From an uncultured virus (IMG/VR IMGVR_UViG_3300022752_000028) (taxonomy: Duplodnaviria > Heunggongvirae > Uroviricota > Caudoviricetes), in the IMG/VR virus record IMGVR_UViG_3300022752_000028: DNA of 59,633 nt; one strand, 5' to 3'. A model generated the notes under the pieces. That model saw nothing but the letters and a program-made list of their open reading frames with translations. It was not told where the DNA came from and did no database searches. The translations under genes were made by a program, and so were the position numbers. The stretch's first letter is position 1. Each line of letters starts with the position of its first letter. This document shows positions 1-59,633 of the stretch, piece after piece.

Positions 1-5
1 AGTCA

Positions 6-377
6 TTGAATTTACCGACATTTCTTGATCACAAAGTTAACATTGATGAGAGAGGAATTCTAACATCAATTGATAAATTTCCTGACTTTGATGTTAGGAG
101 ATTTTACCTCATAGAGCCCAAGATGGGCTTTTGGCGTGGTAAACACTATCATAAACAATCAGCACAAATAATTGTTGTCCTTGCAGGGAGAATTGAATGT
201 AGTGTCAAAGATAATAATTCATCTGAACATGTTGAATTTTCGATGAATGCTGGACAATCTTATTACCAAGATGTAAATCATTCCTTTGCATTTAAATCTT
301 GTGCTGGCGAGACCAAAATGATTGTTTTCTGTGATAAAGAATTTGATTCTAAAGACTATTATGAAATGGAGCTATAA
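6..377 (+). CDS. FdtA/QdtA (WxcM-like) cupin, NDP-4-keto-6-deoxysugar 3,4-ketoisomerase
   Basis: DERGIL, RRFY and RGKHYH motifs. There is no upstream in-frame stop, so the true start may lie before the window. Confidence 0.8.
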   Translation: MNLPTFLDHKVNIDERGILTSIDKFPDFDVRRFYLIEPKMGFWRGKHYHKQSAQIIVVLAGRIECSVKDNNSSEHVEFSMNAGQSYYQDVNHSFAFKSCAGETKMIVFCDKEFDSKDYYEMEL

Positions 378-1114
378 TGAATACAATTGCAGCAATTTTA
401 ACTGTCTATAAGAGAAACAATTTAGACCATCAAATTCGCGCTGTTCTCTCACAGACAATTCTTCCAAAAGAGATCTATGTTTGGCAAAATGAATCACATG
501 TTGATGCTGCAATTCATAATGATGTTTTAGATTATGCGCATAGACTGAATATTAAGATCTCTCATATTCATTCAAAAGATAAAAATTTTAAATTTCATGG
601 TAGGTTTTCATTACCGCTGTTGTTGAATACAGAGTATGTTGCTATTTTTGACGATGACACTATTCCTAATCCAAGGTGGTTTGAAAACTGTATTAGAGTA
701 TCTCAAACGTATAATGCAATTGCCGGTGCAAATGGAAGAACGATTAGAAAAGATGTCGATGAATTATGCACTGGTGACGGCTCTGCTGTACAAAATGATA
801 CAATAGTTGATTTCGTTGGTCATTGCTGGTTTTTTAAGCGTGAATGGATTCATCATATGTGGAGCTATTCTCCTAACACATTTGATAATGGCGAAGATAT
901 TCATTTTGCAGCATCATGTATGATAAAGGCCGGAATTAAATGTGTAGTACCAATGCAACCGCATGGTGATTTTTCACTTTGGGGTGATACACATAATTAT
1001 TTAGGTCTTGATGAACATGCAACATGGAAAAAACCAGATCATGGTAGTGTAAGACAGCAAGTCAAGGATTACTGGATTAATATGGGCTGGAAGACTATCA
1101 ATAGTGTACAATGA
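377..1114 (+). CDS. GT-A fold glycosyltransferase (GT2-like)
   Basis: N-terminal ILTVYKR strand, YVAIFDDD (DxD) and GEDI motif; TAATG coupling to the previous gene. Confidence 0.75.
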   Translation: MNTIAAILTVYKRNNLDHQIRAVLSQTILPKEIYVWQNESHVDAAIHNDVLDYAHRLNIKISHIHSKDKNFKFHGRFSLPLLLNTEYVAIFDDDTIPNPRWFENCIRVSQTYNAIAGANGRTIRKDVDELCTGDGSAVQNDTIVDFVGHCWFFKREWIHHMWSYSPNTFDNGEDIHFAASCMIKAGIKCVVPMQPHGDFSLWGDTHNYLGLDEHATWKKPDHGSVRQQVKDYWINMGWKTINSVQ

Positions 1115-1878
1115 TATTGCTGGAAGACTTTAGTGGAAGATTTGGAAATAAGTTTCTCTCTTACAACAATGTGAGGCAAATAGCGCACCGCTTTAACCAG
1201 AAGTGGTGTGTACCTTCGTGGGAGGGCGATTTAATCTTTGAAAGATCCAGCAGTCAGACATCAAATAGCGCAATCAGACTCACACAGACAGACTTGATGA
1301 TGGCTGATTACGAAATTCAAAAAATTCTCGATGCAAATGATGTGATTATTGATCCGCATGCATTAGGTTCAATTTTTTTTAGATTCATTAGTCTAAATCC
1401 TCGTCAGTTTGTAACTAAAAATTTTGATAATAATCACAAACAAGTAGGAATTCATTTTAGAGGAACAGACTTCTTCCAGTGGAACCCAAAATCAATACTT
1501 GATTCTGATTACTACATAGACTCTCTTAAGCTGTGTCTTGATTCTTCTGATGAATTAGAGTTTGTGCTATTTACAGATGATCATAAGCTTGAAAGTTTCA
1601 ACAATGTTTTGTCATTTCTTGAGTCTAATAACATAAAACATAGATTTGGATTATCACAAATAACTGGTAATTTTCTTGATGATTTTATTGACTTAGCTTC
1701 ATCTAGTATAATAGTTTCATCACCTAGCACATTTGCAATTAGTGCAGGAATGATTGGCAACTCAAGAATAATTCACTCAAAGAAGTGGATCGATCATAGG
1801 ATTAGTGAGAATGATAAATTTTGGGTTGATCTGCAAAATACAGGCACAACATTTTACTCTCTGTGGGCTCAAGTATGA
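1111..1878 (+). CDS. GT11-like alpha-1,2-fucosyltransferase
   Basis: GRFGN, GIHFRGTDF (variant of HxRRxD), FTDD and DF..L...SSPSTF motifs. Confidence 0.7.
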   Translation: MILLEDFSGRFGNKFLSYNNVRQIAHRFNQKWCVPSWEGDLIFERSSSQTSNSAIRLTQTDLMMADYEIQKILDANDVIIDPHALGSIFFRFISLNPRQFVTKNFDNNHKQVGIHFRGTDFFQWNPKSILDSDYYIDSLKLCLDSSDELEFVLFTDDHKLESFNNVLSFLESNNIKHRFGLSQITGNFLDDFIDLASSSIIVSSPSTFAISAGMIGNSRIIHSKKWIDHRISENDKFWVDLQNTGTTFYSLWAQV

Positions 1879-2519
1879 ATGATATTGAACAGTATTGGAA
1901 TTATGGAATGGGATTGCATTCTATTGTTCTAGAGAAGATTATTGAAATTGTTGAAAAAAATGACATAAAACAAGTTGTTGAGTTTGGTTCGGGAGAATCA
2001 ACAAAGTTCTTGCTAGCGCTTAGGAAGCATCTAAATAAGTCATTCTTTATTACATCATTTGATCACCACCCAGACTATTATTTCAGTGAGATACATGAAA
2101 ACTTAAAAGTTAATAGAGTGGACTTGTCATACTGTGATGATCAATCATTTGATAAGATGTTTGAGACTCATGAAGTCAATAGACAATCTTTTACCAATGC
2201 ACAGCACGAAAAAGACAACTTTAGCGTCAAGAACGCTTTCTACACAATACAAGAAAACGATATACCATCAAATGTCGATCTTGTCATTCTAGATGGACCA
2301 AACGGTAATGGAAGAAGCATATCATTCTTATATCTTAAAGATAAGATTGTTGATGATTGCTTCATTATTATTGATGATGTAGATCACTATGATTTTATCA
2401 ATAGATGCAAACAGATTTTCGATGTCCAGATAATCGTTCATGCACAGCATCATGATATTCATCGACTTTTCAATTATGCAGTATTAAAGGTCAGGAGAAA
2501 GAACAGTGATCTACCTTAA
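1875..2519 (+). CDS. Class I SAM-dependent methyltransferase
   Basis: VVEFGSGEST motif I, DLVILDGP and IIIDD. Start taken at the ATGA overlap at 1875. Confidence 0.7.
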   Translation: MNDIEQYWNYGMGLHSIVLEKIIEIVEKNDIKQVVEFGSGESTKFLLALRKHLNKSFFITSFDHHPDYYFSEIHENLKVNRVDLSYCDDQSFDKMFETHEVNRQSFTNAQHEKDNFSVKNAFYTIQENDIPSNVDLVILDGPNGNGRSISFLYLKDKIVDDCFIIIDDVDHYDFINRCKQIFDVQIIVHAQHHDIHRLFNYAVLKVRRKNSDLP

Positions 2520-3279
2520 GACATATTTCTATGTTGAGCATGAAATACAGTTTTTGATTGCCAATCTAAAGGAAGCATATCCGCATATTGAAAAATTCAT
2601 TATTAATGAGTTCAATAGGACACATACAGGAATGCCTAGAGAGATGATTGGCTGGGACCGTCTTAAAGCGCGCATTCCAGATAGCTTGATTGATAAAGTA
2701 CTTTACATGCCGGTCGACATCTCAAGAGACGTGGTTGCTGCGTATGATGACGAAGAAACAATACATCGTGTAAATGAACCTGTCATGAGGAGCATATTCA
2801 TGAAGAATATGGCTTTCAATGACAGTGACATTATTGTGTCCATAGACGCAGATGAAATTATCTATGGAGACACTTACCCAAAAATAAAAGAGTTTCTTGA
2901 AAGACAGAGTTGTTGTTCTCTAAACTTGCACCAGTTCTTCTACAAGAAAACTTATCTTTGGAAGAATAAAGATTTTGTTGCACCAACGGCAGCAAAATAT
3001 TCATATTTTAAAAATAGTTACCCATGCAATCTTAGATATGAAGGTCAAGTTCTACCAGGAAAAAGTGGTTGTCATTTTTCATGGTGCATGACAGTTAGCG
3101 AAATGATTTATAAATTGCACACGTATAGCCATCCTCAATTTAGATTTTGTGCAAATGAAGAATTACTAACTAATGCTATTAATGAAAAAATTTATCCATT
3201 TGATCTAACAGAAAAATTTGAAATTGAAGAATTACCTGATGACTCATATCTTATTCCAAAGAGTATAAAGGAAATATGA
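2506..3279 (+). CDS. GT17-like glycosyltransferase (GlcNAc transferase family)
   Basis: E.NRTHTG.PR, DIIVSIDADEI and GCHFSW...KL..YSH pattern typical of GT17. Confidence 0.65.
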   Translation: MIYLKTYFYVEHEIQFLIANLKEAYPHIEKFIINEFNRTHTGMPREMIGWDRLKARIPDSLIDKVLYMPVDISRDVVAAYDDEETIHRVNEPVMRSIFMKNMAFNDSDIIVSIDADEIIYGDTYPKIKEFLERQSCCSLNLHQFFYKKTYLWKNKDFVAPTAAKYSYFKNSYPCNLRYEGQVLPGKSGCHFSWCMTVSEMIYKLHTYSHPQFRFCANEELLTNAINEKIYPFDLTEKFEIEELPDDSYLIPKSIKEI

Positions 3280-3992
3280 ATAATCTTAATCTTGTATTCG
3301 ATATTGGAGCAAACAATGGTGAATATACGCAAATGATCCTAAGACGGTCACAAAATGCTAAAGTAATATGCGTTGATCCAAACACTAATCTTTGCAATAA
3401 ATTAAAAGATATGTTTAGCAACAACAATGTTGTAGTTTACAATAAAGCTGTCAATAATTCTTTAGATGAAATTGATTTTTTTGAATGTCTTGAAGACGAC
3501 GGCGTCTCAACAGTGTCAAAACTTTACCTTGAAAAGTCTTGCTTTACAAACTCAGAAAAAGTCATGTCTGATGGCAGAACATTTAAAGATCATTATCATT
3601 TTAAATTACCTATCAAGGTTGGATCAATTCTGCTTGACGATCTAGTAAAAGAACATGGAAAGCCAGATTTAATTAAGATTGACGTAGAAGGACACGAGCT
3701 TGAAGTAATTAAAAGTTTAACTCAAAAAGTTCCTAAAATTACTTTTGAATGGCATGAAGAATTTATAGACCGAGTCATACAGTCAGTGACATATCTTTCT
3801 GAATTGGGTTTTACAAATTTTGGAACAGAAATCTGGCATACAAGCGCCGATTATCATGATAATGAAATCAATGAAAATGAGTATTACAATACTGACACTT
3901 TTATTGACTTGTTTAAGTCTAATTTAAAAGAGATTACTTCTAATCAAGAAAAATCTTATATTACAAGATCTGGAATGGTTTGGGCAAAATGA
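3276..3992 (+). CDS. FkbM-family methyltransferase
   Basis: VFDIGANNG, LDDL, LIKIDVEGHE and FEW motifs. Confidence 0.88.
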   Translation: MNNLNLVFDIGANNGEYTQMILRRSQNAKVICVDPNTNLCNKLKDMFSNNNVVVYNKAVNNSLDEIDFFECLEDDGVSTVSKLYLEKSCFTNSEKVMSDGRTFKDHYHFKLPIKVGSILLDDLVKEHGKPDLIKIDVEGHELEVIKSLTQKVPKITFEWHEEFIDRVIQSVTYLSELGFTNFGTEIWHTSADYHDNEINENEYYNTDTFIDLFKSNLKEITSNQEKSYITRSGMVWAK

Positions 3993-4639
3993 TTAAAACA
4001 TACAACACAGAAGAATATAATTTTCATGACATAGTTAGCAAAGTTTTTGAAATCAATGATTTATCAAAAATTCATGAATTAAGAAAGGATCTGCATCCTA
4101 ATAATAAACTTAATTTTGACAACGAAAGTAAGACCAAGTTTCACCAGCATTTTTATAAAAATCTGCATGATGGAAATCTTTTAGAACTTGAAAAGTCTTA
4201 TATGTCTTTTATTGCTAATGAAATTAAGCCATTGTTCAGTGAAAGCATACTATTTCAATATATGCCTTCTTTTAGAGTTCATCTTCCAGGTGATCAAGCA
4301 ATTCATAAGTGGCATTATGATGCTGATGATGATCATAGACATCCAGAATGGGAAATCAATTTCTTTATTCCTTTGACAAATAGCTTAGACACCCAAACTA
4401 TTTGGTTTGAATCTATTCCAGGATTAAGAGACTTTTCGCCAGCGAATATGTCATATGGTCAATATCTTATTTTTTATGGAAATAAATGCACACATGGCAA
4501 CAAAGTCAACATGACTGACTCTGCACGTGTGAGTTTTGATTTTAGAATAATTCCAAGTTCAAGATTCAAGAATAACCAAAAAACGTCAGCTACAACAAAT
4601 ATTAAATTTACTGAAGGTCAGTATTACAGGAGAATGTGA
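3989..4639 (+). CDS. StrG-like / 2OG-Fe(II) oxygenase-fold protein
   Basis: QYMPSFRVHLP, WHYD (HxD) and HGNKVN...RVSFDFR (distal H and RxS). Start taken at the ATGA overlap at 3989. Confidence 0.6.
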   Translation: MIKTYNTEEYNFHDIVSKVFEINDLSKIHELRKDLHPNNKLNFDNESKTKFHQHFYKNLHDGNLLELEKSYMSFIANEIKPLFSESILFQYMPSFRVHLPGDQAIHKWHYDADDDHRHPEWEINFFIPLTNSLDTQTIWFESIPGLRDFSPANMSYGQYLIFYGNKCTHGNKVNMTDSARVSFDFRIIPSSRFKNNQKTSATTNIKFTEGQYYRRM

Positions 4640-5298
4640 TGTACCAGGACTTAGAAAAGACTAGTGCTAAACTTATAGAAATGGGTTATTCTATTAATGA
4701 CCCTTGGGATGTAGTTGATGCCTTTGAAGATATGGTTGCAAAATATGCAGGCTCAAAATATGCTGTAGCAGTCGATAATTGCACAAATGCCATGTTTTTG
4801 TGTCTGAAGTACTTGAGTGCGCAGGGTAAAATCAAGGTCCCAAAACGGACATATCTTTCTGTACCCCAACTCATTCTTCATGCAGGCTGTGAGCCTGAGT
4901 TTGTTGACGTGGAGTGGAAGGGAACTTATAGACTTGATCCTTACCCTATAGTTGACAGCGCAACAAGGTTTACAAAAGGGATGTATGAGACAGGAACATA
5001 CCAGTGTCTCTCATTCCACATTCGAAAGATACTTCCTATCTCAAAAGGCGGGATGATTCTCACTGATGACAAGAAAGCAGTTGAGTGGTTCAAGGAAGCT
5101 GAGTATGAAGGACGAGACAGAAGAGTTCCGCATGATGTAATGCCTGAGCCAACTGTCTGCGGGTGGAACATGTACATGCCTCCTGAGCAGGCTGCTCGCG
5201 GCATCGAAATTTTCTTAGGGTTACCCGAACATAATGAAGACTGCGGTGGTTCACATAAATACAGGGACATTTCTGAATATAATATGTTTAAGAATTAA
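4639..5298 (+). CDS. Short DegT/DnrJ/StrS-family PLP-dependent sugar aminotransferase
   Basis: FE...A.Y.G.KYAVAVDNCTNA, VDSA and SFHIRK (PLP lysine)...GGMILTDD. About 220 aa, lacking the usual C-terminal domain. AGGAG SD at 4628. Confidence 0.8.
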   Translation: MYQDLEKTSAKLIEMGYSINDPWDVVDAFEDMVAKYAGSKYAVAVDNCTNAMFLCLKYLSAQGKIKVPKRTYLSVPQLILHAGCEPEFVDVEWKGTYRLDPYPIVDSATRFTKGMYETGTYQCLSFHIRKILPISKGGMILTDDKKAVEWFKEAEYEGRDRRVPHDVMPEPTVCGWNMYMPPEQAARGIEIFLGLPEHNEDCGGSHKYRDISEYNMFKN

Positions 5299-5334
5299 TT
5301 TCAAAGAACAGATAGCATCATGGAATAAATTTAA

Positions 5335-6105
5335 ATGAATTTAATTGCTGGAATTACAACAAAAAATGAAGATTGGATTGTATTAAAGACATTAAGCGTT
5401 TTAACACAATTTTGTAATAAAATTATTGTCTATGATGATGGCAGCACAGACAAAACTGAAGAAATTTGTCGTTCATTTGATAAAGTCGTATGGCGCGTAA
5501 GACATAAACATGATCCAATTCAACGCGAAGAAGCAAAACAGCGCTTAGAGCTAATAAATTTATTGAAAGATTATAAACCTGATTACGCTCTTTTGCTCGA
5601 TGCAGATGAAATACCTACGCCTAGCATCGTCAATTTTTTAAGTAATATTGATTCTAGCGTTAACCTATGGGGCACTAGAATGATTAATCTTTGGAATGAT
5701 GAAACAAAATATAGGTGTGATTCATATACAACAGCATTTGGAACTAATGTTAATTGGGATCCATTTAGCTCAAATCCTTGGACAAAGTATCCGTTAATGA
5801 AATTTGATAAAAGCATTGATTATTCTTATGATCTTAGCGTACAAAAAGGGGGATGCTCAAGATACCATCCTGCTCCTGGGAATATTGCAGATCCAGTACA
5901 AAAGACAGATGATTTTTATATTATTCATTATGGAAAGCTTTCAAAAGACTACCTTGACGGTGATAAGACAGATTTTTATTCAAAAATTGAATCAAAAGCT
6001 GGATTAGGAGATTATAATTCAAGAATAAGATGGCATAATGAACATAACAGAATCGACAGCATGTTCATCAAAGAAGTTGACAAAAATTGGATTTGGAGTT
6101 TATAA
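5335..6105 (+). CDS. GT2-family glycosyltransferase
   Basis: TKNE, VYDDGSTDKT, LLDADE and IHYG motifs. Confidence 0.85.
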   Translation: MNLIAGITTKNEDWIVLKTLSVLTQFCNKIIVYDDGSTDKTEEICRSFDKVVWRVRHKHDPIQREEAKQRLELINLLKDYKPDYALLLDADEIPTPSIVNFLSNIDSSVNLWGTRMINLWNDETKYRCDSYTTAFGTNVNWDPFSSNPWTKYPLMKFDKSIDYSYDLSVQKGGCSRYHPAPGNIADPVQKTDDFYIIHYGKLSKDYLDGDKTDFYSKIESKAGLGDYNSRIRWHNEHNRIDSMFIKEVDKNWIWSL

Positions 6106-6776
6106 TGGCAGCACCAATTGTAGGTTTTGATGAATCTCATTACACAGAGGCATTCATAAAGAACCTCTATGATACTAATTTTCATAATAATCACTGGAAT
6201 ATTTTTAGACCTAGAAACTTAAATGCTGCAAAAATATTCTATGATACAACAAAGCCTAAGTCCGTAATTGATTTTGGTTGTTCAATTGGGACATATCTTG
6301 AGTACTTTATGAAACAAGGCACTCAAATTAGGGGATTTGAGTTTTGTTTTGATGAATGCGCACCTGCTATTGCGCAAGTTGCAGGGTTGATAAATCACAT
6401 TACTTTTGGTGATGTTACAAAAATTATTAATTTAGATGAGAAATTTGACCTCGCCATGAGCGTAGAAGTGGCTGAGCATATTCCTGAATCATGTAGCGAT
6501 ATTTTAGTTGAAAATCTCTGTAATGCTGCAACTAAAAATATTATATTTACAGCTGCAGGTCTAGGTCAAGGTGGAACAGGACACATAAACTGTCAAGAAA
6601 AGAGTTTTTGGATACAAAAATTCAATCTAAGAGGTTGGACACAAGACTTGGAACTTGAACAGAAGATTAAAAACAAGATGAATCCTCGTTATGAAAATGA
6701 TGGAAATAATGAATTTCCTATTGTCTGGGATTTTGTTTATAACAATTTGATGGTTTTTAAGCATGATCGGCATTAG
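6105..6776 (+). CDS. Class I SAM-dependent methyltransferase
   Basis: VIDFGCSIG, FDLAMSVEVAEHI and GQGGTGHINCQ...W. Start taken at the TAATG overlap at 6105. Confidence 0.82.
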   Translation: MAAPIVGFDESHYTEAFIKNLYDTNFHNNHWNIFRPRNLNAAKIFYDTTKPKSVIDFGCSIGTYLEYFMKQGTQIRGFEFCFDECAPAIAQVAGLINHITFGDVTKIINLDEKFDLAMSVEVAEHIPESCSDILVENLCNAATKNIIFTAAGLGQGGTGHINCQEKSFWIQKFNLRGWTQDLELEQKIKNKMNPRYENDGNNEFPIVWDFVYNNLMVFKHDRH

Positions 6777-7638
6777 AAAAATAACAGGCGGAAGATTTGG
6801 AAATAGAATTTTGCAATACAATAATCTGGTCCAGCTTGCAAATAAATTTGAAGTGCCTTTCTATTGTGATAGTTGGGAAGGAGATAGTTGGCTTAATTTG
6901 CCAGAACAGGATTGTAAAGATGATGGAACTCAACCTGTCAATTTAACATGGTCTCATTTTCATCAATTTGATGATAATAAGTTAAAAGATATCATCCAAA
7001 ATAATCATTGTGTAATTGACGGTAATGTTATACACAATTGCTTTTTTAGAATTGTTCATCAAGATCCAAGAAAATTTCTATCTATTCGACCTGAATTGCA
7101 GACTAAAAATATCACTGGCACTAATGTAGGAATTCATATTAGAGGCGATGATATAATATTTGCTGATGGGAACAATGGAAGAGAGGTTCATTCATTTGAA
7201 TTCTATAAGCGCTCGATTGATTACATCCTTAACACAGATACGATAGAAAGTTTCTATGTTTGCACAGATGACACCAATTTTCTTGTTTATCGAAAGACAA
7301 TAGATTATCTAACGTCGTTAAAAGTTAAATTTGAGTCCGGCCCAAGTACATTGAATAGTAGCATTGCTCACATACATGATTTTATTTTATTATCAAACTG
7401 TGACTACCTTATCGGCAGTTCTAGCACTTATGTCATTAGTGCAGGTTTCATAGGAAAAAATAAAAAAATTATTCATTCTAAAGAATGGATAGACAAGAAT
7501 GTTCCAGGCGATTCTTATGTAAAATGGGGTAGGTATACACCAGATTACCCAGAATCTTATTGGAAGTCTTATGATAAATTTTGGTTAGAAGCAGCAGAAA
7601 GAATGAATAATTGTTACAAACCATGGAAAATTATTTAA
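6763..7638 (+). CDS. GT11-like alpha-1,2-fucosyltransferase (paralog of 1111-1878)
   Basis: GRFGN, GIHIRGDD, CTDD and DF.LLS.CD...SSSTY. Shares WEGD and IIHSK.WID with the ORF at 1111. Confidence 0.72.
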   Translation: MIGIRKITGGRFGNRILQYNNLVQLANKFEVPFYCDSWEGDSWLNLPEQDCKDDGTQPVNLTWSHFHQFDDNKLKDIIQNNHCVIDGNVIHNCFFRIVHQDPRKFLSIRPELQTKNITGTNVGIHIRGDDIIFADGNNGREVHSFEFYKRSIDYILNTDTIESFYVCTDDTNFLVYRKTIDYLTSLKVKFESGPSTLNSSIAHIHDFILLSNCDYLIGSSSTYVISAGFIGKNKKIIHSKEWIDKNVPGDSYVKWGRYTPDYPESYWKSYDKFWLEAAERMNNCYKPWKII

Positions 7639-7698
7639 GAAGAAAATATAAATTTTTTGAATGATAATGATTAGGCAATAATAAGGTATGTCTACAAT

Positions 7699-8295
7699 AT
7701 GAAAAAGTCAATAGTGATCATAGGAAAAGGCCCATCAGTACAAAGATGTACTAAAGAATTTATAGATTCTTTTAATGAAGTAGCAATTTGCAATAGGCCA
7801 TTATTTGATGGATATGAACATCTTATTTCAAATCGTGCGCACTATGATTTCATTACTAACGATATTCATCAGAGAAAATATACAGAAGAGTTTAAAGAAA
7901 AGCTAGGAATTATAGAAACGATTTATACAGGTGATGAATCAATTCTAAGAAAAAATTTTGAATTTAAAGAATTGGATCCGTCAACAGGCACCCTTGCCTT
8001 GCAATATTTTATTGATTCTGGAGATTACTCGCATATTGCATTAGTTGGTTTTGATCTTTTTGAAGTTGATAAAAAAATTTATTATTTCAATCTCAAAGAA
8101 GTAATAAAGCCGCTAATTTACTTATTTGAAAATGGAACATATGACAAAGACTTGAAAATCTTAAAAGCATCAGGTCATAGTACGTCTTTGACATATGAGT
8201 ATATGTGTCATACATTTAAAAAAAATAGCGATATCAAATTCACTTTGATCACAAATTATCCTTTTGAGGCTGGCAGCAATGTTGAAGTTCGATAA
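7699..8295 (+). CDS. GT29 sialyltransferase-like protein
   Basis: IVIIGKGPS...FIDSFNEVAICN resembles sialylmotif L and PSTG..AL...IALVGFD resembles sialylmotif S. Overlaps neuA. Confidence 0.55.
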   Translation: MKKSIVIIGKGPSVQRCTKEFIDSFNEVAICNRPLFDGYEHLISNRAHYDFITNDIHQRKYTEEFKEKLGIIETIYTGDESILRKNFEFKELDPSTGTLALQYFIDSGDYSHIALVGFDLFEVDKKIYYFNLKEVIKPLIYLFENGTYDKDLKILKASGHSTSLTYEYMCHTFKKNSDIKFTLITNYPFEAGSNVEVR

Positions 8296-8944
8296 CGTTT
8301 ATTTTATAATACCTGCAAGAAAAGGATCAAAGGGTTTACCCTTTAAAAATAGAAAGTTGTTTTCAAAAACTGCAGATGTAATACCGCCAGATTTACGTAG
8401 CAATGTAATTGTGTCAACAGATGATGATGAAATTAAAGAAAAAAGTCAAAAATATGGATTTCAAATTCATAATAGAGATTCAATAAGTTCAAATGACTAC
8501 GCAAGCATTCATGACGTAGTCAAGAAAGTCATCAACGATTTTAAATTAGAAGACAAGATAATAGTCTTGTTATATTTGACATATCCAGAGCGATCCTTTG
8601 AAGACATCAAATTAGCTTTAGAATTTTTAAATACGCAATCTGCATATTCTTTGCTTTGTAAGAAAAAAGTATTGACACACCCGTATCTTTGCTTTTTAGA
8701 GCAAGACGATAATAAAGGAAAGCTTTTAATAAAGCATCCTTTTTATCGAAGACAAGACTATCCAAAATGCTTTGAAGTAAGTCACTTTATTAGCATTTTT
8801 CTTTCTAATGAGGTTGATAAACTTTGTAGTCAACTGTATAATGATGATACAGTCTTCTTTCAAATTGAAGACGTAATTGACATTGATGAACAAAAGGATC
8901 TAAGAAATTATGAAAACAAAAATCATAGCAGAAATTGGAATTAA
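8279..8944 (+). CDS. neuA: CMP-nonulosonic acid synthetase (acylneuraminate cytidylyltransferase)
   Basis: IIPARKGSKGLPFKN, VSTDD, RRQD and IDIDE..D motifs. Confidence 0.9.
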   Translation: MLKFDNVYFIIPARKGSKGLPFKNRKLFSKTADVIPPDLRSNVIVSTDDDEIKEKSQKYGFQIHNRDSISSNDYASIHDVVKKVINDFKLEDKIIVLLYLTYPERSFEDIKLALEFLNTQSAYSLLCKKKVLTHPYLCFLEQDDNKGKLLIKHPFYRRQDYPKCFEVSHFISIFLSNEVDKLCSQLYNDDTVFFQIEDVIDIDEQKDLRNYENKNHSRNWN

Positions 8945-9725
8945 TCACAATGGTGACATTAAATTAGCAAAAAAGTTAATATCTGCTGCATCAATTGCAG
9001 GCTGTGATTATGTCAAATTTCAAAAGAGGACTCCTGATCTTTGTGTTCCTGAGGCGCAAAAGACAAAAATAAGAATGACGCCATGGGGTGAAATGTCTTA
9101 TTTGGACTATAAAAAAAGAATTGAGTTTGAAGAAGAAGAATATCAAGAGATCGATAAATTCTGTAAATCTCTTGATATTAAGTGGTTTGCATCTGCATGG
9201 GATCTAGAATCACTTGATTTTTTAAGAAAATTCAATACAATTGTCAAAATACCTTCAGCATTAATAACAAATGACCAACTTATTACAGCGGCAAGAGAAA
9301 AGTTTGATTTTCTTTTGATTTCAACAGGCATGAGCACAGAACAAGAAATTGAAAAAGCAGTAAAACTTTGTAATCCTGACGTTATTTTTCATACAAATTC
9401 AAGTTATCCTAGCGATATTTCTGAATTAAATTTAAATTATATTACGCGCCTTAAGAATAAATTTGGTAAAGTTGTCGGGTATAGCGGACATGAATTTGGA
9501 CTTGTTACAACGTTTGCCACAATACCTCTTGGAGTTGAGTGGGTTGAACGTCATGTAACTCTTGATCGAGACCTGTGGGGGAGCGATCAAAAATCTTCTG
9601 TTGAACCCGCTGGTCTTATCAAGCTTGTTAAAGGAATTAGAGATATAGAAAAAGCATTAGGATCAAGCGGCCCAAGAATTATTAGTGCAGATGAATTATC
9701 TAAAAAAGAAACATTGCGCGGCTAA
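8910..9725 (+). CDS. neuB: N-acetylneuraminate / nonulosonic acid synthase (short form)
   Basis: IIAEIGINHNGD, VKFQKR, KIPS, STGMS, GYSGHE, ERHVTLDR and GSDQ..S. No C-terminal antifreeze-like domain. Confidence 0.95.
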   Translation: MKTKIIAEIGINHNGDIKLAKKLISAASIAGCDYVKFQKRTPDLCVPEAQKTKIRMTPWGEMSYLDYKKRIEFEEEEYQEIDKFCKSLDIKWFASAWDLESLDFLRKFNTIVKIPSALITNDQLITAAREKFDFLLISTGMSTEQEIEKAVKLCNPDVIFHTNSSYPSDISELNLNYITRLKNKFGKVVGYSGHEFGLVTTFATIPLGVEWVERHVTLDRDLWGSDQKSSVEPAGLIKLVKGIRDIEKALGSSGPRIISADELSKKETLRG

Positions 9726-10040
9726 ATGTTGATATACGTCGATATTGATGAGACTATTTGTGAGACACCTGTGTCTAGAGACTACACACAATCTCGGCCT
9801 ATCGTAGAAAATATTGAAAAAATAAATAAACTATTTCTAGAAGGTCACACGGTTATATACTGGACGGCAAGAGGCACAGTCACAGGAAAAGACTGGAGTG
9901 AAATAACTAAAAAACAGCTTTCTCTGTGGAAAGCATTATATAGTGATGTTAAATTTGGAAAGCCTGCATATGATGTATTTATCTGCGATAAAGCAATTAA
10001 TTCAATAGACTTTTTTAAAGACGAAAGAATAATCAAATGA
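9726..10040 (+). CDS. Small HAD-superfamily phosphatase (capsule-biosynthesis type)
   Basis: YVDIDETI (DxDxT), WTARG and GKP..D...DK motifs. Confidence 0.8.
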   Translation: MLIYVDIDETICETPVSRDYTQSRPIVENIEKINKLFLEGHTVIYWTARGTVTGKDWSEITKKQLSLWKALYSDVKFGKPAYDVFICDKAINSIDFFKDERIIK

Positions 10041-11047
10041 AGACATGCATAGTCTATGGAACAAGACCTGAAATGATCAAACTTTCCGTCTTGTCAAAAG
10101 ATTATAAAATTGATGGCATATACACAGGACAACAGCCAGACTTGTCATCTTTTTATATGGATCTTATGCAAGAACCTGTACACAGGTTAGATCTTAAACC
10201 AGGCGACTTAAATTCAAGATATTCATCTGTTCTTGAAAAAATTGCAGATAAAATTAAGAATTACGATATTGTCCTTGTACAAGGCGATACAATGACTGCT
10301 GCCGCCGCCGCGCAAGCTGCATTCCATTTGAGTAAAAAAATAGGCCACATAGAAGCAGGCCTCAGGACGCATGACATTGAATCGCCATTTCCAGAAGAGT
10401 TTTATCGAACTCTAATTTCAAGAATTGCAACTTGGAATTTTTGTCCAACTTCGCTTTCTAGAGATAATCTTCTTAGAGAACATGTTCCTGGTGAATGTTT
10501 TATTACAGGAAACACTGTTATTGATGCCATCTCGAGAATGTTTAAAGACAAAGCTATAACCAAAAACGATGAAGTAATCATCACTTTGCATAGAAGAGAG
10601 AATATAAAACATCTCGATAGAATACTCAGTGAAATCAAAGAAATAATTAATAAAAATCAAAAATATCGTTGGATACTGCCTGTTCACCCTAATCCTGAAA
10701 TTAGAAGCAAGATTGATTCTCACTTGAGTGACACTCATGTAGACATTGTGAACCCATTTGAGTATCCTGACTTTCTCAACAAGCTAGCAAACTGTAAGTT
10801 AATAATAACCGACTCAGGTGGAATTCAAGAAGAAGCAGGTTTCTTTAAGAAACGTGTTGTAATTTGTAGAGAAAGCACAGAGCGACCAGAAGGAATTGTA
10901 GCAGGTTTTGCACATCTAGGCTTTGAAAACATCCAGAATGTTGTACAAAATGCTTTAGAAATGCCTGATTGGAATGGTATAAATCCTTATGGTGATGGAC
11001 ATGCATCTCAAAAAATAGCAAAAATCTTAGGAATTAAAGGAAGATAA
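10037..11047 (+). CDS. wecB: UDP-N-acetylglucosamine 2-epimerase, non-hydrolysing type
   Basis: GTRPE, QGDT, HIEAGLRT, FPEE, TLHRREN, TDSGGIQEEA, TERPE and NPYGDG motifs. Confidence 0.93.
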   Translation: MKTCIVYGTRPEMIKLSVLSKDYKIDGIYTGQQPDLSSFYMDLMQEPVHRLDLKPGDLNSRYSSVLEKIADKIKNYDIVLVQGDTMTAAAAAQAAFHLSKKIGHIEAGLRTHDIESPFPEEFYRTLISRIATWNFCPTSLSRDNLLREHVPGECFITGNTVIDAISRMFKDKAITKNDEVIITLHRRENIKHLDRILSEIKEIINKNQKYRWILPVHPNPEIRSKIDSHLSDTHVDIVNPFEYPDFLNKLANCKLIITDSGGIQEEAGFFKKRVVICRESTERPEGIVAGFAHLGFENIQNVVQNALEMPDWNGINPYGDGHASQKIAKILGIKGR

Positions 11048-11048
11048 A

Positions 11049-11975
11049 GTGTTTACTATAACGGGTTCAACTGGGCTTCTAGGTAGTGAGATTCTCTCCT
11101 TGTCACCTGAGTCTATCGGCCTCACCTCAAAAGATTGTGACCTCACCGAATCGAATCATGCGATCCTCACACTGGAAGATGGTCGAGTGGACGCTGTCAT
11201 TCACTGTGCCGCAAGAGTCGGAGGCGTGAAGGCGAACACTGATTACGTTGCCGACTTCTTTGATGACAACGTCAAGATGAACATGAACGTTCTTGACGCG
11301 TGTCGCGAGAGGAGCCTGAAGCTTGTGTCTGTTCTCTCTACATGCATCTACCCAGATGCACCCTACGTGAAATATCCGCTCACAGAGGATCAACTTCACA
11401 TGGGTCCGCCGCATCCATCGAACTTTGGGTACGCATACGCGAAGAGGATGCTCGAGGTCCAGAGTAGAGCTTACCGTCAGCAGTTTGGCTGTAACTTCAT
11501 CTCAGTTATTCCTAATAACCTCTACGGCATTAATGACAACTACGATCTCAGCAGCGGACATGTCATTCCGGCTCTCATCCGAAAGTTCCACGAGGCAAAG
11601 ATCTTTGGACACGATCATGTTGATATTTGGGGTAGCGGAAAGCCACGCAGAGAGTTCACATTTTCTCGAGATGCTGCTGAAATTATCATCTGGCTCGCCG
11701 AAAACTACAATGGTGCCGAACCAGTCAACATTGGTAATCCTGAACAGATCTCCATTGAAGATCTTGCACACATGATTTCTGAAGAGATCGGTTATAACGG
11801 AAGAGTAAGCTTTGATAAGTCTAAGCCGGACGGACAGTATGAGAAGCCTTCGTCTAACGAGAAACTCAGCACATTAGGTTGGAAGGGCGCGTATACACCT
11901 CTCCAGGTCGGAATTCAAGAAACAATAAAGTCATTCCAGAGTAGATACCCCCTCGTTAGAGGCGTTAAGATTTGA
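11049..11975 (+). CDS. fcl: GDP-L-fucose synthase
   Basis: [41 protein letters not shown] and [10 protein letters not shown] motifs; GTG start. Confidence 0.93.
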
Positions 11976-11977
11976 GC

Positions 11978-12952
11978 ATGAAATCAGCGTTAATCACAGG
12001 TGTGACCGGACAGGATGGCAGCTACCTTGCTGAACTGCTTCTCGAGAAGGGATATAAGGTTGTGGGTATGAAGAGGCGAACATCACTCCTTGCGACTGAT
12101 CGCATCGATCACCTACTCACAAACCCAAACTTTCAGCTTGTTTACGGATCAATGAACGATGCTGGAGCCTTCTATCGTCTCTTTACTGCACAGCAGTTCG
12201 ATGAAGTTTATAATCTTGCTGCGCAGTCTCATGTCCGAGTCTCATTTGAGGTGCCTGAAGAGACTGTCGATGCAGTAGCAATGGGTCCACTTCGTTTATT
12301 GGAGTGCATTCGCATTATGCAGCCTAAGTGCCGATTCTACCAGGCATCATCATCTGAGATGTACGGCGACAATCCAGAGCACCCACAGAATGAGGCGACC
12401 CGACTCATGCCCGCCTCTCCTTATGCATGCGCCAAAGTCTTTGGGCATGGTCTCACTCGCAACTACCGTGAGGGATACAGCATCCATGCCTCATCAGGAA
12501 TTCTCTTCAACCATGAGAGTCCACGCCGCGGTGAGACGTTCGTTACAAGGAAGATTACACTGGCTGCTGCGCGGATCAAGCTCGGTCTACAGGAAAAGAT
12601 TGCGCTCGGTAACCTCGACGCTCTCCGCGACTGGGGATACGCAAAGGACTACGTCGAGGCAATGTGGCTAATGCTGCAACAGGACAGACCCGATGACTAT
12701 GTTGTCGCGACAGGCGAGACCCATACAGTTAGAGAGTTCCTGAATGAGGTCTTCGAGATTGCCGGGCTGGATGTCGATAGACATCTCGTGATTGATGACA
12801 GACTTAAGCGCCCACACGAAGTTCCGTGGCTTGAGGGTGACGCCAGGAAGGCAAGAGAAAAGCTTGGTTGGTCGCCAAAGACTACATTTAAGGGACTTGC
12901 AAGATTGATGTACGAATCAGACTTAAAGAAAGAGGCTGAGAAAATTAGATGA
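11978..12952 (+). CDS. gmd: GDP-mannose 4,6-dehydratase
   Basis: [49 protein letters not shown] and [10 protein letters not shown] motifs. Confidence 0.97.
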
Positions 12953-13905
12953 GCATTGCTGTTATAGGACAAGGATTTGTAGGTGGAAGTCTAACTACAG
13001 TCTTTACAGAGCGCGGATTTAATGTTTATGCCTATGACAAATCAGGAAAGTATGCAAAGGGATCACTACCTAGTCACGGTGATCCTGCTGCTGGTTATCC
13101 TGACTCGATTAATGAGCTTGTTTTAGACAATGAGGATGGAGGCACACCAGGTTTCACAAATGTGTATTTTGTTTGTCTTCCTACGCCTATGTTTGAGGAC
13201 GGGTCTGCAGACCTCAGCATCGTTGAGAGTGTTCTTGAAGAATTAGCCACAATTCCAGGAGAAAGAATCGCTGTAGTTAAATCTACAGTCCCACCAGGAA
13301 CTACAGATGCGTGGAATCAAAAATTTGGCCCACAGGGTCTGCACATAGTCTTTAACCCAGAGTTCTTAACAGAAGCAAATTCTTTAGATGATATGCGCAA
13401 TCAAAATCGAATTATTCTTGGTGGTCCGAGACCATACATTAATCAAGTAAAACAAGTCTTTCAGGAAGCATTTCCAAATGTTCCTATTGTGAAAACAGGA
13501 TCGACAACTGCAGAGATGGTCAAATATGTAACAAACTGTCATCTTGCAGTGAAGGTCTCATTTGCAAATGAGGTTGCACAGATTTGCGAGGCTCTTGATA
13601 AAGAAGGACTCAACATTGACTATGACAAGGTTGTCGAGTATGCCAAGATTGATCGACGACTCGGCGACACACACTGGTCTGTTCCTGGGCCCGTTCCGAC
13701 CCATGACGGTCGTTATGTTCGTGGTTTCGGAGGCCATTGCTTTCCAAAGGACATTAATGCGCTCATGAGCGTTGCACGACAATATGGCGTCGAACCGCGT
13801 GTAATGCAGGCTGCATGGGATAAAAATTTAGAAGTACGTGGGCCAGATGATCGTGATTGGGAAAAGCAAATCGGTCGTGCAGTATCTAAGAAGAATAAAT
13901 CTTAG
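12949..13905 (+). CDS. UDP-glucose/GDP-mannose dehydrogenase family protein (short form)
   Basis: [32 protein letters not shown] and [10 protein letters not shown]. The C-terminal UDP-binding domain is absent. Confidence 0.9.
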
Positions 13906-13921
13906 TTTAACATACTAAGAT
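13899..13921. promoter_or_regulatory. Inverted repeat containing a -10-like hexamer before a leaderless GTG start
   Basis: ATCTTAGT-N7-ACTAAGAT forms a perfect 8-bp stem. TAAGAT (13916-13921) lies 6 nt before the GTG at 13928. Confidence 0.45.
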
Positions 13922-13927
13922 AGATAA

Positions 13928-14743
13928 GTGACTACGTTCCCAACTGGCAAACCACACGTATCCTACTCTGAAGTCAAGACATGGAAAGAGTGTCCATGGC
14001 GACACAAGCTTGTCTATATCGACAAGATCGACATGTTCAAACCTAGCCCAAATATTGACTTTGGAACAATTGTCCACGCTGAGCTTGAGGATTATCTAGA
14101 GCATAGAACTTTTAACCTTGACCGCATGCGCGATGCCATCACTACGACATGGCAGCAGAAGAGTTTTGAGAAGCCAGAAAACTGGATCAAGGAAGCCGAG
14201 CAGATCCTATCTGAGATCCCGCAGTTTCTCGATGATACATTTCCTGATTGGCAGTTCATGGCGTCAGAGCATGAACTCTACGAAGAGATACCTGGTTCTG
14301 ATGTCAAGTTCAAGGGTTTCGTTGACGCGATGTTTCGAGCAAAGAACTCGCGCGGTAAAGAGATCCTCTGGATCGCTGACTGGAAGACGACATCTGCACG
14401 TGGCTGGTCGACTGATAAGAAGCAAGATTTCATCTACCAGGCGCAAATTGCACTCTACAAGTACTTCTGCTCAAGAAAGTTTGATCTTGATGCTAAGGAA
14501 ATCAAGTGCGGCTTCGTCCTTCTAAAGCGCGGAGCAAAGCCTGGCAAGGCATGCGAGCTTGTCGAGGTGTCTGTGGGCCCAAAGGCGTTCGAGAAAGCAA
14601 CCAAGATGGTCAATTCTATGATCGCAGGCGTCAAGGCAAACAAGCCGATCAAGAATAGGATGTCTTGCACTTACTGTGACTACAAAAATACTGAGCATTG
14701 CAGTGGCTCAAGTGAGTTTGCAGCGTTTACCTCTTATAAATAG
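13928..14743 (+). CDS. PD-(D/E)XK nuclease, RecB/Cas4-like, with a 4-Cys cluster
   Basis: VSYS...CP, GTIVH, E...GFVD...IADWKT, Q..LY and C-terminal CTYCDYK...C. Confidence 0.85.
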   Translation: MTTFPTGKPHVSYSEVKTWKECPWRHKLVYIDKIDMFKPSPNIDFGTIVHAELEDYLEHRTFNLDRMRDAITTTWQQKSFEKPENWIKEAEQILSEIPQFLDDTFPDWQFMASEHELYEEIPGSDVKFKGFVDAMFRAKNSRGKEILWIADWKTTSARGWSTDKKQDFIYQAQIALYKYFCSRKFDLDAKEIKCGFVLLKRGAKPGKACELVEVSVGPKAFEKATKMVNSMIAGVKANKPIKNRMSCTYCDYKNTEHCSGSSEFAAFTSYK

Positions 14744-14766
14744 GTGGTTATTATTGAAATAACCAC
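14726..14766 (+). promoter_or_regulatory. Sigma70-like promoter overlapped by a 9-bp inverted repeat abutting the ATG
   Basis: TTTACC(14726)-N17-TATTAT(14749). GTGGTTATT(14744-52)/AATAACCAC(14758-66) ends immediately before the ATG at 14767. Confidence 0.5.
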
Positions 14767-16011
14767 ATGCAGAAGAAAAAAATCATCGTCCTATCGGATC
14801 ATGCGCTCTCAACATCTGGCGTAGGCACGCAGACACGACACTTGCTCAACGGCCTTGTCAAGAAGGGTGAGTGGACGTTCAGACAGTTCGGTGCCGCCAT
14901 GAAGCACAACGACTACCGAACGATCGTCGTGAATGAAGATCTCATTATCAAGCCAATCGATGGTTTTGGTAATAGAGATCTTATTCGTGTTACACTCGCA
15001 ACTGAGAAGCCAGATGCTATTCTAATCTTTACAGATCCTCGTTTTTTCATCTGGCTCTTTGAGATGGAGGATGAGGTGCACCAGATGTGCCCTATCCTCT
15101 GGTGGCACGTTTGGGATAATCATCCATATCCAAAGTTCAATGAGACGCTGTACCAATCCACAGATTTGATCAACTGTCACTCGTACATGACCTATGAGAT
15201 GATTAAGGATCGTTTTCCTGACCGGACGAACTTTGTTCCTCATGCAATTCCTGATGATATTTTCTTTCCACTAAATGATGTAGAGCGTGCCAACTATAAG
15301 CGCAACCTGCTCGGCTCTAATAGAATGGATCATTTCGTTGGCATCTGGGTCAACAGGAACGCAAGGCGAAAGCGCCCATCAGACGTTCTTGCAGCATGGA
15401 AGCAGATGCTCGATAAGATGCAGAGAGAAGACGGTCACAAGAAAGCAACGTTGATCATGCACACAGATCCGCTCGATCAAGAGGGGCCAAATCTCTTTGC
15501 CGTTGCCGAAGAGTTTGGCATCATGGACAACGTGTTCTTCTCAAAGGATCGCATTGAATTTGACAAGATGAACGTCCTATACAATATCTCAGATTGCTGC
15601 ATCAACATATCCTACGCCGAGGGCTTCGGTTTGGGAACTCTCGAAGCAATGCAAGCAGGAACACCGATTGTTGCTGTCAAGACAGGAGGCCTAACTCGTC
15701 AAGTTGTGGATCACAGAGACGGTTCAGAGAACGGGGTCGCTCTGCCTGTTGAACTCCAGACACTCGTAGGATCACAGATGGTGCCCTATATCTACGAGGA
15801 TTACGTCACTATAGAAACTGCTGCCGAAGGCCTCTATAAGCTCTTTAAGAAGTCACCTGAAGAGAAGAATGAGCTTCGCAAGAAGGTGAGAGATTATGCA
15901 CTATCTCAATTTTCTTACCAGAAGACGGTTGACGACTGGCACCAGACAATGAAAGATACAATAGAGAACTGGAGAAACACCTACAAGCGCTGGGAGGCCA
16001 AGGAGATCTAA
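14767..16011 (+). CDS. GT-B (GT4-like) glycosyltransferase
   Basis: SD....SGVG, NRNARRKR and EGFGLGTLEAMQAGTPIV (Ex7E) motifs. Confidence 0.88.
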   Translation: MQKKKIIVLSDHALSTSGVGTQTRHLLNGLVKKGEWTFRQFGAAMKHNDYRTIVVNEDLIIKPIDGFGNRDLIRVTLATEKPDAILIFTDPRFFIWLFEMEDEVHQMCPILWWHVWDNHPYPKFNETLYQSTDLINCHSYMTYEMIKDRFPDRTNFVPHAIPDDIFFPLNDVERANYKRNLLGSNRMDHFVGIWVNRNARRKRPSDVLAAWKQMLDKMQREDGHKKATLIMHTDPLDQEGPNLFAVAEEFGIMDNVFFSKDRIEFDKMNVLYNISDCCINISYAEGFGLGTLEAMQAGTPIVAVKTGGLTRQVVDHRDGSENGVALPVELQTLVGSQMVPYIYEDYVTIETAAEGLYKLFKKSPEEKNELRKKVRDYALSQFSYQKTVDDWHQTMKDTIENWRNTYKRWEAKEI

Positions 16012-17168
16012 TGAAGAAGGTAATTGTAAGAGCACCACTCCTCAGCGTCTCAGGTTACGGTGAGCATTCTCGACAAATTTTCCAGTGGGCTAAATCTATT
16101 GATACGTGGACAGTTCAGACACAAGTTTTGAACTGGGGCAATACATCATGGATAATCAATCCAGCTGCTGAGAATGGCCTCATCAAAGAGATCATGTCAT
16201 GCTCGACAAATCAGCCATCAGGATTTGACATCTCTATCCAGGTGCAGCTCCCAAATGAATGGGATCCCAAGATCGCAAGTTATAACATTGGTGTGACAGC
16301 AGCTGTTGAAACTGATCGATGCAACCCAGCTTGGATCGAAGCAGTCAACAAGATGAACGTTGTCATAGTTCCTTCTGAGCACGTCAAGAAGACACTTGTA
16401 TCATCTGGTAACGTGACAACACCCATCCACGTGATCGGTGAGTGGTACATGCCTGAGATTGATAACGCACCGTCATTTGATCTACCACTTTCAACTAGCT
16501 TCAATTTTCTGATTGTGTCACAAATGACAGCTCAGAATAGCTTGGATGATCGTAAGAACATTCTAGATACACTGAAGTGGATGCTTGACGTCTTCAAGGA
16601 CAGCAAGGACGTCGGCATCGTCTTAAAGACAAACTTTGGGCGTGGCACAAGAATTGATCGGAAGTACACGCAAGATAACATTGAAAAGTTTATCAACCAG
16701 AATAGACGTGGCCCATACCCGCGTATCCATATTCTGCACGGCAATCTGACGTCGTCTGAGATCGCAGGGCTGTACAGACACCCAACCATTAAGTGCCTAG
16801 TTAGCCTGACAAGAGGCGAAGGGTTTGGCTTGCCCCTCCTCGAGGCATCTGCTTCAGGATTACCTGTCATTACGACGAACTGGTCAGGTCACCTTGACTT
16901 CATGAAGCTAGGAAAGTTTATCCCAGTTGACTTTACGCTGGTTGACATTCCAGCATCTCGAGTTGATAATAACATCTTTATGGCAGGCACAAAGTGGGCA
17001 CAGCCTCTTGAGGCAGATTTCAAGAAGCGGCTAGCAAAGTTCAAGGAGAGCTATATCACTCCTCGTCAATGGGCCGAAGAGCTTGCTGTAAAGTGCCAAA
17101 AAACCTTTTCAAGATCTGCAATACTTGATAATTATGCAAAGCTCACAGATGCTTTGGGGATTAGATAA
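16011..17168 (+). CDS. GT-B (GT4-like) glycosyltransferase
   Basis: SGYGEHSR, RKN and TRGEGFGLPLLEASASGLPVI.TNWSGHLDF motifs. Confidence 0.88.
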   Translation: MKKVIVRAPLLSVSGYGEHSRQIFQWAKSIDTWTVQTQVLNWGNTSWIINPAAENGLIKEIMSCSTNQPSGFDISIQVQLPNEWDPKIASYNIGVTAAVETDRCNPAWIEAVNKMNVVIVPSEHVKKTLVSSGNVTTPIHVIGEWYMPEIDNAPSFDLPLSTSFNFLIVSQMTAQNSLDDRKNILDTLKWMLDVFKDSKDVGIVLKTNFGRGTRIDRKYTQDNIEKFINQNRRGPYPRIHILHGNLTSSEIAGLYRHPTIKCLVSLTRGEGFGLPLLEASASGLPVITTNWSGHLDFMKLGKFIPVDFTLVDIPASRVDNNIFMAGTKWAQPLEADFKKRLAKFKESYITPRQWAEELAVKCQKTFSRSAILDNYAKLTDALGIR

Positions 17169-17479
17169 TGCTGGTTGCGTTTCTGATCATAACGTGTCTA
17201 ATCTTGTCAACTTTGCTAGGCATTTCTGCTTACTATAATTACAAGTTTGGCAAGATAATCATTAATGTTGAAGACACGATTGAAAGCTCGCTTGATGAGC
17301 TTGATGTTGTCTACGGAAGGATCTCTAAGATTTTAGAGATCCCTGTTTTTTTCGACTCTGTCGAGGTTCGACAGGTCATTGCAGACATTGAAGTTGCACA
17401 GCAAACTGTTCTCAAGATTGCAGGTGCTTTAACACAAACGCTAAGGGATAATGATGACACACAAGAAGAAGACAGTTAA
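17168..17479 (+). CDS. Hypothetical membrane-anchored protein
   Basis: Hydrophobic N-terminal helix followed by an acidic helical tail; translationally coupled to the previous gene. Confidence 0.6.
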   Translation: MLVAFLIITCLILSTLLGISAYYNYKFGKIIINVEDTIESSLDELDVVYGRISKILEIPVFFDSVEVRQVIADIEVAQQTVLKIAGALTQTLRDNDDTQEEDS

Positions 17480-18182
17480 ATCATCGTCCCCGGGCGGTAT
17501 GAAGCTTTACTTCCACGCAGGCACTCATGATGCTATTGTGAGATTTCAAAGCGAGACATGTGATGATGAGAGAGAGGCTGTCTACGTTCAAGAGATACTT
17601 CCGGCATTTGATAAACTTGTAGAAAATCTGATCTTTATACAGGGTTTCAATGTGACACATGGAAACTTTGATGATCTTAAGAACGATTGCATCACATTCT
17701 TGTTTGAGACGCTGAAGAAGTTTGACGCTACACGTGGCACAAAAGCATTCAGCTATTTCAACGTCGTCGCCAAAAACTGGCTCATTGTCAAGAGTCGACA
17801 GCGTGCGAAGGCTGCCAAGAGGATGTGCAGCATCGATGACAAGGATGCGATCAGTGAGATCGATCTGATTGATCTTGAGAATTACTCAGTCGATCAGAAC
17901 CAAGATGCCAATTTGATCAAAGAGGACACGACTACTAACATCTTTGTCCTACTTGAAGATATCCGATCAGACATGACGTGTGAGAATGAGATCAAGTGCA
18001 TTGAAGCAATTAAGAAGATCTTTAATGAGATCGATGACGTGGAGATCCTCAACAAGCGGGCAATCTTTGTCTACGTTAGAGATATCACGGGTTTAACACC
18101 AAAGCAGCTCTCAATCTCGATGTCAAGCATCAGAAAGCGCTATAAGGATCTGATGGTAACCGGCGAATATGATATTTTCTAG
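17451..18182 (+). CDS. Phage late-transcription sigma factor, T4 gp55-like
   Basis: N-terminal K.YF, DLKNDCI..L...LKKFD and KAFSYFNVVAKN resemble gp55/sigma region 2 (F.YF). Lies just before the structural block. Confidence 0.6.
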   Translation: MMTHKKKTVKSSSPGGMKLYFHAGTHDAIVRFQSETCDDEREAVYVQEILPAFDKLVENLIFIQGFNVTHGNFDDLKNDCITFLFETLKKFDATRGTKAFSYFNVVAKNWLIVKSRQRAKAAKRMCSIDDKDAISEIDLIDLENYSVDQNQDANLIKEDTTTNIFVLLEDIRSDMTCENEIKCIEAIKKIFNEIDDVEILNKRAIFVYVRDITGLTPKQLSISMSSIRKRYKDLMVTGEYDIF

Positions 18183-18191
18183 GAGCTTGCA

Positions 18192-18551
18192 ATGTCATCG
18201 ATAGACAAGTCACTTGACACGCTTAATGACAAAGAGAAGAAGATCAAGCAGTTCTCAGACATCCTTGATAGTTTGACATCAACGGAAGATAAGAAGAAGA
18301 TGCTTTGGAAGGAAGTGTACGAGAATGCTGTCAATGACCGTGAGAATGCTGGCATCCTGTTTACTGACACGCTGATGCAGATCAAGGGCAATGCAGCAAA
18401 TCACAACATCTTGGGCCCAGTAGTTGTCAAATACATCGAGCGCATGTCACGTGCTAACGATCAAATCCTTAAACTTGCTGAGCTTATCGCGCAGGAAGAG
18501 AGCAAGGAGATGAGCATGGATGCGATCTACGATAAGATCGGTGAGAGCTGA
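18192..18551 (+). CDS. Hypothetical helical protein
   Basis: Clean ORF with AGGAG SD; no family recognised. Confidence 0.6.
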   Translation: MSSIDKSLDTLNDKEKKIKQFSDILDSLTSTEDKKKMLWKEVYENAVNDRENAGILFTDTLMQIKGNAANHNILGPVVVKYIERMSRANDQILKLAELIAQEESKEMSMDAIYDKIGES

Positions 18552-19885
18552 TGTCTCTTTTAACTAGAGCAGCGGGACCATTTGTCATCCCAAATATTGA
18601 CCGTGGTGATAGGCAGACAAATGCTCAAAACACAGCAGCAAGTGGTACTGGATTTATCACGGCAAAGGTGATAGATTTTATATCAGATCCAAAGGCTTTG
18701 AGTGAGGAAAGAGTTAACCTCATTAAATCGTCTATTGTCAACAGTGCACATGTCAATGCAATGCCTATCAACTCTATCTGGTGTCAGATAATTGAGGCAA
18801 ATCGTCTTGACCAACACATTGCATACCCATTTTTCCCGGCACATCTTTGCTTTCCTATAAAGCCTGCTGAGCAAGTTTGGATTTTCTACTCAGCAGTAGA
18901 TCAAACATACTACTGGATGTGCCGCAAGCCGGGTGACTATATTTCCGAAGATGCAAACTACACGCACATCGATCGAATTGTTAATCAGCCAATCACAGCT
19001 GGTGGTGCAGGTATCGAACCGCAAATTGGTGCTAGAAGTGCCTTTAATGGAACAACCCAAAATGCAGCTAGCTTCCCACAAGGCAAGACTGACAGCGTGT
19101 ATGAGAAGACGTCAGGCGCATTTCTCAATGATGATCAAATCATCGCACAGTCGGAAGAGTACCAGGAAAAATTTATCCAAGAGGCTGTCCCAAGGTTGGT
19201 TAGGCAGCCAGGCGACTTTGTTGTCCAAGGCTCCAATAACGCATCAGTTTTGCTTGGATCGTCTACAAATTCACCTGGCCAAGGAATTGTCGACATTGTT
19301 GCAGGACACAAGATAGAGACAATACCTGTCAGAAACACGCGCGGCAACCAAGAAATTGACAAGACACGGGCAGCAATCACCGACAGCGCTACTGACTTTA
19401 TACTTGATAAGTCAAGATTGTATCTTGCGATGAATGACAACCCAGACAGCAATTTCTTCATCAACATTGAAGGCATCAATGGGAGCGGTGAGGGTGCTAG
19501 TGCTGTTATCAAGAGCGATCAAGTAAGGTTGGTTGCAAGAAACGATGTCAAGATAAAGGCAGAGAATTCCAATGCTGCTGTTGTTATTAGAGCAAATGGT
19601 GATATAGTTGTCGTTCCAGGAAGCGAAGGGCAAGTATATCTGGCAGGGACGACATCAGATCAACCCTACTTAAGGTTTAATGAGTTTAAAAAGATCATTG
19701 ATGCAATTCTTCCATCAGCAATTACAACAAATCAAGCAGAAATTGCTATTAACGCACCTCTTGCAGCAGCACAAGATCCAACTGCAATTCAAAAACTTGC
19801 AGAATTAACACAACAAAAAATTGATCTTGAAAAAATTCCTATTTTATTGACAAGTATCCGTTCTAGTAAAATTTTAGGAACTTGA
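18551..19885 (+). CDS. Baseplate hub/spike protein (T4 gp5/VgrG-like)
   Basis: OB-like P....FPIKPAEQVWI...YYW, PGDFVVQGSNNASVLLG and beta-repeat SDQVRLVARNDVKIKA...VVIRANGDIVV. Immediately upstream of gp25. Confidence 0.6.
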   Translation: MSLLTRAAGPFVIPNIDRGDRQTNAQNTAASGTGFITAKVIDFISDPKALSEERVNLIKSSIVNSAHVNAMPINSIWCQIIEANRLDQHIAYPFFPAHLCFPIKPAEQVWIFYSAVDQTYYWMCRKPGDYISEDANYTHIDRIVNQPITAGGAGIEPQIGARSAFNGTTQNAASFPQGKTDSVYEKTSGAFLNDDQIIAQSEEYQEKFIQEAVPRLVRQPGDFVVQGSNNASVLLGSSTNSPGQGIVDIVAGHKIETIPVRNTRGNQEIDKTRAAITDSATDFILDKSRLYLAMNDNPDSNFFINIEGINGSGEGASAVIKSDQVRLVARNDVKIKAENSNAAVVIRANGDIVVVPGSEGQVYLAGTTSDQPYLRFNEFKKIIDAILPSAITTNQAEIAINAPLAAAQDPTAIQKLAELTQQKIDLEKIPILLTSIRSSKILGT

Positions 19886-19892
19886 CAACGTC

Positions 19893-19899
19893 ATACTTA
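19893..19899 (+). promoter_or_regulatory. Putative late promoter ATAnTTA (ATACTTA)
   Basis: Intergenic, 9 nt before the ATG at 19909; the motif recurs before other structural genes. Confidence 0.5.
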
Positions 19900-19908
19900 T
19901 AATCTGAG

Positions 19909-20379
19909 ATGGCAGAGCGCAGCTTTAAAAATATCGGGACGACGGTCACGCAGCTTAGAACAGCTACCCCTACTGTTCCTGTATTTCCAATTGGCATCAA
20001 GACACCGATGACGCTCGGTGGCAATGGTAATCCATACCAGATGCACACGTCTGTTGCTGAACAAGTTCAGGACAACTTGCGCAACATGATCATGACAAAC
20101 TGGGGTGAGCGTCTAGGCCTGTACGACTACGGTGGCAATCTTAGGCTAATTTTGGCAGATTATTCGACCAACTCAGACATTGAGACGACGGTCATGCAGT
20201 CAATCATGCGAACGGTTGAGAAGTACATGCCGTTCGTCACACTTGACACATTTGACATGCAGAACCTCCCGTCGACAAGAAACGGGCAGGCAAAATTTCA
20301 AATCATAGTAAATTACAGCGTCCCAAAGATCGGCGCAAATAACCAGAAAGTTAAGATCATACTAGAGGTGATGGGATAA
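19909..20379 (+). CDS. Baseplate wedge protein, gp25-like
   Basis: QVQDNLRNMIMTNWGERL...YGGNL...VEKYMPFV matches the GPW/gp25 pattern. Confidence 0.85.
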   Translation: MAERSFKNIGTTVTQLRTATPTVPVFPIGIKTPMTLGGNGNPYQMHTSVAEQVQDNLRNMIMTNWGERLGLYDYGGNLRLILADYSTNSDIETTVMQSIMRTVEKYMPFVTLDTFDMQNLPSTRNGQAKFQIIVNYSVPKIGANNQKVKIILEVMG

Positions 20380-22223
20380 TGGCAACAATTCAGCAAAAAC
20401 TCCGCCAGCAGCGCCAGAGATCTTACCTTGGCAAAGATTTTGATGCTCTTAGGGATAATCTTGCAACCTACGCAAAGAGCTACTACTCTGACCAGATTAA
20501 AGATGTGTCAGAGAGCTCTGTTGCGGGCATGTTCATTGACATGGCTGCGTACACGGGTGATGTCCTGTCATACTACCTTGACTACCAGTTCAATGAGCTA
20601 GATCTCTCATCAGCAACTGATGTAAATAACGTCGAGAGGCTGATCAGAAGAGCGGGCGTCAAGATCGGTGGTGCATCACCTGCCATCGTCAATGTCAATT
20701 TTTATGCAGTAATTCCAGCTCAAGTTGTCAATGGCAACTATCAACCTAATACACAATATCTCCCAATTATTCAGGCAGGAACTCAAGTTACTTCAAACTC
20801 TGGGATTGTGTTTGAGTTATCAGAAGATGTTGATTTTGGCGTCGTTGATAGCAATGGAAATCTTACCACAGAATACAAGATCTTCTCGCAGGATGCTGCA
20901 GGAAATCCTACACGATTTGTCATGAAGGGCGTGGGTATCTGCTCATCAGGACGCATTGCAACAGAAACTTTCACCATTGATGACAGCTTTGTTCCTTTTA
21001 GAACAATAACTCTTGCCAATCAGAATGTGTCTGAGATTATTGGTGTAACTGACAGTGATGGTAACCAATACTATGAAGTCGAATCGCTTACACACGACGT
21101 CGTCTACAAGGCAATGACAAACACCAGGTACGATGCAGATGTCGTAGAAGATGCACTATCAGTTATACCTGCTCCGCGCCGCTTCACATCAAGCGGCAGC
21201 CGTGTGACAGGTAGAACAACTTTGACTTTCGGATCGGGTGATGCACAGTCACTCGATGATGATGTCATACCTGACCCATCAGAGCTGGCACTACCTCTGT
21301 ACGGATCGAAGAAGACGTTCAACAAAGTTTCAATTGATCCTAATATGCTACTCCAGACAAGGAGCTTGGGTATCTCGCCTACAAGCACAACACTTACAGT
21401 GTCTTATCGTTATGGCGGTGGATTAAACAATAATGTGGGTTCAGGAACAATCAATAGCATCTCTCGACTTGTGCACCGATTTCCACCCTCGACACCTGCA
21501 AGCATTGCCTCCACAATTCGAGCAACTTTTGAAGTTGACAACACAGAGACAGCTGTGGGTGGCGAGGATGCTCTAACACTTGAAGATCTGAGATCTATTG
21601 CGCTTGGTTACGCAAATTCACAGAATAGAATTGTGACTAAGCAAGATGCTGCAGCACGCATCTATACCATGCCGTCTAATTTTGGCAGAGTTTATCGTGC
21701 AGGTTTCCGTCCAAACCCAGTTAATCCTCTATCAACTTTAATGTACGTTGTTAGTCGAAACTCCAGTGGTCAACTTGTGCTATCAAGCGACACTCTCAAG
21801 ATTAATTTGAGCAAGTACCTCAACGAGTTTAGATTGATCTCTGACGCAATAGACATTGTTGATGCAGCAATTGTGAACATAAGAGTGAAGTACACAGTGA
21901 CACTTAACTCGTCTGCTGTGAAGAATACGACACTCCAGAAGATCAATCAGACACTTAAGGATTACTTCAACATTAAGAATTTCCAAATTGATCAAGGAAT
22001 TCTAACATCTGATATTATGAACATACTTCTGAATACAGACGGTGTCACAACAGTGTCCAATCTTACTTTTGAAAGTGTGAACGGCGTCGTCAACGGAACA
22101 GCATACAGCGACGTTGTCTTTAATGTCACCCAGAACACTTTAAACGGTGTAATAGTTCCACCACCAGGTGGAATATTTGAAGTTAGATATCCAGATTTTG
22201 ATATTATTGGTAATGTTAGCTAG
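20379..22223 (+). CDS. Baseplate wedge subunit, gp6/baseplate J-like
   Basis: YLGKDFDALR, MFIDMAAY.GDVLSYYLD.QFNE, GG.D..T.E.LR and SQNRIVTKQD motifs. Confidence 0.88.
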   Translation: MATIQQKLRQQRQRSYLGKDFDALRDNLATYAKSYYSDQIKDVSESSVAGMFIDMAAYTGDVLSYYLDYQFNELDLSSATDVNNVERLIRRAGVKIGGASPAIVNVNFYAVIPAQVVNGNYQPNTQYLPIIQAGTQVTSNSGIVFELSEDVDFGVVDSNGNLTTEYKIFSQDAAGNPTRFVMKGVGICSSGRIATETFTIDDSFVPFRTITLANQNVSEIIGVTDSDGNQYYEVESLTHDVVYKAMTNTRYDADVVEDALSVIPAPRRFTSSGSRVTGRTTLTFGSGDAQSLDDDVIPDPSELALPLYGSKKTFNKVSIDPNMLLQTRSLGISPTSTTLTVSYRYGGGLNNNVGSGTINSISRLVHRFPPSTPASIASTIRATFEVDNTETAVGGEDALTLEDLRSIALGYANSQNRIVTKQDAAARIYTMPSNFGRVYRAGFRPNPVNPLSTLMYVVSRNSSGQLVLSSDTLKINLSKYLNEFRLISDAIDIVDAAIVNIRVKYTVTLNSSAVKNTTLQKINQTLKDYFNIKNFQIDQGILTSDIMNILLNTDGVTTVSNLTFESVNGVVNGTAYSDVVFNVTQNTLNGVIVPPPGGIFEVRYPDFDIIGNVS

Positions 22224-22231
22224 GAGATGAA

Positions 22232-23743
22232 ATGTATTTAGCACTATCAGCAAGTAAGGATACATACATTACCAATAAAATTATTGGGTCATCTTTCCGT
22301 GCCACAGATGCAAATCTGGGTCAAGCAGGTACACTTGACTTGTTCAAACTGTACGATGAGAACAGGATCATCGGAGAGACAAATCCAATTGAGCTCTCCA
22401 GAATTCTTATAAAGTTTGATTACTCCCCTCTCACAGCACTCCTTGCTACTAAGCTGAACACAAATGACACTTCATTCAAATGTGAGCTAGTTCTAAAGGA
22501 TGTCTATGGTGGCCAACCAACACCCACTAACTTTAAACTAATTGTTTTTCCTCTGTCAAGAAGCTTTGATGAGGGTGTGGGTAGAGACGTTGTCGGCTAT
22601 AGAGACATTGATGTCTGCAATTTTTTAACTGCATCTGTCTCAACCGGTCAAGTTGAGAAGTGGTATGTGACAGGTGCTGATAAGCAAGGGCTGCTAGGAT
22701 CTTCTGACATCGACATCATCTCAAGTGGCAACTTAAATGACGGAAATGGTGTTGTCAATCTTTGGAAAGAGCAGATCTTTGCGTCGGGTGAAGAAGATCT
22801 TAGAGTTGATATAACAGATATTGTATCAGGAACACTTGCAGGCCTCATTCCTGATCATGGGTTTAGAATATCCTTCTCAGGATCGCAAGAGACAGATGAA
22901 TTCACGAGATTTGTGAAGAGATTTACGTCTAGAAATGCCACAAATGTAGGCAAGCGACCCGGAATTGTTGTCACCTACAATGATCTCGTCCGCGACAACC
23001 ACAATAACTTCTTTTTCAATGAGACAGGCACACTTCTCCTGTCAAACAACGTTAGAGGAATTCCTAGAAACATCCTGTCTGGAACGCTTCTCACACCCAT
23101 AACAGGCACAAATTGCATGATCTTGACACTGGCAACAGGATCTTTTACTAAGCAATTCAATGTCTCACAGCTAAGTTACGGTCAGAACTTTATCACAGGT
23201 GTCTACACATCTGACGTTATCCTAAACAGCTTCGAGAATGCAACTGTCTACGATCACCTAATGAGCTCAGGATCGGTTGACTTCACTGAGATATGGGGAT
23301 CCAATGATGGCAAGGTAGGTTATTTAACAGGATCACTCACTGTCTATCGTCCCGATACAGAGCAGTATCATGTTGACCTTGAACGTCTTACAATTAGCAT
23401 GACAAATATGCGGACGTCATACCAGCAAAATGAGCAGTACAGATTTAGGATCTTTATAGAGGACATCACAAGGCAGTTTATAGCTAAGAAGCTGCCTTAC
23501 GAGAACAAGGGAATATTTGTTGAGGACATCTACTACCAAGTTCGTGACACAGATTTGAATGAGGTAATTGTGCCATTCCACGATCCAGGAACAGCTGTGT
23601 CAAATGACACGTCAAGCCACTACTTTGACTTCAATATGACATCTCTTCCGCGCGGGCGCACATACACTTTTGACTTTAAGATCTTGAGAGAGGGCTCGGA
23701 AGTTGTGTTCAAGGACGTTGCAGCAAAATTTAGGGTGGATTAA
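22232..23743 (+). CDS. Virion structural protein (baseplate region)
   Basis: Beta-rich, with an ASKDTYI...SRILIKFD N-terminal motif; lies between gp6 and the large wedge gene; AGGAG SD. Confidence 0.6.
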   Translation: MYLALSASKDTYITNKIIGSSFRATDANLGQAGTLDLFKLYDENRIIGETNPIELSRILIKFDYSPLTALLATKLNTNDTSFKCELVLKDVYGGQPTPTNFKLIVFPLSRSFDEGVGRDVVGYRDIDVCNFLTASVSTGQVEKWYVTGADKQGLLGSSDIDIISSGNLNDGNGVVNLWKEQIFASGEEDLRVDITDIVSGTLAGLIPDHGFRISFSGSQETDEFTRFVKRFTSRNATNVGKRPGIVVTYNDLVRDNHNNFFFNETGTLLLSNNVRGIPRNILSGTLLTPITGTNCMILTLATGSFTKQFNVSQLSYGQNFITGVYTSDVILNSFENATVYDHLMSSGSVDFTEIWGSNDGKVGYLTGSLTVYRPDTEQYHVDLERLTISMTNMRTSYQQNEQYRFRIFIEDITRQFIAKKLPYENKGIFVEDIYYQVRDTDLNEVIVPFHDPGTAVSNDTSSHYFDFNMTSLPRGRTYTFDFKILREGSEVVFKDVAAKFRVD

Positions 23744-23745
23744 TC

Positions 23746-26700
23746 ATGGCAGCAAGCGTTGTTAGAACCAATCGACCCACAGTTTTTACTTCAAATTTGA
23801 AGCTTGCGTCCCTGTCTAATCGATACGATGACGTCACAATCAGCAACCAAGAAGCATCAAATATTGGCAATACAGGTTCCTTTAGATACGACCAGATTGG
23901 AGCTGCATTAAAGTCGACACAAGAACTTAACATCGATTACACACAGCTTGAAAATCACACTTTCTTCAATTCAGCAGTTGCAAAAGTTAACGTTGCATTT
24001 GATAGGATAATCAATAACTACCCATTTGACGGTAGCATCCAAGAGATACAAGATTTTGAAGACAGCTTGACCGGTTATGAGAGGTATATTCTCTCCCAGT
24101 TCACCAAAAGTAGAAACTTCTTACTGTTTGATGGCACGTCACACGTTTCAGTCACTGATGCAGCAGGTATCAATTTTCCAACTGTATCAAAGAATGACAC
24201 AGGCTTAGGAGTTCTTGATCCAAGGACAAATAGCTTCTCATTTGAGTTATTTTGCTATCCTGCAGCACAATCAAATGATAATCAGATCATCTTGCAGAAG
24301 AGAAAAGATGCGACAACAGCAATTACGCTTGCCCTGTCTGAGTCAGCATCAACTGCGTCATGTGATGCTCTCTTTATTGTTTCGATGGGAAGCATGTATG
24401 TGACAGCGTCAGCAGCTGTCAACAAGGGTGAGTTCAATCACCTCTATTTTGAGTACAATGCACTTGCATCATCATCATCGCTTACCATCTATCGAGATCT
24501 TGAACTTGCATCACCCGAGTCAGATTTTGTCGTATTTGACGACTTAAATTTTAGCTCTGCAGATCTTTTAATTGGAACAGGATCGTCACATACAGCGGGT
24601 GCATACACATTCGTCCCACAGCAGCATCTGTCGGGTGCTATAGATGAATTAAGATTTTTCCATGATACAAGATCACTGGCAGATCTTGAATACAACTGGA
24701 AGAAAGAGATTTATGCAACTGCACCCTTGAAGCTGTATTTCAAGTTCAATGAGCCGACAGGCTCTTACGCAGCAAGCGATGTTGTCCTCGACTACTCAGG
24801 TAATTCTCTGCATTCTTACATCACAAACTACAGTGATGCACTGCGTGCTGGAGCAAGTATTGCAAACCCGATGGTCGCTGAAGATCCTGATCGCTGCCCT
24901 GTTCTGTTCGCAGATTATCCGGCAACGCTGACTTACAATCAAACTTTACTGGAAGATGCCCGCGACTTTGATGCAGTTAATCCTAACTTGATCACAAAGA
25001 TCATACCTGCACACTACCTTAGAGAGGGCTTGGTAAGTCAAGGATTTGCTGATGAAGATGGAACAATCGGCAATGACTTTACGGGAACATCAATCCCAGG
25101 AACAGGTGAGATAGGTTCACCCCAGATTATCACGGCAATGCTGCTCGTCTACGCAAAATTCTTTGACGAGCTAAAGATGTTCGTGGATCATTTCTCAAAT
25201 CTTGTCCACGTTGATTATGACCAAGACGTGTCTGTCAGCGACAAGTTTCTGCCATTCCTTGCAAACTATTATGGGTTTGAGGTGCCTTCTTTCTTTAAGA
25301 CAGCTCTGGGTGAGCAGTTCTACGATGGTAGAAACATCACGCAGAATGATGAGAAATTGGCACAAAATCTTGACTACGTGAGAAAGCAGTTGTGGAGACG
25401 CTTGCTAATAAACATGTCAAGCATCATGCGAGAGAAGGGAACTAATTCATCTGTTCGTTCACTCTTTAACGCCGCAGGTATCATTCCTGAGAACTTCTTT
25501 ACAATCAGAGAGTTTGGTGGTCCAAAGAAGAACTTTCTTACAGGTCGTAGAGAGAATAAGACAGAAATTGCCACAATGCTCGACTTCTCCGGTAGCTTAA
25601 ATCTAACACCAGGCACACTCAACTCTCAAGGATTTTCTTCCGTAAAGCCTCACATTATAGGCTCCTTCCTCTCGGGATCACGTGTCGAGCCAGGATATCC
25701 TACAGTTGCTGGAACTCCATCAGACGGTTTGTTCACGTCAGGATCATTTACATTTGAAGGCATCTACAAGTACCTGGATCGTCAAGTTCACTTTGCGTCA
25801 GAGAGCTTGATGCGTCTTCATGTTACAGGAACGTCGGCACCGTCTGACACACACGGCACGCTATTCAACATCATTGCGTCGTCAGGAAGTGAAGAAGGTG
25901 ATTATTCACTGACACTTTACGGTCGACCGCTACAGGGTGTTTCAACAAATGTCATCACGCTGCAGCTAACAGGTGTTAACGTCTTTGATGGTGACAAGTG
26001 GAACATTGCATTTGGCCGCCAGCGCAGTGATCAGATAGGACACGCATCGTCATCCTACTTCCTGCGTGTTGGCAAAAATATCGACACTGAGACAATTGTT
26101 ACATTCCAGACATCATCTTACTTTTATGATGAAGACACGTTTGGAACGACCAATGTCCTCCAAAATGTCAGCAGCAATTATAATGCATCAGGAGCATTTG
26201 TCGTCATCGGATCGCAGAGCCTGGCATCAGGTGCATCATTCTTGAACAGCTACACAGCAGACGCCAAGGTCACTAATTTTACCGGGCGAGTTGCACAGCT
26301 CAGAACATGGTCAAAGGCACTAACAGACACAGAGTTTAGTGAGCACATTCGCAACTTCAAGTCACTCGGTGTTGATGACCCTAAGATCAATTTCTCATTT
26401 GATACAGAGACAACAGGCACATTTGAGCGTCTTCGTGTTGACACAAGCACAGATCAATTTACGACAGGCGCTGATGGAAGTGGACAAATTCAAATCTTTG
26501 ACTTTAGCCAGAACAATTTGTTCATGTCGGGCCTTGGATTTGAGGCAAACGCAAGAGTTATCAAGCCAGAGACATTCTACTACTCTCATTTAGCACCTAA
26601 CTTTGACCAGAGTACGACGACCAATAAAGTGCGCGTGAGGAGTTTGCAGCGCCCGGAGGAATATGACATCAACACGGCGCGCCTCGCACCTGTCTACGAC

Positions 26701-27141
26701 GTCATTAGAAGCGAGGAGCCAGAAGATGATCGTCGTTTCCTCATCGAGTACTCAGTTGTTAAAGCGCTTAACGAGGATATCATCCGCCTCCTGGCAGATC
26801 TTGATTTCTTCAACAACGGTTTGGGAAAACCATCTTACCTCTACGATGAATACTACCCAGACATTGAACAGCTTCGGAAGATCTACTTCAATCGTCTAAC
26901 TGACAAGCTCAACTATAAAGTGTTCTTCGATCTCTTCAAGTGGTTCGACACGTCCTACATAGATCTTGTCAGCTCTTTGATGCCCAAGAAGACACAATTT
27001 CTCGGGATCAACTACACAATCGAGTCGCACATGCTTGAGCGTCATAGGATGCGCTACCTCTACGACCAGCAGTACACGCTAGGCACTATTACTGTCCAGA
27101 ATGAGACAGGTGTGGGATTTGAAACTGGCATCATCACATAG
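23746..27141 (+). CDS. Large baseplate wedge protein (gp7/P2-I-like segment) with LamG/ConA-like domains
   Basis: LSGAIDELRFF, LYFKFNE and FTGRVAQLRTWSKALT are LamG-like. DKFLPFLANYYGF...MREKGT...G resembles the P2 gpI/gp7 core. Confidence 0.65.
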   Translation: MAASVVRTNRPTVFTSNLKLASLSNRYDDVTISNQEASNIGNTGSFRYDQIGAALKSTQELNIDYTQLENHTFFNSAVAKVNVAFDRIINNYPFDGSIQEIQDFEDSLTGYERYILSQFTKSRNFLLFDGTSHVSVTDAAGINFPTVSKNDTGLGVLDPRTNSFSFELFCYPAAQSNDNQIILQKRKDATTAITLALSESASTASCDALFIVSMGSMYVTASAAVNKGEFNHLYFEYNALASSSSLTIYRDLELASPESDFVVFDDLNFSSADLLIGTGSSHTAGAYTFVPQQHLSGAIDELRFFHDTRSLADLEYNWKKEIYATAPLKLYFKFNEPTGSYAASDVVLDYSGNSLHSYITNYSDALRAGASIANPMVAEDPDRCPVLFADYPATLTYNQTLLEDARDFDAVNPNLITKIIPAHYLREGLVSQGFADEDGTIGNDFTGTSIPGTGEIGSPQIITAMLLVYAKFFDELKMFVDHFSNLVHVDYDQDVSVSDKFLPFLANYYGFEVPSFFKTALGEQFYDGRNITQNDEKLAQNLDYVRKQLWRRLLINMSSIMREKGTNSSVRSLFNAAGIIPENFFTIREFGGPKKNFLTGRRENKTEIATMLDFSGSLNLTPGTLNSQGFSSVKPHIIGSFLSGSRVEPGYPTVAGTPSDGLFTSGSFTFEGIYKYLDRQVHFASESLMRLHVTGTSAPSDTHGTLFNIIASSGSEEGDYSLTLYGRPLQGVSTNVITLQLTGVNVFDGDKWNIAFGRQRSDQIGHASSSYFLRVGKNIDTETIVTFQTSSYFYDEDTFGTTNVLQNVSSNYNASGAFVVIGSQSLASGASFLNSYTADAKVTNFTGRVAQLRTWSKALTDTEFSEHIRNFKSLGVDDPKINFSFDTETTGTFERLRVDTSTDQFTTGADGSGQIQIFDFSQNNLFMSGLGFEANARVIKPETFYYSHLAPNFDQSTTTNKVRVRSLQRPEEYDINTARLAPVYDVIRSEEPEDDRRFLIEYSVVKALNEDIIRLLADLDFFNNGLGKPSYLYDEYYPDIEQLRKIYFNRLTDKLNYKVFFDLFKWFDTSYIDLVSSLMPKKTQFLGINYTIESHMLERHRMRYLYDQQYTLGTITVQNETGVGFETGIIT

Positions 27142-27144
27142 TTA
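27138..27144 (+). promoter_or_regulatory. Putative late promoter ATAnTTA (ATAGTTA)
   Basis: 5 nt before the ATG at 27150, with no SD. Confidence 0.45.
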
Positions 27145-27149
27145 TTACC

Positions 27150-27878
27150 ATGTCATACACACCATTTAACGAGAGCCTTCACGTCATTAGAGGCAATTCC
27201 AACCAGGATGGCATAGACATAGCGCCTGTAAGCCAGCTACTCCAGGGCAATGAGATCAGAGATCCACTGCGTCTGAGAAAAGGCATGCTACCTTACATGG
27301 GAATGCGGTCAATCAGAGTCGATGAGCAAGGGCTGTTAGATAAATCAATAGAGATCAACGATCTTGGGCAGGATGTCAAAGCATCAACAACCGCGTATGT
27401 GGATACCACAGAACGCTGGACACCCGCACAGATCGTCCAGGGAGATCTGGCAGAGAGCTTTCTCAGTGAGCTTGCCACACGGCAAGTGATTGATGAGAAA
27501 AATGATGGTCAAATCAGCATTTTTGATCCCAGTGGTATTGAAGTTCCCTTCTCTTCACGTGGTTTCAAGGGAAGCCTCAACGGAGAGAACGAGTATATAG
27601 GAACACAATTGCTAGATAGCAAATACCAGCTGCTCGACGGGCTAGATGATTTTCTAGACGGTCAAGAGGAGATTTTAGGAATAACAGTTCCTGCAATCTT
27701 GTCCATGAATGACCAGCTTCTAAAGCCCTTCGAAGATCTAAGGCACGACGACACGGATCGATTTGGTATCAATATTTTAAACCAGAATGTAAATCTGTAT
27801 GATCGATATGCGGCAGGAGGTTTTGTGTATGCAGGCAATGACCGCGACTCAATCGCCTTCGGCGGGCTTAAAGGCTGA
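27150..27878 (+). CDS. Hypothetical protein, probably structural
   Basis: Clean ORF within the baseplate block. Confidence 0.6.
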   Translation: MSYTPFNESLHVIRGNSNQDGIDIAPVSQLLQGNEIRDPLRLRKGMLPYMGMRSIRVDEQGLLDKSIEINDLGQDVKASTTAYVDTTERWTPAQIVQGDLAESFLSELATRQVIDEKNDGQISIFDPSGIEVPFSSRGFKGSLNGENEYIGTQLLDSKYQLLDGLDDFLDGQEEILGITVPAILSMNDQLLKPFEDLRHDDTDRFGINILNQNVNLYDRYAAGGFVYAGNDRDSIAFGGLKG

Positions 27879-27880
27879 CA

Positions 27881-30217
27881 ATGTCAACTAAATTTCTTAG
27901 AAAAACTGTAAGGCGCATCATAAGAGACAATGACCAGTTCCAAGATGCATATCCCAAGCTGATCAGATCATCAGATCCGCTTGATAACGGTATCGACAGT
28001 AACATAAAGTTTTCAGATAATAGGACAATCGTATTCTCAACAAACAATACGACATTTCCTGCGATGGTTCCCGTTGGATCAACAACGCTACCTTCTAGTT
28101 CAATCAGCGCAAATGTTGTTATTGATGTTGCCGCCGTTGAACAGAGTGTGCAACTACCAGGCAGCGTGGAGGGGCTTGAGCCTTTCAATGAGAGCCTTTT
28201 CAGTATTCCAGGAACAAGTGAATATACAACAACGTCTTCTCTAGCATACGGATTTACATCTGCAGCACGCAACAAGATTGCGATACCGATTGATATTACA
28301 CCCACCCAAGAAAAGCTTCTCTGCCGCCTGAGATCGGGAGAAGTAAACACAAATCCCAATAGTGAGTTTTACGGTAAGCCAAGCACAGGATTTTGCTATT
28401 TTAATTTTGATTTAAAACGCTGGGAAGATATTGGCTTTGGATATGCACCCTCTTACAACGGACATATGGGTAAGTTTTCAGGACACCGATATTTTATGGC
28501 ACAGTTCCAGGGAACATCAAACCTTGCACACATAACCAACGCATACGGATCCAGTCAAAATGCAATGACAGCTGTAGGTTATAAAAACATTGGTTCACCT
28601 ACAATGTTCTTTGACGCGCCAAACGCTAGAAGGTATTACGCAACGGGTAGTCAGGCATTGTCTCTGTCAAGCTACATTGATCAACCTTTCATGCTTGAAA
28701 GAGTTGACGTAACTTTGCCATTTGTCGCAAGAAGAAAACATCCAGGTCAGCCATTCACATCAAATATAAAAGATGGTGCTTATCGAGATGTTGATAACCT
28801 TGTATTTTTTCTCTATAGACAGACACAGCCTCCAAGTGATCATCCAGACGGTGCACAAAGAACAAGCCAGCGGTTTCTCATCACAAATGGGTCACTTACA
28901 TTCTATAATAGTAAAGTTAATGAAGCAGTCAGCTTTACAACACATAATCCAGAATTTAGCTATGACTATAATATTCCACTAACGTCTATAGTTGCAAGTA
29001 CTTTTACAGGTTCAGTTACATTCTCAATTTACCCGAAAGACTATCCAGCACAGTTTGGAGGCATTTCGTCATTCTCATCAGACACGGGTTATAGCGGTAC
29101 AACTTATCTTGTTGAAACTATGAATTTTTGGCCGGGTAGCGTGCAGAATATTGTAACAGCATCTGTTGATGCTGATGTTGACAATGCCGGGTTTTATGTC
29201 TACAGAACAAGCAACGCACCTGTAGCAGGAGATGATTACGCAGACACAAGATTTAAAGGTTTTGTCTCAACAGACACGCGCTTACTGAAAAGAGTCGAGG
29301 GATCTTTAATACCATCAAGTGGCATTATAAGCAATGCGCTTCCACAGACAGGCAGCTCACCTTACCTTCTCCTTCCTACAGATCAGTTAATCTTTGGAAT
29401 TGAGTCAGATGTCTGCACAGTTCTGCCTACGGGATCTTTGACATCACCAAACGGCTATGACGATTCGTTTTTAAGCCAAACAGGCTCATTCTTTAAGCTT
29501 CTTGCAGAGAAGGCACAAGTTACTTTATTCGGTTCACTTATACAGAGCGGTATCTCTAAGACACACAACAGCCTTAACCAAAATTTAATCTCACCTGCCG
29601 TGCATGAGATTGTTGCAAATATACAAGATGATAGTGACCAGTTTGACGTGGCCGAGAAGAAAACTTTCTACGGTAATTACATTGATAACTACGTGGCAGG
29701 TTCGATATTAGATGGCACGCGTCGCGTTTATGCTAGCTTGACAAATGACCCACCATTTCTATCGGGATCATTCACACGTCAAGTTATGTTAGTAGATGAT
29801 CAGAAAACTTACTACCAGAACGGGCCAACGACAATCTCAATTGGGCCCCCACCGTTTACATCTTTTTTTGATATTGCATACAGCAACCCTACAAAACCAA
29901 AGAACTATTTTAGATACGATCGATACGGTAATCTTAGAGACATGCTTGAGCAGGCACGGGATTACAGAATATTTAACAAAACCATCTACAAAAAAAGTGG
30001 AGGATTTGAAGAACAAGGGCCCGCATACGCCAAGTTCGTCTTGTCATCATCTGACATACCTGTGTCAGCATCACTAACCCAGTGCAATAACCTTAGCCCG
30101 TACATGACGGGAACATTTCCATTTGCTGATGATGTTGGAACGTCAACTTCACGCGGCCCGTACACAACAACGCAGAATAATCCCTTCATTCCGATCACCA
30201 ACATTTTCAAGACATGA
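27881..30217 (+). CDS. Ser/Thr/Gly-rich virion protein (candidate fibre or receptor-binding protein)
   Basis: 778 aa, beta-rich, many TGS triplets; function inferred from context only. Confidence 0.5.
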   Translation: MSTKFLRKTVRRIIRDNDQFQDAYPKLIRSSDPLDNGIDSNIKFSDNRTIVFSTNNTTFPAMVPVGSTTLPSSSISANVVIDVAAVEQSVQLPGSVEGLEPFNESLFSIPGTSEYTTTSSLAYGFTSAARNKIAIPIDITPTQEKLLCRLRSGEVNTNPNSEFYGKPSTGFCYFNFDLKRWEDIGFGYAPSYNGHMGKFSGHRYFMAQFQGTSNLAHITNAYGSSQNAMTAVGYKNIGSPTMFFDAPNARRYYATGSQALSLSSYIDQPFMLERVDVTLPFVARRKHPGQPFTSNIKDGAYRDVDNLVFFLYRQTQPPSDHPDGAQRTSQRFLITNGSLTFYNSKVNEAVSFTTHNPEFSYDYNIPLTSIVASTFTGSVTFSIYPKDYPAQFGGISSFSSDTGYSGTTYLVETMNFWPGSVQNIVTASVDADVDNAGFYVYRTSNAPVAGDDYADTRFKGFVSTDTRLLKRVEGSLIPSSGIISNALPQTGSSPYLLLPTDQLIFGIESDVCTVLPTGSLTSPNGYDDSFLSQTGSFFKLLAEKAQVTLFGSLIQSGISKTHNSLNQNLISPAVHEIVANIQDDSDQFDVAEKKTFYGNYIDNYVAGSILDGTRRVYASLTNDPPFLSGSFTRQVMLVDDQKTYYQNGPTTISIGPPPFTSFFDIAYSNPTKPKNYFRYDRYGNLRDMLEQARDYRIFNKTIYKKSGGFEEQGPAYAKFVLSSSDIPVSASLTQCNNLSPYMTGTFPFADDVGTSTSRGPYTTTQNNPFIPITNIFKT

Positions 30218-30227
30218 TGACACTGTT

Positions 30228-30234
30228 ATAATTA
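30228..30234 (+). promoter_or_regulatory. Putative late promoter ATAnTTA (ATAATTA)
   Basis: Intergenic, 7 nt before the ATG at 30242, with no SD. Confidence 0.5.
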
Positions 30235-30241
30235 GAATAGC

Positions 30242-31255
30242 ATGTCTGGTATTCTCGATTCAAAAACACGCATCATGGACGTCGTTCTCACTGTTGAGGG
30301 CCGTCGCCAGCTCGCTGCAGGAAAATTTGTCCCACAGTTCGCATCTTTTACAGATCGACACGTTTTCTACGCAAAAGATGCTGTGAGTGGATCAGATGAT
30401 GCATCTTCATACATCTACTTTGAAGCAGGCAATCGTGTCCAGGATCAGATCGTCATCGAGAACGACGACAGTGGCTTGCTGGTTCCTTATGACGGCAGTA
30501 CGACAAGAGTTTCGTCTGATGGTCGAGTTTACTCCGCGTCTATCAATACGCTGACATCACCGGGTGGAGTGGGAACTTACAATCGCGTCAACTATACCCC
30601 TGTGACGAGCTCATTTGCATCCATGTTTGAGCTGGTCAGCGGATCCATCCTTGACAGTCTGACTGAGCAGCAACTCATCCAGACGTCACTACCCTACGAG
30701 ATCTACAGTCAATTCAAGCTGACGACAGGATCTATCACTTTTCGAAGAAACAATTTTATCCCGTTTCGTGGAACGCAGCCTGTAGGACAGATTGGATCAC
30801 TTGATCCTTTCATGATTGATCGGCAACTCTCTCATCTAGACAATTTTCAGTTTTTAGCTCCTGTCTATGTAGATGATACTGACATACAGCAAAATTTGGG
30901 CACGTACCTGCCAATCTCTGAAGTAGAACCACTGACTTATGATGAGCTGATGCGCAATCTTGTCGGATCAGATCCTCAAGTGCCTCTCAAGGAGAAGATA
31001 ACTGTTGACTTTGCTGAGACATCGCTTGCGAGCAACGTCTTCATGCAGATCTTTGAAGGCTCAACAACAGATAGCACAGGTGTTGAGATGCTCAAGAAAC
31101 TTGACTGCATTGACTTTGGTGAGTTTAAAGATGAGAATGACAGGCAGCGCCCGTTCAAGCGCGTATTTTTCGTCGGCAAGGTTTATGCTGCTGACAGCGA
31201 GGATAACTTTCAGGCACCTGCCTTCGTCAATCTCTTTACAATCGTGGCGGAGTAA
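30242..31255 (+). CDS. Structural protein with a tail-collar-like N-terminus
   Basis: GILD...DVVLTVEGRRQLAAG is paralogous to the N-terminus of the ORF at 39253. Confidence 0.55.
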   Translation: MSGILDSKTRIMDVVLTVEGRRQLAAGKFVPQFASFTDRHVFYAKDAVSGSDDASSYIYFEAGNRVQDQIVIENDDSGLLVPYDGSTTRVSSDGRVYSASINTLTSPGGVGTYNRVNYTPVTSSFASMFELVSGSILDSLTEQQLIQTSLPYEIYSQFKLTTGSITFRRNNFIPFRGTQPVGQIGSLDPFMIDRQLSHLDNFQFLAPVYVDDTDIQQNLGTYLPISEVEPLTYDELMRNLVGSDPQVPLKEKITVDFAETSLASNVFMQIFEGSTTDSTGVEMLKKLDCIDFGEFKDENDRQRPFKRVFFVGKVYAADSEDNFQAPAFVNLFTIVAE

Positions 31256-33673
31256 ATGAACACAGTCAACAGCGATCTGATCACGATCATCAAAGATCTC
31301 CCACAGTCAAGCATTGACCTCAAAACTGTGACCGTTGACGATAGACAGTTCTATGAGTACACAGTCAGCTTCTTGGTCGACCAAATTGCAGCTTATGCTG
31401 CAAATATTAGGACGATGCGTGTTGACATTGCTTACAAGCGTGTGGGCAAGACATTTGCTCTTCTTGGTGGAAGAACTTTCGCAACAACGAGCGATATCAA
31501 CAACCAGATCCTCAGCGGCAAGAGGATCCGAAGAGATTTCGTCAATGATCGTGACAAAGAGCAGTTAGATAACACTATCACGACCCGACGAGCAGACATT
31601 TTCTCACGCTCAAGGAAGGTGAGTCGTTTTCGTCTGCAAGGTTCAAGATTTGTTGATCTTGCAGTTATTGAGAACACATTTGAGTCTGTTGTAGGCTTGC
31701 CCTCTAGTCAAGTATCAAAGATCATCGCATCTGATCTTATCAAGAACACACCGCCCGAGGCAGCGTCGTCCAGCGGCGTCAACGTGTACTCAAATCTAAC
31801 TTTGTCAGGCAGAGATCCTGCAAAGCAGATTGTGGGTGCAAGCCTAGTTGAAGATGCTGAGATTGCTCGCAAGGGAATGGGTGCAGCACAACAGCAGCAG
31901 CGCACCATCGGGAGCGCGTTCACAACAACAGCACTCCAAGGCAACAGGAACAGCCTCCTTCCTGCAACTTTGACAGCACAGAAGCGTCAGAAAGTATCAA
32001 CAGACGTGCTGCTACCGCACACATTTCGAATCCCGGCATCTTTGACACCACCCAGCGGTAAATTTACCATCATATGCACGATCAGGAAGGCAAATGGTGA
32101 CCTTATCCAGAAGATTGACTTTACAATTAATCATGCGCGCCAGCTCATCAAAAATAGCGTACCAAGTCAGCTTCCAGCAGTCGGCGTCCAATTTGTGTCT
32201 AAGACGACAGCGCAAGTCAATGTCTTCAACAAAGATCCTCGAGTAACTGGGATTAGGATCTACAATCGAGACGTTCCCACCTATCAGTCTGTGGCTCAGC
32301 AAGCACCATTCAAGGTCGTTGGAACACTTCCAGCAGATTGGCGCCAGCAGGCAATCACGAGAAAGTTACCGATCAAGTCAACAACAAATAAGATCATTCG
32401 TGCTGTGCCTGTGCTTACATCTGGCATTGTGCTAGGCAATTTTGAGAGTAAAACGCTGTCTGTGAGAGATGAACTTGTCGCGGGTACAGTTGTCGCAACT
32501 GCGAACAAAGGAAATGTAACCGTTGAGCTGTTCGGTGCTCCTGCAAATTACAAGTACGTCCAGTTTGTGCGTCGTTCTATCGACAAGAAACAGAAGCAAT
32601 GGGATAACATACAGACGCCACTAAAGATAGGTGCTGGGATCGCTACAATTGAAGATTTGACAGTCAACACTGAGCGCACATATGAGTATGCTGCCTTCCT
32701 GCAGGACACTTACGGTAATATTAAGCGTGCAAGAACGACATCTGTGGTTAGAGTTACTGACTACACATCGGGCACGGAAATTAGTGTTACGCAGAAGAAT
32801 GTAAATGTCAGCGGCGCGAGCACCACAACAACATTCAATGTGTCTGTTACACTTACTAAGGATAGTGATACAACAGCAATCCTAAACGCGACGAAAGAGC
32901 AGGGAATTGATAACTACTTTGAAGAAGAGACGTTAAAGTTGTCGGGTGATCTGTCTTCCATCACAAAAGTGAATGTTAGAAGGGTATCGCTCGACACAGG
33001 TGAGATCAAAGATCTTGGCGTTGTGGCACCTGGAGATTTTACTGATACAACGACTGAGAATGTCGTCTACATCTTTGAGGGCCTCCTGCGAGGTCAAGCT
33101 GATCTCTTTGAAGAGATAGGTGCAGACAAGACATCACCCCGCGTTTTCAATCCGAGAGATGCACTCCAGAGAAGTCAAATTGTGTCGTCAAACTTGACGT
33201 CAAAACCACAACTTTCAAAAGTTAACTTCACACAGAAGTTCCTGTCCAAGAAGGCTACACTACGGGGAACTTTGTCGTATGGCAACACAAAAGTTACCGA
33301 TGTCGACACATCAGGCTTCTTGCAAGGGCGTCTAGGTATCACGGATACATTTGCTGTAAATCAAGCAGGTGGATCGACAAATATCAATAACTTTGAACTC
33401 GTCACAGTTGATGAAGGCCGCCGCCTCATATCATTCGATGTAATCAGCACAACTGCACAAAAAGTCATCGACTTCTTTATCATCTCAACGATCAAGGGCG
33501 GCGTGAGATCTATTGTTGGAACATGTCACTACGTTGACGATAGTGTGCGACAAAATTTCCTTGATGACAAGACGAGGTTGAGGACGGGGCAGATTGCATA
33601 TGTCGTCACTCCTGTCAAGTACGATGGAACAACGCTAAATGAGACAACAACGCGTCAATTCGAGGTGGTGTGA
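31256..33673 (+). CDS. Beta-sandwich (Ig/FN3-like) structural protein
   Basis: Repeated strand patterns (IRIYNR...VVGT; FVRRS...TYEYAAF; FLDD...IAYVVTPV); location in the structural block. Confidence 0.5.
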   Translation: MNTVNSDLITIIKDLPQSSIDLKTVTVDDRQFYEYTVSFLVDQIAAYAANIRTMRVDIAYKRVGKTFALLGGRTFATTSDINNQILSGKRIRRDFVNDRDKEQLDNTITTRRADIFSRSRKVSRFRLQGSRFVDLAVIENTFESVVGLPSSQVSKIIASDLIKNTPPEAASSSGVNVYSNLTLSGRDPAKQIVGASLVEDAEIARKGMGAAQQQQRTIGSAFTTTALQGNRNSLLPATLTAQKRQKVSTDVLLPHTFRIPASLTPPSGKFTIICTIRKANGDLIQKIDFTINHARQLIKNSVPSQLPAVGVQFVSKTTAQVNVFNKDPRVTGIRIYNRDVPTYQSVAQQAPFKVVGTLPADWRQQAITRKLPIKSTTNKIIRAVPVLTSGIVLGNFESKTLSVRDELVAGTVVATANKGNVTVELFGAPANYKYVQFVRRSIDKKQKQWDNIQTPLKIGAGIATIEDLTVNTERTYEYAAFLQDTYGNIKRARTTSVVRVTDYTSGTEISVTQKNVNVSGASTTTTFNVSVTLTKDSDTTAILNATKEQGIDNYFEEETLKLSGDLSSITKVNVRRVSLDTGEIKDLGVVAPGDFTDTTTENVVYIFEGLLRGQADLFEEIGADKTSPRVFNPRDALQRSQIVSSNLTSKPQLSKVNFTQKFLSKKATLRGTLSYGNTKVTDVDTSGFLQGRLGITDTFAVNQAGGSTNINNFELVTVDEGRRLISFDVISTTAQKVIDFFIISTIKGGVRSIVGTCHYVDDSVRQNFLDDKTRLRTGQIAYVVTPVKYDGTTLNETTTRQFEVV

Positions 33674-36600
33674 TGCCTTATGATTATAGAAGTACATTAT
33701 CTAACTTGCAGGTTCAAGCACAGCGCAATAGAACAGCAGATACTGCAACTAATGCATTTTCTGATGCACAATCAGCAAGAGAAGAAGCAGGCAGCAGAGG
33801 AACAACAGCTGAAGACATTACAACACGATTAGCGCAGCGAGGGCCGAGTTTTGGGTCGCCCGGACCGACAATAAATGATAGAGGAACAGCCGCAGGCGCG
33901 CTTGCATCTCGATTGGGCCAGCGAGGGCCGAGTTTTGGGTCAAGGTCAACAACAGGCGCAGTGCGAGGCAGCGTGCAGCAGCGCCAGAACTATGGAAGCA
34001 TGCTACAACAAATGCTTGAAGACGATCAAGATTATAACTTGCTAGATGCTTCATCGCGTGATGTTTACCTCACCGCCTCACATGGATTGACGTCACAGTA
34101 CCCAGCAATTCTATTGACGACACCCAGAACAGCTAAAGTTGTAGATGTAGGCTCTGGATTGACAACAACACCGTTCATTATTGATCTTAATAATGAAGTT
34201 AAGAAGACAGTTGAAAGAGACGTCAAAGCAGCACTTGATCAAAATTCTGCCGTGCTACAGCTTACAACGACTCAATATGATCAGAATGTGCAGATTGCAA
34301 ATGACTATGCTAATCGATGCATCCAGGCATCAATCAGTAAAGATGCATTAATAAAATTGCTTAGAATTAACAATATTTCATTACAACAAAATGTCAATGA
34401 CGTTAGCAATTTTATAATTGGTGATGCAAATGACACACCTTACATCTACATGTCAGGAAAAGAAAATATTGACGCATACTTCAAGAGTTTAGTTGACAAT
34501 TACAATACAAGTGTCTTTACAGAAGGATCAAACACACAGGCAGTTACTCAGATATTAAAAACAATCTTCAACTATTTTGTAATAGGTGACATTTCATTTC
34601 AAGATTTAAGCGACGACACCCAGCAGGGGATAGCAAAAAAATCAATAATTGATGGTTACTTAAACAAGCTATACGCAGACGAAGTAGTCAACTTAAGATC
34701 AATCATACCTGCTGATGATAGTCAAGCCATTGTACTGCTTAATAGTAACTCTAATGTTCGTTTCTCATTTCAAGCCTACAAAAATGCAGACAATATCACA
34801 AGTTTAACACGTCTTATACAGAGAGACATAGTTGCGCATGGTAACCTTGTGCAAACAGCAGAAACTCAAAACTATAATAGCAGTCAAGAGCTTATATCTT
34901 ATTACACAGGACCATTCTCATCAATACAAGTAAGTTATAGCGCAGGAACGGTCATAAATTTTGATAAAGTTAATGATATCTTTGCAAATAGTTACACCAA
35001 TATCAATGAAATTATTGAAGATAGTGGAAGGCCTGAGATCCAACGTTTTCGACGTGCGCTAATTGGCACAGAAGATGGTGTAAGTTATGGAAAGCTAGAT
35101 GATGGTCGAGGAATTGATTATCTTATTTATGATGAAATTTTAGGTGGAAGTCTACCAATACAATTTAGCAATCTTACAAGCACAGCAAATCTCTACAGCA
35201 ATTATGCGCAAGAGATTTACAATCTTGTTGTAAAGTCAATTACATCTAATTTATCTGCATCACAGCGAGAAATAGTACGTAAAATAAAGGACTACTTCCT
35301 AAGCTTTATTAGAGGATCTGGCATCGATACTGATGAAATAAGCAGTCTTGGGAGCGCTTTTAGAATAGGCTGCTTTATCATGGCAGCAAATGATGATAAG
35401 ATAGCAGCAAGACTTTTTAGATATATTTGCACCAAAGACAAGCAAATACATGGTATTACAAACGACACAGAAATTGAAGTCTCGAAGAATGAATTGCACG
35501 ATGCAATAGCAGAAAAAATTGGTGTTTCATCTCTTACAGGAGATAAACTGAGATTTTTGGGTTCAATATCTGATGGTGGAAAGAGAAGCTTCAACATTGA
35601 AAGATCAAACTCACTTAGATACATGGAAGGTGATGATACTTCATTCCAGACTTTCCACAATATCATCAGATCAACAGAAGAAGCATACATCAATACATAC
35701 AACTTTGAAAATGTGCCAAATGGTACGACACCATTTGGTGCAGGTTTGACAAGAGATGCACGTGCATTTGTTATTTTTAACTTATTCTTAGCAGTGTTGA
35801 GAGAGACGAAATGTTCTGTAGAAATTAGTAAAACTACTACGAGCTCAGACGGAGTTTCAACATCTACTACATCAATGAAAATACAGTACTATCCTATTCA
35901 ATTTTCTTCATTAAAGTTTGCATTAGAAAATAGTGAAGCTTCACCAAGACAGCTTGATACCTCACTAGATCAGTACATTAGCACGGTAGGAGATTTTACA
36001 ACATCACTTGGGTTTTCTGGTCTTGATACAGACGCAGTAGATAAACTTAAGAATGATGTGAAGTATTTGCATTCCACATATTTTAACGCAATTGTTCAAA
36101 AAATTGACCAACAAAATCAAACTTGTTTAGATTTATCAAATTTACTAGTAAATCATGCAGCACAGATAAAAGCGCAGATGAACGATTTAAAGGTAAAATT
36201 GCAAGGTGTAACTAATTTAATTTCTTCTAACAATCTGCTAGGAACAGAAGCAGTAATTAATACAGTACAGCTGGAACAAGCAATTCTCAAGAAGAACATT
36301 GTTGATCGTTACACAAACCTCTTGCGTGGAGCACCATATCTCCCATCAGCTGTCGATCACGATGTCGGTCAAGCTCTAAACACAAAGACAGTTGTTGCAA
36401 CTTATCCTGATCTAAACGATCCAGTGAATGATGCATTGACGAGGAAGTTTTTAATTGCTGTTGGAATACCGACAGGTCTGATGGAAAATCTAAGATATCA
36501 AAATACTATTTCAACATCAGAACACCTGTACAGCATTGATCTAGTCTTTAAGAACCTCCAGGTCACGCAGGAAGAAGAAGATATACAAACATTTGAAGCA

Positions 36601-37386
36601 CGTGTAACTAAAGGGTACACATTTTCAACGCGTGTCTTTGTCAACGAAGGATCACAGTTAACAGATGGGGCCGACACTAAAGCAAGCGAACTGACTAATT
36701 ATAGTCAGATTTATAGTGCTACAAAATACAAAGTTGTTGACGATACTGGAAACTACCGTGACATCACCGTTACAGATCTTGAGCGTATCTTAGGTGACAG
36801 AAAAATTGTTGATAACCACCTCATGAGCCACTATGCAAAGCTACTGTTGAAGACGACAGCAGGTATAACACTCGATGAGGAAGTTTTTGATCTTGTTCCT
36901 CAAGTTAGAAGCTATCCAGATGCTGCCCAGGATGCTAATTACACGACAATAGTTGATCGAATTTCAGTCAACTATCCAGATACACCGGAAGGCCAGCTGA
37001 ACAAGGAGCGCGTATTTCGCGATCTATCGAGGTCAATACAACTTGCACCCGATCAGCACAAGATATCAATGATGGTGTCAAAGACATTTGAAAGGATACA
37101 TGTGATACCTGTCGACGTCAGTGAAGTTATTGAGCAACTCCAGATCAGCAGAGAAGACATTGCATTCTTAGATGTCGTCGCTAAGATACGTCTTGAAGAT
37201 AGCCAGCCTCCTGTCACATTTGAGGCAGCAACAACACGTAGAAGCTACTCAAATGCGCTCCAGAACGCTTTAACAACATTTGTGGAGACAGACGTTAGAT
37301 CACAAGGTATCGATAGTGTAGGAATAAACAGAGTTATCGAGACAAGCAATCGATTTGGTGGACGCCTAGGAGGCAATAACAGATGA
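33673..37386 (+). CDS. Large hypothetical virion protein (about 1237 aa)
   Basis: Long ORF coupled to both neighbours, with a GAGGTGG SD, a repetitive N-terminus and an AT-rich centre. Confidence 0.6.
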   Translation: MPYDYRSTLSNLQVQAQRNRTADTATNAFSDAQSAREEAGSRGTTAEDITTRLAQRGPSFGSPGPTINDRGTAAGALASRLGQRGPSFGSRSTTGAVRGSVQQRQNYGSMLQQMLEDDQDYNLLDASSRDVYLTASHGLTSQYPAILLTTPRTAKVVDVGSGLTTTPFIIDLNNEVKKTVERDVKAALDQNSAVLQLTTTQYDQNVQIANDYANRCIQASISKDALIKLLRINNISLQQNVNDVSNFIIGDANDTPYIYMSGKENIDAYFKSLVDNYNTSVFTEGSNTQAVTQILKTIFNYFVIGDISFQDLSDDTQQGIAKKSIIDGYLNKLYADEVVNLRSIIPADDSQAIVLLNSNSNVRFSFQAYKNADNITSLTRLIQRDIVAHGNLVQTAETQNYNSSQELISYYTGPFSSIQVSYSAGTVINFDKVNDIFANSYTNINEIIEDSGRPEIQRFRRALIGTEDGVSYGKLDDGRGIDYLIYDEILGGSLPIQFSNLTSTANLYSNYAQEIYNLVVKSITSNLSASQREIVRKIKDYFLSFIRGSGIDTDEISSLGSAFRIGCFIMAANDDKIAARLFRYICTKDKQIHGITNDTEIEVSKNELHDAIAEKIGVSSLTGDKLRFLGSISDGGKRSFNIERSNSLRYMEGDDTSFQTFHNIIRSTEEAYINTYNFENVPNGTTPFGAGLTRDARAFVIFNLFLAVLRETKCSVEISKTTTSSDGVSTSTTSMKIQYYPIQFSSLKFALENSEASPRQLDTSLDQYISTVGDFTTSLGFSGLDTDAVDKLKNDVKYLHSTYFNAIVQKIDQQNQTCLDLSNLLVNHAAQIKAQMNDLKVKLQGVTNLISSNNLLGTEAVINTVQLEQAILKKNIVDRYTNLLRGAPYLPSAVDHDVGQALNTKTVVATYPDLNDPVNDALTRKFLIAVGIPTGLMENLRYQNTISTSEHLYSIDLVFKNLQVTQEEEDIQTFEARVTKGYTFSTRVFVNEGSQLTDGADTKASELTNYSQIYSATKYKVVDDTGNYRDITVTDLERILGDRKIVDNHLMSHYAKLLLKTTAGITLDEEVFDLVPQVRSYPDAAQDANYTTIVDRISVNYPDTPEGQLNKERVFRDLSRSIQLAPDQHKISMMVSKTFERIHVIPVDVSEVIEQLQISREDIAFLDVVAKIRLEDSQPPVTFEAATTRRSYSNALQNALTTFVETDVRSQGIDSVGINRVIETSNRFGGRLGGNNR
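33796..33941 (+). repeat. Degenerate 84-nt in-frame tandem duplication
   Basis: Exact 23-mer CAGCGAGGGCCGAGTTTTGGGTC at 33835 and 33919, plus AGAGGAACA at 33796 and 33880; both pairs are 84 nt apart. Confidence 0.9.
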
Positions 37387-39203
37387 CTGAGACAGTCATA
37401 TCAAAACCTGCTTTGTTAGTTGATCTTCCCGAAGTCAGCAGCATAGAAGCAAAGTTCGTCTACAACTTTTTTACGCCCGATGAGCGTACTAACGAGACGT
37501 CTAATGTGTACGGTAGCGTCGGTTTTACATCGACCGACGTTGATCTAACAACATCAACGTATACAGATAATATCGGTACATCGAACATACAAAATGAAAC
37601 GCTCAGAGCGTTTTATGGGCGAAACGCCGTCTATCCTAGATTTAATAGGATAACTATCATAAAGCCTCCTGTCAACATTGATAGAAACTTATCTATTAGA
37701 AGAACAGATATAAAAGGAAATGTTGCTCGAGAAGCTGCGCTCAATGTGTTTGGAAGAGTAGGTGTCAGCATTATTGACACAACGCTGGACAAGACAATTT
37801 ATCGCATCCTATCAGGGTCGATCTCATCTCTTGAGAGACAGGAATCGAATAGCGCATCTCAAAGAATTCTTGATGCTGTCGTGAATAGCATACAACCTGA
37901 CGGATACAGGTATGCAGTATCTGATATGCGTCAAATCAAAGTCAGTGCTGTTGAAGAGACACTACGTGGTCTTGAGTTTGGCTTTTCTTTTCTACCTACT
38001 GTTGCAGGAACAGTTGCAGATGCCAGCCTAAACTCACCGAAGAATGTTTATGCAGATGAGATCTCTAGTACACAAACTGAATTGAACGAAGTTGAAGATC
38101 AATCTGTTGCTGGGAGCAGGCCATACGTTCTTAGAACGTCTGACTATGAAGCAGATTTTAATTTTATTGATGATGTAGTCATCGTCTCACCAACACTCAA
38201 GAATAATTTAATCGGCTACATCATCCAAAAGTTTGGCACACGTGACGATGGAACAATTGACATCTTTAGTGAGAAGCTTGAACTCAATCCAAATACAACT
38301 TCGTTCATCGATCCTGAGATCGCATACGGAAGACGCTACAAGTACAGAGTGATCTCTCTGTATGCATGTCAGTTTCAGATGAACCAGCAAGTGACGACAG
38401 CATTTGGAACTGAAGAAGATAAACCTGTGACCAGGTATGCCCTGTTTGCGTCAAGAGGCTCAGATGCATCCGTCGTCTGTGAAGAGTACATTGCACCTCC
38501 TCCACCCGTTGATCTCGCATTTAGATATCGAGCTGATAATACAGGCTTAAACATTACGTGGAATTTTCCCATCAACTTGCAAGCCGACATTAAGAAAATT
38601 CAAGTTTTTCGGAGAAGCTCGACTTCGGAGCCATTTCAGTTGCTCAGAATGTACGACTTTGACGACTCAGTTATCAAGACATCAGATCCAGAGAGTGTAC
38701 CAGAACGTCTGATAACACGTAGCTTGCTACCCACTACGCTGCACAGAGACACAGAGTTCACTAAGAACAGTAGGTTCATCTATGCAGTGTGCGCCATCGA
38801 CGCGCACGGCTACACGTCTAACTACTCAGTGCAACTTGAAGCATCTTACGATAGATACCGCAATAGGATTAACACACGTGTCATCTCTAGATCCGATGCG
38901 CCTAAGCCATATCCTAACATTTTTCTCAACCGTGACACATTTGTCGATACCATGAAGATGTCAGGCTACACACGCCTCAACATTTATTTTGATCCTGAGT
39001 ACATCAGCATCACAGATGCAACTGGCGATGATCAAGAGCACGTTGTCTTCAACAATAACCGCGGCGATGATAACAGCTATAAGCTACTTGTTGTTAATAC
39101 TGACTTCCAACAGAGCCAAACACTTGATATTAAGATCAACGATAGTTATGTTGAACCTCCAGTTATCACGCCTTCGACAGCCCGTGTCTTTAGGCCTACG
39201 TAA
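37383..39203 (+). CDS. Structural protein with fibronectin type III-like domains
   Basis: FIDPEIAYGRRYKYRV and APPPPVDL...LNITW...VFRR...FIYAVCAIDAHG.TSNYS follow the FN3 pattern. Confidence 0.6.
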   Translation: MTETVISKPALLVDLPEVSSIEAKFVYNFFTPDERTNETSNVYGSVGFTSTDVDLTTSTYTDNIGTSNIQNETLRAFYGRNAVYPRFNRITIIKPPVNIDRNLSIRRTDIKGNVAREAALNVFGRVGVSIIDTTLDKTIYRILSGSISSLERQESNSASQRILDAVVNSIQPDGYRYAVSDMRQIKVSAVEETLRGLEFGFSFLPTVAGTVADASLNSPKNVYADEISSTQTELNEVEDQSVAGSRPYVLRTSDYEADFNFIDDVVIVSPTLKNNLIGYIIQKFGTRDDGTIDIFSEKLELNPNTTSFIDPEIAYGRRYKYRVISLYACQFQMNQQVTTAFGTEEDKPVTRYALFASRGSDASVVCEEYIAPPPPVDLAFRYRADNTGLNITWNFPINLQADIKKIQVFRRSSTSEPFQLLRMYDFDDSVIKTSDPESVPERLITRSLLPTTLHRDTEFTKNSRFIYAVCAIDAHGYTSNYSVQLEASYDRYRNRINTRVISRSDAPKPYPNIFLNRDTFVDTMKMSGYTRLNIYFDPEYISITDATGDDQEHVVFNNNRGDDNSYKLLVVNTDFQQSQTLDIKINDSYVEPPVITPSTARVFRPT

Positions 39204-39237
39204 TATTTAACTTATAACTTCAAGCAAAGAATATTTA
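39203..39237 (+). promoter_or_regulatory. Two copies of the putative late promoter ATATTTA
   Basis: At 39203-39209 and 39231-39237 in the intergenic gap, followed by AGGTG SD and the ATG at 39253. Confidence 0.5.
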
Positions 39238-39252
39238 GAAACAGGTGTACAA

Positions 39253-39957
39253 ATGGGTTTTCTCAATCAAACAACAAACAACATCATCGTTGACGCAGTT
39301 TTAACTGACCTAGGTCGACAGTTTCTCGCGAGAAATGATGGTAGTTTCAACATCGTTAAGTTCGCACTAGCAGACAATGAAGTTGACTACACTATCATCC
39401 AGCAATACGGACGACTTGTTGGAAAAGACAAGATCGAGAAGAACACGCCAGTATTTGAAGCTTCAACCAACGCAAACATTGCGCTCAAGTACAAGCTGGT
39501 AAGCATCTCGAATCCTGCCTTGACATTGCTCCCATCCCTCACACTTGATTACGGATCAGCGATCGTTAATTCTAATGTCGTGTCGATCTCACGCCTCACA
39601 CAGAACCCATCTCTCACGATCACTGTTAAGCAGTCGATCACGCAAGGTAACTTTGTCTCACCTGAGCTCATTGATAATGCATTTGAAGTTCGCGTCAACG
39701 ACCTGTTCCTAGGGCTCCAGAACCTCGTGCCCGACTCAGTTGATGCAAGCAACAATGCAACCTACCTTGTTGACAGGTCGTCAGCACTGTCAAGTGCAAG
39801 TGAAGCTTCCGGACAGTTCACACTGCGCCTCAAGACATTCTCTCAGACGCTGTTCGACACATACAAGTCAAGTGGCCTCAATGTTGTTAGAACATACGTT
39901 CGTATTACAGGCATCAATTCAGGTGCCGTCAAAGAATTTGAAGTAAGGATCAGCTAG
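39253..39957 (+). CDS. Structural protein with a tail-collar-like N-terminus
   Basis: IVDAVLTDLGRQFLAR...IVKFALADNEVDY resembles the start of the P2 gpH/DUF3751 collar domain. Confidence 0.6.
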   Translation: MGFLNQTTNNIIVDAVLTDLGRQFLARNDGSFNIVKFALADNEVDYTIIQQYGRLVGKDKIEKNTPVFEASTNANIALKYKLVSISNPALTLLPSLTLDYGSAIVNSNVVSISRLTQNPSLTITVKQSITQGNFVSPELIDNAFEVRVNDLFLGLQNLVPDSVDASNNATYLVDRSSALSSASEASGQFTLRLKTFSQTLFDTYKSSGLNVVRTYVRITGINSGAVKEFEVRIS

Positions 39958-39965
39958 GATAAAAA

Positions 39966-41162
39966 ATGCCCACATTTAAAGAGATAACTGCTGCAGATAT
40001 CAAGACTAGCAGATCAGCACTCAACCAGCTGGTCGACGTCATCCAGAACGACATCTCGAGCTCAGATACGCGCAAGAAGTATCAAGTGTTCGTCACAGGC
40101 GGCATAGGGCCTGGCGTCACATCATCGCTGTTTCAGACAGTTTTCGATCAGGATTACACTCTGCAGACGGCAAATGAGGTGCTCGACTTAACAGTAGGCC
40201 TCTTCTCAGGTAGCTCAACAGTTGCTGGTAGCACAACTGGCGTCGATTCAGCAGGCAAGCTTCTCTTCCCATCGCAGTCATTGATGATGAGAGAGAAGAT
40301 CAACGTCTACCGACAATTTGCACAGACGCTGCTCGGCGACGCAGATGCTCAGTTTACAGCACCATTCAGCAATCCTGCAACAACTGACTACATTGACGAA
40401 GCAATATTCGTCAACATTAAGCGTCTATTCGCACGCGACCGTGTCAAGCCACAGACATTTGCGATGCAATTCTACACATCGGCAACACTTGATCGTGTAG
40501 CTGATCCCGTGAATGGCACATTTACTAATACAGACGAGACATCTGAGATTGGATCAGCCATTTTGACAGATGCGGGTCAAGGGACGCAGTTTGGTTTCGG
40601 TGGTCAAGTTGGCGATATTGCATTCTCCACGCTGTCATCTAATGTCGTAGGCAATCTCTTCTACGATCAAGGCATCATAGTTCTAGACGCCAAGAAGGTT
40701 CTATCAGGGACGCAACATGTGTCGGGAACAATTGACGCTATGTCATCAGGCGGTACAACTGTAATCGGAAGTGCAAGTGGAAATACAAATGCCAAATTTA
40801 TCCCTGATTTCTTTGTCTCAGGATCGATTGACGATATTGTTGACCATCTTGCATCCTGCAGATTTAGCTCGGGCTCACTCACAGCACTGACATTCCAGAA
40901 TGTCACCAACATCAACTCGACATTGGTGTTCTGTCGTGCCACAGCGGATGAGTTCAACTACTCGTCAAATCCCACGTTCACTGACGCAGACGGTAACATC
41001 ATTGTCATCGATGATCCCACAACTGATCGTACCTTCAGTTACATCACAACGGTGGGCCTCTACGATGCAAACGATAACTTGCTGGCAGTTGCCAAGATGA
41101 GTCGTCCAATCGAGAAGAATGATGAGAAGGATTTGACATTCCGCGTTCGACTTGACTTCTAA
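39966..41162 (+). CDS. Baseplate/tail-collar-type structural protein
   Basis: VGNLFYDQG, EFNYSSNPTF and C-terminal YITTVGLYDANDNLLAVAKMSRPIEK...FRVRLDF. Confidence 0.62.
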   Translation: MPTFKEITAADIKTSRSALNQLVDVIQNDISSSDTRKKYQVFVTGGIGPGVTSSLFQTVFDQDYTLQTANEVLDLTVGLFSGSSTVAGSTTGVDSAGKLLFPSQSLMMREKINVYRQFAQTLLGDADAQFTAPFSNPATTDYIDEAIFVNIKRLFARDRVKPQTFAMQFYTSATLDRVADPVNGTFTNTDETSEIGSAILTDAGQGTQFGFGGQVGDIAFSTLSSNVVGNLFYDQGIIVLDAKKVLSGTQHVSGTIDAMSSGGTTVIGSASGNTNAKFIPDFFVSGSIDDIVDHLASCRFSSGSLTALTFQNVTNINSTLVFCRATADEFNYSSNPTFTDADGNIIVIDDPTTDRTFSYITTVGLYDANDNLLAVAKMSRPIEKNDEKDLTFRVRLDF

Positions 41163-41176
41163 TGTGAGGGAGGACG

Positions 41177-43519
41177 ATGTCATTCATCAAGCTGCAGCCT
41201 GAGAACTTCGACACGTTCTCTCTCACACTGCGGCCTCGCGCCGAGTTTGTGTCGTCTTCAAGCGGGATCACAGGATCAGTTCGGTTGATAGAACGGCCGA
41301 GTGCCTATCTTAAGGAAGAAATTTCTGCAGGAGAGCGAGGGACAGCTACGTTTAGAGAAGCACCCGACCTCCCAGATTTTGTGGAAGCCATTAGAAATTT
41401 AATGATCACAGAAGAAGATCGGCGTGGTCCTTTATCAAGTTATTACATGCTGATAGTGAATGCTCTTGCGCAAAATCAGAAAAATAACATTGTCATTCCT
41501 ATCCAGCGTATAACACAGTCGATTGAATTTGATCGCAACTCATTCACTAAAAGTAACATCAAGAATGTACTGATGCCCCAGTACCGCTCTGTCTACACAG
41601 ATTGTGATTACTCTTACAAGAATTATCACACGATCAACTTCTTCACAGCATCGACGGTTCCTAGTGACAGCGCAATCATCTACCCAAATATAGATGACCA
41701 ATACACATTGACAGATGCTTTTAGCTTTGATTTTTACATCAATCCTCGGTATTTAGCAGACGCAGGTACTAGCTTTAATGCAGGTGCTATTCTGCACATG
41801 TCGTCATCAATTTGTGTGTCACTACACACAGGATCGCACAAGAACGCAGACGGTCAAGTTGATCAATTTCGTCTTGCAGTAGGCTTTAAGCACAGCGCAA
41901 ATGAGACACCTAACAGCATTGATGTTACACAGGTAAATGGATCAAGATCATATCCACAAGATTTAATCTACGTCAGCGATGATAATCTCTTAAAGCATAA
42001 CAACTGGCATCATGTTTCAATTCGTTGGGGCGCATCATACAACAACGGATCAGGATCTTTCACAATTGATGCTACGACATCTTCTTTCTACTACCCAAGC
42101 AGCTCAATTGTAGGAAGCCAGAAACCTGACGTTCTCATCTTGGGAAATCAGTATGTTGGAAGTGATACGACGGCAAAGTTCTTCAACAGCGTAGTTGCTA
42201 ACACAGCAACAGGTGAAGGTGTAACGCAACTCGACGCAGGCACAAGCGACCCAACAGGTTTCACGTTTTCAAGCCCGCTCAATGCCGAAATACATGATGT
42301 AAAGCTCTTCAATAGAGTTTTGACAAATAATGAAGTAAGTAACTTTAGAAACAACGCAAATGATGCCGACACAAACGGCTTAATATTCTACGTCCCACCA
42401 ATCTTTACAAATTGTGCAACTAAGTTTCAGAGAGACTTTATAACACCTGTAGGTAAAGCACCGGTAAGGTACCCTACGACACCTTACAATGTCAATCTTG
42501 CAGCAAGCACACAAGTATTTAGTCCTAACTTACAAAATTTCTTGTTTGATATAAAAAACTATAGTGCTCCGCGCCTGTATAAGCTCACGTCGTCTGTAGA
42601 GGCTTACGTGGGTGTAAAGTACGCCGTTGATCACATGTTTAGACAGCCGGAATTTATAAAGAGAGCCTACACGATACTCCCAAATGATAACGGTCTCTTT
42701 TTACCAAATTTCCAGCTAGTACCAACAAGTTCGGTAATCTCAGAATACAACCCTTATAGTGATATCTTTTCTAATATCGATAAAACGTCGATAAGCTTAC
42801 TCAATATTGATACGACAAGCATGTCTAGATCAGGTGGCTCAGGCTCTGTACAACCCCTTTCAGCAGGTGAGACTCAATTTTATCTGACGCCGGAAGACTA
42901 TAACACTACAGCAATTCTTACTGCAGGTAACTCAACAACACTTTTCTCATTCACTACAACATCATCATTTGCTGATAGATCAAGCAACCTGTCGACGATC
43001 TACCAGGTTAGCAATCTCTACTACGGTAATCAGATCTTCCCACAGACATTTACTTTGTCATCAACATCTCTGACAGGCTCGGGTGATAAGATCAATATCA
43101 CGCTTAAGGACAATGGATTCGGTGGACTTTACCGCGCAGACGCAGTCACACCTCCACCTACGTGGGCAACTGTAGGTAACCTCTTCTATGACGAAGGGCT
43201 TGCAATCATCAAGTCGCCTCACCTCTACTACTTCGGCAAGGATAATTTCTCTGTCTCGTTCAATGGGTCGCAGAATATCCACACATATACCATCGATGCT
43301 ATCTGTCCAGCTGGAGAGATCAACTCATCATCTAATCCGAGTTACCTATCATTCCCGCCCACAAATGAACAGAATGAAACGGCAGATAACTTCGTGTACA
43401 TCACGGGCATCAATATTCACGACGACAACTTCAACGTTATTATGAGAGCGAACCTGGCGCAACCAGTGCTCAAGAGGCCCGATGAAGAGTTTCTCTTTAG
43501 AATTAAGTACGACATGTGA
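41177..43519 (+). CDS. LamG-containing structural protein, C-terminally paralogous to 39966-41162
   Basis: NNWHHVSIRW and AEIHDVKLFNRVLT are LamG-like. VGNLFYDEG, EINSSSNPSY and YITGINIHDDNFNVIMRANLAQPVLK...FRIKYDM match the neighbour. Confidence 0.65.
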   Translation: MSFIKLQPENFDTFSLTLRPRAEFVSSSSGITGSVRLIERPSAYLKEEISAGERGTATFREAPDLPDFVEAIRNLMITEEDRRGPLSSYYMLIVNALAQNQKNNIVIPIQRITQSIEFDRNSFTKSNIKNVLMPQYRSVYTDCDYSYKNYHTINFFTASTVPSDSAIIYPNIDDQYTLTDAFSFDFYINPRYLADAGTSFNAGAILHMSSSICVSLHTGSHKNADGQVDQFRLAVGFKHSANETPNSIDVTQVNGSRSYPQDLIYVSDDNLLKHNNWHHVSIRWGASYNNGSGSFTIDATTSSFYYPSSSIVGSQKPDVLILGNQYVGSDTTAKFFNSVVANTATGEGVTQLDAGTSDPTGFTFSSPLNAEIHDVKLFNRVLTNNEVSNFRNNANDADTNGLIFYVPPIFTNCATKFQRDFITPVGKAPVRYPTTPYNVNLAASTQVFSPNLQNFLFDIKNYSAPRLYKLTSSVEAYVGVKYAVDHMFRQPEFIKRAYTILPNDNGLFLPNFQLVPTSSVISEYNPYSDIFSNIDKTSISLLNIDTTSMSRSGGSGSVQPLSAGETQFYLTPEDYNTTAILTAGNSTTLFSFTTTSSFADRSSNLSTIYQVSNLYYGNQIFPQTFTLSSTSLTGSGDKINITLKDNGFGGLYRADAVTPPPTWATVGNLFYDEGLAIIKSPHLYYFGKDNFSVSFNGSQNIHTYTIDAICPAGEINSSSNPSYLSFPPTNEQNETADNFVYITGINIHDDNFNVIMRANLAQPVLKRPDEEFLFRIKYDM

Positions 43520-44042
43520 TACGATCCTTGGCCTCGACATCTCGACGTCATGCACAGGTTATGCGATTGTGACGTCAGATGTCGGCAGGGTAGTTGAGGT
43601 AGGAAATTTTAAGCTTGACAAGTTTGACGACTTCTTCGATAAGTGTGATGCATATAGGACTGCGCTCGCAGCAGTTTTTGCAAGACATGTGGGCATCAAG
43701 AAGATCTGCATCGAGGAGAACTTGCAAGCATTCCGTCCTGGCATGTCGTCTGCTAAGACGATCAACACACTCGCGCGATTTAATGGTGCTGCGTCTCTGA
43801 TCGCTTACGAAGTCTGCAAGACAAAGCCCGTCTTCCTCAATGCCACGTCAGCAAGGTCGAAGCTGGGTATCAAGCTTGACCGAAAGTCAGACGTGTCCAC
43901 GAAGCAGCAGATCTTCGAGTTCGTCAAACCTCAAATTGACATTGAGTGGCCGACCACAAAGACGGGTGGCACTCAGACATCGTGTTATGATATGGCAGAT
44001 GCATATGTGCTAGCTCGCGCAGGCTGGTTGAACAAAGAGTAG
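43482..44042 (+). CDS. RuvC-like Holliday junction resolvase
   Basis: ILGLDISTSCTGYA, ICIEE, L..FNG, K...F and DMADAY catalytic motifs. The start is uncertain (38-nt overlap with the upstream gene). Confidence 0.85.
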   Translation: MKSFSLELSTTCDTILGLDISTSCTGYAIVTSDVGRVVEVGNFKLDKFDDFFDKCDAYRTALAAVFARHVGIKKICIEENLQAFRPGMSSAKTINTLARFNGAASLIAYEVCKTKPVFLNATSARSKLGIKLDRKSDVSTKQQIFEFVKPQIDIEWPTTKTGGTQTSCYDMADAYVLARAGWLNKE

Positions 44043-44065
44043 ACGTATCTTACTATTAAGATATG
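44028..44065 (+). promoter_or_regulatory. Sigma70-like promoter with overlapping hairpin; leaderless primase start
   Basis: TTGAAC(44028)-N17-TACTAT(44051), 6 nt before the ATG at 44063. TATCTTA-ctat-TAAGATA inverted repeat at 44046-44063. Confidence 0.55.
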
Positions 44066-45025
44066 ACGACTGTCACTTCGACCGAGAAGATAAGATTTCT
44101 ACGTGGTATCTTTCGTGACATCCAAGTTTCACGAGATGGAAATGACTGCGCTGTTTCGTGTCCAAATTGCAAGACACCTGACAAGAAGAAACTGTCGATC
44201 AACGTTGAGACGTGGAAGTACCACTGCTGGGTGTGTGGTGTCAAAGGTGGAAATCTTCGATCGCTCTTTAAGCAGTACTACTCGCCCGAAGTTGTTGTCG
44301 CTTTTAGAGAGCGTTTCGGCATTAGTGACGATGACGCTGCTGAGGTTCCTGCCGTAGAGGTTGTGACGCTGCCTGACGGTTTGCAGCCCGTTGCGCTTGT
44401 AGCAAACTCTAAGAACCCTAATTTCAGAGCGACATACAACTATCTGATGCGTCGCGGCCTAACTGAGCGCGACCTGTGGTATTGGAAGATGTGTGTCAGC
44501 AGTGAGAACAGCTTTACAAGGCGCGTCATCATACCCTCGTTTGACGCAGATGGTGATCTCAACTACTACGTCTCGCGTTCGATTGACAAGGACACAAAAC
44601 CTCGCTACGTCAATTCAAAAGCAAACAAGACAGAGATCATCTTCAACGATCTGATGGTTGATTGGTCAAAGCCCGTCGTGATCGTCGAGGGCGTCTTTGA
44701 TGCGATCAACGTTGGTCAGAATGCAATCCCAATACTTGGATCGTATCTACCGCAATCGGCAGCACTTTTTGCCAAGATTGTGGCAAATAACATACCGGTG
44801 ACGTTGGCACTCGACCCGGACGTTGAGGATAAGATGCACAAGATTGCAGGTGATCTGTACAAGTTCGGCGTCGATGTCCGTCAAGCAGACATCACAGGTT
44901 TTAAAGACATTGGTGAGATGCCGCGTGACGTTGCTAAGCAGCGTATAACAGATGCAAAAGTGTGGTATCCAAAGATCAGCATGCTGCACAAAATTAGCAA
45001 GATATCAAGTGGATCTATTCTATAG
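44063..45025 (+). CDS. DNA primase (Zn ribbon plus TOPRIM)
   Basis: CPNC...HCWVC, YL..RG, RVIIPS, Y.NS, IVEGVFDA, LDPD and KDIGE motifs. Confidence 0.9.
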   Translation: MTTVTSTEKIRFLRGIFRDIQVSRDGNDCAVSCPNCKTPDKKKLSINVETWKYHCWVCGVKGGNLRSLFKQYYSPEVVVAFRERFGISDDDAAEVPAVEVVTLPDGLQPVALVANSKNPNFRATYNYLMRRGLTERDLWYWKMCVSSENSFTRRVIIPSFDADGDLNYYVSRSIDKDTKPRYVNSKANKTEIIFNDLMVDWSKPVVIVEGVFDAINVGQNAIPILGSYLPQSAALFAKIVANNIPVTLALDPDVEDKMHKIAGDLYKFGVDVRQADITGFKDIGEMPRDVAKQRITDAKVWYPKISMLHKISKISSGSIL

Positions 45026-45028
45026 CAG

Positions 45029-45035
45029 ATATTTA
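45029..45035 (+). promoter_or_regulatory. Putative late promoter ATATTTA
   Basis: Intergenic, 5 nt before the ATG at 45041, with no SD. Confidence 0.5.
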
Positions 45036-45040
45036 ACTGC

Positions 45041-45400
45041 ATGCCTAGTAATCTAAAACTTCGTCGCTTCATTCTCAAAGAGATGGCCGATGTGCTCGCA
45101 GATGATGCACTCTTCACAAAGCAGACCCCACAAGACGACTCACCTGTTGGTGACGTGGACGACGAGACCGTAGATGAGGGCGGCGACTGCGGTTGTGGTT
45201 GCGGTGGAGCACCGGGAGGCTGCGGCGGCAAGAAGAGCGGAACAATAACAGCAACTGCGCTCTTCAAGAGAAGCCTCTATGAGATCATCGAGGATGCGAT
45301 CGGTGTGTATGACAAGTACGACGATGCTGACCAGATAAGCGACGAGATGATCGCTGAGATTGAGCACTTCAGTAACAAGCTCAAGGCCTTTAGGAACTAA
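45041..45400 (+). CDS. Small acidic protein with a CGCGC-x6-C motif
   Basis: N-terminus LRRFILKE; internal GGDCGCGCGGAPGGCGGKK. Confidence 0.65.
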   Translation: MPSNLKLRRFILKEMADVLADDALFTKQTPQDDSPVGDVDDETVDEGGDCGCGCGGAPGGCGGKKSGTITATALFKRSLYEIIEDAIGVYDKYDDADQISDEMIAEIEHFSNKLKAFRN

Positions 45401-45438
45401 AATATAAATCTAGTGTTTTGTGTCTAAGATTAGAACAT

Positions 45439-48400
45439 ATGAAAGCGTTCCATATCTCAGACATCCATTTTAGAGGCCTTTCTCGACATGACGAGTATAG
45501 GAAGTGTTTCACTAGATTGTTCGACATCGCTCGAAAGGAGAAGCCTGATGTCTTCTTCGTCGGTGGTGACATCGTTCACTCCAAGACACAAGGTATCACA
45601 CCAGAGTTAATTGATATTTTAACCTGGTGCTTCGAGACAATGGCAGAGATCGCACCTGTCCATATGATCTTAGGCAATCACGACGGCCTCATCCACAACA
45701 AGAGCCGTCAAGATGCGATCACTCCCATCATCAACGCGCTGGGCAACAAGCGTATCTACTTGTACAAGAAGTCAGGTGTCTATCCTACAGGCTTGCCTGG
45801 CATCAACTGGTGCGTCTTTTCTTGCTTTGATGAAGAAGGATGGGATGATGTCAAGCCTGTCAAGGGTGAGATTAACATCGCGTGCTTCCACGGTGCCGTT
45901 CGTGGGTCATCGACTGACTCCGACTGGAAGATCAACGGTGAAGTGACAGCAAGCTTCTTTGATGAGTTTGACTACACTTTCTTGGGCGACATCCACAAGC
46001 GTCAAAATGTCACGGGTAACGGCGTCATCTCCTATCCTGGCTCGTTTATCCAGCAGGATTACGGTGAGGATGTCATCAAGGGCTGCCTGCTGTGGGACAT
46101 TAAGTCAGCAGTTGATTACAGCTGTAAGTTCATCCACATCATCAACGACTCACCGTTTGTAACAATCGGTTACCGTGGTGATCTTGATGAAACTTACCAG
46201 ATGATCGACAGTGCTCCTACGGGTGCACGTGTCCGCATTGGCTCCGATGTTCCGGTGCCACCTACAACGCTGCACCTCATTGAATCGAAGCTGCAAGCTG
46301 AGAAGTCACCTAAAGAGATTGTTTATAAGATCGCAGATCTAGACGCTGGCAAAAGCCTGGCAAAGACAAGCGGAACACCCGTCACAGATCTCAGGCAGCC
46401 TAGCACAATTAAAGAGTTGATCCGTGACTTCTACAGCGACTCAGCGTTGCCAAAAGACAAGTTTGAGCGTGTTGACGCGATCGTCGACAGGTACATGAAG
46501 TCACTTGATTTAGGTGGCGATGAGGATCGAAACTACAGCTGGTCACTTGACAAGCTGGCTTTTAGGAACACGTTTGCATTCCGCGGTGATAACGAGATTG
46601 ACTTTACCAAGTCATCTGGCATCACAGGCATCTTTGGCAAGAACCGTGCTGGAAAGTCATCCATCATTGGCAGCCTTGTCTACTGTCTCTTCAACACCTC
46701 AGATAGAGGATCGCTTAAGAACCTCCACATCATCAATGATAAGGAGGACACATGTGATGCTGAAGCAGACATTACAGTCAAGGGTGACAAGTACAAGATT
46801 TCTCGCAGAACTAAGAAGACGGTCAATAAGAAGGGTGACGTCAACGTCAACACGACGTTGGGCATCACTAAACTCGACACTGACATGCAGCTAAGCGACG
46901 TCTCAGATGAACAGCGTCGCGAGACAGAGAAAGTGCTGCGTCAGCTAATTGGAACTGCAGATGACTTCTTCATGACATCGCTTGCAGCTCAAGGAAACCT
47001 CAATAAGTTCTTTGAGGAGAAGTCGACCGCACGCAAGCAGATCATTGGAAAGTTTCTTAATCTTGACATCTTTGACGCACTTTATGAGCGGTCACGAGAG
47101 GATCTTGTACCTCTCCGTGCCTCGTTTAGAGGTCGCCGAGACAAGCAGCAGATTGATGCAAAAATTGCTGATGCTGTAAAGATGCTTGCAGTTGAGAGAG
47201 AGAAAACTTCTGAACTTGACAATGCACACAGTGATCTTACTAGGAAGTTAGCAGATCTACGTGTCATTATCAATGGTGATACATCAGTCGAGGCAGCTGT
47301 CAAGCTGCGTGAACTCGAGCAGCGCAGGGATCGTCTTGCTGAGAAGCATAAGGAGTATACAACTCAAATTGAAGATGCCTCCGCACTGCGCTCTAAGCAT
47401 ACAGTTCGCCTTGAGAAGTTCAGTGCACTGAAGGAAAAGTTTCCTATTGATGAACTTCGACAGAAAGTTCAATCACAAAGGTCATTAGAGACAAAGCTTG
47501 AAGCTGCGAATAGAGAGCTGCAACAGCACCTTAAATCTCTAGGAAGGCTGAATGAAGATGTTGGAATTCTATCAACAGTTCCATGCGGTGACGAATTTCC
47601 AACTTGTCCATTCATCAAGAAGGCGTTTGAGAGCAAGTCAAAGATTGGCCAGGAGCAGCTAGAAGTTGAAGAGCAGCGGAAGTACATCAAGCAGCTTCAA
47701 GCTAATATTAACGAAATAGCCGAGCAAAATCTTGACGAAAAGGTCAAGAAATACGACGTAATGCTCCAGGAAGAGAGAACACTCCAGTTTGATGTTAGCA
47801 AGCTTGATATGAAGATCGAGCATGCAGCGGCATCACTTAAAACTGTCAATGGAGATCTTGCTACATGTAATCTTGAGATCGATCGTCTAAGTGCGGTAGT
47901 CAACGACTCAGACAACCTATGCGGTGTCTATGACAGCATCAAGGAAGTAGAAGAAGAGCTTGAGAAGACGCGTAAATTGCAGCTCACAAATGCAAAGAAC
48001 GTCGGTGCTCATGAGACATCGATCACAACGCTCCAGAGTGAGAAGGAGACGCTTGAGCGAGATCTTGCTGACCTCGAGATCTTTGAGTTGTTCAACGTCG
48101 CCATGTCAAAGAAGGGCCTCCCTTCTCGCCTAATCTCTAAGCTACTTCCTCTTGTCAATGCTGAGATCCAGAACATTCTACTCGGTGTCTGCAATTTCAC
48201 AGTCGAGCTTGAGGTTGATGAGGAGTCGAACTCACTTGAAGTTTACATTAACTACGGTGACAAGCGACGGATAATTGAGCTAGGATCGGGAATGGAAAAG
48301 ATGATCTCTGCAATTGCGACAAGAGTTGCTCTCATCAATATGTCATCTTTGCCTAAATCCAACATCTTCATCATTGACGAGGGGTTTGGCGCACTTGATG

Positions 48401-48558
48401 ACACCAATCTTGAAGCATGCTCGCGCCTGCTGCGGTCGCTGAAGAAGCACTTCAACCAGATCCTCATCATCTCACACGTAGATGCAATCAAGGATGCAGT
48501 TGACAACTTTGTTGAGATCAACTGGATCGACGGAGGCGCAAGTGTCAGATACTCCTGA
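45439..48558 (+). CDS. Fused Mre11/SbcD (gp47) nuclease and Rad50/SbcC (gp46) ATPase
   Basis: Metallophosphoesterase motifs SDIH, GGD, GNHD, FHG and LGDIH, then Walker A GKNRAGKS, Q-loop AAQG, coiled coil, GSGME signature, IIDEGFGALD and ISH. No internal stop. Confidence 0.93.
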   Translation: MKAFHISDIHFRGLSRHDEYRKCFTRLFDIARKEKPDVFFVGGDIVHSKTQGITPELIDILTWCFETMAEIAPVHMILGNHDGLIHNKSRQDAITPIINALGNKRIYLYKKSGVYPTGLPGINWCVFSCFDEEGWDDVKPVKGEINIACFHGAVRGSSTDSDWKINGEVTASFFDEFDYTFLGDIHKRQNVTGNGVISYPGSFIQQDYGEDVIKGCLLWDIKSAVDYSCKFIHIINDSPFVTIGYRGDLDETYQMIDSAPTGARVRIGSDVPVPPTTLHLIESKLQAEKSPKEIVYKIADLDAGKSLAKTSGTPVTDLRQPSTIKELIRDFYSDSALPKDKFERVDAIVDRYMKSLDLGGDEDRNYSWSLDKLAFRNTFAFRGDNEIDFTKSSGITGIFGKNRAGKSSIIGSLVYCLFNTSDRGSLKNLHIINDKEDTCDAEADITVKGDKYKISRRTKKTVNKKGDVNVNTTLGITKLDTDMQLSDVSDEQRRETEKVLRQLIGTADDFFMTSLAAQGNLNKFFEEKSTARKQIIGKFLNLDIFDALYERSREDLVPLRASFRGRRDKQQIDAKIADAVKMLAVEREKTSELDNAHSDLTRKLADLRVIINGDTSVEAAVKLRELEQRRDRLAEKHKEYTTQIEDASALRSKHTVRLEKFSALKEKFPIDELRQKVQSQRSLETKLEAANRELQQHLKSLGRLNEDVGILSTVPCGDEFPTCPFIKKAFESKSKIGQEQLEVEEQRKYIKQLQANINEIAEQNLDEKVKKYDVMLQEERTLQFDVSKLDMKIEHAAASLKTVNGDLATCNLEIDRLSAVVNDSDNLCGVYDSIKEVEEELEKTRKLQLTNAKNVGAHETSITTLQSEKETLERDLADLEIFELFNVAMSKKGLPSRLISKLLPLVNAEIQNILLGVCNFTVELEVDEESNSLEVYINYGDKRRIIELGSGMEKMISAIATRVALINMSSLPKSNIFIIDEGFGALDDTNLEACSRLLRSLKKHFNQILIISHVDAIKDAVDNFVEINWIDGGASVRYS

Positions 48559-48784
48559 TGTCACTCCGCTATTCTGTCTTGTCTGTGAGACAGTGATGGT
48601 TGGGCAAGATGATGTTGACTACCATAGGCTGTTTCAGTGCTGCACGGAGTGTGGCATGAAGTGGGCCGAGACGAACCGCGCACAATGGTTGATAGGTTGG
48701 CGTCCTAACAGAGATGAAGTGGATGCTGAAATTATTAATAGAAGATCGCACATACTTAACGAAATAGATATACTAAGAGGATAG
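48542..48784 (+). CDS. Small Cys-rich (CxxC...CxxC) protein
   Basis: FCLVC...CCTEC; GTG at 48542 preceded by GGAGG. Confidence 0.65.
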   Translation: MSDTPDVTPLFCLVCETVMVGQDDVDYHRLFQCCTECGMKWAETNRAQWLIGWRPNRDEVDAEIINRRSHILNEIDILRG

Positions 48785-48788
48785 TCGC

Positions 48789-49172
48789 ATGCTTTCAATG
48801 CAACAAGTAAATACACTCGGGCAGCTTATCGACACAACTTTCGGTAAAAGCTCAACAACAACTGCACCGACGGTGTCAATAAAGATGACGCTCCAGGGCA
48901 ACTCTCTCATCGTTAAGTACACAACGCTGGTTCACTTTGCTTCCGAGCAATCCATGAGAGAGCAGTCAAAAGAGCTGGAGCGCGCTGCAGTTCAGCTTAC
49001 TAAGAAGTCGATTGATCAAGTTGAGAAAGATTTCAAGAGAATTGAAGGTAAGACACTCAATCTCAAGAAGAAGACAACTGACAACGGCATCGAGCTGATC
49101 AGCATGTCACCTTACAATCCACGTAAAGTTGCATACTATAGATTTAATACGACATATGAAATCGATGTATGA
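48789..49172 (+). CDS. Hypothetical protein coupled to the terminase gene
   Basis: GAGGA SD, ATACTTA at 48752, and an ATGA overlap with terL. Confidence 0.65.
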   Translation: MLSMQQVNTLGQLIDTTFGKSSTTTAPTVSIKMTLQGNSLIVKYTTLVHFASEQSMREQSKELERAAVQLTKKSIDQVEKDFKRIEGKTLNLKKKTTDNGIELISMSPYNPRKVAYYRFNTTYEIDV

Positions 49173-50764
49173 ACACGAGCAACAAGTCAAGACAAGTATC
49201 TGAGATTATACGCTGTGGCAAAGATCCGGCGTATTTTTTCAATAACTACGTAAAGATCCAGCATCCAACTAAGGGAACGATCCCATTTAAGACGTTCCCA
49301 TTTCAAGATGACTGCGTCAATGACTTCATAGAAAATCGATTTACAGTCATTGTCAAGAGCAGGCAGCTTGGCTTGTCAACTCTTGTTGCTGCATATTCTG
49401 TTTGGCTTGCGCTCTTCCAGAAAGACAAGAACATCCTCATCATCGCAACTAAGCTGGGTGTTGCGCAGAACTTCATTAAGAAAGTCAAGACAATGGTGAG
49501 CAACCTTCCTCCCTGGATGGTGCTCCCGCAGATTACTCTCAACAACCGGCAGATGATCGAATTCAGTCACGGATCTTCGATCAAGGCTGTACCTACTTCA
49601 GAAGATGCAGGTCGTTCTGAGTCGTTGTCTCTGTTGATCATCGACGAGGCGGCATTCGTTAGAAACTTTGATGAGCTATGGACAGGCTTGTACCCTACAA
49701 TCTCAACTGGCGGTCGTGCTATTGTACTTTCAACACCTAACGGTGTGGGTGGTCAATACTACAAGCTTTTCACTGAGGCTGAGTCGGGCTTAAACGAATT
49801 TAAGGCCATCAGGCTGAACTGGGACGTTCATCCTGAACGTGATCAGGCGTGGTTCGAGAAAGAGACGAGAAATCTATCCGCTAAAGAGATCGCTCAGGAG
49901 TACTTGTGCGACTTCGCTGCGTCAGGTGAGACGTTCCTCAATGACGACGACATCAAGTGGATTAGCAAGATTATACGACCTCCAATTGATCGCGGCGGGC
50001 TAGATAGAAATGTCTGGATCTGGAAACACGCACTGTCAGAGCACAAGTACATCGTCTCTGCTGACGTTGCAAGAGGCGATGGGAAAGATTACTCAACTTT
50101 TCACGTCATCGATTGCACTGAAGGTGAAGTAGTCGCTGAGTACAAGGGTAAGATTGCACCAGATAAGTTTGGTGAACTCTTAAATGAGTATGGTTTGCTG
50201 TACAATAAGGCGCTAATGTGCCCTGAGAATAACTCATTTGGATATGCAACCATAGTCAAGCTTAAAGATCTAGGCTACCCAAAGATGTACTATAACAAGA
50301 ACAAGTCTGTCTACATCGGCGACTATGTTCCACCTGCTGAGACAGAGCTGGCAGGTTTTACAACGAGCGGCAAGTCAAGAAACCAGATCCTCACAAAGCT
50401 CGAAGAGGTCATCAGAAACAAACAGCTTCTAATATACTCGTCTCGTTTCTATGAAGAGTTGAAGACATTTGTCTGGAATGAGAACAAAGCACAGGCAATG
50501 AAGGGAGAGAACGACGATCTTATTCTCTCGCTCGCCATCGGAACTTGGCTCTATGATGCATCAAATGACTATGGCAAGGACTCAGATAAGTTAAACAATG
50601 CAATGCTTGCCGCGATGGGTTTTAAGAACAAGCAATTTAATGGTGCCTCAAACGACGTAATATCAAACAAGCACCAACAAGAGTCAAACCGAGATCGCGT
50701 GCTGCGCGGACACTCGCGGCCGATGGGGATACCTCCTGAGTTCGCGTGGGTGTATAAGAACTAG
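49169..50764 (+). CDS. terL: Terminase large subunit, T4 gp17-like
   Basis: DP.YF...YVKI, KSRQLGLST (Walker A), IIDEAAF (Walker B), LSTPNG, QEY.C.F, ADVARG, ENN and NDDL motifs. Confidence 0.96.
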   Translation: MNTSNKSRQVSEIIRCGKDPAYFFNNYVKIQHPTKGTIPFKTFPFQDDCVNDFIENRFTVIVKSRQLGLSTLVAAYSVWLALFQKDKNILIIATKLGVAQNFIKKVKTMVSNLPPWMVLPQITLNNRQMIEFSHGSSIKAVPTSEDAGRSESLSLLIIDEAAFVRNFDELWTGLYPTISTGGRAIVLSTPNGVGGQYYKLFTEAESGLNEFKAIRLNWDVHPERDQAWFEKETRNLSAKEIAQEYLCDFAASGETFLNDDDIKWISKIIRPPIDRGGLDRNVWIWKHALSEHKYIVSADVARGDGKDYSTFHVIDCTEGEVVAEYKGKIAPDKFGELLNEYGLLYNKALMCPENNSFGYATIVKLKDLGYPKMYYNKNKSVYIGDYVPPAETELAGFTTSGKSRNQILTKLEEVIRNKQLLIYSSRFYEELKTFVWNENKAQAMKGENDDLILSLAIGTWLYDASNDYGKDSDKLNNAMLAAMGFKNKQFNGASNDVISNKHQQESNRDRVLRGHSRPMGIPPEFAWVYKN

Positions 50765-50772
50765 GAGAATAA

Positions 50773-52818
50773 ATGGCGCAAGATAGTAACCTCTTTAATA
50801 GGCTCACTAAGCTCTTCAGGAGCGGCCCAGTCATTAAGAGAAGAGTGAGAGAAGTCACTCCTTCAACAAAGTCAACCTCAGCATTTGAGCAGTTTAGAAA
50901 AGCTCAGAGCTACGTCTACAGCTCAGCGATGAGTGCATACGGTTCTTATGACCGTATGGCAAGGTACTCTGACTTCCAAGAGATGGAGTACACACCAGAG
51001 ATTGCATCGGCACTTGACATCTACTCTGAGGAGACAATCTCACCTGATGAGAAGGGTAACGTCCTCCACATCCACTCAGAAAATCCAGTCGTCCACAAGC
51101 TGCTTAATGAGCTCTTCTACGACACGCTCAATGTCAACTTCAACTTGACAGCTTGGGCACGCAACATGTGCAAGTACGGTGACTTCTTCCTCTTCAACGA
51201 CGTTTCACCTGATCAAGGTGTCATCAACGTCTACCCAATTCCAGTCAATGAGATTGAGCGTGAAGAAGGGTATGATAAGGACGACCCAATGGCCGTGCGC
51301 TTCCGATGGTTGACGCAGGGAAATCAAGTTCTTGAGAACTGGCAGGTGTCACACTTTAGAATTCTAGGTAATGACGCATTCCTACCTTACGGCTCATCAG
51401 TTCTTGAAGCAGCACGTCGTATCTGGCGTCAGCTGATCCTCGTCGAGGACGCGATGCTTGTCTACCGCGTTGTCCGTGCACCAGATCGTCGCGTATTCTA
51501 CATTGACGTGGGTAACGTACCACCTGAAGACATCGCCAACTACATGGAGCAGGCTCAAGCACAGCTCAAGAAGAGCCAAGTTGTTGATAAGCAGACAGGG
51601 CGCGTCGACCTGAGATACAATCCACTGTCAGTAGACGAGGATTACTTCATTCCTGTGCGCGGCGGTCAATCGGGCACAAAGATTGAGCCACTCGCTGGTG
51701 GCGCAAATGCAGCAGCAATTGAGGATGTACAGTACATCCAGAAGAAGATGTTCGCTGCATTGAAGATCCCAAAGGCCTATCTCGGCTATGACGAAGGCTT
51801 GGGAGCAAAGGCAACACTGTCCCAGGAAGACATCAGGTTTTCTCGCACAATTGCTCGCATCCAACGCACAATCGTGTCCGAGCTCAATAAGATCGCCATC
51901 ATCCACTTACACTCCAACGGATTTGACGGCCCCGACCTCCTTGACTTCGACCTTAAGCTGACAAATCCTTCAACGATTGCACAGCAGCAGAAGCTTGAGC
52001 TCTACAACACCAAGTTCCAGATTGCAGGATCTGCCAACGGCATTCCCAACCTTGTTGACAAGCGTTGGGTTCGCAAGAAGATCTTCCAGATGACTGATGA
52101 AGAGATCGACGCCATTGAGAAGGGTATCATCAAGGACAAGGAGATGGAGCTCAAGGTCGAAGCAGTCAAGCTGCCTGAAGACAAATCTACAGCTCCTGAC
52201 ATGTCATCCATGGCAGCAGGTATTCCAACAAGCCCATTCGCATCTGAGCCTGAAGCGCCTGCTACAGAGCCAACGCCACCCGCCGGTGGTGAGACACCTC
52301 CAGCAGCACCTACAGCGCCCGGCCCTGAGACGGCTTCTTCAAACACAAACAAGCGCGGCTTAGGAATTCTAGCAGAGCCAGATTTTGACCTGTCTAACTT
52401 GTCAATCAATGATGAAAGTGCTCCTATCAAGGCACAGAACACAGTTGACGCGATAGGCCGTAAGCTTCTCGGTGAGAGGATCGAGGGAAAGACAAAGGCA
52501 GATCGTGATCGCTACAATGCAAAGAGGAAGCGCCGCGGACACCTGCACAACATGTCTGATCACAATGCAATGGTCAGTCACGACAAGAGTGATCAAACTG
52601 ACTCGATTGCACACCCATTTGGTGCAAAGAACGATCTAATCAATCCATTTAAGGATGTTCTTAAGGAGATTGATGACGACGTCGACCCAGATGATGACTA
52701 CACCTTCAACGATACAAGAATGTCAGAGATACACAGTGTTTTAGGTTCAATGCGACGTAAGAATATATTTAATAGGCAGATCTCTGCGTCTAGCAATACG
52801 ACAGAGGAGGACGAATGA
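50773..52818 (+). CDS. Portal protein, T4 gp20-like, with a long C-terminal extension
   Basis: PEIASALDI, EDAMLVYRVVRAPDRRVFYIDVGN.P, EDYFIPVRGG...T.I..L.G and IEDVQY...ALKIP motifs. Confidence 0.96.
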   Translation: MAQDSNLFNRLTKLFRSGPVIKRRVREVTPSTKSTSAFEQFRKAQSYVYSSAMSAYGSYDRMARYSDFQEMEYTPEIASALDIYSEETISPDEKGNVLHIHSENPVVHKLLNELFYDTLNVNFNLTAWARNMCKYGDFFLFNDVSPDQGVINVYPIPVNEIEREEGYDKDDPMAVRFRWLTQGNQVLENWQVSHFRILGNDAFLPYGSSVLEAARRIWRQLILVEDAMLVYRVVRAPDRRVFYIDVGNVPPEDIANYMEQAQAQLKKSQVVDKQTGRVDLRYNPLSVDEDYFIPVRGGQSGTKIEPLAGGANAAAIEDVQYIQKKMFAALKIPKAYLGYDEGLGAKATLSQEDIRFSRTIARIQRTIVSELNKIAIIHLHSNGFDGPDLLDFDLKLTNPSTIAQQQKLELYNTKFQIAGSANGIPNLVDKRWVRKKIFQMTDEEIDAIEKGIIKDKEMELKVEAVKLPEDKSTAPDMSSMAAGIPTSPFASEPEAPATEPTPPAGGETPPAAPTAPGPETASSNTNKRGLGILAEPDFDLSNLSINDESAPIKAQNTVDAIGRKLLGERIEGKTKADRDRYNAKRKRRGHLHNMSDHNAMVSHDKSDQTDSIAHPFGAKNDLINPFKDVLKEIDDDVDPDDDYTFNDTRMSEIHSVLGSMRRKNIFNRQISASSNTTEEDE

Positions 52819-53678
52819 ACATCCAGCACAACAAGAAGCGAAATGTCGGTATCATCTATGAGCTGCTACTGCGCTCAGTATCAGCAGCAATAGTTGAGAA
52901 CGATAAGACGAGAGCACAAAGAGCTCTTGACATCATTGAGAAGTACTATGATAAGTCAACTGAGCTCTACAAGGAATACAGGCTCTTCAACGCGCTTGTC
53001 AAGTCAACTGTGAGTGACACACCTGTAGCTGCTGCCGTCCTTGCTGAAGCCAAATCAGCAGCACGCAGAGCAGATATGCGTAAACTTGATCACGAGAAGT
53101 CGCTCCTGATCAGAGAGATCAACCACAACTTAAGAGACGATGATTTTTATCAGAGAAGAATACCTGACTATCGTTTCTACGCAACTGTGCAAAATCTCCT
53201 GAACGAGTGGTGTGCAGGTGATCGCTCTGATCTAACGAAGATGGTGATGCTTGAGGGACAAGTTGTCCACTGGCTTCTCGCTGAGAAGAAAGAGCTTCCT
53301 GTTGATCTCGATGCACCTACACCTGAAGTTGATAATCTTGTCGTCAAGCTCATGAACGAGAAGTTCAATGAGAAATATGCAGGCAAGCTCAATGTGGATC
53401 AGACAAAGCTGATCCAAGATTACATCTTCAGCATTGAGAACGGTCAAGAGGAGAAGTTCCTTGGTCGTCTCAATTCTCTCAGAGAGACAGCACTCACTAG
53501 AGTGCGCCAGCTAAAGACAGCAACTAAAAATCAAACTCTGCAAGAGAGGATACCCCTTGTGGAGACAGCTTTACGCAACTTAAATTTCACATCACTCAAT
53601 GATGAGACAATCTCACGCTTTATGACAGTGTCTCAATTAGTGACAGAACTGAGCGAGGAGGAAGACGATGGCCAGTGA
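52815..53678 (+). CDS. Hypothetical head-module protein
   Basis: Lies between portal and protease; GAGGAGG SD; ATATTTA at 52765. Confidence 0.65.
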   Translation: MNIQHNKKRNVGIIYELLLRSVSAAIVENDKTRAQRALDIIEKYYDKSTELYKEYRLFNALVKSTVSDTPVAAAVLAEAKSAARRADMRKLDHEKSLLIREINHNLRDDDFYQRRIPDYRFYATVQNLLNEWCAGDRSDLTKMVMLEGQVVHWLLAEKKELPVDLDAPTPEVDNLVVKLMNEKFNEKYAGKLNVDQTKLIQDYIFSIENGQEEKFLGRLNSLRETALTRVRQLKTATKNQTLQERIPLVETALRNLNFTSLNDETISRFMTVSQLVTELSEEEDDGQ

Positions 53679-54279
53679 TAACATGGTTCTTTTAAAGGAG
53701 TGGCTGCCACTTAAGTACTCACCTGACATTGTTCGTGAGTCAAAGCAGCTTAACGGTGGCAAAGTAATGCTCCGTGGTGTCATCCAGCGTGCTGATACAC
53801 TGAACCAGAACGGTCGTATTTATCCACGCGCCATCCTTGAGCGTGAGATTGATAACTACCAGAAGTTCATTCGTGAGAATAGAGCGCTGGGTGAGTGCGA
53901 TCATCCTGACACATCTGTCGTAGAATTGAAGAATGTGTCACACATTGTGCGCGAAGCCAAGATGGACGGCGACACTGTGACGGGCGTTGTGGAGCTACTT
54001 GACACACCTAGTGGTAAGATCCTCCAGAGCCTCGTTGAGGCAGGCATCACACTGGGCATCTCATCTAGAGGTGTTGGATCAACACGTAATCAAAGCGGCG
54101 CTGTTGTAGTTCAAGACGACTTCCAGCTGATCTGCTTCGACATCGTCTCAGAGCCTTCAACACCAGGCGCATTCATGATGAATGAGAGTAAGGTGATATC
54201 AGGCAGAGAGTTGAAGAAAACTTTTACGAAATCCGACAGAGTTAATAGGATCTTCACAGACATCTTAGCATGGAAGTAG
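53668..54279 (+). CDS. Prohead protease, T4 gp21-like
   Basis: NQNGRIYP, ALGECDHP, VSH, TPSGKI, GISSRGVGS and FDIVSEPSTPGA motifs. Confidence 0.95.
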   Translation: MASDNMVLLKEWLPLKYSPDIVRESKQLNGGKVMLRGVIQRADTLNQNGRIYPRAILEREIDNYQKFIRENRALGECDHPDTSVVELKNVSHIVREAKMDGDTVTGVVELLDTPSGKILQSLVEAGITLGISSRGVGSTRNQSGAVVVQDDFQLICFDIVSEPSTPGAFMMNESKVISGRELKKTFTKSDRVNRIFTDILAWK

Positions 54280-54280
54280 T

Positions 54281-54805
54281 ATGAAGTTATCCAAAGAAGA
54301 TCTGAAGGGCATCGTAAAGGAGTGTCTCGTAGAGATACTAAGTGAGGGCCTCGGCGGCGGTGGCAGCCTTGTTGAAAGCCGTCAAGTTCAACGTCAAGCG
54401 CCAGCTGCTCAAGCACCTGCACGCAATTTAAGCGGCAGAGCAGGAGCAGCACCGCAGCAACAACCGCGGCAGTCTGTCTATGACAAGCTTGCATTTGCAC
54501 CCACACGTGAGCAAGTGCAGAGAGCTGCTCCCGCTGCCAAGAAGATCAATCCACTCAGCATGGTCAAAGACATTACGTCTGATCCCATCATGGCGGGCAT
54601 CCTGGCAGAAACTGCTTCGTCAGGTCAGCACATGCATATGGGCGAGAGTAATAATAGAAACGCACAACCTTCACATGAAGAGCAAGTGATGTCAGCAGGT
54701 GATGCTGCAGCAAGAAAGATGATGATGTCAGATCCTACTGACTTGTTTGGTGAGAGTGCGTCAATGTGGTCAACTTTGGCATTCTCAGAGAAAATAAGAA
54801 AGTAG
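54281..54805 (+). CDS. Hypothetical head-module protein
   Basis: N-terminus LKGIVKECLVEILSE followed by a Q/A/P-rich linker. Confidence 0.65.
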   Translation: MKLSKEDLKGIVKECLVEILSEGLGGGGSLVESRQVQRQAPAAQAPARNLSGRAGAAPQQQPRQSVYDKLAFAPTREQVQRAAPAAKKINPLSMVKDITSDPIMAGILAETASSGQHMHMGESNNRNAQPSHEEQVMSAGDAAARKMMMSDPTDLFGESASMWSTLAFSEKIRK

Positions 54806-54824
54806 TAAATTTGCAAAGTTCGTG

Positions 54825-54831
54825 ATAATTA
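54825..54831 (+). promoter_or_regulatory. Putative late promoter ATAATTA
   Basis: Intergenic, upstream of the AGGAG SD and the ATG at 54856. Confidence 0.45.
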
Positions 54832-54855
54832 ATTTATGTTCCATAGGAGTTTACA

Positions 54856-55149
54856 ATGAAGAAGCTTACACCCCAGATGCTTAGAAGAATGGTCCTCGAG
54901 GAGAAGAAGAAGGTCGAGGCTGCCCACGCTAAGGAGAATGCAAAGGCTCGCAAGGACTACGGTCTTAACGAGAAAGAGGCGCAGTGGGCCGATGAGACAC
55001 CTCCTGCAGCTACAGAGTACAAGCCTGGTGACAGTGATATGAAGGCAGCTAAGATGCTCAAGGAGGAGGAAGATCGCCTCCGTCGTCGCCTCCAGGCCGT
55101 CATGGAGCGTCGTCTTGCTCTCAAGCGTCGTATCATGGAGAGCCTCTAA
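54856..55149 (+). CDS. Small charged helical protein (candidate prohead core protein)
   Basis: LRRMVLEE, LNE, LKE and IME motifs; AGGAG SD. Confidence 0.65.
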   Translation: MKKLTPQMLRRMVLEEKKKVEAAHAKENAKARKDYGLNEKEAQWADETPPAATEYKPGDSDMKAAKMLKEEEDRLRRRLQAVMERRLALKRRIMESL

Positions 55150-55192
55150 TCTCTCTGTTCAGTTTGTGATCTACTAAGGAGGGAGAGACAAG

Positions 55193-55774
55193 ATGGCAGT
55201 TAACTATACAACAGTTGTGTCGCCAGATGATGGCGCAAAGACAGGTGGCCTTGGAAATCGTAACCAGGTCAACCTGAAGTCGTGCTTTCCCTCTTCACCC
55301 ATCTACAGCAATGTGTACACACCCACTGCTGCTGAGAATGCAGGTATCTCTGCATTGAATGGCAACGGCGGGCCCGGTGATAGCATACCCAACATCGGTA
55401 TTGCTGACGGTGTGCTCGACGACGGTGGGTACATGTTCAACCAGGTTGACTTGCGTTTTGCTGGCCGTAGATCATCAGGTGTAGATGATGCTTACGCTGC
55501 TCCTAATCTCTCTGAGGTTGTGACAGGTGGCGAAGGCCTCCCAGCATCACCTTACATTCCCAATCTTACGTCGCCTGGCGAAGGTAACGGGACCGATCCG
55601 TTTGCACAGCCAGAGTTCACAGGCGATCTACCTTACGGTGGTGACCCTGGTCAAGCAGCGGCAACGCAGTTCGGTCGTGGTGAAGGTGTAGCAGCCAATC
55701 CTGTGACTGCTACGGCAGAAGTTGCACGAGCCACGATCGGCAAGTTCATGCTGGGAACTTCTAAGATTACTTGA
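55193..55774 (+). CDS. Gly/Pro-rich hypothetical protein
   Basis: AAGGAGG SD; lies in the head module. Confidence 0.65.
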   Translation: MAVNYTTVVSPDDGAKTGGLGNRNQVNLKSCFPSSPIYSNVYTPTAAENAGISALNGNGGPGDSIPNIGIADGVLDDGGYMFNQVDLRFAGRRSSGVDDAYAAPNLSEVVTGGEGLPASPYIPNLTSPGEGNGTDPFAQPEFTGDLPYGGDPGQAAATQFGRGEGVAANPVTATAEVARATIGKFMLGTSKIT

Positions 55775-55776
55775 GC

Positions 55777-56337
55777 ATGAGAGACGCACCTCCGACTACA
55801 CATCGCTTTTGGTTTAAAGGCGATGCAAATGCAGGTGCAGGATACGGTACACTAAAGAAAAAGTTCTCCGGTGGCGATTATACCACTGTGGGAACTTTTC
55901 CTTATATCGAAGACGATGACACGTTTGAAGATGAAGATCTTGACGATCTAATGCACACGCAAGATTTCATCAACAAGACAGGCTACACAGGTGTTGCTAA
56001 GCCTAGAGCACACATTAGAAAGGATAACGCATCTTTCACAAAGATGCGGTGGAGCACAGCTCTCGAAGAAGCGTCGATCATGAAAGGCATCACACCCTTT
56101 CCTGCGTCAATGCTCTATAAGAACTTCACAGGTCCTGCCGTGGGTGGTGCATCTACCAATCAATCTTTTACAAATGCTCCTGGACGTCTTATAGGTAATC
56201 AGTACGGTTCAACACGCGCAAGCCCACTTGCTGATGACGAACTTATCACAATCGACAGATTAAATGATCTTATGGATCCAGACACCCGCAATCTTGTTAA
56301 GCAGCGCTTAAAAATAAAGATATTGCAGGATGTTTGA
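55777..56337 (+). CDS. Hypothetical protein
   Basis: Clean ORF filling the gap before the scaffold gene. Confidence 0.6.
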   Translation: MRDAPPTTHRFWFKGDANAGAGYGTLKKKFSGGDYTTVGTFPYIEDDDTFEDEDLDDLMHTQDFINKTGYTGVAKPRAHIRKDNASFTKMRWSTALEEASIMKGITPFPASMLYKNFTGPAVGGASTNQSFTNAPGRLIGNQYGSTRASPLADDELITIDRLNDLMDPDTRNLVKQRLKIKILQDV

Positions 56338-56376
56338 CAAAGAACCTAATATGTATTGAAAGCAGGGAAACAGTTA

Positions 56377-57837
56377 ATGTCAAAGACACTATATGATGAA
56401 GCAATCGCCGATGCTAAGCGACTTCGCGAAGTTGCTGAGCTGAATGCCAAGAATGCAATCGTAGAAGCAGTCACGCCGCGCATTAGAGAGTTCATCGACA
56501 GCCAGCTCGTAGGCGACCCAACAAAGGCCGTCACAGCTGAGAAGTTTCTTGTTGATGCTCTGAATGAAGGTGCAACGGATGACAGTGGAGAGGACGATGT
56601 CGTCCTTGACGAAGCTGCTCTTAAGTCACTTGTCTCGCTATTCACACCTAAGCAGACGACGCAAGCAAAGGACAGCTTCCAGGAAGCATTTGACCAGCTT
56701 AGCGAAGATGAAAAGAAGAAACTTTTGAACCTGATCAGCGAAGAGAAAACTGACGCCGATCTGGACGAGAATGAAGAAGAAAGCGCACCAGCGCAGGAGA
56801 AGAAAATGGACGAATCACTCTATGAGATTGATCTGAATGAGCTCAAGAAGGAGCTTGCTGCAGTTGCTTCTCCTGGTAAGCCCGCAGCTGGTGTTAAGCC
56901 TTCAAAGGCACCAATGCCTGCTAGAGCAGGCGGCATGAAGAAGTCACCTGCACCCGCCATGGAAGACATGTTCGAGCTTGATGAAGAGCTATACGAGATG
57001 GACATGGAAGGCGACCTTGATGAGGAATATATGGACGAGCTCAATGAGGCCAAGCTTGAGGTTGACCTCGGTGATCTCGAGCTCCCAGAAGATTTCATGC
57101 CCTCCGTTCGGGTTGTCCCCGAGGAAGAGGAAGAGGACATGCTCGCAGCTGATGACAGCGACATGGGTGACATGGTTCCCGATGCAGAAGAAGAGGCAGC
57201 TGATGATGCACCTCCTGCACCAGTCGCTGAGACATTCTACGTCGACGAGAACATGCTCCGTCGTGAGCTCTTCCGCCTCCGCGAGGCTCGCAAGCAGAAG
57301 GAGGACAAGCTCCTCAACAAGAAGAGCCTCAAGAGCGCTTCACACGTCAAGGCCGCTGCTAAGGCATTCGGCGACGGTGATCTCGAGGAAGTTGACGAAG
57401 TTGAGATCAACGCACTCGACAACGCCAAGAAGCACAAGCTTAAGAAATTGAAAGAGGCACGCGATAATCGTGCTCTCGTAACCCAGCTCAATGAATACAG
57501 AAGCGCTGTTGAAACGCTTCGTGAGCAAATGACTGATATGAATCTCTTCAACGCGAAGCTGCTCTACGTCAATAAGATGCTGCAGTCAAAGGATTTGACG
57601 CCCAAGCAACAGAAGGTCGTCATTGAGGCCATCGATGGCGCCAAGACACTACGCGAAGTGAAGATGCTCTTCAAGAGCCTGACTGAGTCACTGACTGGCG
57701 GCAATGGTGCCACACTCAATGAGTCAGCAACCAGGTTCAACGCCGGAGGTTCTTCCCGCGCGACCTCATCAGCTGCCGCCCGCACAGGCGAGACAGCAGA
57801 AGTCGACCGCTGGGCGATGCTCGCCGGTCTCAAGTAA
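56377..57837 (+). CDS. Prohead core scaffolding protein (gp22-like role)
   Basis: Very acidic, coiled-coil, immediately upstream of the capsid gene. Contains EAIADAK.LRE.A..NAK, NL.NAKLLY.NK and many LxE sites. Confidence 0.8.
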   Translation: MSKTLYDEAIADAKRLREVAELNAKNAIVEAVTPRIREFIDSQLVGDPTKAVTAEKFLVDALNEGATDDSGEDDVVLDEAALKSLVSLFTPKQTTQAKDSFQEAFDQLSEDEKKKLLNLISEEKTDADLDENEEESAPAQEKKMDESLYEIDLNELKKELAAVASPGKPAAGVKPSKAPMPARAGGMKKSPAPAMEDMFELDEELYEMDMEGDLDEEYMDELNEAKLEVDLGDLELPEDFMPSVRVVPEEEEEDMLAADDSDMGDMVPDAEEEAADDAPPAPVAETFYVDENMLRRELFRLREARKQKEDKLLNKKSLKSASHVKAAAKAFGDGDLEEVDEVEINALDNAKKHKLKKLKEARDNRALVTQLNEYRSAVETLREQMTDMNLFNAKLLYVNKMLQSKDLTPKQQKVVIEAIDGAKTLREVKMLFKSLTESLTGGNGATLNESATRFNAGGSSRATSSAAARTGETAEVDRWAMLAGLK

Positions 57838-57866
57838 TTTGTTAAGTATTCAAGGAGTTTAATAAC

Positions 57867-59633
57867 ATGTCAAAGGCATTCTCCCTTAACCACCTCACCG
57901 AGGGCATTAAGGATCGCAATAACAGCCAGGAAGGCGCCCGCCTCGTTGAGAAGTGGAGCCGCACAGGCCTCCTCCGCGGTCTCGACGGCACCAAGCGTGA
58001 CAACATGGCCCGCCTCATGGAGAACCAGGCAGCTCAGGTCCTTCGCGAGGTTAACAGCCTCGGCGCAGGTGGTGGCAGCACCTCTTCATCCGGCGACATC
58101 CGTGGTTTCGCCAACATCGCTTTCCCCATCGTCCGCCGCGTGTTCGGTGGTCTTGTGGCAAACGAGCTCGTCTCCATCCAGCCCATGAGCCTTCCATCCG
58201 GTCTCCTGTTCTACTTGGACTACACCTACGGCACCAACGTCGGCGGTGACACCAACCTCCAAACCGGTGCATCAACCCTCGCTCAGACCTACACCGCTGG
58301 CAAGTCCATCTACAACAACCCCACAGGTAAGGGCATCCGTTCCGGATCGCTCGGCGTCGGCGGTCAGTACGACCTCGTCGGGACCTCCTACTCACAGGTC
58401 CACCAGAAGAATGCTGCAGTCCAGCTCTGGGCATCAGGCGCATTCCACACAGCAGGTGGCGCCAACTCAGCAACAATCGTTGCCGGTCAGGCCGCCTTCG
58501 CAACTGGAACAGACGGCAAGCTCGTTGGCTTCGACCCACAGATCACCAATCTCATTGAGGCCAACAGCGGCGGCCCAGGTGCAACTACAGGCGATGGCGT
58601 CTTCTCATTCGCCGTCCTCAAGACCACAGGCTTTACCAACATCGATCCAACACAGGTGAAGGACGTCTCTCTCTTCTCCTCGACCGCAGCAGCATCACTC
58701 GGTCTCGGTACAGTCGGTGAGACCATCCAGGGCGGGTCAAACCTCCTCAACGTCCGTCGTCTCAACCAGCTCGGCACATTCAGCGGCGGCGTGTTCACTC
58801 CTAACCCACTCGTTGATGTAACATCAGGCACCGCAGCAATCCTCACTGTCGTGTCAGGCGTCATGATCACGAACGTCGGCATTGCAAACCTCACCGCTTC
58901 ATACGTCATCTCCGACGCATTCAGCGCTGACTCTACCGATGCATCGGCTCTTACCGTTCCAGTCTTCGAGTCTGACTTCGGCCTCGGCAACGGCCCACAG
59001 CCAATCATCCCCGAGATCGACATCAAGATCGAGTCCATCGCCGTCACAGCTACCACTCGTAAGCTGCGCGCTCGTTGGTCACCAGAACTCGCCCAGGACC
59101 TCAATGCTTATCACAGCATGGATGCCGAGGTCGAGCTCACTCAGATCCTCTCCGAGCAGATCGCTCTCGAGATCGACCGCGAGATCCTCAACGACCTCCT
59201 CGTCCAGGCTAACGGCGCCAACTACTACTGGTCACGTGCACCAGGACGCTTCGTCAACAAGGTGACAGGCGCCGAGGTTCTCCAGGGCACCAACGCTCCC
59301 GGACCCCAGTTCACTGGTACCGTCCGTGAGTGGTACGAGACCCTCATCGAGACCATCATCGACGTCGCAAACGAGATCCACCGCAAGACCCTCCGTGGTT
59401 CGGCCAACTTCATCGTGGTTTCACCCGATGTCGCCACCGTCCTCGAGGCTTCGGTGCTCTACAAGCCCAGCTACAGCCTCGACGGCCAGGGCCAGGTCGG
59501 CAGCGGCTTCTCGATCGGTGCAACACCCATCGGCAGCCTCAGCAACCGCTTCACCGTCTACAAGGACCCCTACTTCCCCCGTAACAAGATCCTCGTCGGT
59601 TACAAGGGCGGCAGCTACCTCGAGACCGGCTAC
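57867..59633 (+). CDS. Major capsid protein, T4 gp23-like (3' truncated by the window end)
   Basis: Translated by hand from ATG 57867 after an AAGGAG SD: MSKAFSLNHLTE..LVEKW..LMENQ..FPIVRRVF..VSIQPMSLPSGLLFYL..TRKLRARWSPELAQDLNAYH..DAEVEL..EIDREIL..VYKDPY..VGYKG. 589 open codons to the end of the window. Confidence 0.96.
   Translation, partial: MSKAFSLNHLTEGIKDRNNSQEGARLVEKWSRTGLLRGLDGTKRDNMARLMENQAAQVLREVNSLGAGGGSTSSSGDIRGFANIAFPIVRRVFGGLVANELVSIQPMSLPSGLLFYLDYTYGTNVGGDTNLQTGASTLAQTYTAGKSIYNNPTGKGIRSGSLGVGGQYDLVGTSYSQVHQKNAAVQLWASGAFHTAGGANSATIVAGQAAFATGTDGKLVGFDPQITNLIEANSGGPGATTGDGVFSFAVLKTTGFTNIDPTQVKDVSLFSSTAAASLGLGTVGETIQGGSNLLNVRRLNQLGTFSGGVFTPNPLVDVTSGTAAILTVVSGVMITNVGIANLTASYVISDAFSADSTDASALTVPVFESDFGLGNGPQPIIPEIDIKIESIAVTATTRKLRARWSPELAQDLNAYHSMDAEVELTQILSEQIALEIDREILNDLLVQANGANYYWSRAPGRFVNKVTGAEVLQGTNAPGPQFTGTVREWYETLIETIIDVANEIHRKTLRGSANFIVVSPDVATVLEASVLYKPSYSLDGQGQVGSGFSIGATPIGSLSNRFTVYKDPYFPRNKILVGYKGGSYLETGY

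Follow-up and report, generated by a model that had tools for sequence, protein, structure and literature searches.

A serine/threonine-glycine-serine triplet in outer tail proteins of a T4-like phage lineage is a candidate O-glycosylation sequon for a phage GT4 pair

The window analysed here, a stretch of 59,633 nucleotides from an uncultured tailed virus (IMG/VR record IMGVR_UViG_3300022752_000028), encodes six otherwise dissimilar proteins in which a triplet of the form [S/T]-[G/A/S]-S recurs, and raises the question whether this triplet is an acceptor site for glycosyltransferases encoded by the phage itself. The first-pass annotation had proposed such a role, and all of the tetramers it listed (32/32 distinct) were found in the ORFs named. 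The six proteins and a baseplate protein used as internal negative control are given below, with motif counts as observed versus expected.

20379..22223, + strand: baseplate wedge, gp6-like (PHROG 6), internal negative control, motif not enriched
22232..23743, + strand: outer baseplate-region protein, 503 aa, motif-rich ([ST][GA]S 6 versus 0.7)
23746..27141, + strand: laminin-G/concanavalin-A protein (PF13385, E 8.7e-11), 1131 aa, motif-rich (10 versus 2.5)
27881..30217, + strand: protein without known family, 778 aa, motif-rich (8 versus 2.3)
30242..31255, + strand: protein without known family, 337 aa, motif-rich (4 versus 0.7)
39966..41162, + strand: lineage core protein, 398 aa, motif-rich (4 versus 1.2)
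41177..43519, + strand: motif-rich protein, 780 aa ([ST][GA]S 6 versus 1.9; [ST]SS 9 versus 1.8)

Across the 3,927 aa of the six ORFs, the full triplet [ST][GAS]S was found 58 times compared to 16.9 expected (0/500 composition-preserving shuffles), which bore out the proposed enrichment. Under the same shuffling, [ST]-G-S amounted to 28 versus 4.8 (0/500), [ST]SS to 20 versus 7.4 (0/500) and [ST]AS to 10 versus 4.7 (9/500). TGS and SGS were the top two tripeptides, with p values of 0.0012 and 0.0046 after correction for 8,000 tripeptides. The 28 [ST]GS sites compared to 6.0 expected when shuffling was confined to 30-residue windows (0/2,000) and to 17.8 under a conservative dipeptide-preserving null (p = 0.015), under which the forms with Ala and Ser in the middle did not reach significance in these ORFs. 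Of the triplet as proposed, the core [ST]-G-S thus stood, while the Ala and Ser forms were weaker and differed between proteins. The assignment to structural proteins in general had to be narrowed to the six outer proteins, as [ST]GS was not enriched in the remaining 14 ORFs with a known or presumed structural role (3 versus 5.8); nor was it in 35 non-structural ORFs (5 versus 3.8). Three fibre-like genes outside the region 22232..43519, which are out-of-sample, contained the motif 30 times compared to 6.9 expected, and overall [ST]GS in outer tail proteins was about sixfold above chance.

The 73 sites are encoded by 49 different 9-mers, and their third Ser by TCN codons in 56 and AGY codons in 17 cases; a DNA repeat was rejected on these grounds, in agreement with the earlier view of a protein-level pattern. 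Hydrophobic flanks are indeed frequent, with such a residue preceding 42/73 and succeeding 40/73 sites compared to a background of 32%. Neither the N-x-S/T sequon (47 versus 45.7) nor the D-[ST]-hydrophobic sequon of Bacteroidota (7 versus 19.0), was enriched. We conclude that an ordered short motif is enriched beyond composition.

The same distribution was seen in orthologs. Those of 22232 contained [ST]GS 192 times compared to 32.9 expected, and the motif counts were 137 versus 24.9 for 23746, 19 versus 3.8 for 27881, 43 versus 8.2 for 30242, 181 versus 30.6 for 39966 and 400 versus 71.3 for 41177. In two sets of wedge orthologs, 1 and 24 sites were found compared to 19.6 and 35.9 expected. 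The sheath, an outer part, was enriched (32 versus 7.2), in contrast to the inner parts wedge (1 versus 2.9), portal (0 versus 1.8) and tape measure (2 versus 4.4), and the tail tube had no motif sites. Orthologs of the primase, a non-virion enzyme, had 44 sites versus 10.4, or about one per protein.

Among 135 dereplicated homologs, TGS was 6.7-fold and SGS 4.9-fold enriched compared to 1.7-fold for [ST]GT and mostly at most 1.3-fold for X-G-S with a first residue other than Ser or Thr. The sites turn over: in two alignments they fell into 34 and 50 distinct columns, for which parsimony counted 110 and 134 changes. Gly, Ala and Ser exchange in the middle while both hydroxyls stay, as at one site where S-x-S was kept in 43/43 sequences with a middle Gly in 20, Ala in 20 and Ser in 3. 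Some sites are near-invariant.

With regard to structure, sites were placed in strands, hairpins, helix ends, coils and insertions. The model of 22232 (pLDDT 82.5; best fold match 8wab_B, Z 16.8, rmsd 2.9, 171 aligned) predicts an N-terminal carbohydrate-binding-module-like domain and two Ig-like domains; a Foldseek search of this model against the PDB gave generic Ig-like matches only. The expectation that the motif would map to surface loops was half right, as many sites, 100/267 in this model, lay wholly within predicted strands. One Ig-like domain of 22232 contained the motif 155 times versus 24.2 expected, the other 4 times versus 5.3. In the model of 39966 (pLDDT 73.6; fold matches to uncharacterised phage proteins only, in a search without the PDB), the first motif residue was never in a strand (0/241); this protein and 41177 have a C-terminal domain in common. 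In 80 TGS-seeded loci, the motif occurred 3,176 times versus 767 expected, compared to 336 versus 301 (1.1-fold, 80 loci) where unrelated phages build the same beta-repeat with Asn. Since the same beta-repeat shows only this 1.1-fold value in unrelated phages, the fold does not explain the motif. Ser/Thr/Gly-rich proteins of S-SRM01 and XacN1 gave 1.2-fold and 1.1-fold; those of LR756511 and a Streptomyces phage stretch gave 2.1-fold from small counts, near the lowest genome with GT4-B (2.3-fold). The motif is thus independent of fold and position and has been repeatedly gained and lost.

Upstream of the wedge gene, the window encodes the candidate enzymes:

6..13905, + strand: variable sugar-synthesis and accessory glycosyltransferase cluster, starting upstream of the region 22232..43519 (Pfam)
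14767..16011, + strand: GT4-A, first gene of a conserved glycosyltransferase pair (PF00534)
16011..17168, + strand: GT4-B, second gene of the pair and candidate motif reader (PF00534)

PF00534 matched both proteins above the Pfam cut-off, and E-x7-E, the signature of the GT4-type (Glycos_transf_1) family, was intact in 80/80 homologs of GT4-A and 66/70 of GT4-B, so that both are assigned by domain and motif to the GT4-type glycosyltransferases. The best solved relative of GT4-A was chlorovirus B736L (PDB 3oy2, profile positions 7-310, E 4.6e-11), with TibC absent among its 49 solved-structure matches; GT4-B had no such match at 1e-5. DUF1975 was absent from the Pfam matches of both (E 0.001). 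GT4-B followed GT4-A in 78/78 loci and, in a second set, in 70/70 loci with enough downstream sequence. Cellular homologs of GT4-B (80 loci) were distant and had no motif-rich neighbours. A PD-(D/E)XK nuclease gene adjoins the pair in most relatives, and a weak 'GT4-conflict' Pfam match was seen below its cut-off. The cluster at 6..13905 matched GT2, GT11, GT17, NeuB, cytidylyltransferase, GDP-mannose dehydratase, epimerase and methyltransferase families; its content varies among relatives while the GT4 genes form an almost invariant pair in the lineage. The cluster is a candidate source of glycan elaboration.

The motif is found across a large lineage of T4-like phages, with Flavobacterium phage immuto among its cultured members, and about 11,000 stored IMG/VR stretches match the baseplate pattern of this lineage. 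The window phage and the Immutovirus/RM378/Mel-JY01 group, represented by immuto, Mel-JY01 and RM378, have capsid, terminase and baseplate genes, the GT4 pair and the motif in common. Genome-wide, immuto contains the motif 116 times versus 46 expected and encodes both GT4s (gp181 and gp180); RM378 contains it 51 times versus 19, with a very divergent GT4-B in which E-x7-E is degenerate. Among contigs of at least 50 kb, both GT4s were present in 10/23 TGS-seeded and 0/16 TGN-seeded ones (Fisher p = 0.002). Genome-wide enrichment was 2.1-2.7-fold in six genomes with GT4-B, compared to 1.1-1.9-fold in eight genomes or stretches in which no ortholog could be clearly assigned. The weak GT4 homologs of TJE1 and a Streptomyces phage were not accompanied by a clear motif signal. 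The comparison with phages without glycosyltransferases suggested in the first-pass annotation went in favour of its proposal, as the motif was not enriched where the same beta-repeat occurs without the GT4 pair. No GT4-B match was found in 14/33 motif-lineage contigs, all of them fragments. Two of these were inspected: the sequence of one (G058) ends before the GT4 pair, and the other (G070), motif-rich and 83% complete, was set aside because it lacked not only both GT4s but further genes of the block as well, among them PhoH and the adjacent nuclease. As the motif-rich genomes all belong to one clade, the co-occurrence counts as one gain and one loss rather than many independent events, i.e. 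agreement across one clade with a single loss.

This loss is LR756508, which is nested inside the motif clade and lacks GT4-B (16011) but retains GT4-A and a large sugar cluster. In five matched proteins it has 5 sites compared to 24, 37 and 27 in relatives, with the residual 5 comparing to 2.1 expected. Among 25 core genes, the LR756508 record, which may be incomplete, misses only GT4-B and PhoH; this subtraction (BLAST E 1e-4, ORFs of at least 100 aa) would let small or fast-evolving genes escape. The Ser fraction of its proteins is 0.06-0.08 compared to 0.09-0.14 in relatives, and compositional drift may therefore contribute to the motif loss. The sequences of three phages closely related to LR756508 were too short to compare GT4-B and motif, and no further GT4-B loss was found in 70/80 loci, the other 10 being too short. 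LR756508 singles out GT4-B as the first enzyme of interest.

On the basis of these sequence comparisons, the two GT4 enzymes of the phage probably recognise [S/T]-G-S as a sequon for O-glycosylation and accept Ala or Ser in place of the Gly. Of the original proposal of an acceptor sequon for a phage GT4, the enrichment, the GT4-less controls and LR756508 speak in favour; the sugar, the acceptor residue and the order of the enzymes are what we infer. The primase sites, the degenerate E-x7-E of GT4-B in RM378, the contigs without a GT4-B match, the 2.1-fold values of LR756511 and the Streptomyces phage stretch, the adjoining nuclease gene, the restriction to one clade, and the residual sites, low Ser and retained GT4-A and sugar cluster of LR756508 speak against it. 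The pair would O-glycosylate outward-facing tail proteins in the host cytoplasm. It would read a short extended segment whose two hydroxyls are separated by one residue, and so could act on unrelated folds, be it in strands, turns or loops. The third Ser, which is the stricter position, may be the acceptor or a recognition hydroxyl, GT4-B the likelier reader or priming enzyme, and the neighbouring variable cluster may extend the glycan. The resulting coat would serve to shield the fibres, the outer baseplate and the sheath or to stabilise them, with wedge, tube, portal and tape measure remaining bare. More tentatively, and somewhat short of probable, these common aquatic tailed phages may have their own system of sequon-based O-glycosylation: two core GT4 enzymes, of which GT4-B reads [S/T]-[G/A/S]-S, would serve every tail part that faces outwards, an exchangeable sugar cluster would vary the coat and the tag could be moved to any protein.

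The triplet might instead serve structure, as a beta-turn, hydroxyl-ladder or capping motif that became fixed in the beta-rich outer proteins of the lineage, with the GT4 pair merely a co-inherited core gene. The strand-free first residue in the 39966 model, the near-invariant sites and the confinement of motif and enzymes to one shared clade would fit this, but the unenriched Asn version of the beta-repeat, the variety of structural settings, the swaps of Gly and Ala at fixed sites, the unequal Ig-like domains of 22232, the LR756508 orthologs that cope with few sites and the low values in S-SRM01 and XacN1 make it unlikely. We regard it as less likely still that the triplet is a site for a factor other than the GT4s, be it a host enzyme, a phosphate or acyl modification, or binding of a chaperone or decoration protein. 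Order, turnover and outer-part bias would suit any sequence-reading factor, and one encoded by a small or fast-evolving gene would be missed by the core-gene subtraction; however, LR756508 misses no other lineage-specific core gene, and the recorded hosts of three cultured members (Flavobacterium, Rhodothermus and Microcystis) differ so widely that a shared host enzyme is less likely.

The least probable alternative, in our view, is that DNA or host surface polysaccharide is the target of the GT4 pair and of the sugar cluster, and that the motif is unrelated to them. The adjoining nuclease gene and the 'GT4-conflict' match point in this direction, as does a review of jumbo phages that, in the part available, reads cyanophage glycosyltransferase clusters as modifiers of host polysaccharide (PMC7824862). 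Those clusters are sporadic, whereas the GT4 pair is almost invariant, and this reading offers no explanation for the combined loss seen in LR756508. Moreover, immuto has the GT4 pair, yet the available part of the report on its DNA lists dA, dC, dT and fdPreQ1 only and no glycosylated nucleoside by LC-UV-MS/MS (bioRxiv 10.1101/2023.04.13.536721).

Our search of the accessible literature, which takes in few subscription papers, found no published description of the motif; the available parts of the moraphage paper report four core putative glycosyltransferases and do not mention it (PMC12619734). As far as described in the accessible parts of the sources, several known systems resemble the proposed one. 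In the GtfA/GtfB system (PMC6973325), two adjacent conserved glycosyltransferase genes likewise start Ser/Thr O-glycosylation of serine-rich repeat proteins with alternating serines, and variable further transferases extend the glycan. There, however, GtfB is a chaperone and the acceptors are long repeats, whereas both phage enzymes keep E-x7-E and gave no DUF1975 match, the phage triplets are scattered in folded domains and the window phage has no accessory secretion system. Chlorovirus B736L/A546L is a viral GT-B enzyme from viruses that glycosylate their own capsid, but its activity and acceptor are described as uncharacterised and chloroviruses carry N-linked glycans at atypical Asn sites (PMC9614988). 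TibC/AAH is a dedicated cytoplasmic-type enzyme that puts many sugars on Ser of a beta-rich surface protein; in contrast to the phage motif, which spans several folds, this dodecameric iron-finger enzyme serves one beta-helix fold (PMC4358343). Phage virion glycosylation is known from mycobacteriophages, whose own glycosyltransferases decorate virion proteins (Freeman et al. 2023, via PMC12619734 and PMC10877033), the glycans being at the C-termini of capsid and tail tube subunits in the parts available. The candidate sites here, which come from sequence, are internal, number in the tens and map to fibres, outer baseplate and sheath, with none on the tube. If true, two dedicated phage enzymes acting on a short sequon inside the protein chain would represent a new mode of virion glycosylation, a very abundant aquatic phage group would have a glycan-coated tail and the triplet would be a minimal cytoplasmic O-glycosylation tag; as cultured immuto has both motif and enzymes, this proposal is directly testable.

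The virus contig comprises 121,633 bases, of which the window is the second half, and encodes there a T4-like capsid protein, a portal, a prohead protease, a terminase and gp25- and gp6-like baseplate proteins, together with two Glycos_transf_1 enzymes and a sugar-synthesis cluster. Judged by the capsid protein and the protein starting at 39966, the closest annotated relatives are Flavobacterium phage immuto, Microcystis phage Mel-JY01, Rhodothermus phage RM378 and the uncultured phage LR756508. The related contig G002 carries a tandem pair of full-length major capsid protein genes (G002:C1:176269-180150), 62-64% identical to the capsid protein of the window, and contigs with the gene order of the lineage (L164-L167, L643-L659) turn up in MAG bins that bear the names of unrelated bacteria and archaea. 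The genes considered here are:

14767..16011 (+), GT4-A, first gene of the glycosyltransferase pair
16011..17168 (+), GT4-B, second gene of the pair
20379..22223 (+), gp6-like baseplate wedge protein, internal negative control
starts at 22232, 23746, 27881, 30242, 39966 and 41177, six motif-rich ORFs

All tetramers named by the first-pass annotation (32/32) were found in the six ORFs, which contain 28 [ST]GS versus 4.8 expected, 20 [ST]SS versus 7.4 and 10 [ST]AS versus 4.7. The proposed excess over shuffled sequences was kept under local shuffling (0/2,000 shuffles) and, for the Gly form, under a dipeptide-preserving null (p 0.015). Codons vary between the copies, as had been stated, and the pattern thus lies in the protein and is not a DNA repeat. 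The assignment of the motif to structural proteins held for the six ORFs but not for 14 other structural or presumed structural ORFs, a set of our own grouping made partly by position (3 versus 5.8); 35 non-structural ORFs of the window gave 5 versus 3.8. In an out-of-sample test, three genes upstream of the window, unseen in the first pass and probably encoding fibres as judged by repeats and composition, contained 30 versus 6.9.

Among 135 dereplicated homologs (75,352 aa), TGS was 6.7-fold and SGS 4.9-fold over expectation. The middle residue between S/T and S was enriched 5.6-fold for G, 2.5-fold for S and 2.1-fold for A, with all others at 1.4-fold or less, and [ST]-G-T reached merely 1.7-fold; the motif therefore has Ser/Thr at position 1, a small residue at position 2 and a strong preference for Ser at position 3. 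Motif-bearing orthologs were enriched at least 3-fold in 78/79 related loci (median 6.1). For 80 loci at greater distance, counts were 938 versus 166 in the proteins encoded after the wedge gene, 24 versus 35.9 in the wedge and 48 versus 52.9 in upstream genes. Wedge orthologs of the close subgroup seemingly avoid the motif (1 versus 19.6 in 39 sequences), distant ones less so. When roles were set across lineage genomes by homology to the immuto annotation, sheath (32 versus 7.2) and capsid (14 versus 6.0) were enriched, but not tube (0 versus 0.3), portal (0 versus 1.8), tape measure (2 versus 4.4) or wedge (1 versus 2.9). An exception to this bias towards outer parts are the primase orthologs (44 [ST]GS versus 10.4 in 53 sequences), whose excess probably stems from one conserved site. 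In the window primase (44063-45025), [ST]GS sits at the extreme C-terminus, and orthologs have about one each.

Such a motif might be a requirement of the fold. A first test made use of a DNA pattern that encodes a six-residue beta-repeat carrying T-G-S or, at the equivalent place, T-G-N. Viral contigs were retrieved with it, and the first 80 of 124 TGS and the first 80 of 121 TGN loci were counted after subtraction of the two seeded copies. The TGS-seeded loci contained 3,176 versus 767 and the TGN-seeded loci 336 versus 301, a near-expected count; the beta-repeat can therefore do without Ser. Two ortholog alignments, of 43 and 33 sequences, had the motif in 34 and 50 distinct columns, for which parsimony required 110 and 134 changes; at conserved sites Gly, Ala and Ser exchange in the middle while both hydroxyls are retained. 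In the predicted model of the 39966 protein (pLDDT 73.6), sites are mainly in coil, with the first motif residue in a strand in 0/241 cases. The model of the 22232 protein (pLDDT 82.5) places 100 of 267 sites entirely in strands and the others in turns, helix ends, coil and insertions. Its N-terminal domain is carbohydrate-binding-module-like (match 8wab_B, Z 16.8, rmsd 2.9, 171 aligned), and of its two Ig-like domains one contains 155 versus 24.2 and the other 4 versus 5.3. The motif is real, lineage-wide and independent of fold.

The sugar cluster changes between relatives while GT4-A and GT4-B remain paired, both being present in 78/78 viral loci and in 70/70 more distant loci with enough sequence (10/80 were too short). 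In the pattern-seeded set, restricted to contigs of at least 50 kb and made up mostly of fragments, 10 of 23 TGS contigs carried GT4-A and the same 10 carried GT4-B; the count for TGN contigs was 0/16. These TGS contigs appear to belong to the same broad lineage, 5/23 of them matching the 39966 profile, and co-occurrence there therefore reflects kinship and is not independent evidence. The single complete TGS contig without GT4 genes had no enrichment around its match (4 versus 3.2). Genome-wide, the motif ratio was 2.1-2.7 in six GT4-B genomes; where no clear ortholog was present (eight genomes or stretches), it was 1.1-1.9. For Ser/Thr/Gly-rich proteins only, the ranges nearly touch (2.3-4.1 versus 0.5-2.1). 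In a further set, a GT4-B match was absent from 14/33 lineage contigs, all 14 fragments, two of which were inspected.

For the link between motif and enzyme, LR756508 is the informative case. It is nested in the motif-rich clade (in the joint tree, the clade has support 100 and the placement 82; single-gene trees give the placement 95 and 63) and retains GT4-A and a sugar cluster, but the gene after GT4-A is unrelated, and no GT4-B was found throughout the 484 kb of the record. Five matched outer proteins contain 5 motif sites in LR756508 (3,430 aa) versus 24 in immuto, 37 in the related contig G018 and 27 in Mel-JY01. Of 25 immuto genes common to Mel-JY01 and the subgroup of the window, the LR756508 record is without GT4-B and PhoH only, and PhoH is present in motif-free outgroups too. 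This is a single event, in a genome that is Ser-poorer overall.

E-x7-E is retained in GT4-A and GT4-B except in the divergent GT4-B of RM378, despite which the RM378 proteome is still motif-rich (51 versus 19). Among solved structures, GT4-A has its best relative in chlorovirus B736L, whose activity is given as uncharacterised in the available part of PMC9614988, and GT4-B had no relative at 1e-5; the ESM Atlas clusters resembling GT4-B are listed as viral. The pair could instead act on DNA, but this is less likely because immuto carries it and the accessible part of bioRxiv 10.1101/2023.04.13.536721 gives dA, dC, dT and fdPreQ1 only for its digested DNA.

A PD-(D/E)XK nuclease gene (13928-14743 in the window) lies immediately ahead of the pair in the majority of relatives, immuto and LR756508 among them. 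In Mel-JY01 (PP395634, 83441-84932), GT4-A appears split over two ORFs, GT4-B is intact and the motif is strong. Two proteobacterial MAG contigs (L168:9836-11218, L169:3-1442) carry a solitary GT4-A homolog, 51% identical to that of the window and possibly a captured phage gene, among ordinary bacterial genes with neither GT4-B nor phage genes adjoining. Upstream of the window, directly after the fibre-like genes, lies a 625-aa gene (G000:C1:54064-55941; likewise in G002, 48% identical) whose product looks, by eye, like a two-domain glycosyltransferase; BLAST against immuto gave no match.

Our observations comprise the order and tolerance of the motif positions, the outer-part bias, turnover and fold independence of the motif, together with the conserved enzyme pair and a single joint loss. 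We lean towards reading the motif as an O-glycosylation sequon recognised by the phage GT4 pair. A sugar would be attached at the motif by these two enzymes, with GT4-B as the putative motif reader, and the variable sugar cluster may serve to extend the glycan. As the lineage has cultured phage, this claim is directly testable. A description of the motif was not found in a literature search that covered few subscription papers. The outcome would be similar to mycobacteriophage virion glycosylation, as far as outlined in PMC12619734 and PMC10877033, although the sites here are internal. While DUF1975, by which the GtfA/GtfB family is tested, was not found in the phage enzymes, the phage pair is like the GtfA/GtfB priming pair, as presented in the available part of PMC6973325, in its arrangement, with variable transferases that would extend the glycan.
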